Source: Candidatus Zhuqueibacterota bacterium
GTDB taxonomy: Bacteria; Zhuqueibacterota; Zhuqueibacteria; Residuimicrobiales; Krinioviventaceae
Direction of reading: 5' to 3'
NCBI GenBank assembly: GCA_016929295.1
Contig: JAFGJB010000214.1
Span: 10,261 to 74,260, forward strand
Length of the DNA stretch: 64,000 bases
In this document: positions 1 through 64,000 of the stretch, one piece after another
Layout: every line of letters begins with the position of its first letter
How positions within the stretch are numbered: position 1 is the first letter of the stretch
Notes under the pieces: model-generated
Databases searched by the model: none
What the model saw: only the letters and a program-made list of their open reading frames with translations
Told to the model about the DNA's origin: nothing
Program-made: the position numbers and the translations under genes

Positions 1-3000
1 GCCGATATAGTTATAAGAGGTGGTTTCAGTTCGTTCGAACACATCAAACCATTCGCCATCGCCAATGCGCATGCGCAGATCATACTCTCCGGACAGGCCC
101 GAGCCATCCCCGTCGTCGCCACCGCTTTCGCCCCCCCACGAGACGGTGAACTTGTTGGAGACACTCTGTTCCGGCGACGAGGCAGTTGCGCCGCTTGGCG
201 GGGCGCTGTCCAGACAGATATAAAAAGAATCTGTGGCGACATTACCCGCACTGTCGGATAAAATCGCTGCGAGCGAATAACATCCGTCATTCACCTCGGC
301 GATGGAGATGATAAAATCAATTTCCTGATTCTCGCCGCCGCCAAGCTCTGTCGGCGGCTCATTGACCTGGGCGCCGCCCAACAACAGGCGCATGGAATCA
401 GGATAATTCTCACTGTAGGTAATGCGAATCTGGGCGCTGGTCGTTGAATCTGGATTCAGCCACTTGTTCTCATGCAGCGCGTTGGCAACGATGCTATTGA
501 CAATGGTTGGCGCTGTGCCGTCATATTTGATGATGGACTGACCATTTTTGTGGAAATCGCTATTGCCGGCGCCGTCCTGCAGCCAAAAATAGACGGTCGT
601 GGCGCCCTCCCGATCATACTGCAGGGTGATGGGGGGATTGCCGCCGGCGGCGCCATGGTAATCGTCCGCTGCTGCGGGCGGCGTCTGAAATTTGTAATAA
701 ATCCTCGCAATGCCACTCGGATCGGTCGGCGATATCCAGCGCACAATAAAGTCGGATGAGCGACTCCAGCGCGGCGCCGCAAAGCCGTTGATGGTGATGT
801 TTGTTGGCGCTGCCGGCGCCACCGTGTCGGTGAACTGCGTCACAACTCGGGTGACGGATTCGGCACTGCCGGTGAAATTCTCCTTGTTGCCGACATTGTC
901 ATAGGCAGCCACCTCAAAAGCATAAGTGTGGTCGGTTGCGCCATTATATAAAACGGACGTGCCTTCATATCGCGCCTGCCACAATTCCCACGCGCCATCA
1001 TCCACCTTGACCCGCACATCAAAGATACCGCTCAAGCCGGCGCCTTGTTCGATCACCTCACTGACATCCCACGAGACGATGAAATCGCCTGGCTTGGTCG
1101 TGTCCGGCGATTGCGCTCTGGTATTTTGCGGCGCAGTGCTGTCAAGCCCGAGCATGGTTGTCGCTGCCGTTTTATTGCCCGCACTATCGGCAACTGTGAC
1201 ATTCAACGTGACGATATTATCCTCAAAGCCGGCAAAATCGAGCTGAAAGCGGGCCGAGTCGACGCCCTCTCCCGGAATGACGCCACCGGACTCGAACAGA
1301 CTCGACGGTTCAAGCAGCACACTGGCGGCATGGCGCTCCTGGAAATAGACGTAAAGTGATGTGCCATGCGGTGGCACGAGCGGATTGTACCAGTGGGTGT
1401 TTTTCTCGGTGAAGGCGGGTCGGGGATTGAGCACCAGACTGTCTATTTTGGCCGGCGTCTTATCAAATCGCAATAGCACCGACGCGTTATTGCGATAATC
1501 GACATTTTGCGCCCCGTCTTGCAGCCACAGATGCAGTGCTTGTCCGTTTTCTTTTGTCGCATTGACAGCAAGGGGCGGCTGGCCGATGAATGAGGCCGTC
1601 GTATCGGCATTGCCGGTCGGTTTATCGCCCAGCTTGTAGTACGCCTTGGGAGTGCCGGTCTGATCATCCGGCGCCCTCCAGGTGATGCTAAAATCGGCTG
1701 TCGGTCGCCAGGGACTCGGATTCGCGCCATTTGCCCGTAAATCAAGGGGAGCGCCCGGCGCCAGAGAATCTCCAAGCGCCGTATTGACGGTCGTCGTCGA
1801 TTCATGGGCATATGTCCGAGTCTCTTCATTGCCCAGCCAGTCGCGGGCAACGGCTTCAAAGTGATAATTGTTGCCATCCTGTGCGTTTTGATAGATCGCC
1901 GAACGTCCGACATGATCATCGAGCCAGCGCGTCCAGCCATCCTGATTCACTTTGACATAGACATCAAAAGTGTTGGACACGCCGACGCCGGCGTCTTCAC
2001 CGGCCGTCCAGCTCACCTGAAACGACGTAGCAGCCGATACCGCCGGAGAAGCGGCCAGACTGCCGTACGGCGGCGTCGAGTCCAGACGCAGAGTATCGAC
2101 GGACTCGCCCACATTGCCGGCGCTGTCCGCAATAGAGATGAACAGTGCGCCCGTCGTTTTCGTTCGGCCCGTCAGATCGAGCGCCACAGTTTTTTTCACT
2201 CCGATGCCGCTCTGCAGAGACGTTTCAGCGATGCTGTAATTGTAATCGGTGCTCTTCAATTGAAAGCTGGCCGCATATTGTTCATGATAGGTCACTTCAA
2301 AGGTAGCGGACGATGCCGTTTCCGGATTGAACCAATCCTCGCCATAGCCCGGCGCCGGAAAACGGGTGGCGACAATCCTGGGAGAATCGATATCGTTGCG
2401 AAGTAGAACGGCGCCGGCGTTTCTGTAATCGACGTTTCCTCTGGCATCCACCAGCCAGACATACAATCGCTGCTTTCCGCTCGATTGCATTGTGACGATC
2501 ATCGAACCCTCAGCCGGTCCGGACCCACCGATGCCGCTGGTATCCGTGTTGGAGACCGGGGCAGCGCCGAGCTTCCAGTAACTGGCGACAACGCCGCTTT
2601 CATCTTCCGGTTTTATCCAGGTGATGGTGAAACGGGAATTATTTGCCCACGGACTCGGAGAGGAGCCGTTCGCCAGGAGGTTGATCGGCGGAGGTGGCGC
2701 CTCCTTGTCGTTGGCCGTCAGATCGACGAGCACTTTTGCCTCGCCATCCGCTGAAAAAGCTTCTGCAAGCCCAACAAAATCGCGCGCGACGGCTTCAAAT
2801 CGGTACTCAACGCCATCCTGTCCGCTGAACAATTTTTCACCCGCTGCCGTGGCAGTAAACCAGAGCTGCCAGGCGCCTTCGCCGGCTCTGGAATAGATAT
2901 CATAAGCGGCAATGCCGCTGCCGGCGCCATCGCTGCCGGCACTCCAACTGACGGTAAAATCTCGTTCAGCGCTGATCGTCGGGGCGCTGGCCAAACAGTT

Positions 3001-5532
3001 CTGCGGTGCAGTGCCGTCCAGGCCGACTTTGGTGCTGATCGTCGTCCGATTGCCGGCCGAATCACGCATGGCCGCTCTGAGAGTATAAAGTCGATCGGCC
3101 GGATTGATAACAGCAAAGTTGAACGCTGCTACTACATCGCTGCCGGACGGCAGATCAACGCCGGTCGCAAAGAGACTGTCTGTCAGTCCGTCTGTCGTCA
3201 GCACAGCCTTTTGCGGATTGACTTCTGTATAGGAGAGAGAAAGCGCAAAATTTTTATCTTCTTTCGAGTTGTACCATGGCTGTCCATTGGTATCAACAAA
3301 CCTTTCTGCGGGCTGGTTGACGCTCAACTGATTGAGGGATGGCGCTGTTGCATCGCGGCGCAAGTCTATTTGCGCTGTGTTGCGATGATCACTATTTCCG
3401 GCGCTGTCGGCTAACCAGACATAGAGGGGTGCGACGCCATCACTTCCCATGATGAGAACCGCGGGACCGCCGGGCGCTCCGGTGTCGTCATAGTCGGTTG
3501 CCGATGTTGGTGGAGTTGCCAACTTCCAAAAGCTCGCCTTGATGCCGCTGTCATCCGGCGGCAGATCCCAGCGCACGGTGAAATCCTGACCTGCTTGCCA
3601 CGGACTGGGATTCGCGCCGTTGGCGCGAATGTTGAGCGGCGCCGGCGGCGCTGCCGCGTCAAGGGTGAATCGCCATTCCGGCGACATCTCGCTCCACCAA
3701 AGGCCGTCCCATGCCTGGACAAACCAGGAATAGTCGCCGTCGTTCAGAGAAAGCGGGCTAGTGAATCGCACTGACCCCTGTCCCTGAGGAACGGGAGGTG
3801 TTGGCGAGAAAAGCTCGGGATTGGCGGACGATTCATAAATGATCGCCTGTCCGTCATGCGGCGTAATCGTCAAGCGGAAATGCAATTGATCGTCGAGATC
3901 AGCATCGCCGGGCGTCAGCCATTCAAAATCAACGGCCGTCGCCAGCACCGCATTATTCTCCGGCGCAAGCAAGACCGGCGCTGCCGGCGGCGAGTACCCT
4001 TCAACATTATTCATCACCAGCGTCAGAATGCCCGTCGTGTCGCCAATGAGAAAATCGAGCGCGCCATTCCCATTCAAGTCGCCGATGTCAAAACTGATCG
4101 GATTAGAGGGTATCGGCACATTCACGATGTTGTTGAATTCACCCGCCTGGTTGAGCAGCAGCCTGAGAGAATTCTGATGACTGCCGGTGAATGCCAAATC
4201 AACATCCCCATCAGCGTCAATATCTCCATAACCCAGCCAGTTGGGGCTAATGATCGTGGAAAATACTTGTGGCAAAGACGTGAAATTGAATGTCGGCAGC
4301 ATGCGCGGGTCGCTGTTTTGGCGGCCGCCATTGCGATAGAGCAGGAGCTCGCTGCCGAGATAATCAACCGCCAAAACATCCGGCAGCAAATCTCCGGTGA
4401 CATCGATGCTTGTTGAAAGCTCCAGATCACGATTGCCGGCCGGCAAGTCCGCATCCGCGCTGCGATGGTACTGCGCCTCGCCCGCATTGGCATAGAGCGA
4501 AACGGTCGCTGCCGTGCTCGTATGTCCAACCCCGATGTCGATAAAGCCAGAGCCATTCAAATCGCGGCTGAATATGCTTTCACCATTGTTCGCTGCATCA
4601 AACCAGTGAACATCATCCGGATTGATTTCGAAATGCCCAGTGCCGTCATTCAGATAGACGAAAGCGGCTTGTGCGCTGCCCTCGTTTTTGACCAGCACAA
4701 TGATATCGAGAAAACCATCCTGATTCACATCATTGATCGTCGCACTGCGCGGCTCAGCCTTCCCATCCGGCACACTGTCAACTGTGAAAGTCTCCTCAAG
4801 GGATAGCGAGCCATTCGGTCGCATGTGACAGATGCTGATACGCGGCGGGATGGAGTATTTCACCCGGCCGCGATGAATGAGGACAAAATCGGGCAGCCCG
4901 TCCGCGTTCAGGTCAGCGGCATAGAGAGGGCGAACGCGATCGGGCAAGACAACGCTGCTGCCGAGCTCTAACTGATTGTCGCGGAAATAGGCCACCTGCA
5001 GGATGTCGACATTCCCCTTTGAGCCGGCAAATACGACATCGCTTTTGTCATCACCATCCAGTTCTACCGCCACCACGGCGGTCAGGCGAATTCCGGTTGA
5101 ATAGCTGGTCGTGGCGAAATGAACACCGCCGGCCCGGGAGGCGATATCGAATTCCCAGACAAAGCCCTTATCGAGAATCCCCATACCAGGATTGTCCTGT
5201 CGTGCCAAAATAGCGGTGATCCTGTCGCCAATCAAAAAACTCTCATCTGCGGTGAATACGACGGTCGAATCGTCATCCGTAAGAGCGACAGTGCCGGCAA
5301 TTTTGCCGCTGCGCATCCCATAGACCGTCAGCATGTCGGCAAAATAAAGCGCGCTCACCGGCTGGTTGAAATGTATCGATATTGGTTCATCTCGATCAAC
5401 ATCAACCTGATTGGGTTTGGGATCGAAGGCGACGATTTTCAGCGAGTCAAGGCTCGTCTGAGCAGCGGGATTCGCGGCGAAAAGGATGAAAATTGTCAGG
5501 ATGATGAAAAATTGTAGCAAAAAGCGTTGCAT
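1..5532 (-). CDS. Giant secreted surface/adhesin-like protein, partial (C-terminus lies beyond window position 1). It has a signal peptide, a bacterial Ig-like domain, an FG-GAP/VCBS beta-propeller region, and at least 4 tandem ~313-aa superrepeats of Fn3-like/Ig-like modules.
   Basis: Hand translation of the minus strand from ATG (complement of 5530-5532) gives an uninterrupted frame to position 1 (1844 codons), beginning MQRFLLQFFIILTIFILFAANPAAQ (signal peptide). An AAGGA Shine-Dalgarno lies 6 nt upstream. FG-GAP-like motifs are present: DGDDKSDVVFAG, DLNADGLPDFVL, INDVNQDGFLDIIV, GDIDADGDVDLAFTG, GDLNGNGALDFLIGD. A repeated module ANGANPSPW...F(T/S)(V/I)(R/T)W recurs at DNA positions ~3640, ~2690, ~1750 and ~810. 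A second repeated module D(S/G)TAP...SW..G.D.G.G(I/L)...D(V/I)...G.W..W....Y.FEAVARD recurs with the same period. The ORF track omits this frame because there is no stop codon inside the window. All plus-strand ORFs here are short and scattered across frames, as expected for antisense of a high-GC gene. Confidence 0.8.
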   Translation of the reverse strand, partial: MQRFLLQFFIILTIFILFAANPAAQTSLDSLKIVAFDPKPNQVDVDRDEPISIHFNQPVSALYFADMLTVYGMRSGKIAGTVALTDDDSTVVFTADESFLIGDRITAILARQDNPGMGILDKGFVWEFDIASRAGGVHFATTSYSTGIRLTAVVAVELDGDDKSDVVFAGSKGNVDILQVAYFRDNQLELGSSVVLPDRVRPLYAADLNADGLPDFVLIHRGRVKYSIPPRISICHMRPNGSLSLEETFTVDSVPDGKAEPRSATINDVNQDGFLDIIVLVKNEGSAQAAFVYLNDGTGHFEINPDDVHWFDAANNGESIFSRDLNGSGFIDIGVGHTSTAATVSLYANAGEAQYHRSADADLPAGNRDLELSTSIDVTGDLLPDVLAVDYLGSELLLYRNGGRQNSDPRMLPTFNFTSLPQVFSTIISPNWLGYGDIDADGDVDLAFTGSHQNSLRLLLNQAGEFNNIVNVPIPSNPISFDIGDLNGNGALDFLIGDTTGILTLVMNNVEGYSPPAAPVLLAPENNAVLATAVDFEWLTPGDADLDDQLHFRLTITPHDGQAIIYESSANPELFSPTPPVPQGQGSVRFTSPLSLNDGDYSWFVQAWDGLWWSEMSPEWRFTLDAAAPPAPLNIRANGANPSPWQAGQDFTVRWDLPPDDSGIKASFWKLATPPTSATDYDDTGAPGGPAVLIMGSDGVAPLYVWLADSAGNSDHRNTAQIDLRRDATAPSLNQLSVNQPAERFVDTNGQPWYNSKEDKNFALSLSYTEVNPQKAVLTTDGLTDSLFATGVDLPSGSDVVAAFNFAVINPADRLYTLRAAMRDSAGNRTTISTKVGLDGTAPQNCLASAPTISAERDFTVSWSAGSDGAGSGIAAYDIYSRAGEGAWQLWFTATAAGEKLFSGQDGVEYRFEAVARDFVGLAEAFSADGEAKVLVDLTANDKEAPPPPINLLANGSSPSPWANNSRFTITWIKPEDESGVVASYWKLGAAPVSNTDTSGIGGSGPAEGSMIVTMQSSGKQRLYVWLVDARGNVDYRNAGAVLLRNDIDSPRIVATRFPAPGYGEDWFNPETASSATFEVTYHEQYAASFQLKSTDYNYSIAETSLQSGIGVKKTVALDLTGRTKTTGALFISIADSAGNVGESVDTLRLDSTPPYGSLAASPAVSAATSFQVSWTAGEDAGVGVSNTFDVYVKVNQDGWTRWLDDHVGRSAIYQNAQDGNNYHFEAVARDWLGNEETRTYAHESTTTVNTALGDSLAPGAPLDLRANGANPSPWRPTADFSITWRAPDDQTGTPKAYYKLGDKPTGNADTTASFIGQPPLAVNATKENGQALHLWLQDGAQNVDYRNNASVLLRFDKTPAKIDSLVLNPRPAFTEKNTHWYNPLVPPHGTSLYVYFQERHAASVLLEPSSLFESGGVIPGEGVDSARFQLDFAGFEDNIVTLNVTVADSAGNKTAATTMLGLDSTAPQNTRAQSPDTTKPGDFIVSWDVSEVIEQGAGLSGIFDVRVKVDDGAWELWQARYEGTSVLYNGATDHTYAFEVAAYDNVGNKENFTGSAESVTRVVTQFTDTVAPAAPTNITINGFAAPRWSRSSDFIVRWISPTDPSGIARIYYKFQTPPAAADDYHGAAGGNPPITLQYDREGATTVYFWLQDGAGNSDFHKNGQSIIKYDGTAPTIVNSIVANALHENKWLNPDSTTSAQIRITYSENYPDSMRLLLGGAQVNEPPTELGGGENQEIDFIISIAEVNDGCYSLAAILSDSAGNVATDSFYICLDSAPPSGATASSPEQSVSNKFTVSWGGESGGDDGDGSGLSGEYDLRMRIGDGEWFDVFERTETTSYNYIG

Positions 5533-5560
5533 TTTTCCTTTTATTTCTAATACTCAACTA

Positions 5561-7528
5561 TTATAACACCTTACATCGGATATTTATTTTCTGATCAGGC
5601 CGAATAAATATTAAAGTGTCTGCCGGCGAAAGCTTGAATTCAGCCCGGGAAATTCGAATGCGATGCCATCCGACAGGCAGACTCTTGCGCAGAGGCGTCG
5701 CGTATTGCTCGGACTCTTGGTCAATAGTGACGAAAGCATAGCCAAAACGAGATGCATTGTCCAGAGCAACAGCGACTTCCCCGGAACCGACGTTATCGGT
5801 TGAGAGCGAAATCCGCTGATTGTTCTCGCGCAATTCGACGATTGTGCTCCAGGCAAAATCTGCTTTGGAATCAATAAAAGTCACGCCGATGGCGCCAAAT
5901 GGCAGCTGCAAAGTAGAGGGCAAATTTCTGGCCAAACTTTCTTCACCCAAACGTATCTTGTCGGCAAACGGCACTTTTTCAAATGTGAATGTCCCCAACT
6001 TTGCCACCGGCGTCAGCTCGATATTAAGAGACTTTTTCTCGTTTGCCATTTGAATGCGCTGCTGCCACGTCTCAAAGCCTTCTTTTTCTACGCGCAGCGT
6101 ATATGTTTGATCCGCAACAAGTTTGTCTATTGTCAGCAGGCCATCAGCGCCGGACTGTCCCCGATGCCGGCCATTGACAAAAACATCGGCCATGCCGTCG
6201 TGCGAGCCGGCTTTCACCGCTAACAGCAGATCGACATATTGCAAGACGGCGGCCTCCTGTTCCTGTCGGGGAGCTGTTTTTATCGCGTCCGGTCCCTCTT
6301 CCTCGGGCACAACCGCTGCCGTCTCTATCTGTTCGGACAATCGCTCATCAGCTCGCATTGTGGTCACGGAATCCACTTGCTGATTCATCTCTTCCTTCGT
6401 CGTTGTCGTCTCTTCCGGAGCGACATATTGCTCGACGACGAACTCATCATAGGTGCGCTGAAATCGTCTTTCATCTCGTGATGATAGATGGGTGAAAAGG
6501 ATGATGCTCAGCAAAAGCACCAGAAAAAGCATGCCCACGACCGCCGTATAAGCCGTTCTTTTTTTACTGCCGACGAGATTTTTTGACAGCGGATTCATGA
6601 AATCGAAAAAACCGCGCACGCGCGACAGTCCCGCCTCCTGTTGCGCCGGCGCACTGTGCGAAGGGACGTCGCTGGTTTCAGGGGGACTGAGGATGTTGAG
6701 AAGAGAGTTCAAACCGACTCGGCTCTGCGGCCGTGGATCAAGAAGAGAGAGCGTGATGTCGGAGACCGCATGGGAAATTTTCGGATTCTCCCGGTTGGGC
6801 GGAAGGATGGTGGAGCGTTTTTCCTGTTTGAGATCGACAATTTTTTTCTGCGAAAAAGGTAATTTGCCCAGCAGTAGTTGATAAAGCAGCACACCCAGCG
6901 CATAGGAGTCGTCCGGCATGGGTTGCGTCGCCAGTGCCAGGCTCTCTGGCGGCATGTATGGATTGACGGACAGCGCTACATCCTGCCTTTTATCGTAAAG
7001 AGAGGCAAGAATGACATCAGAGCCAAAGCCGAGGACCTTGACGTCATCTTGAAATTTCGCCAGCAAAACGACCTGCGGGCTCAACCAGCCGTGTCGAATA
7101 CCCCGAATCTGGGCATATTGCAGCGCTTCGGCTATTTGTCTGACAATCGTCAACACGCGTCTTTCGACGAGAGGGACATGCGCATCAAGCAACGACTGCA
7201 AAGATCGGCCATTAAAAAAGTCATAGACAAGGAAATGACCCTCAGCTGTCTCCTCGAACGCTCGCGGCAGGAGAATGGCATCGTGCTGCAAGGAAGAGGC
7301 TGAACGAAACATCTCGTACAAAAGAGCCACGAGCTCACGATCTTGCGAGACAGATTCATCCATCACCTGCACAAGATGGCGTGTTTCCGATTCTACATGC
7401 AGGGCTTCGAACAAGGTCCAAAAAGGTCCGCTGACGATGAGACGATGACTTTTATATCCTGGTATTTTCATGGATTCCACTGTCATTACTTTACGATTCC
7501 ATGCACAATATATGGAAAAGAGAACCAA
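5561..7528 (-). CDS. Membrane-anchored Ser/Thr protein-kinase-like domain (predicted pseudokinase), then a single TM helix and extracytoplasmic PEGA domain(s).
   Basis: A kinase-fold region carries degenerate motifs: IRHGWLSPQVVLL in place of HRDLKPENILL (catalytic Asp absent) and GFG in place of DFG. No VAIK lysine or Gly-rich loop is recognisable, although the APE-like PPE and C-lobe pattern YALGVLLYQLLLGKLPF are retained. The TM segment is AYTAVVGMLFLVLLLSIILF. The C-terminal PEGA-like region is VEKEGFETWQQRI. The gene lies 28 bp upstream of the giant gene on the same strand. Confidence 0.65.
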   Translation of the reverse strand: MVLFSIYCAWNRKVMTVESMKIPGYKSHRLIVSGPFWTLFEALHVESETRHLVQVMDESVSQDRELVALLYEMFRSASSLQHDAILLPRAFEETAEGHFLVYDFFNGRSLQSLLDAHVPLVERRVLTIVRQIAEALQYAQIRGIRHGWLSPQVVLLAKFQDDVKVLGFGSDVILASLYDKRQDVALSVNPYMPPESLALATQPMPDDSYALGVLLYQLLLGKLPFSQKKIVDLKQEKRSTILPPNRENPKISHAVSDITLSLLDPRPQSRVGLNSLLNILSPPETSDVPSHSAPAQQEAGLSRVRGFFDFMNPLSKNLVGSKKRTAYTAVVGMLFLVLLLSIILFTHLSSRDERRFQRTYDEFVVEQYVAPEETTTTKEEMNQQVDSVTTMRADERLSEQIETAAVVPEEEGPDAIKTAPRQEQEAAVLQYVDLLLAVKAGSHDGMADVFVNGRHRGQSGADGLLTIDKLVADQTYTLRVEKEGFETWQQRIQMANEKKSLNIELTPVAKLGTFTFEKVPFADKIRLGEESLARNLPSTLQLPFGAIGVTFIDSKADFAWSTIVELRENNQRISLSTDNVGSGEVAVALDNASRFGYAFVTIDQESEQYATPLRKSLPVGWHRIRISRAEFKLSPADTLIFIRPDQKINIRCKVL

Positions 7529-7561
7529 TATGCAAACATGTGAGTTTTTTTATCATGTGGT

Positions 7562-9937
7562 TCATAGTGCGACCATTTTCTCCGGATAGATCATGAACTG
7601 AATCGCGCCGTAGCGGGATGTCCTCAGAATGCGCGTCCCTTCCTCTTCATAATCATTCAGCAAGGATTCGGATGGCAAGCCAAACTTGTTAAATCGCGCC
7701 ACAGATACAATTCCATAATCCGCTGCAACTCGCCGACGAAATGCCCTGTCTCCGGCCGTATCACTGCCGTGATGCGCTACCTTGAGCAGCGATGACTGCA
7801 ATAGGTCCTCATAGCGGAGCATTGATGATTCCGCCGCTTTTTCAGCATCCCCGGTCATCAGGACAGAGTGCGCAAAATAGATGCATTTGAGAACAATGGA
7901 ACTGTTATTGGCGTCCGATAAATTGTCATCATGCAGGGTAAACCTTTTTGTCGGATGAAAAACCAAAATGAGAACATTTTCGTCGATCAACAGCGTATCG
8001 CCTGCCTGTACATATTTGATCGGCACGCCATTGTGTTCAGCACAATCTTGAATAGCAGCATCCAGCTCGGAATCAGCTGACGCGGCGGCCTTTATCAGAC
8101 GGCCAACGCACTTTTGACTCATTAAATAGGAGGCGCCGCCCACATGATCCGAATGATTGTGAGTGAGAACGAGATGATCTATTTTTTTTGTCCCGTGCCG
8201 GACAAGATAAGGGTAGATGATACGTTCACCGCAATCGATGGTCATCGTCCGACCGCCGGCATCGACGAGCATCGTCTTGCCGTTCGGGAACTCGAATAGC
8301 GTAGCATCTCCTTGTCCCACATCAAAAAAGGTCACTTTGAGGCCGTCGTGGCGCCGCACTCCCATCCACACATGAGAATTTAAAAGAAAAATAATCGTAA
8401 AAAAGAAAAATTTTCGTGCCCGAATATGTGGCCACAATACGAACAACAGCACGCACGAATTGTAAACCAGCAGATGAAAAGCGGATGGACGGGGCAAGGA
8501 GAGCCATGCGAACGGCAGATGTTGCACATTATCCACAAAAATGATCAAGCCGTTGAGCAGAAGCGACGCCGTCGTGAGAAAGATTGCGCCACAACTGCCG
8601 GACACCAGCGACGCGCACACAGCAATCATGCCCACAGCCACGACAAGGGCGATCAGCGGTATCACTATGATATTGGCGAAAATGGCGATCAAAGAGAGGC
8701 GGTTGTAATAAAACAGCGTCAGAGGCAGCGTGCCGATCTGGGCGGCGAGGGAGACGGAGAAGAGATTGATGATCCAGATAAAGACCGTTTGTCCTTTCTC
8801 TCTCATTCTGAGCAGCAGCGGATTGAGCAGCGCTGACAGACGGCCGTAGAGGAAAATTATGCTCACGACAGCGGTAAAGCTCAACTGAAAACCCGGCTCA
8901 AACAACTCTAGCGGCGAACAAGCGAGAATGATCAAAGCGGCGACCGCCAACAAATTCAGCAGATGAGCGCGACGCTGCAGCAGCATGCCGGCCAAGTAGA
9001 GGATGGCCAAAATCACGGCTCGACAAACCGACGCTCGCATGCCGGTCAGCAAGGCATAAAAGACGAGGCAGGCCATTATCAAAAAGGAGCGCCAGGGATC
9101 CGGAATTCTCACAAAGCGGAAAAAGCCGGTCAGAGCGGCGAGGACAAAACCGACATGCAATCCCGAGACGGCCAACACATGAATGACACCGACGTTGGCG
9201 AATCCCTCCTGCAGATCATCATCGAGATTTTCACGCGCGCCGACGAGCAATGCCTTGAGCAGCGCCGCCGGTTGACCGGATAACGACGCGTCGATGACCG
9301 ATATGATGAATGATCGAACCGGATAGAGGGCGCGACGCATGAAGGGATTGCCCTCTCCTGCATTCAGAACGAGAAGATGGTTGGCGGAGATGATGCGCAG
9401 GGTCGTATGAATATTGCGCGCGGCGAGGTATTTTTGATAGTTGAATTCTCCCGGATTTCTCTCCCCGGGCGGCAGCCACAACTGGCCGCGCGCGACGATT
9501 CTGTCGCCATAATCCAGATGCGAATTGACCACAGGCAATTGTAACAGACATTTCCCTTTTGCCGGATAAACACGATTCAGCACCCATACGCTGTCCGTCC
9601 GCACAACCGCTCTCATTCCCCTGTCACTGGACTCCACCGGCCCGCAAATGACGCCCTCGATGGCGACAACGTGCGGCAAATCGGCAAATTCTTTAATAGA
9701 CCCGCAGCGCTCCAGGGTCTCTAATCGCAGGTGCAAAAAACCGGTCACAAACAGCATTGGCAAAAGACACATGTCGGGCAAACGGCAAACACGACAAATG
9801 ATGCAGAGGATAGCGAAAAGAATGAAAAGCACGAGGATGGGCAACCTGAGATAATTGGCTGCCATTATTCCGGCCACAAAGGGCAGGACAGCAGCCAGGG
9901 CCGGCTTGTTCGACAGCCAGCGTATCAGCTCATTCAT
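7562..9937 (-). CDS. comEC: ComEC/Rec2 DNA internalisation-related competence protein with a C-terminal metallo-beta-lactamase domain
   Basis: Polytopic membrane N-terminal region. The MBL motifs are LVLTHNHSDHVGGASYL and KVAHHGSDTAG. Confidence 0.8.
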   Translation of the reverse strand: MNELIRWLSNKPALAAVLPFVAGIMAANYLRLPILVLFILFAILCIICRVCRLPDMCLLPMLFVTGFLHLRLETLERCGSIKEFADLPHVVAIEGVICGPVESSDRGMRAVVRTDSVWVLNRVYPAKGKCLLQLPVVNSHLDYGDRIVARGQLWLPPGERNPGEFNYQKYLAARNIHTTLRIISANHLLVLNAGEGNPFMRRALYPVRSFIISVIDASLSGQPAALLKALLVGARENLDDDLQEGFANVGVIHVLAVSGLHVGFVLAALTGFFRFVRIPDPWRSFLIMACLVFYALLTGMRASVCRAVILAILYLAGMLLQRRAHLLNLLAVAALIILACSPLELFEPGFQLSFTAVVSIIFLYGRLSALLNPLLLRMREKGQTVFIWIINLFSVSLAAQIGTLPLTLFYYNRLSLIAIFANIIVIPLIALVVAVGMIAVCASLVSGSCGAIFLTTASLLLNGLIIFVDNVQHLPFAWLSLPRPSAFHLLVYNSCVLLFVLWPHIRARKFFFFTIIFLLNSHVWMGVRRHDGLKVTFFDVGQGDATLFEFPNGKTMLVDAGGRTMTIDCGERIIYPYLVRHGTKKIDHLVLTHNHSDHVGGASYLMSQKCVGRLIKAAASADSELDAAIQDCAEHNGVPIKYVQAGDTLLIDENVLILVFHPTKRFTLHDDNLSDANNSSIVLKCIYFAHSVLMTGDAEKAAESSMLRYEDLLQSSLLKVAHHGSDTAGDRAFRRRVAADYGIVSVARFNKFGLPSESLLNDYEEEGTRILRTSRYGAIQFMIYPEKMVAL

Positions 9938-10541
9938 TTACTTTGTGCATGATCCATTCGTGCAGTTTTTGCACGGCATGATAAAATTCAGCCAAACTGG
10001 CATTATTCTGAATGATATAGTCCGACCGCTCTGCTTTTTCATCCTGCGACAGTTGCGAGCGGATGCGATCCAGCGCCTGTTCGCGGGTCAGTTTCTTGAA
10101 TTGTTGCGCGCGCGCGAGGCACTGTTCGATTGGCGCTGCCACGGTCACGGTCAAATCGCACTCTTGCTCAAAATCAAGTTCGAACAGCAAAGCCGCGTCC
10201 ACAACAATATAGAGACATCCACCCCCTGTTTTCTCTTTTTTGATGAGAGATCGCGCCCGCTGCAGCATGACGGGATGCACGATGGTGTTGAGCAGAGCGA
10301 GGGCATCCGAATTCGCAAAGACAATATCCGCCAGTTTTTTTCTCAAAAGCTGATCGTTGGCAGCAAATATGGCGTCCCCAAAGGCCTTTTTCAGGCGGCG
10401 CCGGACGCGCTCATTCTTCTCGACCGCCCAGCGACCGGCAGCGTCCATGTCCACAATGCAGGCGCCGAGCTGACGCAGTTTTTCGGCAGCTGCGCTTTTG
10501 CCGCTGCCGAGTATGCCGGTCAATCCAACGACCGGCTTCAT
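9930..10541 (-). CDS. coaE: Dephospho-CoA kinase
   Basis: P-loop VGLTGILGSGKSAAAEKL and CoaE-like length and layout. It overlaps comEC by 8 nt and the upstream protease gene by 4 nt. Confidence 0.85.
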   Translation of the reverse strand: MKPVVGLTGILGSGKSAAAEKLRQLGACIVDMDAAGRWAVEKNERVRRRLKKAFGDAIFAANDQLLRKKLADIVFANSDALALLNTIVHPVMLQRARSLIKKEKTGGGCLYIVVDAALLFELDFEQECDLTVTVAAPIEQCLARAQQFKKLTREQALDRIRSQLSQDEKAERSDYIIQNNASLAEFYHAVQKLHEWIMHKVNE

Positions 10542-13500
10542 CGCACGATCGCCAGTTTATCAAGGACGAGCGTATCATCACCGCTAATCCGATAGAGATA
10601 GATGCCGGAGGCAACGACATCGCCCCTTTCATTTGTCAAGTCCCATTCGAGGTCGCCATCGCCATCATTTTTACGCAGCGTCTTGACCAGCTGGCCACGC
10701 GAGGTTAAAATCTGCACTTGATCACCCTGTTGCAGATTGGCAAAGGTGATGGCCTCGGCGTCGTCCATCACCAGGGGATTGGGATAGACTTTGACTCTCT
10801 CTTTCTCTCCTGCAGCGGGCGGAACGATGAGCGCGATGGCATCACCTCGTCCGTATTTTACGGACTGACCATTTTCACTCACCAGGCCATGCACCCGCAC
10901 CAGGATTGTATCGTCGGCAGCTGCAATGCGGTCGAGATCCTCGGCCTTGATATGAACCGTCATCGGATTCAGCATCGTCGTAGCACTGACGATAGACTGC
11001 CCGTTGACGGAATAATTGTCGATGTCTTCGACGGTGCTCTTTTGCATCGCCTGATCAAAACTCAATTCAATTTCATGACCGCTTGGCATCACCCCCGCAA
11101 CAATATAGGGGGCATGGTAAGAGGCCTTGATGGCAAACGACTGCCTTGCGGATGTAGAGTCCAGAGGCAGATCATACTGATCGAAAAGATTGCTGCAATG
11201 AATGACATGCTCGCCAACGGCAAATGGCCGGGCAAACGTGAGGAGCAGGTGTCGGCCCGATTGATCGTGCGCCGCAGAGGTCGGGCGCGTGGACGCATCG
11301 ACGATGTAGTGAGATGCCAGCTGCGCAGTCTGATTCATAGCCGTGCTGAAGCTCAGTCGGATGCTGGCGCCGGTTTCCTGAGAAACGGATAAAAGCAGCG
11401 GATTATCACCCGGTCGCGCCGAGACGATCTGTGACAAGCGGCTTTCCGCCGGTGTGCGGGCGGGATCAACCGCTTTGACAGCATAAAAAATGAACCGGTC
11501 TTTTTCTACGTCGTTGTCCTGCACATGATTCTCTGCAACGGAACAGAGCAGGGTCAAATGAGCCGGATCGAGACCGCGATAGACGTGATAATTTTTTGCT
11601 CCCGCCACAGCGCGCCAGCTCAGCTGCACCGTGGATTCATTCAGTGGCCGGGCTTTCAGCGCCACCGGTGTGGCCGGCGCCGTATCACTGCCGATGCCAT
11701 CAAAAGCGGCCAATCGGTCGCCGTCACCAAGCCAGAGTTCATTTTTGCCATTGTAGTCGGCATCCGCAACGATCGCAGCGTTCATCTGCACGGGCGCGTG
11801 ATGGTAAACGATCTGAAATGAATTGTCGATATAATCAATCAGATAAAAATCGGGGTAAGCGGTTATAAAGATTTCATCCACGCCGTCGTTGTCGATATCG
11901 CCGGCTGCGACGCTGCTCAGGAAATCGCCCGTCGACTCATAGCCGAACAGGCGCCATTCCCCCACCTGGCGATAGTCGTCGTTGCCGAATTGATCGTAGA
12001 TGCGATAATACCAGTGTCGCGCGTCATAGTCGTGCTCTGTATTCAAATTCGGATCAGAATGGCACCCGGCAATGAACTCATCCAACCCGTCGCCGTCAAA
12101 ATCACCGGCAGCGATGAAATCAATGCTGTCCAGGAGAGGCAAGTCATCATCCCATGTCGCCTGGTATTGATCGTCACCGCAGTTCTCGTAAATATAAATG
12201 TCGCCATCGCTGTCGCCAAGCAGAATCTCCGACGCGCCGTCGCCATCAAAATCTCCCACCTCGGTGCGAGGAATGCCATTGAAATTCTCGCCGCCGGTGG
12301 GATTCGGCAATGCGGCGACAGATTGGTATTCATTGTCGCCGGTCGATTCAAAAACTTGAAATTGATCCGTAGCGCCCTGGTCCTGCGGCCGGATGACGCG
12401 CATGATGACTTCGCCCCTGCCATCCTGATCCAGATCGGCGAAGCGACTGGCCCAGAACTGTGTTGCCCCGTCGCCTTCCCAGCTCATTGCGACGCTGTTT
12501 GGCAGCCCGCCGGCATTTTCAGCCTCATAAATATAGCTGTTGAAACCGAATCCGCACAGCACCTCCTGTCTGCCATCGCCATCAGAATCGCCCGTATCTC
12601 TGGGGATGCGCCTGTCCACGGTCGCATAAATTTCCGTCATTTCGCCATCCACCCATTCGAAGAGGGCGAGTCGGCCAATGGCGCCTTGTTCGGTGACGGA
12701 CATGATCAGCTCCGGGATGCCATTTTGGTTGAAATCGGATGTTTTCGCGAGCGCGCGCCCAAAGGGCACATTGAGCATGCCGCGAGAGTAGCGCGTCACG
12801 TCGATTGGCGGCGAAGCGAGGTCGACCCGGTAACAGGCGCCATCAGCATCAAGGATCGTCTGCAATCCTGCACCATTCGTGACTTTGAGCCATAGATCGA
12901 GCTGACCTTCCACGTCATTCTGACTCAAATTGTATCTCATCCTCTTCGTTCTGTAGGTGAGCGGTATTTCGGTAAAGTCATTGTTCTCCGTCCTGCAGTA
13001 TAAGGATCCCTCCGATAAATCATCCACATCGGCCTGCAGAAGAATGGAATGTTTGTCGCCGTCCAGCATGGGCAGGAATTGCAGGTTCTCCACGATGGGA
13101 GCGGACCAGTCGAGGAAAATGCGAGTTGTATGCTGGGCAACCACATGGTCTGCGGAGGTCACAACGATCTTTAAGGTATACTCACCTTCCTGATGCGGGA
13201 TATCATCCCAGGTCGCCAGCAGATCATCGACGATGCGTCGACTGTTGCCGATGCTGATGGCGGTCCACTCTGCGGGATTATTGTCGGCGCCATAAAAGAG
13301 ATCATAGTGACTGAAATCAGGCGCCCATGCTGAACCATGGATATCGATCGGGCCGCCGCTGAAGCCGCTATCCAGACGCGGTGAGGAAATGTGGGCCAGG
13401 ACCGTCGTCTGCAAGGCGAGCGCCCGCGCCACCTGGAGTCGTCCTGCGCCAAATTTATCATCCCATCCCGGATCACCGAGATCATCCGCAGAATTCACCA

Positions 13501-14752
13501 GCAGAGAGCGAACCGCATCGGCGTTCAATCCGGGACGATGTGACAGGATCAGTGCCGCCGCTGCCGACACACAGGGCGCGGAAAAAGAGGTGCCGTTCCA
13601 GTTATGAAAATCATTTTCCCGGTCCAGGCTGAGAATCGAACTGCCAGGGGCGACGAGGTCAATTGACGGACCAAAATTGGAAAATCCGGCGAGATGATCA
13701 TTTTGATCAGAAGCGCCCACAGATATTGTCTCGGCAAAACCGGACGGATAATGAATCTCATCGCTGGACGAGTTGCCGGCCGATGCCACCATCACTGCAC
13801 CCTGTTGCCGGCCATACTTGAGGACATCATCGAGAATGCGCGACACAAACACATCGCCAAAACTCATGTTGATGACCTGCGCGCCATTGGCGATGGCGTA
13901 CAGAATGGCGGAGGCGGCGTCATCCTCTTCGCCGTAGCCGCTCGAGTTGAACGCGCGCAGATTCATGACGCGACAGCCAAAGGCCAGCCCGGCGATGCCA
14001 TAGTCATTGTCCGTTTCAGCAGCGATGATGCCGGCCACTCCGGTGCCGTGGCCATGTCCGTCCATGGGATCGTTATCACGATCAAGATAATCGCCGCCAT
14101 CAGGATAATTCGGCGCATCGGTGAAATCCCATCCTCTGATGTCATCGACAAAGCCGTTGCCGTCATCATCGATGCCGTTATAGTCCGACTCGTCCACGCG
14201 ACCGTTGCCATTCACGTCTTCGCCGGCGTTGAGCCACAGATTATTTTGCATATCGGGATGTTCATAATCGATTCCGGTATCGATCACAGCGACGATCACA
14301 TCTGTACTGCCGCGCTCCGTTTCCCAGGCCTGTTCGGCGCAGACGTTCTTCAAGGCATATTGATCTTGATAGAAAGGATCATTGGGCGTAAAATGCAGCT
14401 GAAAGGCGCGATTCGGATGCGCGTGCAAAACGCCGGCCCGGGTCAGTGACTCGGCAATCTCCGCCGCATCGACGTGATCCGGCAGTTCCACGACAACCCA
14501 TTGATTGAGGTCATTGCTCTCCGCATGAGGACGATGAAAAGGAAAAGCGGCTGATATATTCATGACGTCATAGTGGGCGAAAACCGCATCCACTGCCGCG
14601 CTTCCGGTGGTTGCCAAAAACGTTCCTTTTGCCAGAGATGGCGCAGCCGCGAGTTTAACGAGCAATGAATGGGCGGCTGCGCCGCTTATCGTATTCATCA
14701 GCAGGCAAAAGAGGATAAAACTTTTCGACAGCAGGTTCATAGTGGACATCAA
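10538..14752 (-). CDS. Large secreted S8 subtilisin-like serine protease with FG-GAP/VCBS repeats, Fn3-like domain(s) and a C-terminal T9SS sorting domain
   Basis: Signal peptide plus I9-like propeptide. Catalytic triad motifs are VAVIDTGIDYEHPD (Asp), HGHGTGVAGIIAA (His) and GTSFSAPCVSAAAALI (Ser). Multiple D-x-D-x-DG FG-GAP-like repeats are present. The C-terminal KVYPNPLV...GDQVQILTSRGQLVKTL...WDLTNERGDVVASGIYLYRI matches the Por_Secre_tail (T9SS CTD) pattern. Confidence 0.85.
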   Translation of the reverse strand: MMSTMNLLSKSFILFCLLMNTISGAAAHSLLVKLAAAPSLAKGTFLATTGSAAVDAVFAHYDVMNISAAFPFHRPHAESNDLNQWVVVELPDHVDAAEIAESLTRAGVLHAHPNRAFQLHFTPNDPFYQDQYALKNVCAEQAWETERGSTDVIVAVIDTGIDYEHPDMQNNLWLNAGEDVNGNGRVDESDYNGIDDDGNGFVDDIRGWDFTDAPNYPDGGDYLDRDNDPMDGHGHGTGVAGIIAAETDNDYGIAGLAFGCRVMNLRAFNSSGYGEEDDAASAILYAIANGAQVINMSFGDVFVSRILDDVLKYGRQQGAVMVASAGNSSSDEIHYPSGFAETISVGASDQNDHLAGFSNFGPSIDLVAPGSSILSLDRENDFHNWNGTSFSAPCVSAAAALILSHRPGLNADAVRSLLVNSADDLGDPGWDDKFGAGRLQVARALALQTTVLAHISSPRLDSGFSGGPIDIHGSAWAPDFSHYDLFYGADNNPAEWTAISIGNSRRIVDDLLATWDDIPHQEGEYTLKIVVTSADHVVAQHTTRIFLDWSAPIVENLQFLPMLDGDKHSILLQADVDDLSEGSLYCRTENNDFTEIPLTYRTKRMRYNLSQNDVEGQLDLWLKVTNGAGLQTILDADGACYRVDLASPPIDVTRYSRGMLNVPFGRALAKTSDFNQNGIPELIMSVTEQGAIGRLALFEWVDGEMTEIYATVDRRIPRDTGDSDGDGRQEVLCGFGFNSYIYEAENAGGLPNSVAMSWEGDGATQFWASRFADLDQDGRGEVIMRVIRPQDQGATDQFQVFESTGDNEYQSVAALPNPTGGENFNGIPRTEVGDFDGDGASEILLGDSDGDIYIYENCGDDQYQATWDDDLPLLDSIDFIAAGDFDGDGLDEFIAGCHSDPNLNTEHDYDARHWYYRIYDQFGNDDYRQVGEWRLFGYESTGDFLSSVAAGDIDNDGVDEIFITAYPDFYLIDYIDNSFQIVYHHAPVQMNAAIVADADYNGKNELWLGDGDRLAAFDGIGSDTAPATPVALKARPLNESTVQLSWRAVAGAKNYHVYRGLDPAHLTLLCSVAENHVQDNDVEKDRFIFYAVKAVDPARTPAESRLSQIVSARPGDNPLLLSVSQETGASIRLSFSTAMNQTAQLASHYIVDASTRPTSAAHDQSGRHLLLTFARPFAVGEHVIHCSNLFDQYDLPLDSTSARQSFAIKASYHAPYIVAGVMPSGHEIELSFDQAMQKSTVEDIDNYSVNGQSIVSATTMLNPMTVHIKAEDLDRIAAADDTILVRVHGLVSENGQSVKYGRGDAIALIVPPAAGEKERVKVYPNPLVMDDAEAITFANLQQGDQVQILTSRGQLVKTLRKNDGDGDLEWDLTNERGDVVASGIYLYRISGDDTLVLDKLAIVR

Positions 14753-14759
14753 CGATGGC

Positions 14760-15653
14760 TCACAGCCGATTCAGGTGAAAAAGCAAACGCGCCGGAGTGG
14801 CGATCAACAGTAAAAAAAAGGCACATTTCGTGGTGCATCTATCGCGCCAGGTCCGATCATATTTTTGAAAAAAAGCGATGAACGACTGATGTGATGAAAT
14901 GATCATGCGGGCTTTTTCTTGTCTGACGCTGGCGCCGCGCCGGTGATAGACAAAGACATCGGCGATGAAGCGGATGCGCCAGCCGTGCGCGCGGACGCGA
15001 TAGCACCAGTCCACGTCGCTAAAAAACATCGGCAAGGACTCGTCCAGCAGTCCAACTGTGCGCAACACATCGCGCCGCATGAGCAAAAAAGCGCCCTGAG
15101 GTTGGGGCACATCGCACGAAACGCGATGGTTGAAATCGGGCATTCTCCAGCCGTTGAAAAAGGCGCTCTTTGAAAAAAGTCTCGACAATCCCAGGAACTC
15201 GCAGAACACATCTGCTTTTTTCGGGAAACGCCGGCAAGAGGGCTGCACCTCGTCGTTGAAAAAGCGCAATTGCGGTGATACAACGCCAAGGCGCTCATCT
15301 TGTTGCAGCTCGTCGAACAACCGGTCGAACGGATTGTCGCGGAAGATGATGTCCGGGTTGAGCAGTAGAATGGTTCGACCAAGACAGCGCCGCAGTCCCT
15401 GATTCACGCCTTTGGTGAAGCCGAGATTTTTCTCATTATATATCCTGTCAACGACGGTGAAATACAAGCCGGTCCAGGAGAGCGCATCCTGAAGAAAGCG
15501 GGCTGTGCCATCGCTGCTATGATTGTCAATGATGCACAGTTGTGACGAATACGTCGCCATCGCGTTTGACAGCGTGGCCAGACAACGCGGGATGATATCG
15601 CGATTGTTGTAGGTTACGATGACGACGGAGATATCATAATCACGAGTATGCAT
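14760..15653 (-). CDS. Family 2 glycosyltransferase (rhamnosyltransferase-like)
   Basis: N-terminal ISVVIVTYNNRDIIPRCL and a GT-A fold DxD region. It sits 7 bp upstream of the protease gene. Confidence 0.75.
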   Translation of the reverse strand: MHTRDYDISVVIVTYNNRDIIPRCLATLSNAMATYSSQLCIIDNHSSDGTARFLQDALSWTGLYFTVVDRIYNEKNLGFTKGVNQGLRRCLGRTILLLNPDIIFRDNPFDRLFDELQQDERLGVVSPQLRFFNDEVQPSCRRFPKKADVFCEFLGLSRLFSKSAFFNGWRMPDFNHRVSCDVPQPQGAFLLMRRDVLRTVGLLDESLPMFFSDVDWCYRVRAHGWRIRFIADVFVYHRRGASVRQEKARMIISSHQSFIAFFQKYDRTWRDRCTTKCAFFLLLIATPARLLFHLNRL

Positions 15654-15731
15654 GGCGAAAGTGACAAAAAATATGGTCGCCGGCGCTCAGGCAGACGACC
15701 ATCACATGAATTGTGCAGAATTATAAAGGGG

Positions 15732-17261
15732 CTAATTATTTTGTTCGGCCAGTTTTTTTCGCAAATAGTCCAATTTTGACTGGTACCAGTCATTGTCCGG
15801 ATCATTTTTAATGAGCGTTTCGAAAACCGATATTGCTTTTGCGTATTGGCCCTGGGCCGCATAGATCTCACCCAAAGTAGGGGTGATGAATTTGCCTTTC
15901 TGTCTATCGTCCTGCTGTTTTTCCCTGTCGCCACGCGTCTGATCAGCTTGCGGCGGTGACGGCTTTTCGTCTTGCGTGCGAGCGCGTTCTTTCGCGGCCG
16001 ATGCAGCGGGCAGCGATTCGTCCGCCGCTGCTGCGGTGGACCAGGGCTTTGCAAAGGTTTTTTTTTCTTCGGTCTCTTCTTCTTGAATATCCAGGCTGTT
16101 GAGGAATTCGCTGAAATCATTGGGCTTTGCGTGCGGATGAGCGTCCGTCATCTCTTCCTCAGGCGCCGCAAATTCTTCAGCAATTTCATCCTCATCGAGC
16201 TGATCATCAGTGCCGAACAGTCGATCGCGCATATCCCGATCGTGCCAGAATATTTTTTCCTCAGGAGAAATGATCTTCTCCGGATCCAAAAGAGGCTCGA
16301 AATCATCGTCGCCCTTGCTGTCGAGCGGTGCAATGCCGGTCTGCTCGTCGTCAGCCACAGAGTCACCTGATTTTTGCATGACAGCGCCGCCCTCGTCCTT
16401 TTCGACTTGTTCCTCTTCTTCCAGATTGGCGCTAAATATATTATCGAGGAGTTTGGTAAATTTTCGCTCTTCCTCCTTGAACTTGCTGCGATCAAATTCC
16501 AAATCAACATCGATCGATTCATCCGGGATGTCATCGTCGCGCTGCTGAGAAACGGTTGCATCGGCTCCCGGCTGATCGGCATATGTGGACTCGGCAGAAG
16601 CGCTCAAATCCGCAGTGGATTTTGTGAGATCCGCAAAAGGATCATCCAGATACCGATCTGCCGGGCTCGATTCCTCGGTCTCGAAAATCCACTTTGCCTC
16701 ATCGCCTGCCTCCTGAGTGGGCGGCAGCTCCAGAAGTGCATCTGCCTCAGCAGGTTCCGGCTTTTCGAGCGGCAGATCGAGGTTCCACTCATCTTTCAAG
16801 GTGTCCGCCTTTTCGAACTGCAAATCGTAGATTTTTTGATGAATCGCGTCATCAAAGGGATCTAGATCGATGATCCGGCTATAATTGTCGCGGACCTGGT
16901 CGATATCGCCACTATTTTTCAGGATATCACTCCGGAGATAGAGGGCGGCAATATGGTTGGGATCTGCGGCAAGCGCTTCCTTGAGATGTTTGTCCGCTTT
17001 TTCAAACTCTTTGCGTTCAAGATAGCATTTGGCGAGAACAAATCGTTGGGTTGCGTCGTGAGGATGCAATAGCACGCCCTTTTCAGCACATTCGATGGCC
17101 TGGCCAATTTCGCTGACTTTTAAGTACCTGTCAGCAAGCCGCGCATAGAGCATTGAGGCTGGTTCTTCGCTCACTTTTTGTCTCAGCCATTCAATTTCGC
17201 TCGCATAACTCTGCATAAAAGACCCCTGCATTTGCTTGGATATCCTATTGTTAACATACAA
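15732..17261 (-). CDS. TPR-repeat protein with a long acidic, low-complexity central region
   Basis: TPR-like helices are present at both ends (YARLADRYLKVSEIGQAIECAEKGV...; LGEIYAAQGQYAKAISVFETLIKNDPDN). The central ~250 aa are D/E-rich. Confidence 0.6.
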   Translation of the reverse strand: MYVNNRISKQMQGSFMQSYASEIEWLRQKVSEEPASMLYARLADRYLKVSEIGQAIECAEKGVLLHPHDATQRFVLAKCYLERKEFEKADKHLKEALAADPNHIAALYLRSDILKNSGDIDQVRDNYSRIIDLDPFDDAIHQKIYDLQFEKADTLKDEWNLDLPLEKPEPAEADALLELPPTQEAGDEAKWIFETEESSPADRYLDDPFADLTKSTADLSASAESTYADQPGADATVSQQRDDDIPDESIDVDLEFDRSKFKEEERKFTKLLDNIFSANLEEEEQVEKDEGGAVMQKSGDSVADDEQTGIAPLDSKGDDDFEPLLDPEKIISPEEKIFWHDRDMRDRLFGTDDQLDEDEIAEEFAAPEEEMTDAHPHAKPNDFSEFLNSLDIQEEETEEKKTFAKPWSTAAAADESLPAASAAKERARTQDEKPSPPQADQTRGDREKQQDDRQKGKFITPTLGEIYAAQGQYAKAISVFETLIKNDPDNDWYQSKLDYLRKKLAEQNN

Positions 17262-17313
17262 CCTGCAAAGAAATATCGCAAGTATAATTTAACATCTGCT
17301 TGATGCAGAAATA

Positions 17314-17814
17314 TCACCAGTTGGATACCGTTTTATTGAGGATTTCCTGACTTAATTTTTCAAACGCCTCCTCATAAGCGTTGTTGCGACCCTCCGGGCC
17401 TTCTGCCGGATCATAACTGCCGAATTGGGTGATTCGCTCTTCCCACATGGCCTGTCTCTTCACCTGATCCGTGCATTCGACCTGCACGGAAATATAGACT
17501 TTGATATCCTGCACTGTCTCTTGCTGGTCAAATGCTCCGGCGCGATCATTGACGCTGACGATCGAGCCGATGACAATCACATCGGCCGCGCTGCGATCGG
17601 CAATCTTGAGCGAGCCGTCACGGATGAATTCTTCAATGACCGCATCTGTCAGCTTTTCGGACATGCCGAATTCTGCTGTTCTGTTATCAAACAATGGCAC
17701 GGCCACGCTGTGCAGGTGCGGCGGCAACGAGCCTTTGAGTGAATAGTAAGAGCAAGAAAATACAAAAAGCATGCCGAACAGGATCAGCGGTCCGGACAAC
17801 CTATCTCTCATCAT
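17314..17814 (-). CDS. Small lipoprotein, LptE-like (LPS assembly)
   Basis: Signal peptide with a lipobox-like FVFSC. The segment immediately after the Cys, CSYYSLKG, resembles the LptE CGWHLRG motif. The size and beta-rich composition fit LptE. The call is tentative. Confidence 0.4.
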   Translation of the reverse strand: MMRDRLSGPLILFGMLFVFSCSYYSLKGSLPPHLHSVAVPLFDNRTAEFGMSEKLTDAVIEEFIRDGSLKIADRSAADVIVIGSIVSVNDRAGAFDQQETVQDIKVYISVQVECTDQVKRQAMWEERITQFGSYDPAEGPEGRNNAYEEAFEKLSQEILNKTVSNW

Positions 17815-18997
17815 CTCTCAAGCCGTACTTTATAATTTTTCGATATAACGTGCGCTCACTCAGGCCAAGAAGCTTGGCGGCTTTTCGTTTATTACCATCT
17901 GTTTTTATTAGAGTTGATCGAATCATTTCCTTTTCCATGTCAGACACGGACTCTGGCGGCTGATCGTCATGAAAGAGACCTCGGGCGTTGTACTCCTGCG
18001 GCAGTTCGGCACGCCAGGCGCCCAGAGTGTATCGTTGTGGGGCAGCGCTCAGCATGAATTCTCGCAACTGCGCAATTTCGCTCTTTATTTCCAACAAAAC
18101 GCGCAGGAGAAACTCGCGCTCCAGCTCATCCTTTGGCTTTTCCAGACGAACCGGCAGGCTTTGATTGAAATCATCGATCGTATCGATATATTTTCGCAAG
18201 GTCGTTTCGTCCACCAGGCTGCCTCTTTCCAGGACAATGACTTTTTCAACCAGATTTCTCAGCTCACGAATATTGCCTGGCCAGGCATAGTCCTGTAAAA
18301 GATGAAGCGCGCGCTCGGAAAATCCCTGAAATTCGATGTGATTGCTGCGGCAAAAATCCGTCGCAAATTTCTTCACCAGGACGGTGATATCCTGGCGCCG
18401 TTCGCGCAGGTTGGGAACGCGAATGTGCACGGCGTTCAACCGATAAAAAAGGTCCTGACGAAAATTGCCCTTGCGAACTTGATCCTGCAGATCCTTGTTC
18501 GTCGCCGCGATGAAACGGACATCCACCGCTTGCAACGACGTGCCGCCGACGCGCATGAATTCACGCTCCTCCAGCACGCGCAGGAGTTTCACCTGAATGG
18601 ACAAGGGCAACTCGCCGATTTCATCCAGAAAGATGCTGCCTTTATGAGCGAGCTCGAAATAGCCTTTACGCTGACCTGCCGCTCCGGTGAACGATCCCTT
18701 CTCATGTCCGAACAATTCGGATTCGAGGATACCTTCGGGAATGGCGCCGCAGTTCACGGTGATCAGAGGCGCATCATGACGATGACTCAAAATGTGCACC
18801 GCTTTGGCGACAAGCTCCTTGCCGGTGCCGCTCTCTCCCGAGATGAGGACAGAGATATCGGTCGGCGCAACCTGCTCTATCGTCTCCAGCAACTGGCGCG
18901 TCTCTTCGGAATCGCCGAGGATGCCGACTTGCTGCTGAATATCACGCCAGTGTTCATCATCGCTGTAATCTTTGATCAGCACATTTCTGGCTTTCAC
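17801..18997 (-). CDS. Sigma-54-dependent transcriptional activator (AAA+ sigma-54 interaction domain plus C-terminal Fis-type HTH) with no receiver or sensor domain; PspF-like architecture
   Basis: Walker A GESGTGKELVAKAVH, the GAFTGA variant ESELFGHEKGSFTGA, and the C-terminal HTH KRKAAKLLGLSERTLYRKI. Only ~45 aa precede the AAA+ core. Confidence 0.85.
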   Translation of the reverse strand: MKARNVLIKDYSDDEHWRDIQQQVGILGDSEETRQLLETIEQVAPTDISVLISGESGTGKELVAKAVHILSHRHDAPLITVNCGAIPEGILESELFGHEKGSFTGAAGQRKGYFELAHKGSIFLDEIGELPLSIQVKLLRVLEEREFMRVGGTSLQAVDVRFIAATNKDLQDQVRKGNFRQDLFYRLNAVHIRVPNLRERRQDITVLVKKFATDFCRSNHIEFQGFSERALHLLQDYAWPGNIRELRNLVEKVIVLERGSLVDETTLRKYIDTIDDFNQSLPVRLEKPKDELEREFLLRVLLEIKSEIAQLREFMLSAAPQRYTLGAWRAELPQEYNARGLFHDDQPPESVSDMEKEMIRSTLIKTDGNKRKAAKLLGLSERTLYRKIIKYGLRDDER

Positions 18998-19938
18998 GAT
19001 TTCACTCCGCCTTGCTCTAACTCATTCTCTTTAAAATAGGCCACTGTTCTGGCTACGCCCTGCTCAAATGTGACAGCCGGCTGCCAACGCAGGTGCGCGG
19101 CGGCTTTGCGGATATTCAATACGCTGCGCTGCTGCTCACCAGGCTTTGCCGGCCCGTGCTGCGCCGGCATATTCGCCCCGCTATATTTGTTGAGCATATC
19201 GTATATGTGATTTACATCCGTCTCCACGCCCGTTCCAATATTATAGACCTCATTATCGCCTGCGGAGAGCGCCGCAATGTTGGCGTTGACGACATCGGCT
19301 ACGTAAACATAATCGCGGGTCTGCGTGCCGTCTCCATTGATGACCGCCGCTTCCCGGTTGAATAGTTTCTGCAAAAAAATGGCAATGACGCCGGCCTCGC
19401 CGTGCGGATTTTGTCGCGGTCCGTAGACATTCGCGTAACGAAAGGCTGTATAGACAAGACCGTATGTCATGGCATAGTAAAACAGGTACTTCTCCCCTAT
19501 CAATTTCGTCACTCCATAGGGACAATAGGGACGTTGTGGATGCTCTTCATCCGCCGGGAAATAATCCTGCTCGCCATAAATCACGCCGCCGGATGATGCA
19601 TAAATCACTTTCTTGACCTTGTTTTCCACCGCATTTTGGACGATATTTAAAAAGCCGATGACGTTATTCTCCGCATCAAAGATCGGGTCCCTTACGGACA
19701 AGCGTACATCCATCTGCGCGGCGTGGTGATTGACAATATCAAAACGGTGTTGCGCAAACAGCTCGGCAACTGCTTTATCGCGAATATCCATGTTGTAAAA
19801 GACCACCCGCTCATTGATATTCTTCTCGCGACCGGCGGACAAATTATCAATGATGACAACCTCATGACCGGCATTGATATAGGCGTCAGAAATATGCGAG
19901 CCGATAAAACCCGCGCCGCCCGTGAGCAGAATTTTCAT
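18994..19938 (-). CDS. NAD-dependent epimerase/dehydratase (UDP-glucose 4-epimerase-like)
   Basis: Rossmann motif MKILLTGGAGFIGSHI and a YxxxK SDR active-site pattern. Confidence 0.8.
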   Translation of the reverse strand: MKILLTGGAGFIGSHISDAYINAGHEVVIIDNLSAGREKNINERVVFYNMDIRDKAVAELFAQHRFDIVNHHAAQMDVRLSVRDPIFDAENNVIGFLNIVQNAVENKVKKVIYASSGGVIYGEQDYFPADEEHPQRPYCPYGVTKLIGEKYLFYYAMTYGLVYTAFRYANVYGPRQNPHGEAGVIAIFLQKLFNREAAVINGDGTQTRDYVYVADVVNANIAALSAGDNEVYNIGTGVETDVNHIYDMLNKYSGANMPAQHGPAKPGEQQRSVLNIRKAAAHLRWQPAVTFEQGVARTVAYFKENELEQGGVKS

Positions 19939-19950
19939 CCATTTTCCTTT

Positions 19951-21219
19951 CTAGCGCAAGGCGCGCATCGCAATGTCTTTGCGATAATAGGCGCCATCAA
20001 AAGCGATCCATTTTATTGCTTTGTACACCTTATCGATTGCTCTGGGAATCGACACATCCACAGCGGTGACGCCGAGGACACGGCCGCCGGAGGTGACGAT
20101 ATCGCGTCCGCGACGCGCAGTGCCGGCGTGATAGACGAAAACACCGTCATCCCACTGGTGATCCAGACCATGAATCTTTTTGCCTTTTTCGCAGGCGCCT
20201 GGATAACCACCGGAGGCCAGGACGACGCACACGGCGGCGCCAGGGCGATTGCGCCATTTCATTTTCTGCAGCGATCCCTCGCGCGTCGCTAAAATGCCTT
20301 CCATCAGGTCACTCTCGGCCAGCGGCAGGATCACCTGGGCCTCAGGATCGCCGAATCGAACGTTATATTCGACAACCCTGGGTCCATCGCGGGTGATCAT
20401 CAGACCAGCGTAGAGAATGCCTTTGTAAGGGCGACCCTCAAGCGCCATTCCCTTGATCGTCGGGGCAATGATCCCGGTTTCAATCTGCTGCAACATGGCC
20501 GGCGAAATATGTGGTGTCGGTGCATAGGCGCCCATGCCGCCCGTATTCGGGCCTTCATCATTGTCAAAGATTCTCTTGTGGTCCTGCGCCGGCATGAGCG
20601 TGACAAAGTTTTCGCCATCCGAGAGCGCCATGACGGACACCTCGTCACCCGTCATATACTCTTCGACGATGACTTTGGCGCCCGCCGCTCCGAACTCTTT
20701 ATCCTTCATCATCTTGTCCAGAGCGATCAGAGATTCATCCCGATTCATGCAGACGAGCACGCCCTTGCCGGCGGCCAATCCGTCGGCCTTGACGACGATC
20801 GGGCCGTTTTGTTTGAGCAAAAAGGCTTGCGCCTGACTATAATCATCGAATATGCGATAATCAGCGGTGGGGATATCGTATTTGTTGAGAATATATTTGC
20901 AAAAAGCTTTGCTGCCTTCGAGTTCTGCCGCTTTTTGGCTGGGTCCGAAACAGAACATGCCATTCTCTTCGAACGCATCCACTATGCCATTGACCAGCGG
21001 CGCTTCGGGACCGACGATGGTCAAGTCAATTTTTGCCGCGCGGGCAAATTTGAGCAGCGCCCGATTGTCCATGACCGGAATATCGACGCATTCCACCTCC
21101 TGCATGATGCCGGCGTTTCCCGGGGCGCAATAGACCTTGTCCACCAGCGGACTCTGTTTGATTTTCCAGACGATCGTATGCTCACGTCCGCCACCGCCAA
21201 TCACCAGAACTTTCATCAT
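19951..21219 (-). CDS. purD: Phosphoribosylamine--glycine ligase
   Basis: [14 protein letters not shown]-terminus and ATP-grasp fold motifs. Confidence 0.9.
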
Positions 21220-23264
21220 TTCACCTGCCTATTGATCCTGCGCTGCCACTCTCCTGCGGAAAAACTTTCGTCCTTTAAAAAATCGATGCGGTCGCGAATC
21301 TCCGCGGCCTGCTCAAATGCGAGCTTGGACGCCGCCTCCATCATGGACTGTTCCAGTTGCGCCAGCATTTCGACTTTTTCTTCCTGTGACATCTGTTGCC
21401 AGACCGTGACGATATCGTCCTTCTTTTCGCTTTTCCGGCCATAGGTGTCAGGTTTGGCATCCGCGACGCTCGTGGCCATTAAAACCTCCTCAACGGACTT
21501 GAAGATCGTCCTGGGGGTGATGCCATGCTCTTCGTTATAACGCTGCTGAATGATGCGTCGTCTGTTTGTCTCATCGATGGCGCGTTGCATGGAATCGGTG
21601 ATATTGTCCGCATAAAAGATGACCTTGCCCGCCACATTGCGCGCCGCGCGTCCCGCCGTTTGGATGAGAGAGCGTTCCGATCGTAAAAATCCCTCTTTAT
21701 CCGCATCCAGAATGGCGACGAGAGACACTTCGGGCAGATCGAGACCCTCGCGCAATAAATTGATGCCAACCAATACATCAAACTGTGCCAATCGCAGATC
21801 ACGAAGAATGACCACGCGATCGAGCGCATCGATTTCGGAATGGAGATAGCGCACACGAATGCCGACGCCGGCCAGGTAATCGGTCAAATCCTCGGCCATG
21901 CGTTTGGTCAATGTCGTGACGAGGATGCGTTCATTTTTCTCGGCGCGACGGTTGATCTCGCTGATCAGATCATCAATCTGATTTTTCACCGGCCGCACCT
22001 CGATCTCTGGATCCATCAAGCCCGTCGGTCGAATGATCTGTTCGACCACGACACCGCCGCATTTTTGCAGCTCATAGTCAGCCGGCGTTGCCGAAACAAA
22101 AATGACCTGATTCACCATGGATTCAAACTCTTGAAAATTGAGCGGACGGTTATCCAGCGCCGAGGGCAACCGGAAGCCATATTCGACCAGCGTCTCTTTG
22201 CGGGCGCGATCGCCATGATACATGCCGCCAATTTGCGGCACCGTCGCATGCGATTCATCGATGATGAGAAGAAAATCGCTGGGAAAATAGTCGATGAGCG
22301 TGGCCGGCCGCTCACCTGGCTGACGACCTGACATGTGGCGGGAATAGTTCTCGACGCCGGAGCAGTAGCCAATTTCGCGCATCATCTCGAGATCATAGCT
22401 CGTCCGTTGCTCGATACGCTGCGCTTCGAGCAACTTGTTGTTCGATTTGAAATAGTCGAGCCGTTCCTGCAGCTCTTCTTCAATGCCGGCGATCGCTGCA
22501 TCCACGCGTTCACCGGGCGTGACAAAGTGTTTTGCCGGATAAATTGCCACGCGATCGAGCTCGTTCAGCACTTCGCCGGTCACCACATCGACGATGGCGA
22601 TGCGCTCGATTTCGTCCCCCCAGAGCTCGATGCGAATCGCCTCTCTCTCATAGGCGGGAATCACTTCGATGACATCGCCGCGGACCCGAAATGTGCCGCG
22701 ATCGAAGGCGATGTCGTTGCGCGTATAGAGGATTTCGACCAGGCGCTGCAGGATGGTGTTGCGCTCAATCGTCTGGCCGCGGTCCAGAAAAAGATTCATC
22801 TTTTTCCAGTCTTCCGGCGAGCCCAAACCATAGATGCACGACACCGAGGCGACAATGATCACGTCATTGCGCGACAATAACGAGCTGGCAGCTTTCAGGC
22901 GGAGGCGGTCGATCTCATCATTCACCGATGTGTCCTTTTCAATATACGTATCAGTTGTCGGCATGTAGGCCTCCGGCTGATAGTAATCGTAGTAGCTGAT
23001 AAAGTATTCGACAGCATTATGGGGGAAAAAGCCGCGCATTTCTCCATAGAGCTGCGCCGCCAGCGTTTTGTTGTGCGAGATCAGCAGCGTCGGTTTGTTG
23101 ATGTTGGCAATGACATTGGCCATAGTAAACGTCTTGCCGCTGCCGGTGACGCCGAGCAGAGTTTGGTATTTTTCGCCGTTCAGCAGCCCGCGAGTCAGTT
23201 CTGCAACCGCCTGCGGTTGATCACCCTGCAATTTAAATTCGGAGGAAAGGATGAACTTTTTCAT
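21216..23264 (-). CDS. uvrB: Excinuclease ABC subunit B
   Basis: [15 protein letters not shown] Walker A, helicase motifs, and the C-terminal UvrB/UvrC interaction region. I take the start at MKKFIL rather than the track's upstream extension. It overlaps purD by 4 nt. Confidence 0.9.
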
Positions 23265-23274
23265 ATCTGCCACC

Positions 23275-23303
23275 AATATACTATAGTTGCGCCAAATTGT
23301 CAA
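23275..23303 (-). promoter_or_regulatory. Sigma-70-type promoter for uvrB: TTGACA-N17-TATATT, ending 10 nt before the ATG
   Basis: The minus strand reads cgcTTGACAatttggcgcaactatagTATATTggtggcagatATG. A 16-bp perfect palindrome ATTGTCAAGCGACAAT (23296-23311) overlaps the -35 element. Confidence 0.45.
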
Positions 23304-23403
23304 GCGACAATCTGACATTCATCGAGCAACAATTTTGATAAAAACCTTGCAAGTCAGGTTGAAAGAGGCTAATTTCTCTCGAAAATCTTCAAGGGTAGAG
23401 ACG

Positions 23404-25725
23404 ATGAAGCGGATCAGTTGCCTGTTCCTTCTCTTGTTCTGTCAAATAGTGTCCCTCGGCGCTGTCGAATACACGCGCGCCCTGTGGGTGACGCGGTGGG
23501 ATTATCGCACCGCGCAAGACATCGACAAAATCATGCATGATGCCGCTGGCAGTGGATTCAATACGATTCTATTCCAGGTGAGAGGGAATGGAACCGTCAC
23601 TTATCCGTCACAAATTGAGCTGCAATCAGAGCCATTCCGGGAAAGCGAGCTGGATGTCCTGGCACAGGCAATTGACACGGCGCACGCCGATGGCCTGCAG
23701 CTGCATGCCTGGATCAATGTTTTCCCCGGTTGGAGTGGTGACGAGCCGCCGACGAGTGCTGAACAACTTTACCGCAAACAGCCGACATGGTTCATGAATG
23801 ATGTCTATGGCAGAGAGTCGCAGCAGAATTACCGATTTTTATCGCCCACCCAGCCGGACGTTCGACTCTATCTGCAGAGTCTGTGCAAAGAAATCTATAC
23901 AAACTATAATGTTGACGGCATTCATTTTGATTACGTTCGCTTTCCGGCATCAACTTTTTCTTACGATGCCGTTTCGGTGGCGCTTTTTGAAAAAATCGCC
24001 GGCGTCAAACCTCAGGATCAACCGGCCGCGTGGCGACTCTGGCGCCGTAACAGTATTGATACCTTTCTGGAAAACGTCTATAAAGACATTAAATTCAACA
24101 AACCGCACGTCATTGTCAGTGCAGCGGTCATTTCAGATATTGCTGCAGCACGGGACCTCTATTTTCAGGACGCCAGTGGCTGGCTGGCGCGCGGTCAGGT
24201 GGACGCCATCTTTCCCATGCTCTATGCGGATGATAATCAGGTGTTCAAGCGAGAGCTGGATGAATATCTGCTCAACAGTCATGGTCGCCACGTCTATCCC
24301 GGCATTTGTCTCAAAAACAGAGAAGTGGGTGAAAAGCTGACGATTGCCCGCGACAGCGGCGCGCCCGGCGTCGCCATTCTTTCCTGCAGCGACAGGGCGG
24401 AAAATCGAGACATCACATCGGCTTTTGAATCAATCGTGGAAAGCCTGTGGTCGGAACCGGCGACTCCGGCGCGCATGCCATGGAAAATATACACGAAAGA
24501 CAATGTGGGACCGGCCTTTTACCAGATGCAGACGATCCCGTCTCCCCTGCCACCCCACACGCCCTTTCACATCGCGGTCCAAATCATGGATCCGTCAGGT
24601 GTTTACGACGACATGTCCGGGCAGGAAGGCCAGGGCATCTACCTCGAGTATGACACCTCCTGGCCTCCCGTCGACTCGGCCTCCGTGACGTTATCCCGTA
24701 TTGAGAAAACGCAAGACTGGTACAAGACCGACAGCCCTCTGCCCGGCCAGCCGGCAGGCGCCATTCTGCATGTCCGGATTGCCGCGCATGATAACTCTCA
24801 CGAGAGCCTGCACAGACCGAAGCGCAATGCGGCGCACAGCGATGTCGAGCATTTTCCGGTCATTCAAAATAATATGCCGTTTGAGTATGTCGGCGACATG
24901 GGGCCTGTTCTCTGGCAGCCCGGCGCACTCGTGGTTGACGCACGACATCAAATATGGGTGATCACGGGCGACGACGCGGTGGTCGTCATGGACTCGACGG
25001 GCAAACCGACGAGCTTTTCGCCGCTCAGCAACGGCATGAATGGCGACTATAAATCCATGGCCCTGACAAATATCGTCGGCTGTGCGCCGGATGCATTTGG
25101 AAATATGCTCGTCGCATGCAATAACAATCCCCCGACAATATTTCGCTTCAGCATTGCGGATGGCGAGCCGCTGCCCGGCATCTCGATCAACACAGCCGTT
25201 GGCAAACCGGATACTATTCGCGCGTTCGCCACCGACAATGCCGGCAATTCATTCATCCTGGAGAAGCATTCCGCTCGATGGTTCATCCTTTCTCCGACGG
25301 GCGACGATCTGAAAGGGATGCCCTATGGCAATCCGCGAAGGAGCGGCTCTGACATCGCTGTGCTTGGCAACGGCGCCATGGTGTTCATCACCGATCGAAC
25401 CGCCAATGTCGTGCAATGCTGGTACGGCGCAACGGAAGGAAGCTATTCGCAGTACTGGCCGGCGGATGATCTCCTGAAAAATGCTGTTGGCGTGCGGAAG
25501 CTCTTTGTCGCACAGGACGATCACATTTTCATCCCCAACAAGCGCTATAACTTTATCGCTGAATATGATCGCGCCGGTCGCTTGCTGGGGCATCTTTATG
25601 ATGAGAGCAAGCTCATCGCACCACAGGCACTGGCGTTTTCGCCAGATGGGAGGTTCTTGTATATCACCCAGGTCGTGGGTGATGGAGCAGACCGCGTCAA
25701 GCGCTGGATACGAAAAAAGCAGTAA
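23404..25725 (+). CDS. Secreted glycoside-hydrolase-like family 10 (GHL10/DUF187, PF02638-like) domain fused to a C-terminal NHL-repeat beta-propeller
   Basis: Signal peptide MKRISCLFLLLFCQIVSLGA. The N-terminal half (YTRALWVTRWDY...FNTILFQVRGNGTVTYPS...GIHFDYVRFP) has the pattern of GHL10-like TIM-barrel proteins. The C-terminal half has NHL-like repeats. I take the start at ATG 23404 rather than the track's 23287. Confidence 0.55.
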   Translation: MKRISCLFLLLFCQIVSLGAVEYTRALWVTRWDYRTAQDIDKIMHDAAGSGFNTILFQVRGNGTVTYPSQIELQSEPFRESELDVLAQAIDTAHADGLQLHAWINVFPGWSGDEPPTSAEQLYRKQPTWFMNDVYGRESQQNYRFLSPTQPDVRLYLQSLCKEIYTNYNVDGIHFDYVRFPASTFSYDAVSVALFEKIAGVKPQDQPAAWRLWRRNSIDTFLENVYKDIKFNKPHVIVSAAVISDIAAARDLYFQDASGWLARGQVDAIFPMLYADDNQVFKRELDEYLLNSHGRHVYPGICLKNREVGEKLTIARDSGAPGVAILSCSDRAENRDITSAFESIVESLWSEPATPARMPWKIYTKDNVGPAFYQMQTIPSPLPPHTPFHIAVQIMDPSGVYDDMSGQEGQGIYLEYDTSWPPVDSASVTLSRIEKTQDWYKTDSPLPGQPAGAILHVRIAAHDNSHESLHRPKRNAAHSDVEHFPVIQNNMPFEYVGDMGPVLWQPGALVVDARHQIWVITGDDAVVVMDSTGKPTSFSPLSNGMNGDYKSMALTNIVGCAPDAFGNMLVACNNNPPTIFRFSIADGEPLPGISINTAVGKPDTIRAFATDNAGNSFILEKHSARWFILSPTGDDLKGMPYGNPRRSGSDIAVLGNGAMVFITDRTANVVQCWYGATEGSYSQYWPADDLLKNAVGVRKLFVAQDDHIFIPNKRYNFIAEYDRAGRLLGHLYDESKLIAPQALAFSPDGRFLYITQVVGDGADRVKRWIRKKQ

Positions 25726-25734
25726 AGGAGCGGC

Positions 25735-26835
25735 ATGCCATTCGCGAAAATAGAACCGGAACAGATCAGAGTCTTTCCGCTTGCGTCACGCGTGAGCAAG
25801 AGTTGTATCGAGAAAGTGGCCATCGATCCGGATCAAAAACCATCACCATCCGACAGTGACAGCGTTCTGCAAGAGACCGCGAAGCGAATCAGACGGGCGC
25901 GGCAAAAGGGAGCTGCGGTCATACTCGCATTCGGGGCGCATCTGATAAAGAACGGCCTGGCGCCGCTGGTCATCGAGCTGATGAGAGGCGGCTGGGTGAC
26001 GCACATGGCCACAAATGGCGCCGGCGGCATTCACGACTGGGAATTCGCCTGGCACGGCCGCTCCGAGGAAGATGTACGCGCCAATGTCGCGACCGGCACG
26101 TTCGGGGCGTGGGAAGAAACGGGCAAATATGTCAATCTCGCGGTACAGGTCGGCGCCCTCGACGGCATGGGCTACGGAGAATCCCTCGGCGCGCTGATCG
26201 AGAACGAAGGGCTTCATTTTCCCGACCCGGCAGAACTGCAAAGGAGTGTCACCGCATCGGCGGTAGACGACATTTTATTGGGCGCCAAAATCGAGCTTTT
26301 ACAAACGATGCGAAAATTCAAGTTGGCGAGCGGCCGATGGCGCATCGCCCACCCCTACAAAAAATACTCTGTCTTTGGCCAGGCGTTTCATCTCGGCATC
26401 CCGGCAACCGTCCATCCCGGAATCGGCTACGACATCATATACGTTAATCCCTACGCCAATGGTGCGGCGCTGGGACGAGCGGCGCACGCGGATTTCAAAA
26501 TTATGATAAAGTCGGTCGCCAATCTGACGCACGGCGTCTTTTTATCAATCGGCTCAGCCGTCATGGCGCCGCAAATTTTCGAAAAATCGATCTCCTGCGC
26601 CAACAATCTCATGATCCAGCTGAACGAGCCGATCGTTCACGATCATTTCATGGTCGTCAATGATCTGCAGGAGGCATCGTGGGATTGGCGTCGCGGTGAA
26701 CCGCCAAAAGAGTCGCCGGACTATTATCTTCGCTTTCTCAAGAGCTTTTATCGCATGGGTGGTGAGGTTCGTTATGTCGCAGGGAACAATAGAAATTTTT
26801 TGTTAGCGTTATATCATCTGCTCCGTTCCGCATGA
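25735..26835 (+). CDS. Deoxyhypusine synthase family (DHS-like NAD-binding) protein
   Basis: ILAFGAHLIKNGLAPLVIELMRGGWVTHMATNGAGGIHDW resembles the DHS core LGFTSNLISSGIRE...VTTAGGVEED. An AAGGAG RBS lies 6 nt upstream. The gene sits 10 bp after the preceding gene. The call rests on motif similarity only. Confidence 0.4.
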   Translation: MPFAKIEPEQIRVFPLASRVSKSCIEKVAIDPDQKPSPSDSDSVLQETAKRIRRARQKGAAVILAFGAHLIKNGLAPLVIELMRGGWVTHMATNGAGGIHDWEFAWHGRSEEDVRANVATGTFGAWEETGKYVNLAVQVGALDGMGYGESLGALIENEGLHFPDPAELQRSVTASAVDDILLGAKIELLQTMRKFKLASGRWRIAHPYKKYSVFGQAFHLGIPATVHPGIGYDIIYVNPYANGAALGRAAHADFKIMIKSVANLTHGVFLSIGSAVMAPQIFEKSISCANNLMIQLNEPIVHDHFMVVNDLQEASWDWRRGEPPKESPDYYLRFLKSFYRMGGEVRYVAGNNRNFLLALYHLLRSA

Positions 26836-26871
26836 GACGCTCGGCGTTGTGAATATTCGGAGGAGAAAGGG

Positions 26872-26892
26872 ATGCGATGTGTGTCATTTTAA
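26872..26892 (+). other. 6-codon sORF (MRCVSF) with a strong Shine-Dalgarno sequence. It may be a leader peptide or a chance occurrence.
   Basis: GGAGGAG lies 6-7 nt upstream of the ATG. The stop TAA runs directly into the tandem repeat array. Confidence 0.2.
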
Positions 26893-26935
26893 TTTCGTGA
26901 AAATTCGTGAGAAATTCGTGAGAATTCGTGATTCG
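26892..26935. repeat. Four tandem direct repeats of ATTCGTGA(G)A with a 10-11 bp period, followed by a T8 tract, in an AT-rich intergenic region
   Basis: The sequence is aATTTCGTGAAAATTCGTGAGAAATTCGTGAGAATTCGTGATTCGtttttttt. The period is about one helical turn. Confidence 0.6.
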
Positions 26936-27285
26936 TTTTTTTTCCAGAGTTATATGAATAGGTGTATTGATTGCGATCGATCCTTATGAAATATTGATAT
27001 TTACTGACACATTTTCTTAGCAAGTAAAGTAATCATTTTGCGAAATATTCCAAGTAATTGAAATTGATTTAGTTGCAACTATTCTCTTGCGTATCCGAGC
27101 TACCCCTTTTGTTGGGATGGTAAACTTTGGCCGGATTAAATAACGCTGCCGTCGAACGCTGGCGATTTTCGGCTCTCCTTGTCGCCGGGGGAATATGAGA
27201 CATCGCCACGCTGTTTAAAAATTTAAGGCTGCTACACTGTATGATGCTGATTGGGAATGATTGGGAGAATTGATAAAACGGGAGA

Positions 27286-28851
27286 ATGACAAAGTTGGGG
27301 AAGCGCCAGCGCAGCTTTAACGAACCAAAGTACGAAATCAACATAGAGTCCAAAGACCGGGTTACCATCAGGCAGGAGAAGATCAATCCGCTCTGGCGCC
27401 TTTTGAAGCAGATCCTCGTCATTTCTGCCATCGCTTATGCAGTGATGCTCGGCTGCGGATTCGTCTATAATCTCACGAGTCATTTGCTGACTCCGTCTCG
27501 AGTCACCATTTTACCTGTTCATAGCATCCACCTCGAGCCGCTCCCCGCACAGGCAGCTGAGGGCATCAATGTCTATATCGACGGACGTAAAAAACCGTTG
27601 GCGAAAAAGCTGACAGCGGAGGGAATCACCATTCCCTTCAGATGGAGGGGACAACACATCCTTGGCATCGAACATGTCAACAGCCGCATGGATTCACTGG
27701 CCTTCGCCAGAGAAAAGAGCAGGCTGGATTCTCTCAAGCTGCATAAACATAAACAGGATGCACAAGACCTGCTGCACGACTTTATTTTTCACAAAATCAT
27801 TTCAGAGCGAGATTTCGACACCTCGCGATTTTTATATTTTGTTCATCGCAAACCGTTCGCTGAAAAGGCGCAGCTGATTTTTTTATCGAAAGCGGACGAC
27901 TCCACCATACTGTTTGGACAGACGTTGACGAAAAATATAGCCGATCATTCTGTCTTGGTGCGAGATTTCCACAGATCCTTGTATTCCCGCGTCTCGGTCT
28001 ATAGTTCAAATGTCGATCAAGTGATGAATGGTTTTCTCGATGACCTCAAACGGTCCTATGCTGTTGATATCCCTTTGTTCAACGAGCTCGCCTGGTTTTC
28101 GGAAAACCGCATGAAGCGATTCCATTATGCGGACGAGATGAGGCAGCTGTTCAGGAGCTCGGTTTTCATTCTGCCGTTCATCGAGAAAAACGCACGGGGT
28201 GAAATAGTTGCCAAATTCGTTTTATCATTTGCTGATGTGGGCGCCATTGAATTTGAGCCGATTGAAATCAACAACATTGCGCTCAATGAGATCGATATTT
28301 TGCCGCCGGATGCCGCCCTTTTTGAGATCATCGCCGTCTATCTCCGCGTCTATTACGCATTTCTTTCATCCGGCAGAGTAGATGAATCGCACCTGCGTGA
28401 CTTTATCGCGGTCTGCAGCCGCCACAGCCCGAATGTCGATGCACTCGATCGCATCGGCAACCGAATTATGCGCCTCAGCTCGGCGCCGACTAAAACTCGC
28501 TTGGTCCGGATGGCGGATTTTTTCGCCAGGATCGAACATCTGCAGTGTCGAGCACTATATGACGAGTTGGCCGCTTTCTGGCAGAGCGGTCCCCTTGACC
28601 TTGGTTCAGTCGATCAATCCACTGCCCAGGAAAAAGAGGTTGTGCGCGCCATCATCAAATGGACCCTGGCGCTGAAGGAGAACAAGCATCAATGCGCCGA
28701 GAACGACTGGCCGACCGCCGGCCAACGCCTGGCCCTCTTTCATCAGGTCAAAAAAAGCGTCGATGAGACGGCGACACTATCGTGGCTGCGCCAGGAACCA
28801 TTGTACGCTGTCCTGCAGACGGAAATAGCGAACCTTGAGCAAAACTTTTAG
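27286..28851 (+). CDS. Hypothetical protein with a single N-terminal TM anchor, otherwise unrecognised
   Basis: A long ORF with coding-like composition. The TM helix is LLKQILVISAIAYAVMLGCGFVY. No motif I can name. Confidence 0.5.
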   Translation: MTKLGKRQRSFNEPKYEINIESKDRVTIRQEKINPLWRLLKQILVISAIAYAVMLGCGFVYNLTSHLLTPSRVTILPVHSIHLEPLPAQAAEGINVYIDGRKKPLAKKLTAEGITIPFRWRGQHILGIEHVNSRMDSLAFAREKSRLDSLKLHKHKQDAQDLLHDFIFHKIISERDFDTSRFLYFVHRKPFAEKAQLIFLSKADDSTILFGQTLTKNIADHSVLVRDFHRSLYSRVSVYSSNVDQVMNGFLDDLKRSYAVDIPLFNELAWFSENRMKRFHYADEMRQLFRSSVFILPFIEKNARGEIVAKFVLSFADVGAIEFEPIEINNIALNEIDILPPDAALFEIIAVYLRVYYAFLSSGRVDESHLRDFIAVCSRHSPNVDALDRIGNRIMRLSSAPTKTRLVRMADFFARIEHLQCRALYDELAAFWQSGPLDLGSVDQSTAQEKEVVRAIIKWTLALKENKHQCAENDWPTAGQRLALFHQVKKSVDETATLSWLRQEPLYAVLQTEIANLEQNF

Positions 28852-28858
28852 AAATCAA

Positions 28859-30349
28859 ATGCGAACGACGAGCTTTTTTCTGTTGCTGACGATCAGCAAG
28901 ATCGGGGCATCGACCACCGTCGAGGGTACGCTCATCACCCAGATAAAGGGGATAACTGACAACATTACGATTCGCAGCTCATCGAATCCGGATGTCGCGC
29001 AGCGACCACGCCCCGACGGATCATATAGTGTGCTGGTCGCGTCACCTGCAACTGACTATCTCCTCATCATCCCCGGAACCGGGGATGACAATCTCTATTC
29101 GCCGCGAATCATTCGAGCTGCCGAGGCGGGCACGGATACGCTATACATCATTCCACCGACAAATCAACCTCTGTCGATCATCATAGATAACAAGACGGGC
29201 AGAGACTTAAAATTTATCGCCGACAAGGCAGTTGTTCTGGATGAATTGGTCACATCCGCGAAAGACTATCAGCTGACGATTGTGTCGCGGCCGCAACAGT
29301 CGCACCTGCTCATCGCGGCTTTCACAGCGGGATTTCCGGCAGTGGTGAGAAAAGTTGCCATCATGCCGGATCAAAACAGAGGATATCTGGTCATTGACCG
29401 GCAAGATATTGGTCTCGCCCCCTTGCCCGCCGCATCATCCATACCGCCATATGCAGAGAGAACAGGCGGACGATCTGCCGCACCAGCGCCGCCGGCGCCG
29501 CCGCAAGACACACCCACAACCCGTACCTCGGACCGTTCCGGCGAATCCGATCGTGCCGAAGAGTTGTACGTTCCTGTGCCGACACAGACAGGCGTCCGTC
29601 CGCCCATCACGCGAGAACGAGATCAAAAAGAGCAGAGCGCATCCACAGGCGCCAGCCAGTCAGCCTACTATTTCTCCGACCGGTTGATTCTGAAAGATAA
29701 ACTGAACGGTTCACTGGGGATTCGCGGTGATTATCAAACATTTGCCCAGCAAGCCGAAGAGGTTCAGCTCACACACTATGGTGTTGCATTTTATAATCTA
29801 CGACTATTGCGCAACTATTTCGATATCAGCATGCAGGCGATAAACTCACAACAGTTGCCCGATGTCTACTATCGTGGATCGATTGTATGGCATCGATCAC
29901 CCTATGCCGCGATCGATCTTTCCTATAAATCAGCAGCAAATGACATCTGGCATTCGCGCTATGATGCCGCTCGCATGTCGCTTGGTGTAAACGGTTGCTA
30001 TAAGAGTCAGGGAGAGAGATTCCAAATGGGGGCAGGTGTACGTTTTCAACTGGATTACGGCGATTTTGGCGATCATCTCGACGATGCGACGGCAGGTCAA
30101 TTTCGCTATCTGCCTTCCGTCTATCTCATCGCCTTCAAAAGCATTGGCAGAACAACAGCGTCGGTCATGGCCGGCATGATCAATGAAGCGGCATATGCCA
30201 GCTTTGCCGTTTTAATCGCCCGACATATTGGCGTGACCTATGCGTTCAAAGACGCGAGTTTCGGCAGCACACCGTTGACCCCGCTTGAAAAAGAACGAAC
30301 CCACAAGATGACGCTCGAAATAGACTTGACATTGAAGAAAAGGCAATGA
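28859..30349 (+). CDS. Hypothetical secreted protein with a Pro-rich linker and a beta-rich C-terminal half (possible outer-membrane beta-barrel)
   Basis: Signal peptide MRTTSFFLLLTISKIGAST. Pro-rich segment APAPPAPPQDTPTT. The C-terminal half has alternating aromatic/hydrophobic patterns. An alternative TTG start at 28835 overlaps the upstream gene. Confidence 0.5.
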   Translation: MRTTSFFLLLTISKIGASTTVEGTLITQIKGITDNITIRSSSNPDVAQRPRPDGSYSVLVASPATDYLLIIPGTGDDNLYSPRIIRAAEAGTDTLYIIPPTNQPLSIIIDNKTGRDLKFIADKAVVLDELVTSAKDYQLTIVSRPQQSHLLIAAFTAGFPAVVRKVAIMPDQNRGYLVIDRQDIGLAPLPAASSIPPYAERTGGRSAAPAPPAPPQDTPTTRTSDRSGESDRAEELYVPVPTQTGVRPPITRERDQKEQSASTGASQSAYYFSDRLILKDKLNGSLGIRGDYQTFAQQAEEVQLTHYGVAFYNLRLLRNYFDISMQAINSQQLPDVYYRGSIVWHRSPYAAIDLSYKSAANDIWHSRYDAARMSLGVNGCYKSQGERFQMGAGVRFQLDYGDFGDHLDDATAGQFRYLPSVYLIAFKSIGRTTASVMAGMINEAAYASFAVLIARHIGVTYAFKDASFGSTPLTPLEKERTHKMTLEIDLTLKKRQ

Positions 30350-30356
30350 GAGGGCA

Positions 30357-32138
30357 TTAGGCCGCTTCATCATCCAGCCGTAAAAAGTCTTTTCTTGTTC
30401 TTTTCACTTTCGCCGGCACTCCCATGGCCACAGAGTAAGGAGGAATATCTCTGGTGACGACCGAGCCGGCGCCGATAACGCTGCCAGTGCCGATCGTGAC
30501 GCCGTCGAGCACTTTCACAGCCGTCCCCAGCCACACATCATCTTCAATGAAGACGCCGCCGCGATTGTTGTATCCTTGGCGCATAATCGGTACATCGGTT
30601 CGATCATAATTATGTTGAGCGCCGCCGACATAGCAATTTGCCGCCAATAAAACATGTTTTCCGATCCTGATTTCGGATGTGGTACCCAGACGACAATTCC
30701 CGCCCACATTGCAAAAATCGCCGACCTCGATTCGGCCATCGCGTGTTCCGAGCACCGTGCCTCGTCCCAGCAGCACTTCATTGCCCAGAACAATCTCGGA
30801 CTCTGCATTGCCCTGTGCGCTCAGACGGCAAAATTCATCAATGACGCATTTTTGGCCGATCGTAATTTTGCCGCTATGCTGAAGGGAAAGACTGCGGCCA
30901 AAGATCGTGCCGCGACCCACTTTCTTAAACAGAGTGGGAAACAGCAACGCGCGGGAAAAATAGCCCAGGATGCCCGGCAGGTAGCCGCAAAATAGCGTGA
31001 TCAGTTCAAACTTGATCAATGTGAAAATGCTATAGGAGCCAATTTGAATATCCTGATATTTTTTTAAAGCTGACTTGCGCTGTCGCATGATATCCTCAAA
31101 GCTGCTGAAATATTTGATATCCCCCTTGACGTCATTTTCATCAATGTGATAAGTTATTTTATCGCTGATTATTTCACTCTTGACATGTATGCCCAATGTG
31201 CCATAGTAGAGACCACCGATCATGCCGGCGACGAGCGCTTTGGCGCGCAGCAGCAATGCGACGGACAGCCCGGCAGCTCCCGGCACCCCCATGCGAGAAA
31301 ACACGACAAAGTAGGCGCTTTCTGCCAGGCCGATGCCGCCAATCGAGATTGGTATCATGGTGATGACCATGACGATGGGCGTTATGATCAACGCGTCCGT
31401 AAAAGCGATGGATGCATTAAAGGCCAGCGCGCTCACGTACACATTCAGACAAGCTAAAACATAAAATATCAAAGAGTTAATAACAGCAAATAGAAATGCG
31501 CCATGATTGTTTCTGAGCGACAATGTGGCTTTTTGAAATTTGAACAATTTAGTGAATACTCGTTGCGCAGCGGTCAGTTTGATCTGAAGCGAAATCCAAC
31601 GTAATATCTTTGGATGAAGGATGGCGAGGAGAACCAAAGCATAACCAATGACGCAGATCACCAATCCGGCGGTCAGCCACAGGCTCCTCAATTGACGTAA
31701 AGCAACGCCAAAGGCAATGATGGCCATGAGCAGCAGAACCGACAGACCGGTGGTTCGCTCGACAAATACGGAAGAAAATGTCTCAGCGGGTTTTTCTGTC
31801 GATTTGCCCAGCGCGTAGGCGCGCACTACATCACCGCCGACATTTGTCGGCAAGATGGTATTAAAAAAATAACCGACAACATAGAGCCAAAAGCATCGCC
31901 ATATCGTCGTATTGATTTTGAACGCCTTGAGGATCACTTGCCATTTCCAGGCACTGATAAATACAAGTACGGGCGTGATGGCGATCGAAAGCAGCAGATA
32001 GTTCAGATTCGTATTCTTGATGGTTCCCCAAATTTGCCCAAATCCGGCCTTGTGAAACACATAGCCAATCAAAGTCATACTCACGGCGATGCGCAACAAG
32101 AATTCCAGGCCAGCCTTTTTTTTGCCTGTTGCTGACAT
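30357..32138 (-). CDS. Fusion of a flippase-like polytopic membrane domain (LPG-synthase-TM/UPF0104, TIGR00374-like) with a C-terminal hexapeptide-repeat (LbH) acetyltransferase
   Basis: The N-terminal ~330 aa has multiple TM helices. The C-terminal GNEVLLGRGTVLG...IGKHVLLAANCYV...GVFIEDDVWLGTAVKVLDGVTIGTGSVIGAGSVVTRDIPPYSVAMGVPAK shows hexapeptide repeats typical of sugar O-acetyltransferases. Confidence 0.7.
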   Translation of the reverse strand: MSATGKKKAGLEFLLRIAVSMTLIGYVFHKAGFGQIWGTIKNTNLNYLLLSIAITPVLVFISAWKWQVILKAFKINTTIWRCFWLYVVGYFFNTILPTNVGGDVVRAYALGKSTEKPAETFSSVFVERTTGLSVLLLMAIIAFGVALRQLRSLWLTAGLVICVIGYALVLLAILHPKILRWISLQIKLTAAQRVFTKLFKFQKATLSLRNNHGAFLFAVINSLIFYVLACLNVYVSALAFNASIAFTDALIITPIVMVITMIPISIGGIGLAESAYFVVFSRMGVPGAAGLSVALLLRAKALVAGMIGGLYYGTLGIHVKSEIISDKITYHIDENDVKGDIKYFSSFEDIMRQRKSALKKYQDIQIGSYSIFTLIKFELITLFCGYLPGILGYFSRALLFPTLFKKVGRGTIFGRSLSLQHSGKITIGQKCVIDEFCRLSAQGNAESEIVLGNEVLLGRGTVLGTRDGRIEVGDFCNVGGNCRLGTTSEIRIGKHVLLAANCYVGGAQHNYDRTDVPIMRQGYNNRGGVFIEDDVWLGTAVKVLDGVTIGTGSVIGAGSVVTRDIPPYSVAMGVPAKVKRTRKDFLRLDDEAA

Positions 32139-32141
32139 GTG

Positions 32142-33329
32142 TCAATCCCTATGTCCACGTAAGAAAGATCTCAGGTGATACGCTGCATCGCGAGCTTTAG
32201 TTTTTTCTTTGACGAGCAGAGGCACCATTTGATTCTTCAGCTCCTGGCGGTTTTCATAGGACTGCACAATCAGCTCAACATATTTTTCCAGTGAAAGATC
32301 GCGAAAATCGATGAGGTTCTTTTCCAATCCGATCGTGCGCATATAGCCGCGATTTTTTGGATAGGTGGTGATGCCGACAGGCACTGTTCCCATCGCCGAG
32401 GAAAGAATGAGTGAATGCGTTCGCATGCCCACAAAAAGCGCTAGTCGTTTGAGAATCCCGCAGATATCCTGGTAACTGTACTTTGCATTTGTCACCAGCC
32501 GAATCCGTTCCTTTGTCTTTATTTTTTGCAAAACCTGATGCGCGATGCCTAGATCCATATGCTGGGTTTCGACGAAAATGACATCGACGTCCAGAGTCGC
32601 GATGACCTTATCGACGGTCTCTGCGTACAATTCGACAAGCTTGTTGCGCCCAAAAGTGGAGCCATCCGTTTGCACAAACGCATCGACATAACTGTTCACA
32701 TTGAAGCCGATCACCGCTTTGCCGCTCTCAAACAAATGCTCCGCCCGTATGATCTCTTCAACGCGCTTGTCGCTCGACACCTGCGCGTTGAGCGCACAAT
32801 CAGCACCCTCGATGATATTGGGATGCTCAAAACCAAGCTTTTCGAGCAGCTCGACGGATTCCTTGTCTCGCAGAATCAGCGCGTCCGCACAATCGACAAT
32901 CGCCTTGAGCGCCTTTTTGCCTGCATCCGTGCGGACCGGACCGAGACTGCTGTTATATAAAACGATCGGGATCTGTTTTTTTTTCGCCAGGGGCAGGATT
33001 TTGGCGAGCGTCCAGAGATAATTGTAGAGCGGATTGTAAAGCTTTCGGTCAAACAGGATAGCATCTGTCACCAGGACAAGATCCGCGCCCAACACTGTTT
33101 TTAGCGTGGGAAGCCCCAATATTTTCACGCTGAAATTCCATGGCAGCAAACTGACCGGTTTGACGCCATACTTTTCAAAATTTTTACGCACAAAGGCCGG
33201 ATTGATGGTCGGAACAGCAAACTCGACGCGTTTGTAGCGAGATGAAATGTCGGTCAACAAGCAACCAAGTATAGCGGCATCGCCGGCGTTGCGACCCGAG
33301 TTATTACCAATGACAGCGATCTTTTTCAT
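32142..33329 (-). CDS. Polysaccharide pyruvyl transferase family protein
   Basis: MKKIAVIGNNSGRNAGDAAILGCLL matches the PF04230 N-terminal motif. Confidence 0.75.
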   Translation of the reverse strand: MKKIAVIGNNSGRNAGDAAILGCLLTDISSRYKRVEFAVPTINPAFVRKNFEKYGVKPVSLLPWNFSVKILGLPTLKTVLGADLVLVTDAILFDRKLYNPLYNYLWTLAKILPLAKKKQIPIVLYNSSLGPVRTDAGKKALKAIVDCADALILRDKESVELLEKLGFEHPNIIEGADCALNAQVSSDKRVEEIIRAEHLFESGKAVIGFNVNSYVDAFVQTDGSTFGRNKLVELYAETVDKVIATLDVDVIFVETQHMDLGIAHQVLQKIKTKERIRLVTNAKYSYQDICGILKRLALFVGMRTHSLILSSAMGTVPVGITTYPKNRGYMRTIGLEKNLIDFRDLSLEKYVELIVQSYENRQELKNQMVPLLVKEKTKARDAAYHLRSFLRGHRD

Positions 33330-34321
33330 GACTTTCTCATATTTAAATGACCCTTTTCAATATACCAGTCCGCTGTTCGCTTGATCCCTTCACGCATGCT
33401 GACCTGCGGCGTATAACCTAATTCGTGTTTTGCTTTCGAGATGTCGAATGCACGGTCGTGGGTGAATATATGCACGCGACGCGGGTAGATCGGCGGCTGC
33501 AGCCGGAAAGGGATGCAGACCTTTTCGCACAAATGCGCGACTATTTCCAATGGCCGGACCGGAGGCATCCAATACAGAGGACGCACGCCGAGTTCTTCAG
33601 CCACCATGGTTGCGAATCCCATGAGTGTCGTATAGGATTCGCCGGCGATAATATAGGTTTGTCCGATGGCGATCTCTTTTTCGGCGGCCAGGCGAAAGCC
33701 TTCGACTGTATCGGTGACAAAAGTGAGATGATAGAGAACCTGTCCGTTGCCAAACATGATGAATCGCCGCTTTTGAATCGACTTGTATAATTTGAGCATT
33801 CGCGCATCGCCAGGGCCATAAATGCCAACCGGACGGACGATCGTCACCGGCAGTCCGTGCTTTTCGTGATAGCGGCGCGCCAGCTTTTCACCCTCGTACT
33901 TTGTCGTCTGATAGATATCCTCAGGCTCAATGGGGGCGTTTTCATCAGCCGGTGGATTTTTTATATGACCATGCACGCCACACGTGCTGCAATGAAGAAA
34001 TCGATTCACACCTGCTGCAAGCGCCGCTTCGAGCAGGTTTTCCGTACCGGTCACATTGACATCCCAATAAGCACTGTCAGGTACATTTGCAGCTCGATAG
34101 AGAGCCGCAATATGAAAAACGACATCGACGCCGTCGACGGCGCGAAGAACCTGGCTTTTATTTTGCAATTCACCATAGGCGAATTCGACCGGCAAATCCC
34201 GTAAAGCAGCCAGATCGCGCTGCGGACGCACGAAAACTCGCACAGCATAATCGTGCGCCAGCAAGTTTTTCACCATATAACCTCCGGTAAAGCCGGATGC
34301 GCCTGTCACCAGTGCTTTCAT
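33326..34321 (-). CDS. NAD-dependent epimerase/dehydratase family protein
   Basis: MKALVTGASGFTGGYM Rossmann motif and an SDR-extended pattern. Confidence 0.8.
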   Translation of the reverse strand: MKALVTGASGFTGGYMVKNLLAHDYAVRVFVRPQRDLAALRDLPVEFAYGELQNKSQVLRAVDGVDVVFHIAALYRAANVPDSAYWDVNVTGTENLLEAALAAGVNRFLHCSTCGVHGHIKNPPADENAPIEPEDIYQTTKYEGEKLARRYHEKHGLPVTIVRPVGIYGPGDARMLKLYKSIQKRRFIMFGNGQVLYHLTFVTDTVEGFRLAAEKEIAIGQTYIIAGESYTTLMGFATMVAEELGVRPLYWMPPVRPLEIVAHLCEKVCIPFRLQPPIYPRRVHIFTHDRAFDISKAKHELGYTPQVSMREGIKRTADWYIEKGHLNMRKS

Positions 34322-34342
34322 CGCCTCAAGACTCCCTCGACG

Positions 34343-35167
34343 TCACTTTTTCGCCACAATACAAATAGCATGGCCGTAATTCCTTCTGATAAATGCCGGC
34401 AGCAGATTATAGAGCGGTACAAAGATATGATTGAACAAGCCGGCTAAAAATCCTTTCCGCAGTGATGTCGTCGCCCGGATATAATCCAAAAAGACCTCAA
34501 CCTCGCGAAAGTCGATGAACAACTCGCGCACATTTTTCTTATCATACAAGCGCGTGATCGGTGCATCTTGATGGGCAAACTCAAAATTCACTTTGCCAAA
34601 TCTGGTGAGAAGAATTTTCCATGAATATTTATAATAGAGTGTAATCAGCGCTTCCCCGCCCGGCTTTAAAACTCGCCAAACTTCTGTCACCGCCTTCTGC
34701 GTGCTCTCCGTCTGATGCAGTACGCCAAGCGAAGCCACAACATCGAACGTGTTGTCATCAAACGGCAGCTCTTCCGCGCTGCCGTGCTTCAGTTCGGCCT
34801 GCAGATTATTGTGCTGTAAATTCTTTTGCGCCAGCTCCAGAGCAGCGGCTGACAAATCCAGGCCGGTCGCCTTCATGCCGCAGCGAGCCCAATGGACCAA
34901 TTCCCAGCCCGCGCCGCAGCCGACTTCGAGAATTTTTCCGCCCGGGAATTTTGCTGCCTGGTTTTCGATGAGACGATATCGATGTTCATAATTTTTCCTG
35001 ATGAATGAACCCACCGTATCAAAGAACTCTCCGGAGCCAATCCGACGCGGATCCCCTGTCCAGAATTGCGTTGAATTGACATTATCGGTCCAATATCGCT
35101 GAACCTCATCAATCGTTTTTATGTCGCTCCCCTTCCACAAATATGTTCCTATTGTATCCGCCATCAC
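34343..35167 (-). CDS. Class I SAM-dependent methyltransferase
   Basis: SAM-binding motif ILEVGCGAGWELVHWARCG...DLS and a LKPGG motif. Confidence 0.75.
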   Translation of the reverse strand: MMADTIGTYLWKGSDIKTIDEVQRYWTDNVNSTQFWTGDPRRIGSGEFFDTVGSFIRKNYEHRYRLIENQAAKFPGGKILEVGCGAGWELVHWARCGMKATGLDLSAAALELAQKNLQHNNLQAELKHGSAEELPFDDNTFDVVASLGVLHQTESTQKAVTEVWRVLKPGGEALITLYYKYSWKILLTRFGKVNFEFAHQDAPITRLYDKKNVRELFIDFREVEVFLDYIRATTSLRKGFLAGLFNHIFVPLYNLLPAFIRRNYGHAICIVAKK

Positions 35168-35190
35168 ATCATCCGTCTTTTACATTGTGA

Positions 35191-36858
35191 TCATTTATAG
35201 TTGTATGTTTTTTCATAATTAATTATCTCTTGGCGCTGCCGTGTCGGCGTCCAGTTCAGTTCGTGCGCCATCAGCGCCACTGCAGCAGATATCTGTGCAT
35301 CGGAAGCTCTGCCCGCAGTGCCCAGCTCCGTTCTCCGCAGCAAGATATCGGACAGGGTTTGTGCCATTTCGTAACGTATGCCGAAAATGACCTCGGCCTT
35401 GAGAACATACGAATCGCTGCACAGAAGGGCCCACTTTTCGCCATCCTCTGCGCAGTTGAGAACGTCTTGATACCGCGTACCAAAAGTATGTATGAGATGT
35501 TTTTTACTTTCAGGCGAAAAATCGCCGTTCAGATTCGCCATGCTTTTGCTGCGGAATTCCTCGAAAGAGCGCATATCGCCGCCCCATATCGGGACATCGC
35601 GACTGCGGGAGCATTTATCCCCATAGCCAAGCTTGTTGACAGCCTTGGTGACAGCTGCTTCTGCAACGCCGCGAGCGGTGGTAAATTTGACCGTCAGGAT
35701 GGAGAGCAAGCCGTCGAGATCATCTTTTTCTTTATGGTCGATGATTTCAAAATGCTTGGTGATGGTCACATCGCCGGTCTCTTTGTTGACGCCGGACATC
35801 GGTAACAAGCCGGCATAAACATGGACAATCTCATCGCGCCTGATTTTCTCATTTGGCAGCGCACCATTCACTTCATCAAGAAACTCACATATTTCCGTCT
35901 CGGTCACGGCATATTCATCGGCATCCCCGCGATAGGGTTTGTGCGCTGTGCCGGCCAACGTTTTTCCCCGCCACGGCACAAAGAACAGCAAGCGCGATCC
36001 CTTGTTAATGAGCGCATCGCTATCCTTGAACTCTTTTTTTGAGGGGGCAGCGAATGCGATGTCTGTCAATTGTCGGTTGATGACGAGGTTCATGGCGGTC
36101 GAGAACTCGATTTTTTTCTCCGCATGACAATGATCAGCGAGGAGGTCATTGATCCACGGACCAAGCGCCGTGATGGTCATTTTTGCGCTGATTTCAAACG
36201 AGTTTTCACCCACAAGATCGCGCGCCAGCACGCCGCAGACGCGGCGATTCTTCACGAGTAATTTTTCGGCTTTGACATAATTGGCCGCGGTCGCACCTTT
36301 CTCAACAGCCCCATGAAGAAAAGAAAAAAGCAGTCGTTCTGCATTTATCATATGGGCATCATACCACAGCGCGCCGCCGTTGAGATCATCTCTATTCACT
36401 CCCGGGATCAACTGCTGCACCTGTCTTTTCGACACTATCCTGCCGTGCGGCAGTTTGTGAGCGGCATCCAGACCTCGGTTACGATCCGCACTGAACAGAT
36501 CATTCATCAACAGGCCAATCCGCATCACTTCAGGTCCCTTCACCGCATGGCCGAAAGTCGGCATGATGCACGGCAGTGGGAATACAAGATGTGGGGCGAT
36601 CCTGAGCAGACTGCGCCGTTCGGCGATTGATTCGCGCATGCGAATCAGGTCCGCGTGCTGCAAATATCGCAGGCCGCCATGAATGATCTTGAGGCTGTTC
36701 GCTGATGTCCCGGAGGCGAAATCATTTTTTTCAATGAGGGCCACACGCAGGCCGCGCAGCACAGCATCCCAGGCCACTGTGGCGCCATATATACCGCCGC
36801 CGATGACGAGTAGATCGAACTCTTCGGTCGCGAGGCGCTGTAATTCTCGTTTCATCAT
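35191..36858 (-). CDS. FAD-dependent oxidoreductase, glycerol-3-phosphate dehydrogenase (GlpA/GlpD)-like
   Basis: DLLVIGGGIYGATVAWDAVLRGLRVALIEKNDFASGTSANSLKIIHGGLRYL is the GlpD-family dinucleotide-binding signature. Confidence 0.7.
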   Translation of the reverse strand: MMKRELQRLATEEFDLLVIGGGIYGATVAWDAVLRGLRVALIEKNDFASGTSANSLKIIHGGLRYLQHADLIRMRESIAERRSLLRIAPHLVFPLPCIMPTFGHAVKGPEVMRIGLLMNDLFSADRNRGLDAAHKLPHGRIVSKRQVQQLIPGVNRDDLNGGALWYDAHMINAERLLFSFLHGAVEKGATAANYVKAEKLLVKNRRVCGVLARDLVGENSFEISAKMTITALGPWINDLLADHCHAEKKIEFSTAMNLVINRQLTDIAFAAPSKKEFKDSDALINKGSRLLFFVPWRGKTLAGTAHKPYRGDADEYAVTETEICEFLDEVNGALPNEKIRRDEIVHVYAGLLPMSGVNKETGDVTITKHFEIIDHKEKDDLDGLLSILTVKFTTARGVAEAAVTKAVNKLGYGDKCSRSRDVPIWGGDMRSFEEFRSKSMANLNGDFSPESKKHLIHTFGTRYQDVLNCAEDGEKWALLCSDSYVLKAEVIFGIRYEMAQTLSDILLRRTELGTAGRASDAQISAAVALMAHELNWTPTRQRQEIINYEKTYNYK

Positions 36859-36865
36859 TATAGTG

Positions 36866-38767
36866 TCAGCCCTGAAAATTTCGTGTGTCTTTCATGTACA
36901 AGTCGTACCATAGATGAAATACCATCAATGCCCACAATCTGTGACTGTGATTCTCTTTGCTCTTCAAATGTTCATTGACGAGGCGATTGACAAACTGGGG
37001 ATCAAAATAGCCCTTTTCCACGACATTCTTTTCCGATAACGACTCGAGCATCATCGGCTTGAGCTCATTTTTAAGCCAGTTTTTGATCGGAATGCTAAAG
37101 CCTTCCTTTCCTCGTTCAATGACCGTGAGTGGCAGCACAGCGCGCAGGCTGTTTTTGAGAATGTGTTTCGTTCGCTTGCCGCGGAGCCGCAGATGACCGG
37201 GTATAGTCGCGGCGAACTCGACAAACCGATGATCCAGAAACGGCACGCGCGCTTCCAGCGAGTTCGCCATGCTCATGCGATCGACCTTGACGAGAATATC
37301 ATCAACCAGATAGCTTTTGATATCGACATATTCTTGTTGGTCAAGAGGATCCGGCGACGTCACCTGGGCAAAATACTCCTCGATGAAGCCAAAAGAATTA
37401 TAACCGTGCAAAGATCGGGCAAACTCTGGCGAATAGAGCAGCTCTTTCTCGGTCTGCTGTAGAAATATCATCCAGCGAACGTGTTGCAGATTGCCGGGCA
37501 ATCGTGTTCCCTCGATGAAGCGTTTGGATCTGTTGATGAATCCTTTCTTCTTTTTTGTCGGCGGCAATGCGTCCACTATAGGCTCAATGGCCGCTTTTCG
37601 CAGAAACCGTGGCAGCATATTGTATTTTTTTGCCAGCCGTTGCGCCAGGTAGGTGTCATAGCCGGCTAACAATTCATCCCCGCCATCACCGGAGAGCACG
37701 ACCTTCACATTCTTTCGCGCCATCTCGGAGACGAGATATGTCGGGAATACAGAAAAATCCCCGAATGGTTCATCAAGCATCCACAAGATTTTTTCTGTCA
37801 ACCTGGTGACGTCGGGTTTAATAATTTCCTCAAAATGTTCTGTACGGAACTTGTCGGCGACGGCACGAGCATATGGAAGTTCATTATAGGTCGCTTCATC
37901 AAAACCGATGGAAAAGCTTTTCACAGGATCAGCGCTGTTGCGGCTCATCATCGCGACGATCGAGCTCGAATCGAGGCCGCCGCTGAGGAAAGCGCCGAGA
38001 GGGACGTCACTCATCAATCGAATCTTCACCGCGTCTTCTAAAAGCTCCTCCAGGCGCGCATTCAAAGCCGCTTCGCCGGCCATTGTGCAGTGGTATTCCA
38101 CATTCCAGTATTGCTGCGTTTGAATTCGGCCGTCCTGGTACAACATCCAATGCCCGGGGGGCAGTTTGAAGATATTGGCAAAGATGCTGTAAGGGCTTGG
38201 AATATATTCAAAAGTGAGAAAAATATCCAGCGCTTTCGGTTCAATCTCTCTGGGGACGGAATCGAGTTGAACGATGGACTTGAGTTCCGATGCAAACACA
38301 AATTGCAGCTCATCGCAGTAGTAATAGAGTGGCTTGATGCCGAGGCGATCGCGAGCGAGGAAGAGTCGCTTATTTCGTCCGTCCCAGATCGCAAAGGCAA
38401 ACATGCCATTCAGTCTATTCACACAGTCCGTGCCCCACTCTTCATAGGCGTGCAGGATCGCTTCTGTATCGGTTTTGGTGCTGAAGAGGTAGCCTCTGGC
38501 GGTCAACTCTTTGCGGATATCGATATGGTTATAGATCTCGCCATTGAAAACAATGGCCATGGAGCGGTCTTGATTAAAAATGGGCTGATGGCCGGTGGAC
38601 AGATCAATGATGCTCAATCGCCGCATGCCGATGCCGATATTTTCATGGACGAATTGACCTTCGTCATCCGGACCACGATGTTCCATGGCATGGCACATTT
38701 TCTGAACGTCGGCGCATTCAACAGGATGGTCTTTATTCCGATGGATAACGCCACAAATACCGCACAT
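36866..38767 (-). CDS. asnB: Asparagine synthetase (glutamine-hydrolysing)-like amidotransferase
   Basis: N-terminal MCGICGV (Cys2 nucleophile) and the SGGLDSS PP-loop. I take the start at MCGICG. It overlaps the upstream GT4 stop by 1 nt (TAATG). Confidence 0.85.
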   Translation of the reverse strand: MCGICGVIHRNKDHPVECADVQKMCHAMEHRGPDDEGQFVHENIGIGMRRLSIIDLSTGHQPIFNQDRSMAIVFNGEIYNHIDIRKELTARGYLFSTKTDTEAILHAYEEWGTDCVNRLNGMFAFAIWDGRNKRLFLARDRLGIKPLYYYCDELQFVFASELKSIVQLDSVPREIEPKALDIFLTFEYIPSPYSIFANIFKLPPGHWMLYQDGRIQTQQYWNVEYHCTMAGEAALNARLEELLEDAVKIRLMSDVPLGAFLSGGLDSSSIVAMMSRNSADPVKSFSIGFDEATYNELPYARAVADKFRTEHFEEIIKPDVTRLTEKILWMLDEPFGDFSVFPTYLVSEMARKNVKVVLSGDGGDELLAGYDTYLAQRLAKKYNMLPRFLRKAAIEPIVDALPPTKKKKGFINRSKRFIEGTRLPGNLQHVRWMIFLQQTEKELLYSPEFARSLHGYNSFGFIEEYFAQVTSPDPLDQQEYVDIKSYLVDDILVKVDRMSMANSLEARVPFLDHRFVEFAATIPGHLRLRGKRTKHILKNSLRAVLPLTVIERGKEGFSIPIKNWLKNELKPMMLESLSEKNVVEKGYFDPQFVNRLVNEHLKSKENHSHRLWALMVFHLWYDLYMKDTRNFQG

Positions 38768-39990
38768 TAACTTTTTGTCCTCTTCACTCGTTCCACAATC
38801 CATTTGGTCTTTTGCAGGTAATCATCATAGCTGTAATGTTTCTCTGCCAGTTGTTGCGCGGCAGCGACAAGGCGACGTTGCTCCTCACTGTCATCCAAAA
38901 TGGCAAGCAAAGCATCTGCAAACGCCTCTGGATTCGGATCGGCTAGAACGGAAACGGAGTCACTGAGTATTTGAGTGTGCGTAATATGACGTGTAGCCAC
39001 AATGGGCTTCCCACTTCTCAAATAGGAATATATTTTAAGAGGTGAATTTGTCCCTTGCAAACGCGGTGAAACGAGCACATCGCTGAGCGAAACAAAGCTG
39101 GGGATCATCTCGGGGGGAACGAAGCCGGTAAAAGTGAACCTGGATGCAACGCCCAATCGTTGTGCCTGGCTGCGAAAATTCGACACCTGCTGTTCATTGC
39201 CGCCTACCATCAAAAAGTGAACATCGCCCGGCCGCTTTTTATTCACTCTCGCAGCACTCTCTATGAGCATATCAATCCCCTGATACGGCTCGAGCGTGCC
39301 GTAATAGAGTACAATTTTAGCGCCATTCAAGCTATACTTTTTTCGCAAACTTTCTCGCCGTGAATCGGTCGCCGGGAAAACGATGCTGTTGTCCGCGACA
39401 TTTTCGATCAGCATGCTTTTTTGAGCGGAAAAATGTCTTTCAACATAGCTCTGCAATTCGGGGCAAATCGTTATGACGCCGGCCGACTTTACGATTGCAT
39501 TTCTTTCAAGGGACTCGAACAGGTTTCGCAACAACCTGGATTTGGAAAATTTAAAGTTGCCGAGCTGTTGCGGCAGGCTCGAGTGCATATCATAGAGATG
39601 AGGCAGACCGTATTTCGCTGCGAGTTTAATACCAAAGAACGCCGCTTCCTCGTGGGTGTGGAGATAGTCATAGGTGTTTTTTTTTAGCAATTCGACCGCT
39701 TTACGATAGAGGGCGATATCGAGAAATATTTTCGCCAAAGACGGGCCGATCTTGACTTTATTGATGAATGGCAGCTTTGCTGCGCGATGAATGGAGAGAT
39801 TGTCGATTGGCACATCCTGCCCCACATGATAGGTCACCAGGTCAACCTGATGGCCGAGCAGTGACAACGCTTTGATGCGATGCAATACGCTGAACGGCGT
39901 ACCACGAGGTTGGAACCATGGCTGTGGTGCGATCATGAGAATACGCAGCTTTTCCATTTCATCACTATAAGGGATGCTTATATTCATCGA
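38767..39990 (-). CDS. Family 4 glycosyltransferase (GT4)
   Basis: The N-terminal LRILMIAPQPWFQPRGTPFSV and the C-terminal EGFG-type region have the GT-B pattern. I take the start at MNISIP. Confidence 0.75.
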   Translation of the reverse strand, partial: SMNISIPYSDEMEKLRILMIAPQPWFQPRGTPFSVLHRIKALSLLGHQVDLVTYHVGQDVPIDNLSIHRAAKLPFINKVKIGPSLAKIFLDIALYRKAVELLKKNTYDYLHTHEEAAFFGIKLAAKYGLPHLYDMHSSLPQQLGNFKFSKSRLLRNLFESLERNAIVKSAGVITICPELQSYVERHFSAQKSMLIENVADNSIVFPATDSRRESLRKKYSLNGAKIVLYYGTLEPYQGIDMLIESAARVNKKRPGDVHFLMVGGNEQQVSNFRSQAQRLGVASRFTFTGFVPPEMIPSFVSLSDVLVSPRLQGTNSPLKIYSYLRSGKPIVATRHITHTQILSDSVSVLADPNPEAFADALLAILDDSEEQRRLVAAAQQLAEKHYSYDDYLQKTKWIVERVKRTKS

Positions 39991-40012
39991 AAAATACCTA
40001 ATACAAAAGGAC

Positions 40013-41470
40013 TTATTGAGCACCGTAGCCGGTGATGACGACCAAAAAGGTTCTAAACATAAGTTTGAGATCGAGTGCGAGAGACCAATGATCGATGTAT
40101 TCCAGGTCCATCCGCATCCACTCCTCAAAACCTATCTTGTTCCGGCCACTGACTTGCCAGATACAGGTGATCCCGGGTTTGAGAGAGAGTCTTCTGCGTT
40201 GCCAAATTTCATAGTGCTCGACTTCACTTCGCAAGGGCGGACGCGGGCCGACGATGCTCATATCTCCTTTCAACACATTAAAGAATTGCGGAATTTCATC
40301 GATGCTGGTTTTGCGGATGATATATCCAATCGGTGTGATGCGCGGGTCATGTTTTATCTTGAATACAGGACCATCCATCTCGTTATAATGAAGGAGCGAG
40401 TCTTTCAATGTTTCGGCATCCGATACCATGGAGCGAAATTTATACAACTGGAATTTACGTCCATTGAGTCCAATACGTTCCTGCTTGAAAAAGATGGGAC
40501 CTTTGGACGTTATTCGAATCAACAGAGCTGCAAGCAGGATGAGCGGCGAGAAAAATAAGATGGCCGTCAACGAAATAGCAATGTCGAGCACTCTTTTGAT
40601 GAAGAGTTGCCATTCTTTGGCATAAAAAGTCTGGAATTCCAGCAGCGGGAAGCCGTTAAAGTCCGTCTGTCGCGCTTTGGCAATATGCAGATTATAGAGA
40701 TCCAGGGAAATGGATGTTGATACACCGACTTTTTCGCACTCCAGTATGGCGCCTTCGATGCGATCCAGCCAGATTCGTGGCACCACGAAAATAACCCGGT
40801 CGATGACCAACCGATTCACAATGAAGCCGATGTCCTGAATTCGGCCCAGCACACGAAAGCCTTCAATCTCTTTGCCAAAATATCGCGGATCATCATCGAT
40901 CAAACCGACGACATGCAATCCCCAATTCGAATGACTTTTGACATTGCGAATGAACTCGCGGGCGCGATTGCCGGTCCCGACGATGAGCAAATTCTCCTGA
41001 TTATATCCTCTGGCATGCATTCGCTCCAGGATGAAGAGAATGATCGCTTTTTCCATAATGATCAGCGTATAGGCCGTACCTGAGTAGACGAGGAAAAACA
41101 ACCGACTTGCCATATCAAATTTGAAAAAGAAGATAAAACTGCCGCACACAAAACTGGCCCATACGGAGGTGATGAAAAGAATCCACGCCAAATTTTTAAA
41201 TGAACGTGTCCGGTAATCCTGGTAGATCTTGTTGAGATTGTAGAGTCCCCACCAGATGAGCGGAAAACCGATGAACATGACCCAGTATTTTGACGTAAAA
41301 TACAACAGGCCGGACACATTTATGCTGGTCGCATAAGCCTTTACATTCCAGAAAGTAATATGACGGATGAACTCGTCAATATAGTAGGCCAGCGGAAACG
41401 CCGAATAGAGAATGAGCAGGTCAACAAACTTGAATACATTCTGTATGAATTTTTCTTTATCTGCCAGCAT
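40013..41470 (-). CDS. Undecaprenyl-phosphate sugar phosphotransferase (WbaP/CpsE-like priming glycosyltransferase)
   Basis: KRVLDIAISLTAILFFSPLILLAALLIRITSKGPIFFKQERIGLNGRKFQLYKFRSM is the conserved bacterial sugar transferase C-terminal domain. The N-terminal region is a TM domain. Confidence 0.85.
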   Translation of the reverse strand: MLADKEKFIQNVFKFVDLLILYSAFPLAYYIDEFIRHITFWNVKAYATSINVSGLLYFTSKYWVMFIGFPLIWWGLYNLNKIYQDYRTRSFKNLAWILFITSVWASFVCGSFIFFFKFDMASRLFFLVYSGTAYTLIIMEKAIILFILERMHARGYNQENLLIVGTGNRAREFIRNVKSHSNWGLHVVGLIDDDPRYFGKEIEGFRVLGRIQDIGFIVNRLVIDRVIFVVPRIWLDRIEGAILECEKVGVSTSISLDLYNLHIAKARQTDFNGFPLLEFQTFYAKEWQLFIKRVLDIAISLTAILFFSPLILLAALLIRITSKGPIFFKQERIGLNGRKFQLYKFRSMVSDAETLKDSLLHYNEMDGPVFKIKHDPRITPIGYIIRKTSIDEIPQFFNVLKGDMSIVGPRPPLRSEVEHYEIWQRRRLSLKPGITCIWQVSGRNKIGFEEWMRMDLEYIDHWSLALDLKLMFRTFLVVITGYGAQ

Positions 41471-41473
41471 CTA

Positions 41474-42457
41474 TCAATCATGTCCTGGAATAGTCGGTCC
41501 TCGCTGTCCCTCATGTTGAAGGAACCATTCTACAAAATATCCTATACCGTCCTCGATATTAATTTGCGGATCATATTTTAGCTCCCTCCTGGCCTTTTCC
41601 ACATCAGCATAGGTGATCGGAACGTCACCCGGTTGATCCGATCTGAATTCGATGAGAGCTTCAATGCCGAGCGCATGCTGAATGAGTCCGACGAGCGCCA
41701 TGAGCTCAACGGTTTTTGATTCGCCGAGATTGTATATGTTATAACCATCGCAATGGTGAATCGCTGCAGTGAGGCCCTGAATGATATCCGAAATATAGGT
41801 ATAATCACGACGGCTTTTTCCGGAGCCAAAGACCGATATGGGCGTCCGGTTGTAGATCAGACGAGTAAATTTGTGAATTGCCATATCCGGTCGCTGCCGC
41901 GGGCCATAGACGGTGAAGAAGCGCAGACAATTGACCGAAATATCATACAAGTGGTGGTAGGTATAGCAGATGAGCTCTCCCGCCTTTTTTGTCGCAGCGT
42001 AGGGTGATATCGGCTGATCCACCGGATCCGATTCTGCAAATGGCACTTTTTCATTGGCGCCATACACAGACGAAGAAGAGGCAAAGACAAATTTTTTGAT
42101 ACGATGGATTCTGCACTGCTCCAGCAAATTCATCGTGCCCTGCACATTCACTCTCTCATAGAGCAAGGGCTGTTCGATCGATGGCCGAACACCGGCGCGC
42201 GCTGCGAGATGGACGATTGCATCAAAATGGCGCTGATTGAAAACGGCTGCGACGTCGGATTCATGCAAAATATCCACTTTAGCAACTGCGTAATCAGGCG
42301 ACGCCAGCGCCTTTTGAATATTCTGTTGTTTTATGTCCGGATGATAATAGTCATTGAAATTATCAAGACAAACAACAGTGTGTCCTTCTTGCAGCAGCTT
42401 TTCAACCAGGTGCGAGCCGATGAATCCAGCTCCTCCAGTGACGAGAATATTCATCAA
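41474..42457 (-). CDS. NAD-dependent epimerase/dehydratase (UDP-sugar 4-epimerase-like)
   Basis: MMNILVTGGAGFIGSHL Rossmann motif. Confidence 0.8.
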   Translation of the reverse strand: MMNILVTGGAGFIGSHLVEKLLQEGHTVVCLDNFNDYYHPDIKQQNIQKALASPDYAVAKVDILHESDVAAVFNQRHFDAIVHLAARAGVRPSIEQPLLYERVNVQGTMNLLEQCRIHRIKKFVFASSSSVYGANEKVPFAESDPVDQPISPYAATKKAGELICYTYHHLYDISVNCLRFFTVYGPRQRPDMAIHKFTRLIYNRTPISVFGSGKSRRDYTYISDIIQGLTAAIHHCDGYNIYNLGESKTVELMALVGLIQHALGIEALIEFRSDQPGDVPITYADVEKARRELKYDPQINIEDGIGYFVEWFLQHEGQRGPTIPGHD

Positions 42458-42472
42458 ACGCTCTTTATTATT

Positions 42473-44815
42473 TTAATAGTGATAATAGCTGTACGCACTT
42501 TTCATATTTGCTTCTTGCGTGCCGTTCATGACGATGCCGACAAGATTTGCCGGGACGGAATGAAAGATGTTCAAACGTTCTTTGGCATTGTTGCGATTGG
42601 TCTTACCCGCGCGCACGACGACCGCGACAGCGTCCACCAGTGTGCTGATGACAACAGAGTCGGTCGCCGCATCCAGCGGCGGTGCGTCAAAAATAATAAA
42701 GTCGTATTTTCTTTTTACCTCGGCAACAAATCGCCGCATCTGCATGGAGCCCAATAATTCAGAGGGATTGGGAATCAAAGAACCGCAGCTCAGTACAGAG
42801 AGATTTGGGACATGCGTCGGCTGGATGAGTCCGACGAGGGTCGCCTTGTTGCTCAGATAGCTGGTCAATCCCGGATCCTTCGAGGTGCTGAAGGTGTTGT
42901 GCTGAACGCCGCGACGGAGGTCAGCGTCAACCAGCAACGTGTTCGTGCGTTGTTGCGCCATGATGATGGCGAGGTTGCTGGCGGTGAACGATTTCCCTTC
43001 TTCCGGGCTGATGCTGGTGATGAGCAGCGTTCTGATTTGCTCTGAACCTCGCGCAAATAACAGCTGTGTTCGCAGCGCGCGGTACGCTTCTCCAACTGGA
43101 GTCGGCGAGTAGTCGTGCGTCACTAGTTGGCGGTCAATTTGCGACGCTTTCTGGTCGTCGCGAAAATCAGGAATATCCTTGAAAGAGACAACAGGTATTG
43201 TCCCGAGCACCGGCAGGTTCAGATAACGTTCCACATCTTTGAGTGTATGCAGCGACCGATCAGCAACATCAATGCCGATGGAGAGGACTAGTCCGAGCAT
43301 GAATCCGAGTCCTGCGCCAATCATGACCTGCATATTTTTGCTCGGATTGACCGGCTTGGTGGGTCGAACAGCACGGTCGAGGATGCGGATGCCCGTATCC
43401 GAACCGGCGCTGGAGACCTGGAGTTTTTTCATTTCAACGTAAAAAGCCGTATACAATTCCTCGTCGACTTGTTTTTTTCTCTCCAGTTCCATCAATCGTC
43501 TCTCATCGCTTGGCAAGGCATACAATCTTGTTTCCAGTTCAGATTTTTCCTTGCGATGTTTCGATTCTTGCTCGGCAAGGATATTTCGATAGTTGGAAGC
43601 AAATTGCACGATTTTATCCTGCGTTTCTTTTATTCTCCTGGCATAGTTGATGACATCCTTATGTTCGGCGGAATACTGGGCATACAATCGATCATATTCC
43701 CTTTCCAAATTCCCAAGGTTTTGGCGATAAATCACCAATTCGGGCTCGTCTGCCATAGGGGTTAAATTGGCTATCTGTTGTATGACGACGCGGCGATATT
43801 CCATCTCATAGCCGTCTTCGGGATTATCAAGCTTTGTGAGCAGATTTGTCAGGGTCCGCCGCTGCGACGGCAGAGTTCGCAGGGCGGTCTCGTTGGCTGA
43901 GAGTTGATTCATCAGGTTCTTTTTTTCAGCATCGAGCGAGAGCGGATATTGCGAATAGAATCGGTGCAGATATTCTTCACTATTCTTCACATTTTCTTCA
44001 GCGGCCGCAAGGTTGCGGCTCAGCATGTCTCGATAAGTGTCAGAATCCATCAGCTTCAGCCTTTTGATTTCGGCAAGATAGGTCTCGGCAATGCGATTGA
44101 GCAATTTAGGTATCAAATCAGGATCTACATCTTCAAGCTCCAAAACCATGAAATTGCCGGCCCTGTTGAAACTTTTTGCAATCTTATAATCAAGGAATTT
44201 AAAACCTTTGATAAACGGCCTGATGCGGAAATTGAACTCTCCAGGTTTATAGCTGAAATTTGGATTGAGACGGAATGAAATCCCGTTGATGGAGCGAGGC
44301 GTATCGACGGCATCCCAAACATTGGCACTATCGACAGCGACGTGCACATCCCCTTTCTTTTGAAATAAATAATAGGTTCCCAGTTTATCAATTACTATTT
44401 TATATTGGGCTTCAACAGGATTTGTCGTTGTCTGATATTCCAGGAAAACCTCGTCGAGTTCCTTATAGACCGAGTCCGAAACGGCATATGCCAAGCCCAG
44501 GATTGCCGCCATACGCTCAGTGAAAGATTGGCTACGAATTTCTGCCTGGGTTTCGCCATCAAAAATATTATACTCGTCGCTGCCGACTTTTTTCGACTGA
44601 ATGACTACCCGGCATTTATAGCGTGGCACCTGGTTTTTGGCAACAAAGTAAAAAGGGATAGCAACAATGCAACTCAGACAGAGAATGAGCCACTTGCGCT
44701 TCCATATACCTTTAATGAACTTGACAAAATCTATTTGGTTTGTTTGCCCTGCATCAAATGACTCTTCAAATGCTTGAAAATCTTCCATCGCCATAGTTTT
44801 ACCTTCGCTTCTCAT
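42473..44815 (-). CDS. Polysaccharide co-polymerase / BY-kinase (Wzc/GumC-like): Wzz chain-length determinant domain plus a C-terminal tyrosine kinase with a Tyr cluster
   Basis: Two TM segments flank a periplasmic coiled-coil region. Walker A is ITSISPEEGKSFTASNLA. The C-terminal tyrosine cluster is SAYSYYHY. Confidence 0.85.
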   Translation of the reverse strand: MRSEGKTMAMEDFQAFEESFDAGQTNQIDFVKFIKGIWKRKWLILCLSCIVAIPFYFVAKNQVPRYKCRVVIQSKKVGSDEYNIFDGETQAEIRSQSFTERMAAILGLAYAVSDSVYKELDEVFLEYQTTTNPVEAQYKIVIDKLGTYYLFQKKGDVHVAVDSANVWDAVDTPRSINGISFRLNPNFSYKPGEFNFRIRPFIKGFKFLDYKIAKSFNRAGNFMVLELEDVDPDLIPKLLNRIAETYLAEIKRLKLMDSDTYRDMLSRNLAAAEENVKNSEEYLHRFYSQYPLSLDAEKKNLMNQLSANETALRTLPSQRRTLTNLLTKLDNPEDGYEMEYRRVVIQQIANLTPMADEPELVIYRQNLGNLEREYDRLYAQYSAEHKDVINYARRIKETQDKIVQFASNYRNILAEQESKHRKEKSELETRLYALPSDERRLMELERKKQVDEELYTAFYVEMKKLQVSSAGSDTGIRILDRAVRPTKPVNPSKNMQVMIGAGLGFMLGLVLSIGIDVADRSLHTLKDVERYLNLPVLGTIPVVSFKDIPDFRDDQKASQIDRQLVTHDYSPTPVGEAYRALRTQLLFARGSEQIRTLLITSISPEEGKSFTASNLAIIMAQQRTNTLLVDADLRRGVQHNTFSTSKDPGLTSYLSNKATLVGLIQPTHVPNLSVLSCGSLIPNPSELLGSMQMRRFVAEVKRKYDFIIFDAPPLDAATDSVVISTLVDAVAVVVRAGKTNRNNAKERLNIFHSVPANLVGIVMNGTQEANMKSAYSYYHY

Positions 44816-45461
44816 CCGTCAACGCATAATATAGAAAAAAGAGAGATGCAAAAAGATTGATATATCTCATAACTGCATCAAAGCTGATTCGATTGATTCG
44901 CGGGACGACGATCTCATCGCCCGACTCAAGTCCCAGCTCGCCAATGGATGCACCTTCGTTCAGAGAATTCCAAAACTCTGCGTAAATGATTTCACCCCGC
45001 CGCACAACATATATATTCTCCGCCGCCAGGTTGCTCGACATACCTCCTGCTTCCGCAACAAGATCCCAAAAAGAGGTGCGCGGACTGAAGCGATACATGC
45101 CCGGCTTGCCAAACTCTCCCCTGAGGATAAGCCGTATGAGGGGAACGACCATTATTGTCAGGTTTTTTCCATATGTTCGCAGCTTTTCTTCAAACAGCTT
45201 GGTCACCTCCTCGACGGACAGATTCGCCACGTAGACTCTGCCAAAGGATCCCAGATGCACGTAACCTTCTCCGTCGATCACAAATTCAGTGTCATGAAAG
45301 CTTGCCAGAATTCTGTTACGCTCGGGTTCCATGTCGTTATCATAGATTAATATTCTCAAACCATCGGCCTTTTTAAATTTAAAATCATCCGCAGCAAAGA
45401 GATCGAGCCCGGTGAAAAGTAATGCGATTATGGAATAGATAATATATTTTATCTGCAACAT
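44799..45461 (-). CDS. Polysaccharide export protein (Wza-like; Poly_export plus SLBB)
   Basis: Signal peptide. RILIYDNDMEP and GDEIVVP motifs typical of Poly_export/SLBB. It overlaps the wzc start by 17 nt. Confidence 0.7.
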   Translation of the reverse strand: MLQIKYIIYSIIALLFTGLDLFAADDFKFKKADGLRILIYDNDMEPERNRILASFHDTEFVIDGEGYVHLGSFGRVYVANLSVEEVTKLFEEKLRTYGKNLTIMVVPLIRLILRGEFGKPGMYRFSPRTSFWDLVAEAGGMSSNLAAENIYVVRRGEIIYAEFWNSLNEGASIGELGLESGDEIVVPRINRISFDAVMRYINLFASLFFLYYALTDEKRR

Positions 45462-45480
45462 GTTTGATCATCTCCTTCAT

Positions 45481-46233
45481 TTATCGCGAGCGGAAATAGC
45501 GGAACCTTTTTGTTTTTGTATTCAGAGATAAACTTTTCAATATCTTGTTTAATTTAAAAAGGCCAATCTTGGTATAGCCAAAACGTGGTGAATAAAGCAT
45601 CCTTTTCAGCCCCCAAGCACCAAGAATCGGGTTTTCCAAAACGATTTTTTTTATCTTTTCATTCATCGGCAGCAGCGTTTCATCAATTTCTCTACTGTGA
45701 TTGAAGCGGCCTGGCTTTGAGCTGGGCGACATCGTCTCAACGGGCACATGATTCAGCGTTCGGCTTTTTTCGCTGATGAATGAGCTATCCGCGATCTCCT
45801 CATCACTCACGGATGCAAGAGCGTGCGAATGTGAGGTTGCCGGGACCGTGTTATTGAGTTCACGATAAAAATCAAAATCCTCTATCGCCTCCTCAATCGA
45901 GTCATAGTTGGAGAGGATGCGATGAAATTCGAGCATTTCGAAAACCTCATAAACCTCCGACGACATCTGGGTGATTTTCAAGTCACCCCCTTTCTCCTGT
46001 AATCGGCGTATTTCGCCGACAAAAACGCCCCATCCCGCGCTGCTGACATATTGAACGGCGCCCATATCAATGATAAATTGACAGACTCCCTGTTCAATCG
46101 TTAGTCCTAAAACTTTTTGCAGCTCGGGTGACGTGTTTGTATCGACATAGCCATGCGTTTTAAGCAGGGCGATATCCTTCAGCGCGCCAACACGATACTC
46201 ATCAATCTGAATGCCTTCCATAAAACTCTTCAT
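45481..46233 (-). CDS. STAS-domain protein (anti-sigma-factor-antagonist fold) with a ~130-aa C-terminal extension that ends in a basic tail
   Basis: The N-terminal ~115 aa fit the SpoIIAA/STAS pattern (LKTHGYVDTNTSPELQKVL...QFIIDMGAVQYVSSAGWGVFVGEIRRLQEKGGDLKITQMSSEVYEVFEMLEF). The extension ends KSLSLNTKTKRFRYFRSR. Confidence 0.65.
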   Translation of the reverse strand: MKSFMEGIQIDEYRVGALKDIALLKTHGYVDTNTSPELQKVLGLTIEQGVCQFIIDMGAVQYVSSAGWGVFVGEIRRLQEKGGDLKITQMSSEVYEVFEMLEFHRILSNYDSIEEAIEDFDFYRELNNTVPATSHSHALASVSDEEIADSSFISEKSRTLNHVPVETMSPSSKPGRFNHSREIDETLLPMNEKIKKIVLENPILGAWGLKRMLYSPRFGYTKIGLFKLNKILKSLSLNTKTKRFRYFRSR

Positions 46234-46309
46234 CTCTTGTTCATTCGATAGTCGTGCGATCCGACAAAAACAGAAAAATTAAAGCCTGTTGACAGAGCAC
46301 ACAAGATCA

Positions 46310-46325
46310 AGCAAAGTTGGTGCCA
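46310..46325 (-). promoter_or_regulatory. Sigma-54 (RpoN) promoter candidate, TGGCAC-N5-TTGCT
   Basis: The minus strand reads TGGCACCAACTTTGCT, with GG and GC at the canonical -24/-12 spacing. It lies ~75 bp upstream of the STAS gene start. Confidence 0.5.
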
Positions 46326-46534
46326 ATGGAAGATGTCATGCGGCGCATGCCTGAGAAATAAAACAGCACGATCCCGAATGACAGTAATTCTATATTTTTA
46401 TTGGTCTAATGAAAGAGAGGACGAGACAAATGACTATCAATTTGATGCGAGATGAAGCTGAAGGTTTAAAAAAAACACTGTTTGTCAATACACGATACAA
46501 AGATGTCCCACACTAATACAGCGCCGAAATGCAG

Positions 46535-48016
46535 CTATTTTCGCTTTTTACTTTCCAGCTTTTGATAGACCTTGACATAGTTCTCAGCCGACTGTGTCCA
46601 CGAAAAATCAATCTTCATCCCGCGTCGCTGGATTTTACTCCAATTTTTTTGATCCTGGTACGCGGTGACCGCGTGATGGATGGCGGTCAGCATAGAACTG
46701 CTATTATATTCCTCAAAGACAAAGCCGTTGCCCTTGTCCGGTTCCTGTACAAAATCGGTGATCGTGTCCGCCAAACCACCTGTTTTGCGCACGATGGGAA
46801 CAGTACCATATCTGAGACTGTACATCTGGTTGAGCCCACACGGTTCGAATCTGGAGGGCATTAAAAACATATCGCTGCCGGCTTCGATGAGGTGAGCAAG
46901 CGCTTCATCGAACGTCAGAAAAACAGCGATATTATCCGCGTAGGTCTTGGCAGCTTTTTTGAAGAATTTATGATATTTCTCATCCCCCGTGCCCAACAAG
47001 ACAAGTTGAACTTTAAGCGAAATTATCTTGTCGATGACATCGGCGACCAGGTCAAACCCTTTTTGATCGACCATGCGCGAGACCATGCCGATGATCGGTG
47101 TCGTTTCATCAAATGGCAGCCTGGCCTTGGCAGCCAGCGCCTTTTTATTTTCGAGCTTGCCATTCATATCATCAATATTATAGGCGGAAATGAATTCGTC
47201 TTTTTCGGGATTCCAGACAGAATGATCGATCCCGTTTAAAATCCCGTATATATCATTCTTGCGTGCGCGCAAAATATCCAAAAGACCGGCGCTCAATTCC
47301 ATATCCATCTGTATTTCTTCAGCGTAAGTGGGGCTGACGGTTGTGATGACATCTGCCGTCACCAAGCCGCTTTTTAAAAAGTTAACGCGACCATAGATCT
47401 CCAGATCCTCGTTAGTCTGCTCCGGCCTGATGCCAATTTTAGGCAGCACGGATTTATCAAAGCTGCCTTGATAAGCCAAATTGTGAACAGAGAGCAGCGT
47501 TGAGGTGCTGGCAAAGAATGGATCCTGAGCGTATTCATGCTTCAATAGCCAGGGTATCATGGCCGTTTGCCAATCATTGCAGTGGATCACCTGTGGCTGC
47601 CAGTGCAGCAATTTGGTCGTCGCCAGGACAGCTCTGCACAGCAGCATGAATCGCTCGGCGTTGTCAGGATAATCTGCCCCGGTTTTTGAATCCACATAAA
47701 GATCCGGCCGTGCAAAATATGGCGGATAATCCAAAAAGTAGACCTGCACTTTCGAATCTGGAATAAAAGCCGATTTTGCACACGTCACATGTTCTTTATT
47801 TCCCATACGCACCGGAATTTTTTTGAGTCGAATGACTTCGCGCAGTATGTATTTTCGTTCGCTGATCACTCCATATTTGGGCATGATGATTCGAATATCA
47901 TGCCCCATATCGTACAAAGCCTTGGGCAGAGAGCTTGTCACATCAGCCAAACCACCGGTTTTTGCAAACGGGGATACTTCTGAAGCGAGGAATAGGATTC
48001 TCAATCGATTTTTCAT
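46535..48016 (-). CDS. glgA: Glycogen synthase (ADP-glucose type)
   Basis: LFLASEVSPFAKTGGLADV N-terminal motif and GT5/GT-B architecture. Confidence 0.9.
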   Translation of the reverse strand: MKNRLRILFLASEVSPFAKTGGLADVTSSLPKALYDMGHDIRIIMPKYGVISERKYILREVIRLKKIPVRMGNKEHVTCAKSAFIPDSKVQVYFLDYPPYFARPDLYVDSKTGADYPDNAERFMLLCRAVLATTKLLHWQPQVIHCNDWQTAMIPWLLKHEYAQDPFFASTSTLLSVHNLAYQGSFDKSVLPKIGIRPEQTNEDLEIYGRVNFLKSGLVTADVITTVSPTYAEEIQMDMELSAGLLDILRARKNDIYGILNGIDHSVWNPEKDEFISAYNIDDMNGKLENKKALAAKARLPFDETTPIIGMVSRMVDQKGFDLVADVIDKIISLKVQLVLLGTGDEKYHKFFKKAAKTYADNIAVFLTFDEALAHLIEAGSDMFLMPSRFEPCGLNQMYSLRYGTVPIVRKTGGLADTITDFVQEPDKGNGFVFEEYNSSSMLTAIHHAVTAYQDQKNWSKIQRRGMKIDFSWTQSAENYVKVYQKLESKKRK

Positions 48017-48124
48017 TTAGTGACCTTAATGATAAAAGAGTGCTGCAATAACATCCCCTTGCATACGATTATAAGCAATTGAATTATGAATCTTTAAGTT
48101 AATAAAATTTTCGTGAAATGCAAT

Positions 48125-48154
48125 AAAAAAGGGTAACACGAGTTACCCTTTTTT
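48125..48154. terminator. Bidirectional rho-independent terminator
   Basis: AAAAAA-GGGTAAC-ACGA-GTTACCC-TTTTTT. It lies directly downstream of ybgF (minus strand). Confidence 0.6.
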
Positions 48155-48163
48155 CAGAATGAT

Positions 48164-48934
48164 CTAGAGTTGACCAAGATAAGATTGGGCTCGGCTGGCG
48201 TATTCGCTGGAGGGATACTCTCTGAGCAGTTTGTCAAACTCTATCCGTGCTCGTTCGTAATTATTCATCTGCATATAACATAATCCCAGCTTGAGCTGAG
48301 CATCATCGAATTTATTTGAATTTGGAAAACTAAAAACCTTTTGGAATTCCAGGATGGCTTGCCCATAGTTACCGAGACCATAGTAACATTCGCCTTTCCA
48401 GTACTGGCAATTATCTGACAGAGAATTGGTCTCGCCCGATGCCAGGAGTTGATCAAAGGCGACAATGGCTTCGTTATATCGGCGATTGTAATAGAGGCGT
48501 AACGCTTCATCATATCGGCTTTTAAAGGTTGATCCTGTTGCTACAGGATATTGTCGCATTTGATCGATCGTCTGCATTTTGGTTTGAATTTGAGAATCCT
48601 TTTGCTGCAGCTGGGTTTTCAGCTGTTCCAGTTCTCGATCTTTTGCGGTGATCTCGTTTTCGAGCCGCCCTAATTCCTCCTGCAAAACCTGTTGCTCATC
48701 TTTAGGTGCAGATGGCGTTGGCTCGGCTTCGACTGTATCATCTTTTATTCCGAGTAATCGCAGCACTTCGTCTTCATCTGAAGAGGCCGCTTGATCAGCG
48801 CTCATCTCACCTGGGTACGTCTCCTCCTCACCATAGCCAGCTGCCTGGTTTGCCGCGCATGAAACTAGGAGAAAAGTGAAAAGTGCGACAGTGAACAAAA
48901 ATGAATAGATCCAAATCAGGCGTTTCATGTTCAT
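48164..48934 (-). CDS. ybgF: Tol-Pal system-associated periplasmic TPR protein (YbgF/CpoB-like)
   Basis: Signal peptide, an N-terminal coiled coil with Q-rich repeats, and C-terminal TPR repeats (YYNRRYNEAIVAFDQLL...YWKGECYYGLGNYGQAILEFQKV...AQLKLGLCYMQMNNYERARIEF). Confidence 0.65.
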   Translation of the reverse strand: MNMKRLIWIYSFLFTVALFTFLLVSCAANQAAGYGEEETYPGEMSADQAASSDEDEVLRLLGIKDDTVEAEPTPSAPKDEQQVLQEELGRLENEITAKDRELEQLKTQLQQKDSQIQTKMQTIDQMRQYPVATGSTFKSRYDEALRLYYNRRYNEAIVAFDQLLASGETNSLSDNCQYWKGECYYGLGNYGQAILEFQKVFSFPNSNKFDDAQLKLGLCYMQMNNYERARIEFDKLLREYPSSEYASRAQSYLGQL

Positions 48935-48938
48935 TCTC

Positions 48939-50159
48939 CTAATTAATGTTTTGTTCTCTCATGACAATGTAGGTGGCTGCACCCCAGCCGAAGAATGCTA
49001 CAAGTCCCGAAACAATTCGCCAATTTCGTCCGCTGCTTTCGACCTTGACCTGGATGGGACGTTTCGGCAGCCCCGAATATCCAATGCCCTTCAAGTCCGT
49101 GTCAACAGCCACAACACAATATTCAATGCCAGCCGTCGTGACATATGCTCCATTGATGACGGCTTCATAATAGACATCTCCCACATTTTTCAGCGGCGCC
49201 AGTTTCCATTTTTGTGTCCCGGTTGTGCGATAGATGACGGTGGCGGTCCGAAGTGGAACCTCGGAGGTGATGATAGCTGTCAACGGCAAATCACGGCCTT
49301 CTTCAGCCCGAAAAACAGGATAATGGATGACCGTTGGCGCTTTGGTTGGCTTGGGTGGTTTTCCCATGTCCGGCTTGCCGTCATGGTCCCAAAAACCATT
49401 TCGATCTTCGGGGAGATAAGGATCCAGGTCCAATTTCTTTGTCACATTGTCGCGATCCAAATCGAGCGGATCCTTCTGCAGGAAAGAATAATGAATGCCA
49501 GCCCAAATGGAGGTGATGCCATCATTCAGATCGCCTGATTCGCGCTGATCCAGGAGATCTACGCCCGTGTAACGGAAATCAGCGCCAATTGCCAGACCCA
49601 ATCCATTTTCAAAATTGAATTCCAAACCGCCGGATGTTTTGAACAACAAGTCGATTCTTTTTTGTTCTTCTCCGTCTCGGCTGATCGTGGCGCCGGCATA
49701 TTTGGATTCCCAATGAATCCCGCCAAAACCGATGGAGGCGAATGGATTGACCGTATTGCGCGGGAGAAAATTGAATTTAAAGTCGAGTTCAATGGGCATT
49801 GCAGTTGTCTGAAACTCATCTGCAACCGCTTGTCCGCCCGCCGCGAGATATGTTGACGGGATGTACAGGGCTGCCTGATGAAGATCGACGCTCTCTTTCG
49901 TCATGAGACTCGAATAGTTCACTTCGACACCGATGGCAAAATATGAGATCGGTGAATAGGACAACACCAGCGATCCCATGGGATTGAATCGCGGTTGTTT
50001 CCAATCCCCCTCGAGCTTGTTGACGCCTGCTTTCAAGCCGATGGTGAATTTATCGTCGGCCGAATATAAATTGCTTTTCAGTAAAAATTGGCAAAGGAGG
50101 GAGACAACAACAAGGCTGAAAACGGCTCTTCTCAACGTGGCTTCCTTTCTACCAAACAC
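48939..50159 (-). CDS. Outer-membrane beta-barrel protein with a C-terminal extra domain, function unknown
   Basis: Signal peptide. The N-terminal ~200 aa are amphipathic beta-strands with aromatic girdle residues (OmpA-like 8-strand barrel pattern). No OmpA_C peptidoglycan-binding motif was seen. Confidence 0.45.
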   Translation of the reverse strand: MFGRKEATLRRAVFSLVVVSLLCQFLLKSNLYSADDKFTIGLKAGVNKLEGDWKQPRFNPMGSLVLSYSPISYFAIGVEVNYSSLMTKESVDLHQAALYIPSTYLAAGGQAVADEFQTTAMPIELDFKFNFLPRNTVNPFASIGFGGIHWESKYAGATISRDGEEQKRIDLLFKTSGGLEFNFENGLGLAIGADFRYTGVDLLDQRESGDLNDGITSIWAGIHYSFLQKDPLDLDRDNVTKKLDLDPYLPEDRNGFWDHDGKPDMGKPPKPTKAPTVIHYPVFRAEEGRDLPLTAIITSEVPLRTATVIYRTTGTQKWKLAPLKNVGDVYYEAVINGAYVTTAGIEYCVVAVDTDLKGIGYSGLPKRPIQVKVESSGRNWRIVSGLVAFFGWGAATYIVMREQNIN

Positions 50160-50275
50160 TATTTTTCTCGTTTATGCTCAAGATATTAAAGTTGGCATTT
50201 AATGTCAAGTTATTTTTGACTCAAAATTAATGGTTACAATATTTTAGGTCAATTTATAAATGTGCGTTGAGAGGT

Positions 50276-51103
50276 TCAATCTGATGACGTTCTTTTTATT
50301 TTATTATAACCAATTAAAAGTAAAATAATTCCAACCAGAATCAATATCAGGCTGAGGCCCTGATTGAGGCTGATGCCTCTGTCACCCATCGACAGAATGA
50401 CCATGCTGTCTTCGTAGTAACGATAAAAGTCGATGATAAAGCGTGCGACACCGTACAGGATGAGAAAAAGCGCCAGTAGAAAACCGTCAAATTTTTTCCA
50501 TCGCTCTGCCAGCAGCAGCGTGATGAATATGATCAGACCATAGAGTGAAGAATAAAGCTGCGCGGGTATGAGCGGGACATCAGGGAACTGACTGCCTGCG
50601 GCGCTGTTGAACGGAAAAGTGACGCACAAGTGTCCCTGTCCTTCACAGGGTAATCCGTAACAGCAGCCATTTAAAAAACAGCCGATTCTCGTCAGAAAAA
50701 TGCCCAATCCCACTGCCGGCATCATGACATCGGCAAATTTGTAAAACGGCAGCTTTTTGGCTCTGAGGTAGATGATGGAGCTGATGAAACAGAGGATGAT
50801 GCCGCCCAGCACCGTCAAACCCGCTATGCCGATCTGACCATCACTTTGGAAAGGGTTTATGGTGTCAAGCCAGTGACCGCGGAACTCTTCTAAATGAAAG
50901 AGGACGTAAAGCAGACGTGAGCCGACAATAGCGCTGATGATCAAAACCACGGACAGATCCATAATCTGGTTGGGATCGATGCCGCGCGATTTTGCCCGCT
51001 TGGCGGACAGGTAGATTCCGATCAGGAAAGAGAGAGCCAGCATCAAACCATAGGCGCGAATTTCCAGGGCGCCAATTCTGAACAATACAGGATACACAAG
51101 CAC
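50276..51103 (-). CDS. lgt: Prolipoprotein diacylglyceryl transferase
   Basis: The N-terminal FRIGALEIRAYGLMLALSFLIGIYL and the Lgt signature region GCFLNGCCYG. Confidence 0.85.
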   Translation of the reverse strand: MLVYPVLFRIGALEIRAYGLMLALSFLIGIYLSAKRAKSRGIDPNQIMDLSVVLIISAIVGSRLLYVLFHLEEFRGHWLDTINPFQSDGQIGIAGLTVLGGIILCFISSIIYLRAKKLPFYKFADVMMPAVGLGIFLTRIGCFLNGCCYGLPCEGQGHLCVTFPFNSAAGSQFPDVPLIPAQLYSSLYGLIIFITLLLAERWKKFDGFLLALFLILYGVARFIIDFYRYYEDSMVILSMGDRGISLNQGLSLILILVGIILLLIGYNKIKRTSSD

Positions 51104-51107
51104 CTCC

Positions 51108-51890
51108 TCAGCTTAGAGATTTACGATTTCCTGGTGGTAAAGTCGGGGCATACGGAATCCCTTTTTCGCCATCCCATATGTACAAACCTGGCACGCCGTC
51201 TTCGACAACGGCATAGGTGAAATCCAGTCCCCAAAAACCGGGATTTACATAATGGCCTTTTTTATACGGATCGAGCGCCGCCCAGTGGGTGTGCCCGAGC
51301 ACGACCATATCGTAGCCGCTATCAATTTTCCCATACGCGTAATCTCGATAATCGTCGTCCCTGTATGTATCGCGTTTTCTCTCGCCGGCATCGCGGCTGA
51401 GACGTGAGAAAAAGAGCGCCAGCGGAATGCCAAAATCAGGGTGCAAAAGTCGATAGAGTAAAATATTCACTTTATTTCGCAGCACTTTTTTTAAACATCG
51501 ATAGCCATGGTCATTTTTTAAAAGGCCGTCACCGTGGGTGATGTATATACGCCGCCCGCCATTTTCAAGGACCAGATCGTGCTCATGAATAGTCAAGCCA
51601 ATCTCGTGGCTCATGAATGAATCGAACCAAAAATCATGGTTGCCGGCCGTATAATGAACTTTTTTATGAGCGCTCAGCAGCGATAGCAGTCCTAAGACGC
51701 GTAAATGTCGCCTGGGGACAACATATCTATACTCAAACCAAAAATCATACAAATCGCCGACGATGACGAGTTCAGCGTCCTCTTTTTCAACCATCCGGCA
51801 AAAGGAGACGAGTCGTTGCTCTTTGCGCTTTTCCAGCTCTTCCGAATGCGCGCCCAGGTGGGCGTCGGAAAAAAAATAGATCTTCGGCAT
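51108..51890 (-). CDS. Calcineurin-like metallophosphoesterase, LpxH-like (UDP-2,3-diacylglucosamine diphosphatase candidate)
   Basis: IYFFSDAHLG...VIVGDLYDFWFEY and GNHDFW motifs. I take the start at MPKIYFF. Confidence 0.6.
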   Translation of the reverse strand: MPKIYFFSDAHLGAHSEELEKRKEQRLVSFCRMVEKEDAELVIVGDLYDFWFEYRYVVPRRHLRVLGLLSLLSAHKKVHYTAGNHDFWFDSFMSHEIGLTIHEHDLVLENGGRRIYITHGDGLLKNDHGYRCLKKVLRNKVNILLYRLLHPDFGIPLALFFSRLSRDAGERKRDTYRDDDYRDYAYGKIDSGYDMVVLGHTHWAALDPYKKGHYVNPGFWGLDFTYAVVEDGVPGLYIWDGEKGIPYAPTLPPGNRKSLS

Positions 51891-52051
51891 AAAGTTCTTT
51901 TCTCGCAAACAAACTTTGCTAAATTAATGATAAAGCTGCTGAAAAGCAAGACGCAGGTTGGCGAATTGGCATGCGACACAAAATAAGTGTTGCGTGTCGG
52001 CGCCACCGGGTCGCCCCTGCATCAGCCTCCTGCAAGAACGCGAGAGTTGTC

Positions 52052-52900
52052 ATGGAATTTAAATCTTTCGCCAAAATAAATATAGGACTGCGGATTATTG
52101 GCAAGCGCAGCGATGGCTTTCACAATATCGAGACTCTTTTCCAGCAAATTGACGTTCACGATGTTTTGGATATTGAGCCAACGCGCGATGGTCAGATCCA
52201 GCTGAAGACGAACCGGGGCGATTGTCCCGCCGATTCCAGCAACCTGGCGTATCGTGCCGCAGAACGACTCAAATCACTGGTCGGCGACGCATCGTTGGGT
52301 TGTCGGATGAGCTTGTCAAAAAACATACCGATTGGCGCCGGCCTCGGCGGTGGCAGCAGCAATGCGGCAGTGACACTCACGGCGCTCAACAGATTGTGGC
52401 GCTGCGCGCTCTCAGGACAAGAACTATCGGCGTGCGCCGCCGGACTCGGATCGGATGTGCCGTTTTTCCTGCGCAGCGGCCTGGCGCTTGGCACGGGCAA
52501 GGGCGATATCCTCACAGCCGTGCCCGAAAAACTCGACTTTTTTGGTCTGCTGGTCTATCCGCATGTTCATATTTCAACCGCATGGGTTTACAGTCAATTT
52601 AATTTAAGCTTGACAAAAAAGAAGAAAATGGTTAAATTAATCGACTTTATTGCAAAGATTTCTGAACAGCATCTTTGGAAAAAAGAGCTGGAAAATGACC
52701 TGACAGAGGTCGTTTTCGCCAGGTATCCGGAATTCAGAGATATTCCTGAAAAATTGTACCAGGCTGGCGCTTTTTACGCACAGATGTCCGGCAGCGGTTC
52801 AGCGTTCTTCGGACTGTTCGCTGCGCACTCTCAGGCAGAGCGGGCGGAGCAGTTTTTCAGGAGCAGGTATCAGACGATACATTTCAAGCCCATCAACTAA
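52052..52900 (+). CDS. ispE: 4-diphosphocytidyl-2-C-methyl-D-erythritol kinase
   Basis: AKINIGLRIIGKRSDGFH and PIGAGLGGGSSNAAVTLTALN GHMP kinase motifs. I take the start at ATG 52052. Confidence 0.85.
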   Translation: MEFKSFAKINIGLRIIGKRSDGFHNIETLFQQIDVHDVLDIEPTRDGQIQLKTNRGDCPADSSNLAYRAAERLKSLVGDASLGCRMSLSKNIPIGAGLGGGSSNAAVTLTALNRLWRCALSGQELSACAAGLGSDVPFFLRSGLALGTGKGDILTAVPEKLDFFGLLVYPHVHISTAWVYSQFNLSLTKKKKMVKLIDFIAKISEQHLWKKELENDLTEVVFARYPEFRDIPEKLYQAGAFYAQMSGSGSAFFGLFAAHSQAERAEQFFRSRYQTIHFKPIN

Positions 52901-52903
52901 CAA

Positions 52904-52975
52904 TGGGGCGTCGGCAAGCGGCAAGCCACTGGGTTTTGGTTCCAGTATTCGGAGGTTCGAATCCTCCCGCCCCAG
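52904..52975 (+). tRNA. tRNA-Gln (anticodon UUG), CCA not encoded
   Basis: TGGGGCG/CGCCCCA acceptor stem, D-arm TCGGCAAGCGGCAAGCC, anticodon stem-loop CTGGG-TTTTGGT-TCCAG, and T-arm GGAGGTTCGAATCCTCC. Nearly collinear with E. coli tRNA-Gln. Confidence 0.8.
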
Positions 52976-52981
52976 CAGTCG

Positions 52982-53019
52982 AAAATGACGAAAGTCAATA
53001 TGACTTTCGTCATTTTTTT
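52982..53019 (+). terminator. Rho-independent terminator (perfect 16-bp stem, 3-nt loop, T-run)
   Basis: AAAATGACGAAAGTCA-ATA-TGACTTTCGTCATTTT, then TTTC. Confidence 0.7.
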
Positions 53020-53051
53020 CGTCGGATAATGTTACGGAAAAGCAACTTGCC

Positions 53052-54020
53052 ATGAACACACCGCGTAACGGTGAAGCGAAAATCTTCTCCGGCCGTTCAA
53101 ATCCCGGCCTGGCACGAAACATCGCAGAATGTCTGCACAAGCCTCTCGGCACTGTTACGACGAAGAACTTTTCCGATGGTGAAATCTGGGTCAAGTATGA
53201 GGAGAATATCAGAGGTACGGACGTTTTCATCGTCCAGTCGACGAATTCGCCGGCAGATAATTTGATGGAGCTGCTCATCATGCTGGATGCCGCCCGGCGA
53301 TCGTCGGCGCATCGCATAACAGCCGTCATTCCCTATTTCGGCTATGCGCGGCAAGACCGCAAAGATCAGCCGCGAGTCTCCATCACCGCCAAAATGATCG
53401 CTAACCTCATTGTCCATGCCGGGGCGGATCGCGTGCTCACGCTGGACTTGCACGCGCCGCAAATTCAAGGATTTTTCGATATACCGCTTGATCATTTATA
53501 CGGCGCCACTATTTTTATCAAGCATATCATCAATATGCATCTACAAGATCTCGTGGTTGTCTCGCCGGACATCGGCGGAGTTCATCTCGCACGATCATAT
53601 GCGACGCGCTTGAGCACAGATTTGGCGCTGTTGAACAAAAGACGCGTTCAGCATAATGTCTGCACGGTCACCGAAATCATCGGCGATGTCGATGGTAAAA
53701 ATGTTCTCATCGTTGACGATCTCGTCGATACAGGCGGAACACTGCTCAAAGGAGTCGAGGTCCTCAAAGAGAAGGGCGCGAAAGACATCTTTGTCGCATG
53801 CACCCACGCAGTTCTTTCCGGCGATGCGGCTGAACGGATCGAGTCTTCGCCGATCACGCAGATTTTTTTGACGGATTCGATTCAGTTGTCGCCCGCACGC
53901 ATCACGACGAAAATGCAAATTCTGAGTCTGGCATCGCTTTTTGCTGACTCGATCACTCGTATTCACAATGAAATATCCATTTCTGATCTGTTTCCGCAGA
54001 AGAGCGGACCAATGCACTAA
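53052..54020 (+). CDS. prs: Ribose-phosphate pyrophosphokinase
   Basis: KIFSGRSNPGLARNIAECL...FSDGEIWVKYEENIRGTDVFIVQST and the PRPP-binding loop VLIVDDLVDTGGTL. Confidence 0.9.
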   Translation: MNTPRNGEAKIFSGRSNPGLARNIAECLHKPLGTVTTKNFSDGEIWVKYEENIRGTDVFIVQSTNSPADNLMELLIMLDAARRSSAHRITAVIPYFGYARQDRKDQPRVSITAKMIANLIVHAGADRVLTLDLHAPQIQGFFDIPLDHLYGATIFIKHIINMHLQDLVVVSPDIGGVHLARSYATRLSTDLALLNKRRVQHNVCTVTEIIGDVDGKNVLIVDDLVDTGGTLLKGVEVLKEKGAKDIFVACTHAVLSGDAAERIESSPITQIFLTDSIQLSPARITTKMQILSLASLFADSITRIHNEISISDLFPQKSGPMH

Positions 54021-54043
54021 GCACATAACTTTGGAGATATAAC

Positions 54044-54682
54044 ATGTCGGACATCACATTAAATGTCGAGACACGCGCAGCAACCGGCACTCAGGCGGCA
54101 AAAAAACTGCGTTACCAGAATAAAATTCCCGGCATATATTATTTTCATGGCAGCAAAAATATTCCTTTCGTTGTCGAGCGCACCGAATTGCGTTCGATTT
54201 GGGGCCATGAATCAGGTTTGATCGAGATCGTTCTGGATGGAAAAGAGCGCAAAAAATGCATCGTTCGCGAAATCCAGTTCGATCCGGTCAAGGGGCATCC
54301 CATTCACATCGATTTTCTGGGAATCAAAATGGATGAAAAAATCACCGTTCACGCGCCCATCACTCTCGTCGGCACCTCGACTGGCGTCAAGAACAACGGT
54401 GGCATCCTGCAGCACGTATTGCGCGAAATCGAAATCGAATGTCTGCCATCGGATATTCCGGAAAGCATTGAGATCGATGTCACGCCGCTCGAAATTGGCG
54501 ACAGCCTTTCGGTCTCTGATCTCGTAAGTGAGAATTATACCATCTTAACGGACCCTTCAACTGTGCTCGTCACCGTGAGTGCGCCACGCGTCATTGAAGT
54601 TGAAGCTGAAGAAAAAGCTGAAGAAGGCGTCGAGCCGGAAGTTATCTCACAGAAAGCAACAGAGCCCAAACAGGAGAGCTGA
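54044..54682 (+). CDS. rplY: 50S ribosomal protein L25 / general stress protein Ctc
   Basis: The L25/Ctc N-terminal domain pattern and its position upstream of pth. Confidence 0.85.
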   Translation: MSDITLNVETRAATGTQAAKKLRYQNKIPGIYYFHGSKNIPFVVERTELRSIWGHESGLIEIVLDGKERKKCIVREIQFDPVKGHPIHIDFLGIKMDEKITVHAPITLVGTSTGVKNNGGILQHVLREIEIECLPSDIPESIEIDVTPLEIGDSLSVSDLVSENYTILTDPSTVLVTVSAPRVIEVEAEEKAEEGVEPEVISQKATEPKQES

Positions 54683-54693
54683 TATCATTCAAT

Positions 54694-55281
54694 ATGTCCG
54701 AAAAATATATGATAGTGGGTCTTGGAAATCCGGGATCAGAGTACGAAAGGACGCGTCATAATATCGGTTACATGGTTGTTGATCGTATCGCTCAAGAATT
54801 CAATGCTCAATTCAGAAAAGGTCGTGGCGCCTATCATCATGCGACGACTGTCATTGAGGGCTGCAAGACGATCCTGGCAAAACCGCTCACCTATATGAAC
54901 AGGAGCGGGCTTGCTGTCGCGCAACTTTTAAATTATTACGATATCGATCTGTCGCAGTTATTGATCATTTTTGATGAAGTTGATTTACCGTTCGGACGCG
55001 TGCGCGTTCGCAAACAGGGCGGCTCCGGCGGCCACCACGGCATCAACTCCGTTATACAACATGTGAATTCACATGAATTTGCTCGTTTGCGCATCGGCAT
55101 CGGGACTGAATACGCAAAGAAGGACATGATCAAATTTGTCTTGTCCGACTTTACCAGAAATGAGCAACAAGAACTGGAAGCGATCATCGCACTGTCCGTC
55201 CGCGTTGTCAGCAGTTTCATACGCGACGGCATTGACAGGACGATGAATGCCTTCAATCAAACATCATCCGAATCGCAATGA
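54694..55281 (+). CDS. pth: Peptidyl-tRNA hydrolase
   Basis: MIVGLGNPGSEYERTRHNIGYMVVD. Confidence 0.9.
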   Translation: MSEKYMIVGLGNPGSEYERTRHNIGYMVVDRIAQEFNAQFRKGRGAYHHATTVIEGCKTILAKPLTYMNRSGLAVAQLLNYYDIDLSQLLIIFDEVDLPFGRVRVRKQGGSGGHHGINSVIQHVNSHEFARLRIGIGTEYAKKDMIKFVLSDFTRNEQQELEAIIALSVRVVSSFIRDGIDRTMNAFNQTSSESQ

Positions 55282-55432
55282 AGGTGATGATCTCGTTCTT
55301 GTGCCCTTTTTCTTGCTGGCTGCTATTTCTGCAAATCCCATTCATCCTGCCGATAGGCATGCGCCTGACATTTAGACGTTGATAAATTTGTTATTTTCAT
55401 GTAACTTTGGCCAATGAAAAAAGGAGGACATT

Positions 55433-55951
55433 TTGCGAAAGTATGAGACCATTTTCATCATCGATTCACTGTTGAAAAGTGAAGAGATTGACAACATCAT
55501 CAACAAATATGAGCGTTTTCTCTCGGCAAATGGCGGCCAGATCGAAACGATCGAGCGATGGGGCAAAAAGCGGCTGGCATATGAAATTAAAAAACGCCAA
55601 TATGGCTATTACGTCGCCATCCATTTTGACGGTCCGCCGACTATGATCAAAGCGTTGGAGCGAGAATATCGACTGAACGAATCGTTGCTGCGCTTCAAAA
55701 CCCTGGCCATGCCCAAGCGCGCTGCCCAAGCCGTGGTCACAAAAGCGCCAATCAACGCACAAAAAGCACAGGCTCCTGTTGAAGACAAGGCAACGGCGAA
55801 TGAGCCCGCCACAGCGCCGGCGGTCGAGGAGGATACAGCGTCAGAGCAGCAGATTGAGAGCGAAGCGGTTGAAGCCACAGCCGAGAAAGAGGTGGAGGAG
55901 GCGACGCCGGAGGCAGCAGCAGATCAAGAGAGCGTTGATAAAAACGAATAG
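55433..55951 (+). CDS. rpsF: 30S ribosomal protein S6 with a long acidic/Ala-rich C-terminal extension
   Basis: TTG start preceded by AAGGAGGA. MRKYETIFIIDSLL...WGKKRLAYEIKKRQYGYYV. Confidence 0.9.
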   Translation: MRKYETIFIIDSLLKSEEIDNIINKYERFLSANGGQIETIERWGKKRLAYEIKKRQYGYYVAIHFDGPPTMIKALEREYRLNESLLRFKTLAMPKRAAQAVVTKAPINAQKAQAPVEDKATANEPATAPAVEEDTASEQQIESEAVEATAEKEVEEATPEAAADQESVDKNE

Positions 55952-56004
55952 CGAGCGTTCATAAACGGATTGCACCTTAACATCTGGCCGATAGGAGTCC
56001 GACG

Positions 56005-56463
56005 ATGGCAGATCTAAAAATGCCGGATATAAACAATGTGCTGATTGCCGGCAATGTCAGCCATGAGCCGACACTGCGGAGAACATCAAGTGGTACGCCG
56101 GTAGCAAATTTTTATATCAGCTCTAATCGAAAATATCGAGACAACTCGGGTATTTGGCGAGAGAACGTCTGTCATGTGGGGATTGTCGCCTGGCACAAAC
56201 TGGCGGAAACCTGCATCACAACTTTGAAGGTTGGCAGCTCTGTACTCGTCGACGGTGAGCTGCAAAGCCGAAGCTGGAAAAATGACGATGGCTCAACTCG
56301 AAGTGTCGTGGAAATTCGGGCGCGTCGGATCCAGTTCCTCGAGCCCAGCGTGACCCATGACGTTGAAGAGCTCACCGCTGACAGAGCCGAGCCAAAGATG
56401 GATGCACTGCAACATATTGAGCCGACTGAATATGATTTCGGCTATCAAAACCTGAAAATTTAA
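56005..56463 (+). CDS. ssb: Single-stranded DNA-binding protein (OB fold) with an atypical C-terminus
   Basis: OB-fold pattern [33 protein letters not shown]...[11 protein letters not shown]...[15 protein letters not shown]. It sits in the rpsF-ssb-rpsR position. Confidence 0.7.
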
Positions 56464-56482
56464 CCGGAGAGAAAGGACACCT

Positions 56483-56704
56483 ATGCTGAAGAAGAAAAGA
56501 ATATGTCGTTTTTGCGAAGAGAAAATCGACTATATTGATTTCAAGGATGATAAACGACTGAGCCGTTTCACCACCGAACAGGGCAAGATTATACCTCGCC
56601 GGACGAGCGGAACGTGCGCTAAACACCAACGTCAGCTCGTCAAATCGATAAAAATCGCTCGTGAACTGGCGCTGATTCCCTATATTTCTGACTTGGCCAA
56701 GTAA
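56483..56704 (+). CDS. rpsR: 30S ribosomal protein S18
   Basis: [17 protein letters not shown]...[23 protein letters not shown]. Confidence 0.9.
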
Positions 56705-56726
56705 CCATAGAATAGGAAAGCTGCGA

Positions 56727-57170
56727 ATGAAAATAATATTAAAAAAAGACATGGAGAAACTCGGAAAAGCGGGAGAAATTGTCGAGACGACAACCGGATA
56801 TGCGAGAAACTATCTGATACCAAAAGGCTTTGCCGTTGCCGCCTCCGCAGCCAATATGAAAATATATGAACAAGAGCGGCTAGCAGAACAACGCAAAACG
56901 CAAAAAGAGATTCAGGAGGCCGAAGCGGTCGCCGCTCAGCTCGACAAGATTTCTATCACCGCAAACGTTCAGGTCGGAGAAGAGGACAGGGTTTTTGGCG
57001 CAGTCACAAACCAGCATATTGCAGACCTGCTGAAAGAAAAGGGGTTTGATATTGATCGTAAAAAAATCATTCTCGAGGAACCTTTAAAAGCCCTTGGCAT
57101 TTTCGAAGTTCCAATCAAGCTCCACAGCGAGGTCGAAGCCCGGATTAAAGTCTGGATCGTGAGAGAATAG
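56727..57170 (+). CDS. rplI: 50S ribosomal protein L9
   Basis: MKIILKKDMEKLGKAGEIVETTTGYARNYLIPKGFA. Confidence 0.9.
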   Translation: MKIILKKDMEKLGKAGEIVETTTGYARNYLIPKGFAVAASAANMKIYEQERLAEQRKTQKEIQEAEAVAAQLDKISITANVQVGEEDRVFGAVTNQHIADLLKEKGFDIDRKKIILEEPLKALGIFEVPIKLHSEVEARIKVWIVRE

Positions 57171-57196
57171 GGCGCCAGACGCCAGGCGAAAACACC

Positions 57197-57910
57197 ATGT
57201 TCTTCTGGAGCCTATTATTAGCCCATGTGATTGGCGATTTCCCTTTGCAGACAGATGCCATTTTTCGTCTAAAAACGAAATACTCCTGGGGTGTGCTGCC
57301 GCATGTCTTCATTTGCTCAATCATGAACACCCTGGTGCTCATCCCATTCTTGAACAATTTCAGGACATGGGTGGCCATCTTATTGCTGGCGATCATTCAT
57401 ATTATTTTGGATCGGACAAAATTAAGCGTCGCGGAAAAAATTTCGCGAGACAATTTCCTGCAATTTTTTGTCGATCAGGCATTGCATGTTTTTTCTGTGT
57501 GGCTCGTCGCTTTATGGTTGACCAAAGTGGTGGATCGAAGCGACTATGCGGTCACCGGCATTCTGGCCAATAAAGAACTCATCATCCAACTGACCGCGTA
57601 CATTTTCGCCGCCTTTGCCGGAGCGCCCATCATCTTTTATGCGCGCAAATTTTGGACTAAATCCAAACAAAATGAAGCATCACTTTTATACCCGAATTTC
57701 CTGCAACGAGTACCGGGATATTTTGAGCGATTCCTGGCGACATTGGGAGTCGTATGGGGAGGTTGGTGGCTCATGTTGACGATTGGCGCATTTCTTCCGC
57801 GCATCATGGTCAAATGGACAGATGCGGATCGCTCGATGATGGGCGTGAGCGCTGCTGTCGGTTTTTTTCTCAGCCTGATCTGCGGCGTCGTCGTTCATCT
57901 TTTGCTATAA
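57197..57910 (+). CDS. Integral membrane protein (DUF3307-like)
   Basis: Multi-TM. The N-terminal LLAHVIGDFPLQTD motif is characteristic of the DUF3307 family. Confidence 0.5.
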   Translation: MFFWSLLLAHVIGDFPLQTDAIFRLKTKYSWGVLPHVFICSIMNTLVLIPFLNNFRTWVAILLLAIIHIILDRTKLSVAEKISRDNFLQFFVDQALHVFSVWLVALWLTKVVDRSDYAVTGILANKELIIQLTAYIFAAFAGAPIIFYARKFWTKSKQNEASLLYPNFLQRVPGYFERFLATLGVVWGGWWLMLTIGAFLPRIMVKWTDADRSMMGVSAAVGFFLSLICGVVVHLLL

Positions 57911-58006
57911 ATCAAAAAATTGATTGACTTTCAGATAATTAACCCGTAGTTTTAATGTTGAAATTAAACTTACAACCACCGGATATCAAAAGACCAGGAA
58001 AGACTC

Positions 58007-58198
58007 ATGGAAAACTCGTATCCAGCATGCCTGAAATGCAATATTGGAGTGCTCATTCCACTTTCAGATTACGGACGAGAGGGCTCATCCCTTCGTTATA
58101 AAGCATGGGTGTGCACCAATCCCGAATGCGGATTCAGCATTCGTATTGACAATGGTGAAATCAGTCGAGGCAACGAGATTCGAATGACGACGAAATGA
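58007..58198 (+). CDS. Small zinc-ribbon protein
   Basis: CLKC...CTNPECGF two CxxC pairs. 63 aa. Confidence 0.4.
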   Translation: MENSYPACLKCNIGVLIPLSDYGREGSSLRYKAWVCTNPECGFSIRIDNGEISRGNEIRMTTK

Positions 58199-58256
58199 AA
58201 AATCGACAGGGGATCTCTCACACTTGCATTCAGTACCACTGACTTGAATATGTTGT

Positions 58257-59225
58257 ATGGCTTTCAACCGCACACTATTTAAAAGAGAAACCAACTTTTG
58301 GCAGCAACACAAGATAAAAATTGCTTCGACATTGGTGGCAATTTTTATCTGGTTCCTCGTGGTCACAGACGAAGTATATGAATATGAAACGACCATTCCA
58401 ATCGAGATCAGTCAAAAAAACCCGGACTATATCATCACCTCTAAAATACCCGCCAAAGCTCGCATCATATTGCAGGGATCAGGACGTTATCTAGTTGGCT
58501 TTATGCTGTTTCGCGAAGGGCGCTTGCGCCTCGACATCAATTGGACCGCCGGCGAACACATCCTGCTCCCCACACGCGAAAATATTTTTCTCTCAAGCAA
58601 CACTCGCAAGCTTGTCGTCAGGCAATTATTGGGACCGGATTCAATTCAATACAAGATCGAAAGATTGGTGGCCGCAAAAATTCCGGTGCGAAATACTATT
58701 ACTTTAAAGCCGATGCCTGGATATACGATTGTGGGAGATATTATTTTGGAGCCGGACTCCATCCGAGTTCAAGGCCCGGAAAAAGCGGTTGCACAACTGG
58801 ACTCTGTTAACACACAAAACCTGACGCGTGACAACCTCAAGTTCCGCATCCACGAACATGTCCCCCTGCTGCCGCCTGCGGACAAACAGATTACACTCCT
58901 GGATCCCCATGTGACATTGGCGGCCGATGTTCAGCGATTATTGGAAAAAGTGATTCCTCAGGTGCCGGTCACGGTGCGATACTTGCCGCAAAACATCGAT
59001 GCGCTCGTTCATCCATCCCACATCTCGCTGAAAGTACAAGGTGGCATGCAGATTATTTCACCGTTGAACGCAAATGATATTAACGCCTACGTGGAATATC
59101 AAGCCACACCCGACTCGATATTGACGAACATCCCCATATCGATCGAACCGATTCCGGGAGTCAGTTTTCGCGATAAAAGCTCGGAACGGGTTAAAATTAC
59201 ATTCATCCGTCATACGGACCAATAG
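58257..59225 (+). CDS. YbbR-like domain membrane protein (CdaR-like)
   Basis: An N-terminal TM helix followed by repeated beta-rich ~80-aa segments typical of YbbR repeats. Tentative. Confidence 0.4.
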   Translation: MAFNRTLFKRETNFWQQHKIKIASTLVAIFIWFLVVTDEVYEYETTIPIEISQKNPDYIITSKIPAKARIILQGSGRYLVGFMLFREGRLRLDINWTAGEHILLPTRENIFLSSNTRKLVVRQLLGPDSIQYKIERLVAAKIPVRNTITLKPMPGYTIVGDIILEPDSIRVQGPEKAVAQLDSVNTQNLTRDNLKFRIHEHVPLLPPADKQITLLDPHVTLAADVQRLLEKVIPQVPVTVRYLPQNIDALVHPSHISLKVQGGMQIISPLNANDINAYVEYQATPDSILTNIPISIEPIPGVSFRDKSSERVKITFIRHTDQ

Positions 59226-59239
59226 GGGACACGCCTCAT

Positions 59240-60250
59240 ATGACCGTCCTGGGCATCGAGACATCGTGCGATGAGACAAGCGCTGCCGTTGTGAATGAGC
59301 GGACAATTCTGTCAAATATCATCACCACACAGACCATTCATCAAGATTACGGCGGCGTCGTCCCCGAGTTTGCATCCCGCGCCCATCTCAAACAGCTCGT
59401 CCCCATTATCAACATGGCACTGGCCAGGGCAGAGCTGACGCTGACTGATCTGGATGGCATTGCTGTCACGCATGGCCCCGGTTTGGCCGGCTCTCTCCTG
59501 GTTGGCCTCGGCGTCGCGAAAGGACTTGCTCTCAGCCTGAATGTGCCATTCATCGGCATCAATCATCTGGAAGGCCACATTCTCGCCGTCGCCGGAGACA
59601 ATCCGGCGATCGATTGCCCATATATTGCCATGGTCGCTTCAGGAGGACACTCCCTGCTCGTATTGGTGGAAAAGCCATTTCAATACCAGATAGTTGGCCA
59701 GACAATCGATGACGCCGCAGGGGAAGCATTTGACAAAGTAGCGCATGTCCTGCAGCTTGGCTATCCCGGAGGACCCACTATCGAAAAAACAGCCAAAGAG
59801 GGGAACGCTCGAGCCATCGATTTTCCCCGGGCGCTCTGGGGGAAAAACAACCTTGATTTCAGCTTCAGCGGCCTGAAAACAGCCGTCCTCTATTATGTGC
59901 AGAAAAAAAAGCGCCACGGCGAATCGTTTTCCATAGCCGATGTGGCTGCCAGTTTTCAGCAAGCTGTTGTGGATGTCCTGGTTGAAAAAACATTTCGAGC
60001 TTTGCACGCCTATGGATGCCGACAACTCGTACTGGCCGGCGGTGTAGTCCGAAATACGGTTCTGCGCAGAGAATTCGAATCGAGATGCAAAACGGAGCAG
60101 ATCGCACTGCGGATTCCCGACCCGATCCTCTGCACAGATAATGCCGGAATGATCGCCCGCGCCGGCCTTTTTCGCCTGCAAAGGGGAGAACGTTCAGACT
60201 ATGGTCTGGACGTCTGTCCAAATCTCGCTATCGATCAAATTTGCTCATGA
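59240..60250 (+). CDS. tsaD: tRNA N6-adenosine threonylcarbamoyltransferase
   Basis: MTVLGIETSCDETSAAVV and HLEGH metal-binding motifs. Confidence 0.9.
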   Translation: MTVLGIETSCDETSAAVVNERTILSNIITTQTIHQDYGGVVPEFASRAHLKQLVPIINMALARAELTLTDLDGIAVTHGPGLAGSLLVGLGVAKGLALSLNVPFIGINHLEGHILAVAGDNPAIDCPYIAMVASGGHSLLVLVEKPFQYQIVGQTIDDAAGEAFDKVAHVLQLGYPGGPTIEKTAKEGNARAIDFPRALWGKNNLDFSFSGLKTAVLYYVQKKKRHGESFSIADVAASFQQAVVDVLVEKTFRALHAYGCRQLVLAGGVVRNTVLRREFESRCKTEQIALRIPDPILCTDNAGMIARAGLFRLQRGERSDYGLDVCPNLAIDQICS

Positions 60251-60331
60251 AACATCAGTGAGAGAGGTGCCGAACTGAACAATCTCCATTTAACTTTTTC
60301 ATGGAACGCAGCCATTCTGCTCGCCCTTCTC

Positions 60332-62422
60332 TTGAGCGCCGGCCTTTTTTCAATTTATGTCTATCGCCGCACCAATCCGGTTGTATCTCATATTTTACGC
60401 GTCATACTCACTCTCCTGCGCACAGTGAGCCTCCTGCTGTTGCTTTTTATCATCTATGAAACGACACTTCATTTTCGCTATAACAAAACCAATCCACCCA
60501 TTCTAGCAATCGCCGTTGACAACAGCGCCAGCATGACCATCACTGACAGCAATGGCTCCCGCCAAAGCACTCTGCATGATATTCTCAACAGCGATCATCT
60601 GGTTGAACTGGGACGTAAATTTCAAATCGTTTTTTACCGCTTTTCCAATCACATTGAGCCATACAGCACAACTCAAGGGGATTCATTGGACTTTCTGGGA
60701 GATGTGACAAATATCAGCAAAAGTCTTGAGCTCATCGTGGCGCGTCACGCCACGGAAAACCTGACCAACATACTCTTGATATCAGACGGCAGCTATAATG
60801 AAGGAGGAAATCCTCTTCGCTATGCGGAAGAGCTGGGCGTTCCAGTCCATACCATTGGCATCGGATCAAGCGATCCCGTGATCGATCTGGCGATCACAGC
60901 CGTGGATGCTCATCCCTTCACCTATGTCAATCAATCCACACCGGTGCAGGTTACAATACGAAACACGGGATTTGACAAATTGAGTGTTCCGCTCGAACTG
61001 CGGCAGGAGGACGTCCTCCGAGAAACAGTGCAGCTGCCCGCCTCGCCCGCGGAAAAAACGGTGACGATGAGCTTCACCCCCACAAAAGTCGGGCGGGCCA
61101 AAGTCGAGCTCAACGTACCTCAACAGGTTGGCGAACACCTCGTCGACAACAATTCGCGCACGGTCTATATAGATGTATTCAAAGAAAAACTGCAGATATT
61201 ATTGATTGCCGGCGCCGTCACACCGGATATCTCTTTTATCAAAACAATCCTGCAAAACGATCGTTATCAGATCAAAGACCACATCCGCAGATCAAAAGGT
61301 GAATTTTACCAACAGCCCCTCTCATTTGAAACCCTGCAGGAAACGGATATCTTTATATTTTTAGATTTTCCAATGCACGGTATGGATCAATCGTTCAGCC
61401 AAAATCTGTCAGCCAGTCTAAACTCGAAAAAGCAGTCGGTACTGTTCATCCCGGGCATTCATATCTCCCTGGCAGAGGTGACAAAATTGGCCAATTTCAT
61501 ACCGCTGCAAAATGCTGTGATGTTACCAAAAGAACGCCTCGTCCGCGCCGAACCCTCTCCGCTTGGATTGAATCACCCGATCTTGCAGACCAATCTCGAT
61601 CCACTGCACTCCAAAACGGTTTGGCAGCAGTTGCCGCCCGTTTTTGCCGCTCTCCTTGTGCAACAGGTGCCGCCGGGCACGGAAGTATTAGCCTATGCGC
61701 GCTTTGCGGATCAGGCAAATAGCGGCCTAGCGCCCCTCATTGTTGCCAGAGTTCATGGACAGCAAAAATCAGCCGCCATCTTTGCCCATCAGCTGTGGCG
61801 CTGGGATTTTATGATGAGCGGCATAAACCGTTCCGATAAAGTTTACACCCATCTGCTGCAAAATATCATGCGCTGGCTCGAAACCAATCGTTCCGAGAGT
61901 CTTGTTCGCGTGAGCATGGACAAGACACACTATAATTATGGTGATCCCATATCCATGAGTATCGACGTGTTTGACGAGAATTTGAATCCTGTTGAAAAAG
62001 CCGACGTAAAAGTGACGCTCGAAAAACCCGCCCAAGAGTTCCCGTCCCGTCCCCAGGGCGGAGGAGCTTACAGTGTTGTTCTGGGAACGCCACAACCCGG
62101 TGACTATACGGCAAAGGTGACGGCCGAAATCAACGGGCATCGGCTGGGTGAGGAGACAGTGTTGTTTTCGGTGGGTGAGTATAGCGCCGAATTGACCGAT
62201 ATTCAGGCGCAGCCGGCCGTGCTGCAGGCCTTGTCGCGCGTCACTGGCGGTCAGTTTTTGACAACGGATTCTCTCTCCCAAATGACCTCAATCCGGGGCG
62301 AAAGCACGACGATGCCCCTGACGATCGAAAATGAATTATGGAACAATAAATATATTCTCATCCTCATACTGCTCTTTTTGACGCTGGAATGGTTCATCCG
62401 AAAGAGGACCGGCATGGTCTAA
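60332..62422 (+). CDS. Membrane-anchored von Willebrand factor A domain protein (BatA/BatB-like)
   Basis: N-terminal TM helix, the MIDAS motif AVDNSASM (DxSxS), and a C-terminal TM helix. The start codon is uncertain (TTG 60332; the ORF is open from 60293). Confidence 0.55.
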   Translation: MSAGLFSIYVYRRTNPVVSHILRVILTLLRTVSLLLLLFIIYETTLHFRYNKTNPPILAIAVDNSASMTITDSNGSRQSTLHDILNSDHLVELGRKFQIVFYRFSNHIEPYSTTQGDSLDFLGDVTNISKSLELIVARHATENLTNILLISDGSYNEGGNPLRYAEELGVPVHTIGIGSSDPVIDLAITAVDAHPFTYVNQSTPVQVTIRNTGFDKLSVPLELRQEDVLRETVQLPASPAEKTVTMSFTPTKVGRAKVELNVPQQVGEHLVDNNSRTVYIDVFKEKLQILLIAGAVTPDISFIKTILQNDRYQIKDHIRRSKGEFYQQPLSFETLQETDIFIFLDFPMHGMDQSFSQNLSASLNSKKQSVLFIPGIHISLAEVTKLANFIPLQNAVMLPKERLVRAEPSPLGLNHPILQTNLDPLHSKTVWQQLPPVFAALLVQQVPPGTEVLAYARFADQANSGLAPLIVARVHGQQKSAAIFAHQLWRWDFMMSGINRSDKVYTHLLQNIMRWLETNRSESLVRVSMDKTHYNYGDPISMSIDVFDENLNPVEKADVKVTLEKPAQEFPSRPQGGGAYSVVLGTPQPGDYTAKVTAEINGHRLGEETVLFSVGEYSAELTDIQAQPAVLQALSRVTGGQFLTTDSLSQMTSIRGESTTMPLTIENELWNNKYILILILLFLTLEWFIRKRTGMV

Positions 62423-62513
62423 ATATCTGCAATCAAGGCTGCTCTTCGCAGGTATAATAATTGATGCATTTTGGCTCATCTCCTCTCAACAAATAGTACC
62501 ACGCTCGCAGAGA

Positions 62514-64000
62514 TCAGACTTTGGACTTTTTCCACTCCCACACGCCGTCATTGTATTCGGCCGTCCATTTGGTCGCCTGGCCATCGCGGATCGATCCAAG
62601 ATATTGATAGCGCTCTTTTCTCTTCCATTTGATCACGGCTTTATTGCCATCGGGATCAGTTTGTGGCGCATCAGCCAGATAATAGAATTTGGCATCAAGT
62701 TCATGTCGATGGCGCGCCAGATCCTCGACCAGCGGACTGCGGGTTTCGCGTGATTTCGGAAACGTATGGGCCGCTAAAAAGAGTCCGGCCAGTCCTTCGC
62801 GTAACAAAAAGTGCGCAGCAGACTTTTCACATTTCAATTCCGGCATTGGCACGGGTGCAGCCATCGGCGGCGCCGGCTGTCCGTTGCGCATCAACTTGCG
62901 AGTGCTCTTGCATTCCTGTCCCGTGCAGGCAAAATATTTGCCGAATCGTCCGCTCTTGAGCTGCATATCAGAACCGCATTTTTCGCACTGAATGATTGGA
63001 CCGTCATAGCCTTTCATCCGAAAGTCGCCTTGTTCAATGAGCGCGCCGCGGCAATCGGGGCTGTTCCCGCATATGTGCAATCGTCGCTTTTCATCGATGA
63101 ACCAGGAGTCCATGGCCGTCCCGCAGATCAGACAGCGCTTTTTCGCCAGTATTTCTTCGGCGCTGCCTTCCTCATCGTTCGCGCTCACGGCGACGGACTC
63201 GTCAGCGGGAGTGAGAGGAATGGTCGCGCGGCAGCGTTCTTTGACGGGCTTGTCATAACCGGTGCAACTCAGAAATGTGCCGGTGCTTGCCGTGCGAGCG
63301 ACCATCGGCAATCGGCAGACCGGACACTTGATAGTGACCGGAACGGGCGGATTCAGCCGCATATGCTCATGAGCCCGAGCCATCGTCACCTTGAAGCCGG
63401 CGTAAAATTTATCCAGCGCCTCTTGCCACTGCTCACGCCCACGGGCGATCTCATCCAGCTGTTTTTCCATGCCGGCGGTGAAATCATAGTCCATGAGCTC
63501 CTGGAAATTTTCCAACAGCCGGTCCGTGACAATATCGCCGATTTTTTGTGCGTAAAAACGACGATTGGCGAGCCGCACATAACCGCGCTCCTGGATCGTC
63601 GAAATGATCGAGGCGTATGTTGAAGGTCGACCGATGCCGCGTTTTTCCAGCTCTTTGACGAGACTGGCTTCGCTATAGCGCGGCGGCGGTTTGGTGAAAT
63701 GCTGCACCGGATCAAGTTCAATGAGCTGTAACTTTTCGCCGACATGCACAGTCGGCAAGATTGTCTCCTCGTCGGCTGTCTTTGCCGATGGCAGCACCTT
63801 CATCCAGCCGTCAAAGCGCATGACGCGTCCGCTGGCGCGCAGTTCATAGGCATCGGCTTTGATGGTGATGGTCGTGCGATCAAATTCAGCAGTGGTCATC
63901 TGACAGGCGACGAACTGCCGCCAGATGAGATCGTACAATCGCATCTCATCTTTTTCAAGATGCAGCACATCGGGCGTTTTATCGACATCTGTCGGCCTGA
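62514..64000 (-). CDS. topA: DNA topoisomerase I, C-terminal part (N-terminus beyond window end)
   Basis: Topo IA core motifs (GIGRPSTYASII) and C-terminal C4 zinc ribbons (CPVCRLPMV...CTGY; CEKCGSDM...CTG). The ORF is open to the window edge. Confidence 0.85.
   Translation of the reverse strand, partial: RPTDVDKTPDVLHLEKDEMRLYDLIWRQFVACQMTTAEFDRTTITIKADAYELRASGRVMRFDGWMKVLPSAKTADEETILPTVHVGEKLQLIELDPVQHFTKPPPRYSEASLVKELEKRGIGRPSTYASIISTIQERGYVRLANRRFYAQKIGDIVTDRLLENFQELMDYDFTAGMEKQLDEIARGREQWQEALDKFYAGFKVTMARAHEHMRLNPPVPVTIKCPVCRLPMVARTASTGTFLSCTGYDKPVKERCRATIPLTPADESVAVSANDEEGSAEEILAKKRCLICGTAMDSWFIDEKRRLHICGNSPDCRGALIEQGDFRMKGYDGPIIQCEKCGSDMQLKSGRFGKYFACTGQECKSTRKLMRNGQPAPPMAAPVPMPELKCEKSAAHFLLREGLAGLFLAAHTFPKSRETRSPLVEDLARHRHELDAKFYYLADAPQTDPDGNKAVIKWKRKERYQYLGSIRDGQATKWTAEYNDGVWEWKKSKV

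Follow-up and report, generated by a model that had tools for sequence, protein, structure and literature searches.

The PknB/Stk1-type PASTA kinases consist of a kinase domain, a juxtamembrane region, one transmembrane (TM) helix and tandem small extracellular domains. They are catalytically active, and their PASTA repeats bind muropeptides. A second system of interest is the Flavobacterium johnsoniae sprCDBF operon, in which SprF is needed for SprB secretion. There, the gene for a giant repeat adhesin exported by the type IX secretion system (T9SS) has small accessory genes dedicated to it as neighbours.

Pseudokinases are defined by sequence as kinase-fold proteins without at least one of three residues, the VAIK Lys, the HRD Asp and the DFG Asp. 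Bacterial pseudokinases are largely unexplored by experiment (PMC12599244), and families lacking all three residues have already been catalogued (bioRxiv 10.1101/2025.01.12.632604; PMC12599244). The GLW family has lost the whole triad. For the membrane pseudokinase EssB/YukC a non-catalytic role has been demonstrated: the protein shows no ATP binding and serves as a structural or interaction hub in the secretion of large substrates (PMC9600267).

The gene examined here lies in a 64-kb window, the whole stretch of DNA that was analysed, and encodes a membrane pseudokinase with a PEGA ectodomain. Membrane pseudokinases as such are already known. What our comparisons suggest is new is the conserved linkage of this one to a giant adhesin and a small partner. 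The first-pass annotation, made from the letters of the window, had called the pairing of a pseudokinase-PEGA protein with a giant adhesin an undescribed module, and a literature search turned up no description of one.

The open reading frame spans 5561..7528 on the minus strand, as do all features described below. Judged from orthologue N-termini, the likely start is the ATG at 7486. This gives a pseudokinase-TM-3xPEGA gene at 5561..7486, delimited using the ORF, Pfam matches and orthologue alignment, with a product of 641 aa (MTVESMKIPGYK). The NCBI start is the ATG at 7471, five codons further in, which yields the 636 aa protein P0001 (100% identity); TTG 7528 is another possible start. The stop codon TAA occupies 5563-5561.

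The cytoplasmic Hanks-type kinase-like domain covers residues 12-264 (6695..7453) and was assigned by Pfam, PDB sequence matches and the AF2 fold. Pfam Pkinase (PF00069) matched these residues with 78 bits against a gathering cut-off of 31.7, and the PDB sequence matches were ULK3, StkP and PknB. The AF2 model (pLDDT 83-94) has a bilobal kinase fold. Its best Foldseek fold matches were M. tuberculosis PknB and PknA, with target-normalised TM scores of 0.76-0.79. PknB/Stk1-type PASTA kinases are the nearest relatives of the domain in both sequence and structure. The Stk1/PknB model NF033483 scored 90.7 bits against a cut-off of 450, over the kinase domain only, and there was no PASTA match. The window protein departs from the PASTA kinases in two ways, as all of its catalytic residues are gone and PEGA domains stand in place of PASTA.

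Catalytic residues were read from alignments to ULK3, StkP and PknB-type kinases. The Gly-rich loop GxGxxG aligns with SGPFWT, where a single Gly is left, within a degenerate IVSGPFWTL in place of GxGxxGxV (7411..7437). VAIK is replaced by LVQVM in the beta3 strand HLVQVM (7361..7378), the Lys position being Q or M depending on alignment register, and there is no Lys across beta1-beta3. The catalytic loop HRDLKPxN is replaced by HGWLSPQV, with loss of the Asp, Lys and Asn; the vestigial loop RHGWLSPQVV spans 7067..7096 and its HGW lies at 7085-7093. GFG (7022..7030) stands where DFG is expected, and the metal-binding Asp is absent. Features of the C-lobe are retained: APE is represented by PPE (6944..6952), and the Asp of subdomain IX and the Arg of subdomain XI are both present. 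By the sequence definition the gene product is a Hanks-fold pseudokinase, all three triad residues being absent, and it is predicted to be catalytically dead.

Most of this had been anticipated by the first-pass annotation. Its Hanks-type fold is upheld by the HMM search and by the structural model nearest to PknB, and the C-lobe motifs it had recognised are those listed above. Alignment agrees with the loss it had reported of the HRD Asp (as HGW), the DFG Asp (as GFG) and the VAIK Lys, with no shifted substitutes. It had also described the Gly-rich loop as missing; the functional GxGxxG is indeed gone, but the loop is degenerate rather than wholly absent.

Some kinase-fold proteins classed as pseudokinases have proved to be enzymes (PMC12409994, PMC12599244). 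The domain might then still be active through AMPylation (SelO-like), glutamylation (SidJ-like) or relocated residues (WNK-like), and conservation along the protein peaks at the vestigial catalytic loop. We consider this very improbable. The beta3 Lys, the HRD Asp, the loop Lys and Asn, the DFG Asp and the Gly loop have been lost together. Shifted catalytic residues were sought in the family alignments, both as a Lys in beta2 of the WNK kind and as acidic residues on either side of GFG, and none was conserved; the acidic residues around GFG differ between orthologues. Furthermore, the position of the catalytic Asp is taken by a Trp. GLW shares this, and there bulky hydrophobic residues of the active site are thought to block ATP binding (PMC12599244).

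A profile search identified ~55 clusters (at 50% identity) with the full pseudokinase-TM-PEGA architecture and intact ORFs. Names attached to the family members point to candidate division KSB1 and Calditrichota, and the organisms are represented in the data solely by metagenome-derived sequences. H-G-x was found at the HRD position in every aligned member, with the HRD Asp absent throughout, and no stretch of the close family is better conserved than the vestigial catalytic loop (LQFAQIRGIRHGW). The alignments identify the degenerate motifs as conserved family features, not noise. With every catalytic residue gone, the gene could be viewed as a decaying, functionless remnant of a PEGA-linked kinase. 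Conservation effectively refutes this explanation, as full-length ORFs are intact across the family, the family has invariant motifs of its own, and the ectodomain is conserved and modelled with high confidence (pLDDT 96). On the sequence record the gene is maintained by selection and is no decaying copy, because ~55 clusters carry it, all aligned members have H-G-x and the catalytic loop is the best conserved part.

The single TM helix (TAVVGMLFLVLLLSIILFTHLSS) is at 6479..6547 and was located by hydropathy within an AF2 helix of residues 309-352. The top 19-residue hydrophobic window is residues 314-332, with a mean Kyte-Doolittle value of 2.69. A conserved juxtamembrane motif, NPxSKNLVGSKKR, precedes the helix in the orthologue alignment, and the GSKKR fits an N-in topology. 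An acidic Thr/Glu-rich linker of 66 residues follows (6242..6439). It is predicted to be disordered from pLDDT <50, its composition and alignment gaps, and its length differs among homologues. The extracytoplasmic domain (5564..6238; AF2 pLDDT 96) consists of three tandem PEGA/transthyretin-like beta-sandwiches. PEGA (PF08308) scored 33.1 bits on the full protein against a gathering cut-off of 20.8, and 30/30 family ectodomains had a PEGA match (best E-value 2.9e-22). A TM helix followed by one or more PEGA domains had been proposed from the sequence; both elements are present, but there are three beta-sandwiches rather than one or two. Foldseek of the ectodomain model returned only generic tandem beta-sandwich proteins. 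A resemblance to the RtkS-PpkA complex 9k1u was rejected as too weak (rank 46, E-value 6e-3).

With this architecture, EssB/YukC is the best analogue for how the window protein may work. Both have an N-terminal cytoplasmic pseudokinase domain, one TM segment and an extracytoplasmic domain, and EssB/YukC likewise has a degraded Gly loop, VAIK, catalytic loop and Mg-binding loop (PMC9600267). The two differ in setting, as EssB/YukC serves the T7SSb of Gram-positive bacteria (Bacillota) whereas the window protein adjoins T9SS cargo in KSB1/Calditrichota lineages. The YukC ectodomain is helical, in contrast to the PEGA beta-sandwiches here. No EssB/YukC chain was found among the best 60 PDB sequence matches or the best 50 fold matches. 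The neighbours of the window gene are comEC, T9SS cargo and a PEGA protein, not EssC/EsaA/WXG100, and the likeness to EssB/YukC is architectural only.

GLW resembles the window protein in the loss of the whole triad, in Trp at the catalytic Asp position and in a hydrophobic residue for the beta3 Lys. GLW has G-L-W for H-R-D whereas the window protein has H-G-W, with only the Trp in common. The beta3 strand reads LLLL/W in GLW versus L[L/V]QV[L/M] here (LVQVM in the window, LLQVL in orthologues), a comparison with an uncertainty of two residues in the register of the alignment. GLW is mainly proteobacterial, in contrast to the KSB1/Calditrichota names found here (bioRxiv 10.1101/2025.01.12.632604; PMC12599244). 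Neither of those papers mentions a PEGA ectodomain or an adhesin linkage for GLW, and the term 'PEGA' is absent from both. GLW membership was rejected on motif and taxonomy, a separation made against the published description of GLW. An active PEGA-linked Hanks kinase, P0028 (866 aa), also has a kinase domain followed by PEGA/CarboxypepD_reg-type beta-sandwiches. It differs in keeping HRD and DFG, and its ectodomain could not be aligned to the three domains conserved in the pseudokinase family.

Downstream of the pseudokinase, the N-terminal part of a giant surface protein occupies 1..5532 and runs off the window. No stop interrupts the frame over at least 1843 codons up to the edge of the window, and the encoded segment of at least 1843 aa has a signal-peptide-like N-terminus and Big_5, FG-GAP/VCBS and Big_13 repeats. 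The giants are homologous across all loci compared. Their lengths vary about threefold (1209-3307 aa). C-termini of orthologues from three loci (L002, L090 and L091) carry the TIGR04183 T9SS type A sorting domain, scoring 36-41 bits against a cut-off of 23. The C-terminus of the window giant lies beyond the window; we infer that it too is T9SS type A cargo because it is 63% identical to the L002 and L004 giants.

The spacer between the pseudokinase and the giant is 28 nt (5533..5560), with AAGGA ahead of ATG 5532 by inspection of the sequence. The 28-bp gap given by the first-pass annotation is exact. No terminator-like site or hairpin was found in this gap. On its other side, 75 nt of AT-rich sequence (7487..7561) separate the pseudokinase start from the comEC stop and hold one promoter-like match, TTTGCA-18-TATATT. 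Co-transcription of the pseudokinase and giant had been put forward as probable, and in the window genome it is plausible. It is not the conserved feature, however, because the Calditrichota-type pseudokinase is convergent with the giant.

A third gene recurs at these loci. It encodes a small partner of ~245 aa in which a signal peptide is combined with two TPR repeats and a PEGA domain; there are also a hydrophobic segment in the C-terminal part and a tail of the form LPxPPx[R/H]P. The hydrophobic segment is a putative membrane anchor with a hydropathy of only 1.2-1.9. The small partners are homologous (hhalign probability 99.6%), and the family has 67 members. The gene was present wherever the flank was long enough to show it. 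In the window it falls outside the edge, and the genome probably carries it in the form of P0224, a candidate that is named as a KSB1 PEGA protein. Assignment of the small partner as the T6SS lipoprotein TssQ/TagQ was rejected, as the match (20.5 bits against a cut-off of 65) covers the TPR region only and reflects generic TPR resemblance.

The pseudokinase, giant and small genes are co-directional at the loci of P0002, P0004, P0005, P0066, P0079 and P0083, with gaps ranging from overlap up to 86 nt. At the P0006 loci the pseudokinase is followed by the giant and then by the contig end. In 12 loci of the Calditrichota-type clade the order is convergent, with the pseudokinase on the plus strand and the small partner and then the giant on the minus strand. 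The convergent loci have at least three upstream contexts, DUF819/TerB, an M16 peptidase, and ATP sulfurylase/APS kinase. In most loci the giant and small genes overlap by as much as 4 nt or lie no more than 35 nt apart, a tightness that points to translational coupling of these two genes. That the pseudokinase and giant occur together in related genomes, as the neighbourhood check proposed with the original pairing would require, is borne out, also where the surrounding genes differ. The pairing thus recurs, but the two-gene description falls short. As compared across loci, the conserved unit is three genes encoding the pseudokinase, the giant and the TPR+PEGA small protein, with one lineage lacking the giant.

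Upstream of the pseudokinase, ComEC (7562..9937; DUF4131, Competence and metallo-beta-lactamase domains), CoaE and an S8/FG-GAP protease are encoded on the same strand. The unidirectional string with comEC and a T9SS protease noted earlier is therefore real, the T9SS protease label depending on a TIGR04183 score of 34.7 bits (cut-off 23); the Pfam match for it was under threshold. ComEC is a KSB1-only neighbour outside the conserved trio. The comEC/coaE/protease string is a synteny of the KSB1 lineage, missing from the Calditrichota-type clade, and has little bearing on function. KSB1 trios are embedded in a long same-strand run of housekeeping genes (lptE, coaE, comEC, rnhB), and adjacency within KSB1 could come from inherited synteny alone.

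That synteny bears on whether the protein is an ordinary signalling pseudokinase. It would regulate an active Hanks kinase allosterically or recruit FHA-type proteins elsewhere, and its adjacency to the adhesin would be accidental. Allosteric partnership with active kinases is common among pseudokinases (PMC12599244), the whole lptE-to-rnhB block is syntenic in KSB1 so that adjacency there is weak evidence, and a paralogue (L097) adjoins neither the giant nor the small partner. Against this, the adjacency outlasts inversion and complete replacement of the flanks, and no active kinase, phosphatase or FHA gene was found in the 64-kb window. A family-HMM scan of all window ORFs for a second kinase or paralogue found the pseudokinase gene alone. 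We felt that an ordinary signalling role was unlikely.

Locus L096 (P0097) bears on the composition of the unit. Here the pseudokinase is followed directly by the small partner and then by RNase HII, and the giant is absent. On this single locus, the pseudokinase and small partner may therefore be the core unit. The functional unit could then be these two proteins only, acting as a general envelope sensor or tether (e.g. to peptidoglycan or the outer membrane), with the giant merely inserted between their genes in most lineages and not a client. PEGA domains in both proteins, the regular presence of the small partner and the variable length of the giant fit such a pair. The giant nevertheless stays with the pair in both orientations, among several unrelated flanks and in two lineages, and its junction with the small gene is tight; its absence is limited to L096 and is judged on that locus alone. 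A unit of two proteins with the giant as a bystander is doubtful.

The architecture, the missing catalytic residues and the conservation of both the family and the gene trio are observed. On these grounds we judge it about evenly balanced whether the pseudokinase serves the adhesin as a non-catalytic scaffold or receptor of the envelope, a reading in which the single-pass pseudokinase, the giant and the TPR+PEGA protein would form a three-gene module. The dead active site of the dead signalling or assembly scaffold proposed by the first-pass annotation is upheld by alignment, and the scaffold or signalling role remains a matter of interpretation. Retention of a dead membrane kinase beside the giant suggests a helper or sensor for the surface protein. 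Any physical contact between the three proteins, any effect on secretion and the way in which information flows are inferred from gene neighbourhood. The pseudokinase would be a single-pass, receptor-like protein of the inner membrane with its pseudokinase domain facing the cytoplasm and its three PEGA beta-sandwiches held in the periplasm by the flexible acidic linker. The giant would be a Big/FG-GAP repeat adhesin exported by Sec and the T9SS. Together with the small PEGA partner, the pseudokinase may form a non-catalytic envelope complex that holds, anchors or assembles the adhesin during its transit through the periplasm, or that serves as its sensor. Instead of an enzyme, the rigid pseudokinase domain would then be a cytoplasmic docking or switch platform, comparable to EssB/YukC in type VIIb secretion.

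A more specific form of this reading is possible, and we offer it tentatively. The trio may be a dedicated KSB1/Calditrichota T9SS-adhesin module, in which the pseudokinase and its partner chaperone, anchor or monitor the multi-thousand-residue adhesin in the periplasm and relay its status across the inner membrane via a non-catalytic switch, possibly by docking of the conserved LPxPPx[R/H]P tail of the partner. If true, the window protein would be the first among pseudokinases to be linked to type IX secretion, and a Gram-negative counterpart of EssB/YukC. The sprCDBF operon offers a partial parallel in its giant adhesin with small accessory genes, but its accessory proteins are outer-membrane PorP-like or otherwise unrelated, and none is known to have a kinase fold or PEGA.

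The conserved neighbours, one a giant adhesin with T9SS sorting and the other the small TPR+PEGA protein, provide named candidate binding partners for a bacterial pseudokinase. The module may be relevant to the handling of very large adhesins on their way from the Sec translocon to the T9SS, and also to what PEGA domains do, a subject on which a literature search found almost nothing.

The graded loss of motifs provides a natural series for the conversion of a kinase fold into a scaffold. Over the wider pseudokinase family the HRD position reads H-G-[A/L/F/C/W]. The beta3 Lys is still present in distant members, which often have the DFG Asp as well, and only the KSB1 clade near the window has lost these two residues; catalytic loss was therefore stepwise. 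Judged from these retained residues, distant members with both may bind nucleotide, so the ancestral role of the family may have been ligand-dependent switching rather than pure scaffolding.

The pseudokinase ORF spans 5561..7528 on the minus strand. Judged from aligned orthologue N-termini (M-x-DSIKI-xGF), translation probably begins with ATG 7486, which gives a protein of 641 aa. The NCBI annotation (P0001, 'protein kinase [candidate division KSB1 bacterium]') is 100% identical and starts five codons further in (636 aa). Pfam Pkinase matched residues 12-264 with 78 bits (cut-off 31.7), and the top Foldseek matches were M. tuberculosis PknB and PknA (TM 0.76-0.79 on target), in agreement with the Hanks-type fold proposed by the first-pass annotation. 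In the AF2 model, a confidently predicted kinase fold is followed by a long helix (309-352), then by disordered acidic sequence and finally by beta structure. Membership in the PASTA-kinase equivalog, the best NCBIfam match, was ruled out at 90.7 bits vs a cut-off of 450.

Catalytic motifs were read from three agreeing alignments, using ULK3 plus StkP, active bacterial kinases, and the family HMM. In all three, HGWLSPQV stands where active kinases have HRDLKPxN, GFG occupies the DFG position and LVQVM the VAIK position. The HRD Asp, DFG Asp and VAIK Lys are thus missing, as had been claimed. The Gly-rich loop had also been described as missing; GxGxxG is not kept, but a degenerate SGPFWT remains in its place. 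The C-lobe motifs, previously called recognisable, are retained as PPE (for APE), the subdomain IX Asp and the subdomain XI Arg. The first-pass annotation had left room for catalytic residues that are present but shifted. Beta1-beta3 contain no Lys, and acidic residues near GFG differ among orthologues, which closes this possibility.

The strongest hydrophobic window lies at residues 314-332 (mean Kyte-Doolittle 2.69). It is preceded by a Lys/Arg cluster, GSKKR, which indicates that the N-terminus is in the cytoplasm. A Glu/Thr-rich linker of ~65 residues, predicted to be disordered and variable in length among homologues, leads from the membrane to the ectodomain. Pfam PEGA scored 33 bits (cut-off 20.8), and the proposed TM helix with extracytoplasmic PEGA was upheld. 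A separate model of the ectodomain, built on an alignment of 30 family sequences, shows three small beta-sandwiches in a row (pLDDT 96). PEGA was matched by 30/30 family ectodomains, and CarboxypepD_reg also by many. Solved-structure matches were generic tandem beta-sandwich proteins (B. anthracis TIE protein, pilins, teneurin carboxypeptidase-like domains); the ectodomain contains no enzymatic or known ligand-binding domain. The structural assignment of the window protein is solid, and we are highly confident that it is a conserved, catalytically dead transmembrane pseudokinase with a PEGA ectodomain.

A word-indexed search returned only seven close relatives (31-49% identity). When 1.84 billion cluster representatives were searched exhaustively with a profile, ~55 clusters (50% identity) proved to share the architecture from end to end (610-730 aa); the names on cluster members place the family in candidate division KSB1 and Calditrichaeota. 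In the motif table, H-R-D is replaced by H-G-[W/A/L/F/C/M/H] in every aligned family member, and the Lys and Asn of the catalytic loop are gone from all of them as well. The clade of the window protein additionally lacks the beta3 Lys (now Gln) and the DFG Asp (now Gly). More distant clades retain the beta3 Lys (WFKIL, FLKIL), and many of their members the DFG-position Asp (KIDDFG, KVTDFG). The catalytic residues were thus lost in steps, from a common ancestor that probably had no catalytic activity any more but may have bound nucleotide. No stretch of the whole protein is better conserved in the close clade than the vestigial catalytic loop, LQFAQIRGIRHGW, which suggests that this loop still has a structural or interaction role. 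Judged from these sequences, the family is under purifying conservation and is not a decayed remnant.

The family also has members in other contexts, since a 768-aa H-G-H paralogue with the same PEGA ectodomain (L097:8387-10693) lies between a Kelch-repeat protein and an M19 dipeptidase, and neither the giant nor the small partner accompanies it at this locus (contigs L097/L098). A stand-alone 257-aa ectodomain homologue with no kinase domain occurs directly upstream of parA-parB (L107:6285-7058 and L108).

The loci retrieved for P0002, P0004, P0005, P0066, P0079 and P0083 are KSB1-type. Their gene order is ...LptE-TPR-GT2-S8/FG-GAP protease-CoaE-ComEC-pseudokinase-giant-small protein-RNase HII-UPF0102. 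Pseudokinase and giant either overlap or are separated by up to 86 nt; giant and small protein lie between 4 nt of overlap and 8 nt apart. In the P0083 genome an aldolase gene separates comEC from the pseudokinase, and the trio is still abutted. The contigs of P0006 stop inside the giant. A Calditrichota-type arrangement, labelled from one cluster member named Calditrichaeota, was found in 12 loci, nine of them detected by a metagenome scan and three by looking up the encoding contig. Here the genes for the small protein and the giant are paired on the opposite strand, and the pseudokinase gene converges on them. The upstream flanks vary (DUF819/TerB, M16 peptidase, or ATP sulfurylase/APS kinase), and a PAS-GAF histidine kinase or PHP-domain gene lies beyond the giant. 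The giants are homologous across all loci, as are the small proteins (hhalign 99.6%). The pseudokinase-giant pair suggested earlier therefore recurs in relatives of both types, but the conserved unit is the trio, and at one locus (L096) the small protein comes directly after the pseudokinase, then RNase HII, and the giant is absent. In the window's own genome the trio is very probably complete, with the small protein just past the window edge: the longest contig of one small protein, P0224, measures 80711 nt, exactly as does the contig of P0001.

In the window, the pseudokinase stop is exactly 28 nt from the giant ATG, as had been stated, and this spacer contains no terminator-like hairpin. 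Probable co-transcription with the giant had been proposed; it is plausible in the KSB1 lineage, but we read it as a feature of that lineage only, given the convergent genes of Calditrichota-type loci. ComEC, CoaE and the S8/FG-GAP protease do lie upstream on the same strand, a string that we read as lineage synteny. The 75-nt AT-rich comEC-pseudokinase gap holds a promoter-like match, TTTGCA-18-TATATT (7507-7536, minus strand; consensus match only), so the pseudokinase-giant pair may have its own promoter.

The giant ORF (1-5532, minus strand) runs for 1843 codons or more without a stop, up to the window edge, with a signal-peptide-like N-terminus and matches to Big_5, FG-GAP_3 and Big_13. 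Orthologues range from 1209 to 3307 aa, and their C-termini score above the TIGR04183 cut-off. Long internal repeats are present in the window's giant and in those of L001-L094 (BLAST self-offsets ~310-320 residues), and the L090 giant has gained a Malectin domain.

The small protein (~245 aa, range 232-265 aa; 67 relatives, P0214-P0280) comprises a signal peptide, two TPR repeats (consensus-TPR PDB matches, E-value 3e-9), an invariant IPPDL, PEGA, a Gly/Ala-rich hydrophobic segment and a nearly universal C-terminal LPxPPx[R/H]P. LPxPPxRP ends 46/64 proteins, and His replaces Arg in most others. In known sortase-/exosortase-type sorting signals the motif precedes the hydrophobic segment, whereas here it follows it. 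Conserved members outside the window include L002:20538-21287, L004:11798-12532, L091:2078-2827 (minus strand), L093:4642-5388 (minus strand) and L096:11573-12256.

EssB/YukC provides the best mechanistic precedent. Its pseudokinase domain lies in the cytoplasm and is joined through a single transmembrane segment to an extracellular domain; the protein binds no ATP and works as a T7SSb hub (PMC9600267). Seven families of bacterial Ser/Thr pseudokinases have been classified (bioRxiv 10.1101/2025.01.12.632604; review PMC12599244). Compared by description, GLW is the nearest in character; it has a C-terminal transmembrane segment and, like the window protein, has lost all three catalytic residues and carries Trp at the catalytic Asp position. 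However, its defining motif is G-L-W rather than H-G-W, its beta3 motif is given as LLLL/W, against LVQVM here in an alignment register ambiguous by two residues, and it is described as mainly proteobacterial, whereas the names on members of the present family point to KSB1 and Calditrichaeota. Neither source mentions PEGA. Full-text literature searches returned nothing relevant on a pseudokinase with type IX secretion or a PEGA domain with a kinase. The family and trio thus appear undescribed in the literature searched, as had been supposed for the pseudokinase-adhesin pair, and the module looks new.

From the gene neighbourhood, a functional link between the pseudokinase and its neighbours is reasonably likely. 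The scaffold or signalling role suggested by the first-pass annotation derives from neighbourhood evidence, and a specific scaffold or receptor function for the adhesin is proposed tentatively. The pseudokinase and its TPR+PEGA partner would form a non-catalytic envelope complex that, in the periplasm, keeps hold of the giant T9SS adhesin, anchors or assembles it, or else senses it. On the cytoplasmic side, the kinase fold could provide a platform for docking or switching. A candidate ligand is the proline-rich tail of the partner, provided that the partner's hydrophobic segment, of uncertain topology, spans the membrane. The earlier interpretation is supported in part, and the third gene, second gene orientation and stepwise motif loss extend it; the protein represents a bacterial membrane pseudokinase with unusually informative genomic context. 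Source organisms are represented by metagenome-derived sequences only.

The S8 subtilase with FG-GAP repeats (10538-14752, minus strand; 1404 aa) had been called a T9SS protease, and its C-terminus indeed matches the type A sorting domain (TIGR04183, 34.7 bits vs cut-off 23). The PorZ model also matches this domain, through its own C-terminal portion (54 bits vs cut-off 260). The protease is syntenic with the giant in every KSB1-type locus reaching far enough upstream, and both contain FG-GAP and Big_5 modules. A sigma-54 activator (17801-18997, minus strand) is only 398 aa, with AAA+ followed by HTH_8; since AAA+ begins at residue 26, it seems to have no N-terminal receiver or sensor domain. 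In the P0002 genome, comEC was called as two ORFs (L004:105-1268, L005:2040-4682), DUF4131+Competence (462 aa) and metallo-beta-lactamase (387 aa), the latter extending 8 nt past the start of the pseudokinase gene; either the gene is split or the assembly contains a frameshift. Sample SRR13394437 (L001 and L111) contains the P0004 locus, from a KSB1 relative whose pseudokinase is 41% identical to the window's, and a short contig with P0224 ('PEGA domain-containing protein [candidate division KSB1 bacterium]'), the small partner assigned to the window's genome. At least two module-carrying organisms seem to coexist in this sample.

Follow-up and report, generated by a model that had tools for sequence, protein, structure and literature searches.

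The 450-bp spacer between the gene for a GSU2086-family protein and two downstream genes for hypothetical proteins appears to be composed of two parts, a lineage-specific filler grown by replication slippage (26836-27187) and a conserved control region of the two downstream genes (27188-27297). We assign a probability of roughly 0.6 to this reading and, on the whole, regard the spacer as an ordinary one. A first-pass annotation of the same DNA had proposed a complex regulatory region for the two genes, involving a repeat array, a short SD-led ORF and possibly an attenuator. A conserved and probable control sequence was indeed found at 27188-27297, but neither the array, nor the short ORF, nor the attenuator could be retained as parts of it. 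All positions refer to the analysed window, a stretch of 64,000 nucleotides, and the features of the spacer and its neighbours are listed in Table 1.

Genomic context and synteny

The window originates from a MAG of candidate division KSB1, and a protein annotated as hypothetical in a KSB1 MAG shows 100% identity to the 521-aa product of the first downstream gene. The GSU2086-family gene ends with a TGA stop codon at 26833-26835 and is preceded by a GHL10 glycosyl-hydrolase-like gene, while the uvrB gene is located farther upstream in divergent orientation. On the opposite strand downstream, there are an LPG-synthase-TM/hexapeptide acetyltransferase gene and a polysaccharide pyruvyl transferase gene. 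The context of the spacer consists of chromosomal core genes (uvrB, lptE, coaE and genes for ribosomal proteins).

The same order of the GHL10 gene, the GSU2086-family gene, a 510-521-aa gene and a ~500-aa gene was present in five KSB1 relatives with 43-61% protein identity, representing all five relatives with contigs of sufficient length, and the 3' end of the GSU2086-family gene aligned well with those of the five relatives. Because this gene order is kept, the segment of 26.8-30.4 kb is not an insertion, which refutes one of the options considered in the first-pass annotation. The orthologous spacers of the relatives are 113, 203, 197, 240 and 214 bp long, compared to 450 bp in the window. 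A Logan assembly of run SRR13394437, which was built separately, contains the same spacer sequence (locus L001, 0 mismatches over 7669 bp). The closest relative available in the databases exhibits 61% protein identity, and a search for further relatives among metagenome contigs resulted in 120 pattern matches, none of which was confirmed.

Table 1. Positions of the features in the spacer and its neighbourhood, with the basis of each assignment
Feature	Position	Strand	Basis
Upstream gene, GSU2086-family protein, 366 aa ("DHS-like" gene of the first-pass annotation)	25735..26835	+	NCBIfam NF052581, E 1.5e-95, above curated cut-off
Lineage-specific, mostly AT-rich spacer part	26836..27187	.	no counterpart in relatives
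GGAGGAG (26859-26865) and 6-codon ORF, ATG 26872 to TAA 26890-26892, MRCVSF	26859..26892	+	read directly
Tandem array, unit (A)TTCGTGA(G)A(A), 4 copies and one truncated copy, period 10-11 bp	26893..26936	+	Tandem Repeats Finder; repeat family D1
T8 tract ending the array	26936..26943	+	read directly; no terminator-like site found; fold z-score 0.09
Second local tandem duplication, AACGCTGCCG / AACGCTGGCG, 13 bp apart	27142..27164	+	repeat search, family D3
Bipartite motif GGGAAT-N16-CTGTT, candidate ECF-sigma-type promoter	27189..27215	+	present in the window and in L001-L007
10-bp tandem duplication (TGATTGGGAA x1.9) of a conserved GGGGAA-type box	about 27249..27266 (also 27248-27266)	+	Tandem Repeats Finder, score 38
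SD GGGAGA (GGGAGG or GTGAGG at the aligned place in relatives)	27280..27285	+	alignments
Gene 1, KSB1-restricted hypothetical membrane-anchored protein, 521 aa	27295..28851	+	probable start TTG 27295, from the relatives' aligned starts
Gene 2, hypothetical protein, about 500 aa, always beside gene 1	28835..30349	+	synteny

A conserved promoter-like motif upstream of the gene pair

The homology of the spacer to those of the relatives begins exactly at 27188, as a query comprising 27141-27330 aligned at the orthologous place only from query position 48, which is equivalent to 27188. The bipartite motif GGGAAT-N16-CTGTT occurs once in the window (0.04 expected) and was detected exactly once, at the orthologous site, in each of the loci L001-L007 and the window, compared to 0/217 unrelated loci. 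The more distant relatives L008 and L225 have kept the sequence GGGGA, but not the GTT element. The motif is located 70-85 nt upstream of the start codon, and the exact spacing is preserved in 5 of 7 KSB1 lineages.

Written as GGAAT (27190-27194), N18 and GTT (27213-27215), the motif corresponds to the GGAAT-N18-GTT consensus of ECF sigma promoters (PMC10012870; bioRxiv 10.1101/172254). The same consensus is known for SigR of S. coelicolor and a very similar one, GGAAT-N18-19-GTT, for SigH of C. glutamicum, and an ECF-like motif marks transcription starts in Chlorobaculum. The site shares the -35 element GGAAT, the 18-nt spacer, the -10 element GTT and the kept spacing with SigR/SigH/SigE-type ECF promoters (GGAAT/C-N17-19-GTT), and it contains the features expected for an ECF sigma-type promoter, namely a -35 GGAAY and a -10 GTT within 17-19 nt, both conserved at orthologous sites. 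It differs from these promoters in that the described consensus comes from Actinobacteria, in that the flanks GGGGAAT and CTGTTTA are conserved beyond the published ECF core, and in that two lineages do not contain the GTT. From the match of eight consensus bases together with the conservation, we infer a candidate internal ECF-type promoter at 27190-27215, which would drive the expression of the two KSB1-specific genes. Transcription would then start near 27221-27224, resulting in a leader of about 72 nt which would carry a GGGGAA-type box at -32, the SD and a TTG start codon inside another GGGGAA box.

Ten ORFs of the window, mostly 150-240 aa in length, were examined as candidate ECF sigma genes, and none proved to be one. 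Reading the conserved motif as a sigma-54 promoter was discarded by inspection, as it contains no GG-N10-GC. Elsewhere in the window, we observed a near-perfect sigma-70 promoter (TTGACA-N17-TAATAT) on the minus strand of the segment 50160-50275, indicating that canonical -35/-10 promoters appear to be in use in this KSB1 genome, as well as TAnnTTTG motifs of the Bacteroidota type upstream of rpsF (55382-55410).

Start codon and products of the downstream genes

In the relatives (L002, L004, L006, L007, L008 and L225), gene 1 starts at an aligned TTG GGG AAA which is nearly invariant at the DNA level. The aligned TTG of the window is located 9 nt after the SD, and the annotated start codon ATG 27286 directly abuts the SD, suggesting that TTG 27295 is probably the true start of gene 1 and that the start annotated for the 521-aa protein probably needs to be shifted to this position.

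The most conserved part of the gene 1 product consists of its first ~35 residues, which constitute a cytoplasmic segment in front of a single transmembrane helix. We found 7 homologues among 5.8 billion proteins, including the identical one, all of them KSB1 or unnamed. Neither gene 1 nor gene 2 gave a match in Pfam, NCBIfam or PDB. An AlphaFold2 model of the gene 1 protein, calculated from a 7-sequence alignment, reached a pLDDT of 58 and a pTM of 0.37 and was therefore too poor for a fold search.

GGGGAA-type boxes

Boxes of the type [GT]GGGA[AG] are present on the coding strand only, at about -110, -32 and +2 from the start codon of gene 1. They are located at 27188, 27252, 27262 and 27297 in the window, at 5841, 5890, 5969 and 6002 in L004, and at 5838, 5888, 5970 and 6002 in L006, the positions in the latter two loci including a further box at -161/-163. 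The -110 box overlaps the -35-like element, and the +2 box covers the TTG start codon. Within the segments from -170 to +12 of six loci, we counted 20 GGGGAA-type boxes compared to an expectation of 0.64 derived from the remaining parts of these loci, a statistic that was defined post hoc and is based on related rather than independent loci. The only four-box cluster in the window is the one in this region.

The box at -32 has been duplicated in the window, where copies are found at -43/-33, whereas L002, L004 and L006 contain the box at -32 and L007 a GGGGAC at -33; a weaker 10-bp duplication is present at the same place in L006. The short repeats before the gene that had been recorded as occurring twice each were both confirmed. 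The copies of GATTGGGA at 27249-27256 and 27259-27266 are due to the 10-bp duplication of the -32 box, and the second of the copies of GGGAGAAT at 27263-27270 and 27280-27287 represents the SD plus ATG 27286. It is conceivable, if rather doubtful, that the GGGGAA(T) boxes serve as recognition sites of a candidate regulator controlling the KSB1-specific two-gene module beside the exopolysaccharide gene cluster. Such a regulator could be a DNA-binding protein or, if transcription starts upstream, an RNA-binding translational repressor bracketing the SD in analogy to CsrA acting on GGA motifs. If this were true, the 10-bp duplication in this genome would add an extra site.

The lineage-specific part of the spacer

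The part of the spacer in front of 27188 did not show any similarity when 26836-27140 was compared with L002, L004, L006, L007 and L008 by alignment and sensitive BLAST (best E 0.89). The repeat array, the T8 tract and the 6-codon ORF are all located inside the non-conserved part 26836-27187. Three separate small tandem duplications are present in the spacer, with units of 10-11 bp (~4.5x, 26893-26936), 13 bp (2x, 27142-27164) and 10 bp (2x, at 27249-27266 inside the conserved part), which fits growth of the spacer by slippage. We propose that 26836-27187 represents non-coding filler which would have been enlarged by local tandem duplication via replication slippage, and the ATTCGTGA array would be a by-product of this filler rather than a conserved regulatory device, as would the T8 tract and the 6-codon ORF with its SD.

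The repeat array

The array contains full copies of TTCGTGA starting at 26894, 26904, 26915 and 26925, corresponding to spacings of 10, 11 and 10 bp, and a truncated fifth copy (TTCGT, 26932-26936) runs into the T8 tract. Tandem Repeats Finder returned a period of 10 with 3.6 copies, 93% matches and a score of 62. Because this is the highest score of any tandem repeat in the 64-kb window, we regard the array as a real duplication product rather than a chance occurrence. The four tandem copies at 10-11 bp distance followed by T8 that had been reported before are thus present with respect to array, spacing and T tract, but exact ATTCGTGA occurs in only three of the array copies, and the first copy reads TTTCGTGA.

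The array unit is not a recurrent element of the window: ATTCGTGA was seen five times compared to 3.7 expected, the two extra copies being unrelated singletons, and the 11-mer unit with 2 mismatches was not enriched (20 seen, 27 expected). The proposed check for further arrays of the unit did not detect any elsewhere in the 64-kb window, either exact or with 2 mismatches, and the unit is without counterpart in the orthologous spacers of the five KSB1 relatives. A scan of 185,579 species genomes revealed three TTCGTGA at 10-11-bp spacing in at least 119 loci from many phyla. In a viral collection, such heptamer arrays were found at 22 loci for TTCGTGA, compared to 31, 29 and 15 loci for the control heptamers TGACGTT, AGTGCTT and GTTCGAT of identical base composition. 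Because the controls are equally common, the TTCGTGA arrays belong to a general background of 10-11-bp minisatellites which do not share a motif, and we dropped the idea of a widespread shared motif. Inverted CACGAA copies or long inverted repeats border some of the TTCGTGA arrays of unrelated genomes (L103, L124, L026, L056, L025, L107 and L072); the array of L026 has a 24-nt inverted repeat pair, and such loci resemble small palindromic elements.

Among known repeat types, the array agrees in all features considered with bacterial intergenic minisatellites derived from slippage. It is a lineage-specific head-to-tail array of 10-11 bp units with decaying end copies, it is accompanied by two further small duplications in the same spacer, and arrays of arbitrary heptamers are similarly frequent across unrelated genomes. 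Plasmid or phage iterons likewise consist of direct repeats adjoining AT-rich DNA, but they have units of about 17-22 bp and an associated rep gene, whereas the array has a 10-11-bp unit and no rep gene. Iterons of a replication origin were rejected because of this unit length, the neighbouring genes (GHL10-like, GSU2086-family and two hypothetical genes), the chromosomal surroundings with uvrB, lptE and ribosomal protein genes, and the missing similarity to plasmids or phages.

The first-pass annotation had interpreted the array as cooperative binding sites or iterons and had conceded that absence of the motif elsewhere and missing conservation of the region would speak against its view. Both were observed, within the window and against the five relatives, respectively, and the arrays are no commoner than those of control heptamers, so that this interpretation was not supported. 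A more specific form of it would be that the array provides species-specific binding sites for a direct-repeat regulator of the OmpR/PhoB-type winged-helix family, which would act on an additional promoter of the gene pair, located upstream, and activate or repress it by binding on one helix face. In Pho boxes, heptamers are directly repeated about every 11 bp and lie on the same face of the helix. The array resembles such Pho-box-like arrays in all three respects, and its four to five heptamers, which are in direct orientation and 10-11 bp apart, show the phasing a winged-helix activator would use. In addition, a weak -10-like sequence (TATATG, 26951-26956) follows 19 nt past the last full copy, and there is a weak sigma-70-like site at 27058-27085. 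However, the three promoter-like sites of the spacer are not above the number in shuffled sequences (1.4 +/- 1.2), the unit is missing from the rest of the 64 kb, the five orthologous spacers contain no counterpart, and the heptamer arrays are no more frequent than those of the controls. Compared to Pho-box-like arrays, regulon-wide recurrence (as judged from 64 kb), conservation at orthologous sites and a defined promoter geometry are all missing. The absent conservation is weak evidence against the function of a young, species-specific array, because no relative is closer than 61% protein identity. In summary of these points, we consider a binding function of the array unlikely.

An insertion remnant as a possible origin of the AT-rich block

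The second alternative to filler grown by slippage traces the AT-rich segment 26847-27140 back to a small inserted element or to foreign DNA that has since decayed, with the repeats forming part of the remnant. The spacer is 210-340 bp longer than those of the relatives, and its GC content of 0.25-0.31 around 26850-27140 is far below that of the coding regions (0.51). The sharp GC drop pointed out in the first-pass annotation was therefore seen, but this level is usual for true spacers of this genome, which exhibit values of 0.27-0.41 (46234-46534, 48017-48163, 50160-50275 and 57911-58256), so other native spacers are equally AT-rich. Short motifs resembling each other are found on either side of the AT-rich block, ACGCTCGGCG at 26837-26846 and ACGCTGCCG / ACGCTGGCG at 27143-27164, and these flanking ACGCTSSCG motifs are weakly suggestive of an insertion. 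Against this origin, terminal inverted repeats were not found inside the spacer, the AT-rich block is not enclosed by a pair of inverted repeats, a self-BLAST did not reveal a second copy in the window, and searches of phage and plasmid collections as well as an exact scan of metagenome contigs did not give a match. A MITE or IS remnant was not supported, since terminal inverted repeats and multiple copies were found neither in the window nor in the searched collections. The suggested scar, from a small non-coding insertion, could go with the excess length of the spacer, but we regard this origin as improbable.

Mini-ORF, RNA structure and terminators

The SD-led 6-codon ORF exists as described before, with GGAGGAG, ATG and the peptide MRCVSF all in place, but it is neither beyond chance nor conserved. 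The arrangement GGAGG-N4-10-ATG occurs 11 times in the window, with 9 of the 11 opening ORFs of less than 90 codons, the shuffled spacer gave P = 0.058 for it, and the ORF is absent from the orthologous spacers of the relatives. It is located about 315 nt upstream of the conserved promoter-like motif, which is thus placed between the ORF and the gene.

A leader-peptide attenuator consists of a short ORF in the leader, followed by alternative hairpins and an intrinsic terminator. Scanning the spacer for terminator-like hairpins did not yield any, which agrees with the previous statement that it is not a simple terminator. The T8 tract was rejected as the tail of an intrinsic terminator on the basis of the scan; in front of it, base pairing is limited to an A/U-rich stem of 4 bp. 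The genome uses intrinsic terminators, as illustrated by the canonical hairpin and T-run (~52985-53020) following the tRNA-Gln gene (anticodon ttg, 52904-52976); therefore, the absence of a terminator after 26835 is informative, and read-through from the GHL10 and GSU2086-family genes probably adds to the transcription of the gene pair. Another terminator of bidirectional appearance was noticed within 48017-48163.

The predicted folds of 26820-26960 and of the whole spacer were no more stable than those of shuffled sequences (z-scores of 0.09 and 0.96, respectively), and RNAalifold on five leaders gave 5 pairs and no covariation. Searching the spacer against Rfam 15 (E <= 10) yielded only a match of 12.7 bits (E 9) to an unrelated insect lncRNA model, and tRNA-Gln was the only Rfam match of the whole window. 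The proposed check by RNA folding and Rfam thus revealed no structure, no family and no covariation in the spacer, and a structured RNA or riboswitch was rejected on these grounds. The suggested leader peptide or attenuator did not hold either, given the unconserved and unremarkable ORF, the missing terminator, the folds no better than those of shuffles and the intervening promoter-like motif.

It is very improbable that the spacer codes for an unannotated small protein, either a 46-aa GTG ORF or the 6-codon peptide as an attenuation leader, or for a small RNA. The strong SD 8 nt before ATG 26872 would fit such a product, as would the two CxxC motifs (CDVC and CIDC) in the 46-aa ORF (26849-26989), which reads through the array. 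However, the 46-aa ORF lacks its own SD, searches of Pfam and of 5.8 billion proteins did not return a family or a homologue for it, gene callers did not call a gene at this position, and the frame of the ORF crosses the repeat with a span of 31 nt, which is not a multiple of three. The minus-strand ORFs of the spacer had no Pfam match and were rejected together with it as small-protein candidates. An RNA product is opposed by the Rfam, terminator and folding results given above, and none of these features is conserved in the relatives.

Other features of the window

Some further observations were made outside of the spacer region. The segment 38804-40012 comprises 1.2 kb without an ORF of >=90 aa in a tightly packed region and gave no Rfam or tRNA match at the gathering threshold. 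The apparent gap at 56464-56726 contains a short unlisted S18-like ORF, and that at 57911-58256 a small Cys-rich zinc-ribbon-like ORF (MENSYPACLKCNIGVL...CTNPECGF...). A second tandem repeat of period 10 (ATATTCTTCAC x2.9, Tandem Repeats Finder score 48) is located at 43970-44000 inside a 780-aa minus-strand ORF (42473-44815). The first part of the window (1-5200) contains only short ORFs and long GC-rich gaps (0.52-0.60), unlike the rest, and may represent a different kind of region or one with poorly predicted genes.

Significance

We advise against annotating the phased repeats and the mini-ORF as a regulatory array, as iterons or as an attenuator. The findings have little importance beyond annotation, and the useful outcome is a candidate ECF-type promoter together with conserved GGGGAA boxes before a gene pair which has been found so far only in KSB1 and is located beside exopolysaccharide genes. 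They may provide a starting point for studies of regulation in this uncultured phylum.

Follow-up and report, generated by a model that had tools for sequence, protein, structure and literature searches.

The window, by which we mean the whole 64-kb stretch of DNA that was analysed, carries a KSB1-conserved, vertically inherited and probably sigma-54-driven operon that would make a surface or extracellular polysaccharide. In our best reading, the product is a short, decorated, galacturonate-containing repeat unit that is flipped by an MprF-type domain and polymerised by an enzyme encoded elsewhere or not recognised as such, and we give this account as a whole an even chance of being right. Within the operon, KSB1 has joined a cross-phylum cassette, running from a GT4 glycosyltransferase gene to a UPF0104 gene, to genes for polysaccharide export and initiation. 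A short, heavily substituted repeat had been predicted in an earlier note on this region, and it is still the most economical reading of the encoded families.

The locus is an unbroken run of minus-strand open reading frames (ORFs) from 30357 to 45461, with several overlaps; after correction of start codons, intergenic spacing ranges from a 17-nt overlap to a 25-nt gap. The tight packing on one strand is as first described, but the run contains 11 ORFs rather than the twelve genes originally counted, because the UPF0104 and LbH domains belong to a single continuous 593-aa ORF (30357..32138, minus strand). The transcription unit most likely still comprises 12 genes, because a gene for a 250-aa STAS-domain protein (45481..46233, minus strand; Pfam STAS 1e-16; TIGR00377 61 bits, above cut-off) precedes the export gene with a 19-nt gap. 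This STAS gene, which has 301 nt of intergenic sequence upstream and keeps its position in all KSB1-type loci that extend that far, is probably the first gene of the operon, one earlier than had been noted. A sigma-54-type promoter element (-24/-12), TGGCACCAACTTTGC (46311..46325, minus strand), is found 77 nt upstream of its start codon; the pattern TGGCAC-N5-TTGC has this single match in 64 kb, where 0.16 would be expected by chance. The identical 15-mer precedes the STAS orthologue by 71–89 nt in four related loci (L003, L004, L009 and L165), and a version with one mismatch is present at that orthologue in two others (L006 and L008). These features suggest a 12-gene operon on the minus strand, from 46233 to 30357, that is probably transcribed from a sigma-54 promoter. 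Counting against our best explanation, a sigma-54-type element in L166 sits between ugd and the GT4 gene, suggesting that the cassette can be a transcription unit of its own.

Searches with Pfam and NCBIfam confirmed all the families named in the earlier note, including an export and initiation set accompanied by a single further glycosyltransferase, the GT4. The export protein (OPX; 44799..45461, minus strand), previously called a classic Wza, does belong to the Poly_export+SLBB family, but is a minimal OPX of 220 aa and not a classic one. Its sequence aligns to Wza residues 62–230 only, with no match to Pfam Wza_C, and its AlphaFold model (pLDDT 84.7) finds E. coli Wza (2J58, 1.4e-11) and the Class-3 protein WzaB (9N9A) as best Foldseek matches. 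The model ends in a 26-residue helix (194–219), predicted with confidence but of modest amphipathicity (muH 0.30, reached by 8% of shuffles), and conservation of the C-terminal segment extends across 30 homologues. Next to it is a Wzc-type co-polymerase and tyrosine autokinase (42473..44815, minus strand; Wzz, GNVR and AAA_31; TIGR01007 172.7 bits, cut-off 108) with Walker A, A' and B motifs and the C-terminal tyrosine cluster KSAYSYYHY. Initiation is represented by a polyprenyl-phosphate hexose-1-phosphate transferase (PGT) of the WbaP/WcaJ type (40013..41470, minus strand; Bac_transf 3e-69 and CoA_binding_3; TIGR03025 419 bits, cut-off 296). The locus therefore has the initiating PGT and the PCP-2a with BY-kinase and OPX of a Wzx/Wzy pathway, but neither the Wzx flippase nor the Wzy polymerase.

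The absence of a Wzy from the locus, already remarked on, held up, and it extends to Wzx and to the surroundings of the locus. When every ORF of 100 aa or longer in the window was screened by hydropathy, three or more hydrophobic segments were seen only in ComEC, the UPF0104 fusion, the PGT, Wzc, Lgt, a DUF3307 protein and two short ORFs, so there is no Wzx or Wzy candidate in the locus or in the 19–30 kb on either side, and the genes are too tightly packed for a Wzy to be hidden within the locus. The same approach found no candidate beside the operon in 11 KSB1-type loci, and neither a Polysacc_synt match nor an unassigned multi-TM ORF that could be a MOP-family Wzx was found in the 64 kb or in those related loci. 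As had been proposed, the UPF0104 domain is the sole flippase candidate in the window, which encodes no other multi-TM candidate.

In the 593-aa fusion, an N-terminal UPF0104/PplT (MprF flippase-type) domain is followed by a WcaF-like LbH O-acetyltransferase (LPG_synthase_TM, PF03706, 6e-48; Hexapep 3e-12; TIGR00374 113 bits, cut-off 43). MprF structures are the only membrane proteins among the best 50 Foldseek matches of the AlphaFold model, and the C-terminal half matches LbH acetyltransferases. The 8-TM domain, which belongs to the UPF0104/PplT family by sequence and fold, matches MprF entries 7DUW, 6LVF, 9GOE and 7F47 (probability 1.00; about 335 columns). Full-length fusions form about 66 clusters, and all those with an organism name come from KSB1 or Calditrichaeota; in L082, L083, L084 and L166 each half has its own gene, the two being adjacent or close together. 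Fusion in KSB1 and separate genes elsewhere suggest that the acetyltransferase and the UPF0104 protein are functionally linked. A flippase role has support from the MprF flippase domain (10.1101/2022.03.11.483950), from the UPF0104-related GpgF (PMC12713373) and from a flippase predicted for archaeal glycosylation (PMC5898192). Against our best explanation, no UPF0104 protein is known to flip polyprenyl-diphosphate-linked glycans, the experimentally supported cargoes being glycerolipids.

The rich set of modification genes is confirmed, but it is not a collection specific to this locus: the GT4, UPF0104 and modification genes form a cassette that also occurs in cyanobacteria and other phyla. 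The cassette consists of GT4, a GlpD-like protein, an SDR and UPF0104, to which methyl-, pyruvyl-, acetyl- and amidotransferases are often added. Here it begins with the GT4 (38767..39987, minus strand; assigned by Pfam). We place the start of this protein at Met48 of the listed ORF, which gives 406 aa, because orthologues are 405–406 aa and alignments begin at residue 61; its identity to the GT4 in the L084 cassette is 42%. An AsnB-type glutamine amidotransferase follows (36866..38767, minus strand; Asn_synthase 8e-108), whose true start at Met13 (MCG...) overlaps the GT4 stop codon, and which is missing from L002 and found in other cassette loci. Beyond the GlpD-like gene come a class I SAM-dependent methyltransferase (34343..35167, minus strand; Methyltransf_11 4e-26) that occupies the same place in many cassette loci, an HpnA-like SDR with the extended short-chain dehydrogenase/epimerase fold (33326..34321, minus strand; Epimerase 6.5e-44) that is 39–50% identical to cassette SDRs of other phyla, and a polysaccharide pyruvyl transferase (32142..33329, minus strand; PS_pyruv_trans 7e-30) that is 47% identical to its cassette orthologues in Moorena (L083) and L084. 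Cassette orthologues at 39–50% identity co-occur in Moorena, L084 and L082; the combination of GT4, GlpD-like protein, SDR and UPF0104 recurs in five more loci (L097, L099, L102, L106 and L129) and partly in another three (L087, L089 and L093); and L166 has the whole cassette together with PGT and Wzc genes. A point against our best explanation is that, in the distant relative L008, no GlpD-like, pyruvyl transferase or UPF0104 gene was seen in the 10 kb downstream of the PGT.

The GlpD-like gene (35191..36858, minus strand) encodes a GlpD-fold FAD oxidoreductase of a subfamily associated with glycan clusters. It has the DAO + DAO_C architecture (PF01266 1e-39; PF16901 5.5e-22), but scores below the cut-offs of all GlpD and GlpO models (at best 242 bits against a cut-off of 360). 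In E. coli GlpD numbering, the window protein and all its cassette orthologues carry His233->Asn and Arg317->Leu, as do 120 of the 120 closest homologues (counted as clusters), whereas both residues, which we take to be catalytic in the active site of E. coli GlpD, are conserved in solved GlpD and GlpO enzymes. Glycan-gene neighbours were found for 14 of 17 of the substituted type versus 0 of 26 in the comparison set (Fisher p=9e-9). The earlier label "GlpD-like" is apt for the fold; the protein appears not to be a true GlpD and would belong to a neofunctionalised subfamily without His233 and Arg317. Named members of the subfamily are annotated as glycerol-3-phosphate dehydrogenase or oxidase or as generic FAD oxidoreductase, and on these substitutions the name "glycerol-3-phosphate dehydrogenase" is almost certainly wrong for this protein.

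Of the two proteins described as epimerase/dehydratases, both have SDR folds, and PDB ranking and motifs refine one of them (41474..42457, minus strand; likely true start ATG at 42454) to a probable UDP-glucuronate 4-epimerase in place of "GalE". Its best PDB matches are 5U4Q (293 bits), the Bacillus cereus UDP-GlcA 4-epimerase 6ZL6 (200 bits) and MoeE5 (167 bits), with GalE enzymes lower, and it scores 195 bits against the GalE equivalog model, under the cut-off of 262. It has the motif FTVYGPRQRPDMA in common with 5U4Q, 6ZL6 and MoeE5, and the S/T-S-S, Y-x3-K and FTVYGPxxRPDMA motifs align as in UDP-glucuronate 4-epimerases, including residues that presumably bind the carboxylate. The relatives L008 and L166 have a UDP-glucose dehydrogenase gene (ugd) inserted after the PGT gene.

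The pathway that we propose would start with conversion of UDP-GlcA to UDP-GalA by this epimerase. The WbaP-type PGT, placed by family, would then begin a polyprenyl-diphosphate-linked unit, and the lone GT4 would add one sugar, probably the uronic acid, to give a disaccharide. Decoration on the cytoplasmic face may comprise amidation by AsnB, methylation, a pyruvate ketal and O-acetylation. It may also include two steps analogous to those of DprE1/DprE2, in which the GlpD-fold FAD enzyme and the HpnA-like SDR would oxidise and then reduce the unit. In the MprF-like manner of "modify, then flip", the UPF0104 domain, fused to the acetyltransferase, would flip the finished lipid-linked unit. The polymerising enzyme would have to be supplied from beyond the 19–30 kb on either side, and the Wzc autokinase and minimal OPX, assigned by family, would control chain length and export the product. 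The sugar identities and decoration sites proposed here are drawn from family resemblance only.

Among the known systems that come close to the locus are the E. coli colanic acid and group 1 capsule pathways, which share the OPX, Wzc autokinase, WcaJ/WbaP PGT, WcaF-like LbH protein and WcaK-family pyruvyl transferase. The colanic acid system, however, has Wzx, Wzy and Wzb, none of which is in the KSB1 locus, five or six glycosyltransferases instead of one, and a 379-aa Wza in place of a 220-aa OPX with one SLBB domain; in KSB1, the acetyltransferase is fused to UPF0104 and the operon is phylum-conserved, not strain-variable. A short Poly_export-SLBB protein is also found in the Myxococcus xanthus EPS, BPS and MASC pathways (PMC9603273, PMC12819527), in keeping with the fold match to WzaB. 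Class 1 OPX proteins need a C-terminal outer-membrane-spanning Wza_C helix and Class 3 proteins by definition lack one (PMC9603273), whereas the KSB1 OPX ends in its conserved helix. The Myxococcus pathways, unlike the KSB1 locus, also encode Wzx and Wzy, and they use the WzpX/S/B beta-barrel porins, whereas there is no adjacent 18-stranded porin gene in KSB1.

The cassette resembles a different set of systems. MprF has the same UPF0104/PplT domain, by sequence and predicted fold, and the same order, with the flippase-type domain first and a cytoplasmic acyl-transfer domain after it, but its fused enzyme is an aminoacyl-tRNA-dependent synthase and that of KSB1 is of the LbH acetyl-CoA type. 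GpgSDF, like the KSB1 operon, combines a GT4, a modifying enzyme and UPF0104; the PGT/Wzc/OPX polysaccharide context sets KSB1 apart from MprF and from GpgSDF/HexSDF alike. DprE1/DprE2 offers a possible parallel as a flavin oxidase and SDR pair for lipid-linked glycans, with an FAD enzyme that would derive from a membrane-associated dehydrogenase, although the KSB1 flavoenzyme has the GlpD/DAO fold and DprE1 the vanillyl-alcohol-oxidase fold. Moenomycin synthesis pairs a UDP-uronate 4-epimerase (MoeE5, the third-best PDB match) with an AsnB-type amidotransferase (MoeF5), and the Vi antigen pairs a uronate epimerase with a GT4 (TviC and TviE, both weak matches), as in KSB1, but lipid carriers and export routes differ and KSB1 has no ABC transporter. 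XrtA/PEP-CTERM systems (Methylobacillus eps-type) supply the nearest or near-best NCBIfam models for the AsnB, GT4, tyrosine kinase and chain-length proteins, with scores under the cut-offs (TIGR03108 683/817, the AsnB match; TIGR03018 142/231; TIGR04063 108/442), and hydropathy found no exosortase-like multi-TM ORF in the window.

Our account competes with an ordinary Wzx/Wzy pathway for capsule or EPS, with wzx and wzy located elsewhere on the chromosome and the UPF0104::LbH protein only acetylating or handling another lipid. An intact Wzc autokinase, OPX and WbaP-type PGT are hallmarks of such a pathway, and Wzc normally implies Wzx and Wzy; split polysaccharide loci are known, for example in Myxococcus. 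Wzy proteins are, moreover, poorly recognisable, and our searches covered the window and related loci. On the other side, no extra multi-TM neighbour appears in the 11 KSB1-type loci, a sample that spans fusion-protein identities of about 50% to 87%, or in the gene calls of L165–L167, and the whole lineage keeps a flippase-type domain in fusion with a decoration enzyme. Most of the 17 cassette loci of other phyla have UPF0104, and when 10 unassigned multi-TM neighbours from these loci were scanned with Pfam, L102 alone yielded a Wzx-family protein. On balance, we consider an ordinary pathway rather unlikely.

A still less probable alternative is that the cassette is a separate pathway to a decorated glycolipid or lipid-linked sugar donor, working along the lines of GpgSDF, HexSDF, Arn or DprE1/E2 and followed by a GT-C transferase, and merely co-transcribed with the Wza/Wzc/PGT system or feeding side-chains to it. 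The supported UPF0104 cargoes are head-group-modified glycerolipids; GpgS is a GT4, and in the PDB the KSB1 GT4 is closest to MshA and PimA, whose acceptors are inositol phosphate and phosphatidylinositol. The nearest NCBIfam models for the SDR and UPF0104 are the hopanoid-associated HpnA (169 bits, under its cut-off) and HpnL. No PGT lies within 10 kb of the cassette in L083, L084, L087 and L129, and L083, L084, L102 and L129 encode PMT_2 (GT-C) proteins alongside it, a pattern that fits a lipid-linked donor pathway; a predicted UPF0104 flippase in archaeal glycosylation likewise has PMT/STT3-like enzymes in its neighbourhood (PMC5898192). In every KSB1-type locus and in L166, however, the GT4 gene directly follows the PGT gene, or PGT plus ugd, and an operon deprived of its GT4 would have no elongating glycosyltransferase. 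No GT-C protein is found in the window or the KSB1 loci. Characterised pyruvyl transferases (CsaB, WcfO) act on polyprenyl-diphosphate-linked oligosaccharides, again in favour of a single repeat-unit pathway.

The locus had also been taken for a horizontally exchanged region of lower GC. Its GC content (48.7%) is indeed below that of the first 23 kb of the window (53.5%), but not below that of the right-hand 18.5 kb (48.4%), and GC3 is 0.549 in the locus against 0.548 in that flank (Mann-Whitney p=0.98). Because GC and GC3 match a right flank of core housekeeping genes (glgA, cpoB, lgt, prsA, rplY, pth, rpsF, ssb, rpsR, rplI and tsaD), the locus is not a low-GC island. No tRNA, integrase, IS element or mobility gene was found bordering it. 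The order lgt, OMP, cpoB, glgA, STAS, locus is kept in at least five KSB1-type genomes, and from glgA or STAS onward in further ones; KSB1 genomes show synteny from lgt as far as the fusion gene, and in a close relative the conserved order continues downstream through uvrB and purD. Locus and flank proteins are equally diverged in six genomes (for example, 81.7 versus 82.5% and 63.5 versus 59.0% identity within a genome). A composition distinct from both flanks, a mobility or tRNA border and patchy presence, the marks of a genomic island, are thus all lacking, and the operon is inherited vertically, not imported. A strain-variable island marked by low GC is highly improbable, the lower GC relative to the first 23 kb being outweighed by composition equal to that of adjoining core and ribosomal genes, synteny on both sides, equal divergence and the lack of mobility genes and flanking tRNAs.

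Beyond the operon, the analysis pinpoints a large GlpD-like subfamily whose role is almost certainly in glycan synthesis instead of the annotated function. More tentatively, an undescribed, widespread cassette of GT4, HpnA-like SDR, UPF0104 and a GlpD-derived FAD oxidase without its G3P site may oxidise and reduce a lipid-linked sugar, with an MprF-type domain replacing Wzx for polyprenyl-linked units and with KSB1 Wzc/OPX export running without a canonical Wzx and possibly without Wzy; although we think this unlikely in full, it would, if true, provide a concrete non-MOP candidate for flipping the repeat units of polysaccharides and extend the "modify, then flip" principle of MprF from phospholipids to glycans. 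For KSB1 itself, a candidate phylum represented by metagenomes only, one fixed envelope-polysaccharide operon with an apparent sigma-54 promoter has been kept, so its product is likely to be a core envelope component and not a variable antigen.

To define the gene content of the minus-strand polysaccharide locus, we assigned families with Pfam and NCBIfam to the uninterrupted run of ORFs at 30357–45461. In transcription order, it encodes a Poly_export+SLBB export protein (44799–45461), a Wzc co-polymerase/tyrosine autokinase (42473–44815; above the TIGR01007 cut-off, with Walker A, A' and B motifs and, at the C terminus, the tyrosine cluster KSAYSYYHY), an SDR of the GalE/RmlB fold (41474–42457), a WbaP/WcaJ-type phosphoglycosyl transferase (PGT; 40013–41470; 419 bits against a TIGR03025 cut-off of 296), a GT4 glycosyltransferase (start 39987), an AsnB-type amidotransferase (start 38767), a DAO+DAO_C flavoprotein (35191–36858), a class I methyltransferase, a second SDR, a polysaccharide pyruvyl transferase and, last, a 593-aa fusion of an N-terminal LPG_synthase_TM (UPF0104) domain with a C-terminal hexapeptide acetyltransferase (30357–32138). 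The export, initiation, GT4 and modification families named in an earlier note were all recovered, as was its picture of tightly packed or overlapping genes on one strand, with neighbors spaced from a 17-nt overlap to 25 nt once starts are corrected. Its count of twelve genes had split the fusion in two; the ORF is unbroken, and the interval therefore holds 11 genes. Met48 of the listed ORF is the most likely GT4 start, giving a 406-aa protein that matches its orthologues, and AsnB starts at a Met-Cys that overlaps the GT4 stop codon.

The operon extends beyond this interval. The export gene is preceded, at a distance of 19 nt, by a STAS-domain gene (45481–46233) that keeps its position in all KSB1-type loci reaching this far. 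Between this gene and glgA is a 301-nt gap, in which TGGCACCAACTTTGC (46311–46325, minus strand) matches the sigma-54 -24/-12 consensus. TGGCAC-N5-TTGC has a single match in the 64-kb window, against 0.16 expected. In four other KSB1 genomes, the identical 15-mer precedes the STAS gene by 71–89 nt, and two more have one-mismatch versions. On the basis of the proximity and synteny of the STAS gene and the element upstream of it, we place the operon at 46233–30357, with 12 genes; the motif and its conservation suggest that it is sigma-54-dependent. The window also contains a sigma-54 activator gene (17801–18997), a candidate regulator of this promoter, whose 398-aa product carries Sigma54_activat and HTH_8 domains with no receiver domain detected; it shares 4 nt with the end of another SDR epimerase/dehydratase gene (18994–19938), downstream of purD. 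An Rfam scan returned tRNA-Gln as its sole match, and so no riboswitch in the leader, and a generic sigma-70 promoter and terminator scan was set aside, yielding no more sites than shuffled sequence. The STAS protein retains a Ser-Ser-Ala-Gly motif where SpoIIAA-type antagonists have the phosphorylated serine, and has a 130-residue C-terminal extension without family assignment, ending in a basic tail, KRFRYFRSR.

The locus had been read as a low-GC, horizontally exchanged island. Its GC content (48.7%) is indeed below that of the first 23 kb (53.5%), but the 18.5 kb to its right, carrying glgA, lgt, prsA and rplY-pth-rpsF-ssb-rpsR-rplI, has 48.4%, and GC3 is the same (0.549 in the locus, 0.548 in the right flank; p=0.98), so the locus is low in GC only when set against the left part of the window. 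DNA fetched around relatives of the PGT, fusion and flavoprotein gave 11 KSB1-type loci for scanning, with three more (L165–L167) as further views. These revealed a conserved order of lgt, OMP, cpoB, glgA, STAS, export protein, Wzc, SDR, PGT, GT4, AsnB, flavoprotein, methyltransferase, SDR, pyruvyl transferase and fusion, and one close relative also keeps the far side (two hypothetical genes, a GSU2086-family gene, GHL10, uvrB and purD). In six genomes, mean identity is equal for locus proteins and flanking housekeeping proteins (e.g., 81.7 versus 82.5%, 74.8 versus 76.9%, 63.5 versus 59.0% and 47.1 versus 51.1%). A candidate division KSB1 bacterium has an NCBI protein with 100% identity to the fusion, and of the ~66 full-length fusion clusters, with identity down to ~48%, every one that has an organism name comes from KSB1 or a Calditrichaeota-labelled MAG. 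We found no tRNA or mobility gene bordering the locus. Matching composition, conserved synteny and equal divergence argue against exchange: the locus has been inherited vertically in this lineage. Across the window, GC steps from 52–53.5% (GC3 about 0.60) over roughly 1–30000 to about 48.5% (GC3 about 0.55) over roughly 30000–64000; the right half includes ribosomal protein genes, and the step is not tied to the polysaccharide locus. Elsewhere, a 1404-aa subtilase with FG-GAP repeats and a weak type IX secretion C-terminal sorting domain (10538–14752) adjoins a GT2 gene (14760–15653) and a TPR protein, a combination compatible with an FCB-group organism.

To look for a repeat-unit polymerase and flippase, we scanned every window ORF of at least 100 aa for hydrophobic segments. 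Three or more were present in ComEC, the UPF0104 fusion, PGT, Wzc, Lgt, a DUF3307 protein and two short ORFs; with Pfam showing only unrelated genes in the rest of the window, no polymerase or standard flippase was found in the 64-kb window. Neither Wzx nor Wzy is among these ORFs and families, and so no such pair flanks the interval within 19 kb to one side and 30 kb to the other. The earlier proposal that the locus lacks Wzy and has UPF0104 as its sole flippase candidate stands, and holds across the lineage at the KSB1-type loci scanned. Two convergent ORFs considered as a hidden Wzy/Wzx or outer-membrane porin (27286–28851 and 28835–30349) are not multi-TM and match no Pfam or NCBIfam family, and the latter had no significant match in the PDB. 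The plus-strand block converging on the operon (23287–30349) comprises an 812-aa GHL10 glycosyl-hydrolase-like gene, a GSU2086-family gene and genes for 521-aa and 504-aa proteins without family; the stop codons of the 504-aa ORF and the fusion gene are 7 nt apart. This block is kept in the close relative L167 and is not conserved in the more distant KSB1 loci L001, L002 and L165.

The gene set recurs in other phyla, where stand-alone UPF0104 proteins with 36–41% identity to the N-terminal half of the fusion have the same set of gene neighbors. The cyanobacterium Moorena (L083) encodes, in this order, GT4, flavoprotein, methyltransferase, SDR, pyruvyl transferase, FrhB-like, UPF0104 and LbH acetyltransferase; L084 is nearly the same, and L082 has two UPF0104/LbH/AsnB sets. 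Components of this cassette are 39–50% identical to the window proteins, and GT4, flavoprotein, SDR and UPF0104 occur together again in L097, L099, L102, L106 and L129, and partly in L087, L089 and L093. Frequent extras are a methyltransferase, an LbH acetyltransferase, AsnB, a DUF5060/GH5-like hydrolase and PMT_2 (GT-C) membrane proteins; a PGT gene lies near the cassette in L082, L086, L099, L106, L153 and L166, and a Wzx-family protein was found in one cassette locus only, L102. In L166, an unfused relative, PGT and Wzc genes accompany the complete set. KSB1 has thus brought the cassette together with Wzc, OPX and PGT genes and merged UPF0104 and the acetyltransferase into one protein. None of the curated NCBIfam families covers the cassette, and we found no description of it in the literature; as hormogonium polysaccharide (Hps) genes, the Moorena set scored far below all cut-offs.

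Several cassette loci carry further genes. A DUF5060/GH5- or apiosidase-like hydrolase of about 555–590 aa directly adjoins the UPF0104 gene in five otherwise different loci (L099 13690–15438; L106 13606–15348; L129 4386–6143; L084 11307–13079; L002 11796–13460) and may be a polymer-trimming enzyme of the cassette; BLAST found no homologue in the window. A YdjM-family membrane hydrolase gene (L082, L083 and L166) and a second, divergent UPF0104 gene (L082 and L083), both absent from the KSB1 operon, occupy L083 13266–15079, L082 13871–14875 and 19503–20108, and L166 18347–18913. In L166, a radical SAM gene (8012–9091) is inserted between AsnB and the methyltransferase and three GT2 genes follow the cassette, so some lineages probably make a longer or differently modified unit.

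The flavoprotein has a GlpD fold yet scores below every curated GlpD/GlpO cut-off (best 242 bits versus 360). His233 and Arg317 of E. coli GlpD are conserved in the solved E. coli, B. halodurans and streptococcal enzymes; in our alignment, the window protein has Asn and Leu in their place, as do all orthologues from related loci and 120/120 of the closest database clusters (46–100% identity), the named ones annotated "glycerol-3-phosphate dehydrogenase/oxidase" or "FAD-dependent oxidoreductase." Scanning metagenomes with the flavoprotein alignment and generic FAD-site patterns returned many true GlpDs, which provided an internal control. For loci 6 kb or longer, GT4, SDR, AsnB, methyltransferase or UPF0104 neighbors accompanied 14 of the 17 flavoproteins with a residue other than Arg at 317 and none of the 26 with Arg (Fisher p=9e-9). 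The active site is changed, and the protein is almost certainly not a glycerol-3-phosphate dehydrogenase.

The remaining enzymes hint at the product. The best PDB relatives of the first SDR are 5U4Q (293 bits), the Bacillus cereus UDP-glucuronate 4-epimerase 6ZL6 (200) and MoeE5 (167), with all GalE enzymes lower; it shares with these three the S-S-S, Y-x3-K and FTVYGPRQRPDMA motifs, residues with a role in binding the carboxylate. In two relatives (L008 and L166), a UDP-glucose dehydrogenase gene is inserted directly after the PGT gene. Based on these relatives, motifs and insertions, the product likely contains galacturonate. AsnB is plausibly a uronamide-forming enzyme; in moenomycin synthesis, MoeE5/MoeF5 are a precedent for pairing a uronate epimerase with an amidotransferase. 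The 220-aa export protein matches only residues 62–230 of E. coli Wza by sequence, and its AlphaFold model (pLDDT 84.7) has Poly_export, one SLBB domain and a 26-residue C-terminal helix conserved in 30 homologues; Foldseek retrieved E. coli Wza (1.4e-11) and Class-3 WzaB. The helix may cross the outer membrane as Wza_C does, or the protein may require a porin partner, as Class-3 OPX systems do (PMC9603273, PMC12819527). Between lgt and cpoB, and syntenic in most KSB1 loci, lies the gene for a 406-aa predicted outer-membrane beta-barrel protein (48939–50159; weak OMP_b-brl matches, no PDB sequence match) that could be such a partner.

The UPF0104 domain (Pfam 6e-48; above the TIGR00374 cut-off) is a member of the MprF flippase-domain family. 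For the fusion, AlphaFold (pLDDT 75) predicts a membrane half that matches MprF cryo-EM structures, the sole membrane proteins in the top 50 matches, and a C-terminal half that matches LbH acetyltransferases. Domains of this type act as the MprF lipid translocator and are widespread, occurring in fusions with many enzymes, glycosyltransferases and O-antigen ligases among them (10.1101/2022.03.11.483950); they are also predicted flippases in a GT4/deacetylase/flippase glycolipid operon (GpgF; PMC12713373) and in archaeal glycosylation, adjoining PMT/STT3-like enzymes (PMC5898192). Like MprF, the KSB1 fusion has a membrane domain followed by a cytoplasmic acyl-transfer domain, a layout that suggests "decorate, then flip."

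We infer that the UPF0104 domain is a flippase, and the most economical model, whose substrates and order are likewise deduced, would have six steps. The epimerase would supply UDP-GalA, PGT would initiate on polyprenyl phosphate and GT4 would add one sugar; amide, oxidation/reduction, methyl, pyruvate ketal and acetyl decoration would follow in the cytoplasm, the flavoprotein/SDR pair presumably acting like DprE1/DprE2. The UPF0104 domain would then flip the decorated unit for polymerization by an enzyme other than those in the locus and export by Wzc and the OPX protein. One main rival makes the cassette a separate glycolipid or lipid-linked-donor pathway, compatible with its GT-C neighbors in other phyla and with the known glycerolipid cargoes of UPF0104 domains; the other places wzx and wzy elsewhere in the genome, UPF0104 then not being the repeat-unit flippase. 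The analysis adds a cassette shared across phyla, a mis-annotated flavoprotein subfamily, a UPF0104-acetyltransferase fusion and a putative sigma-54 operon start.
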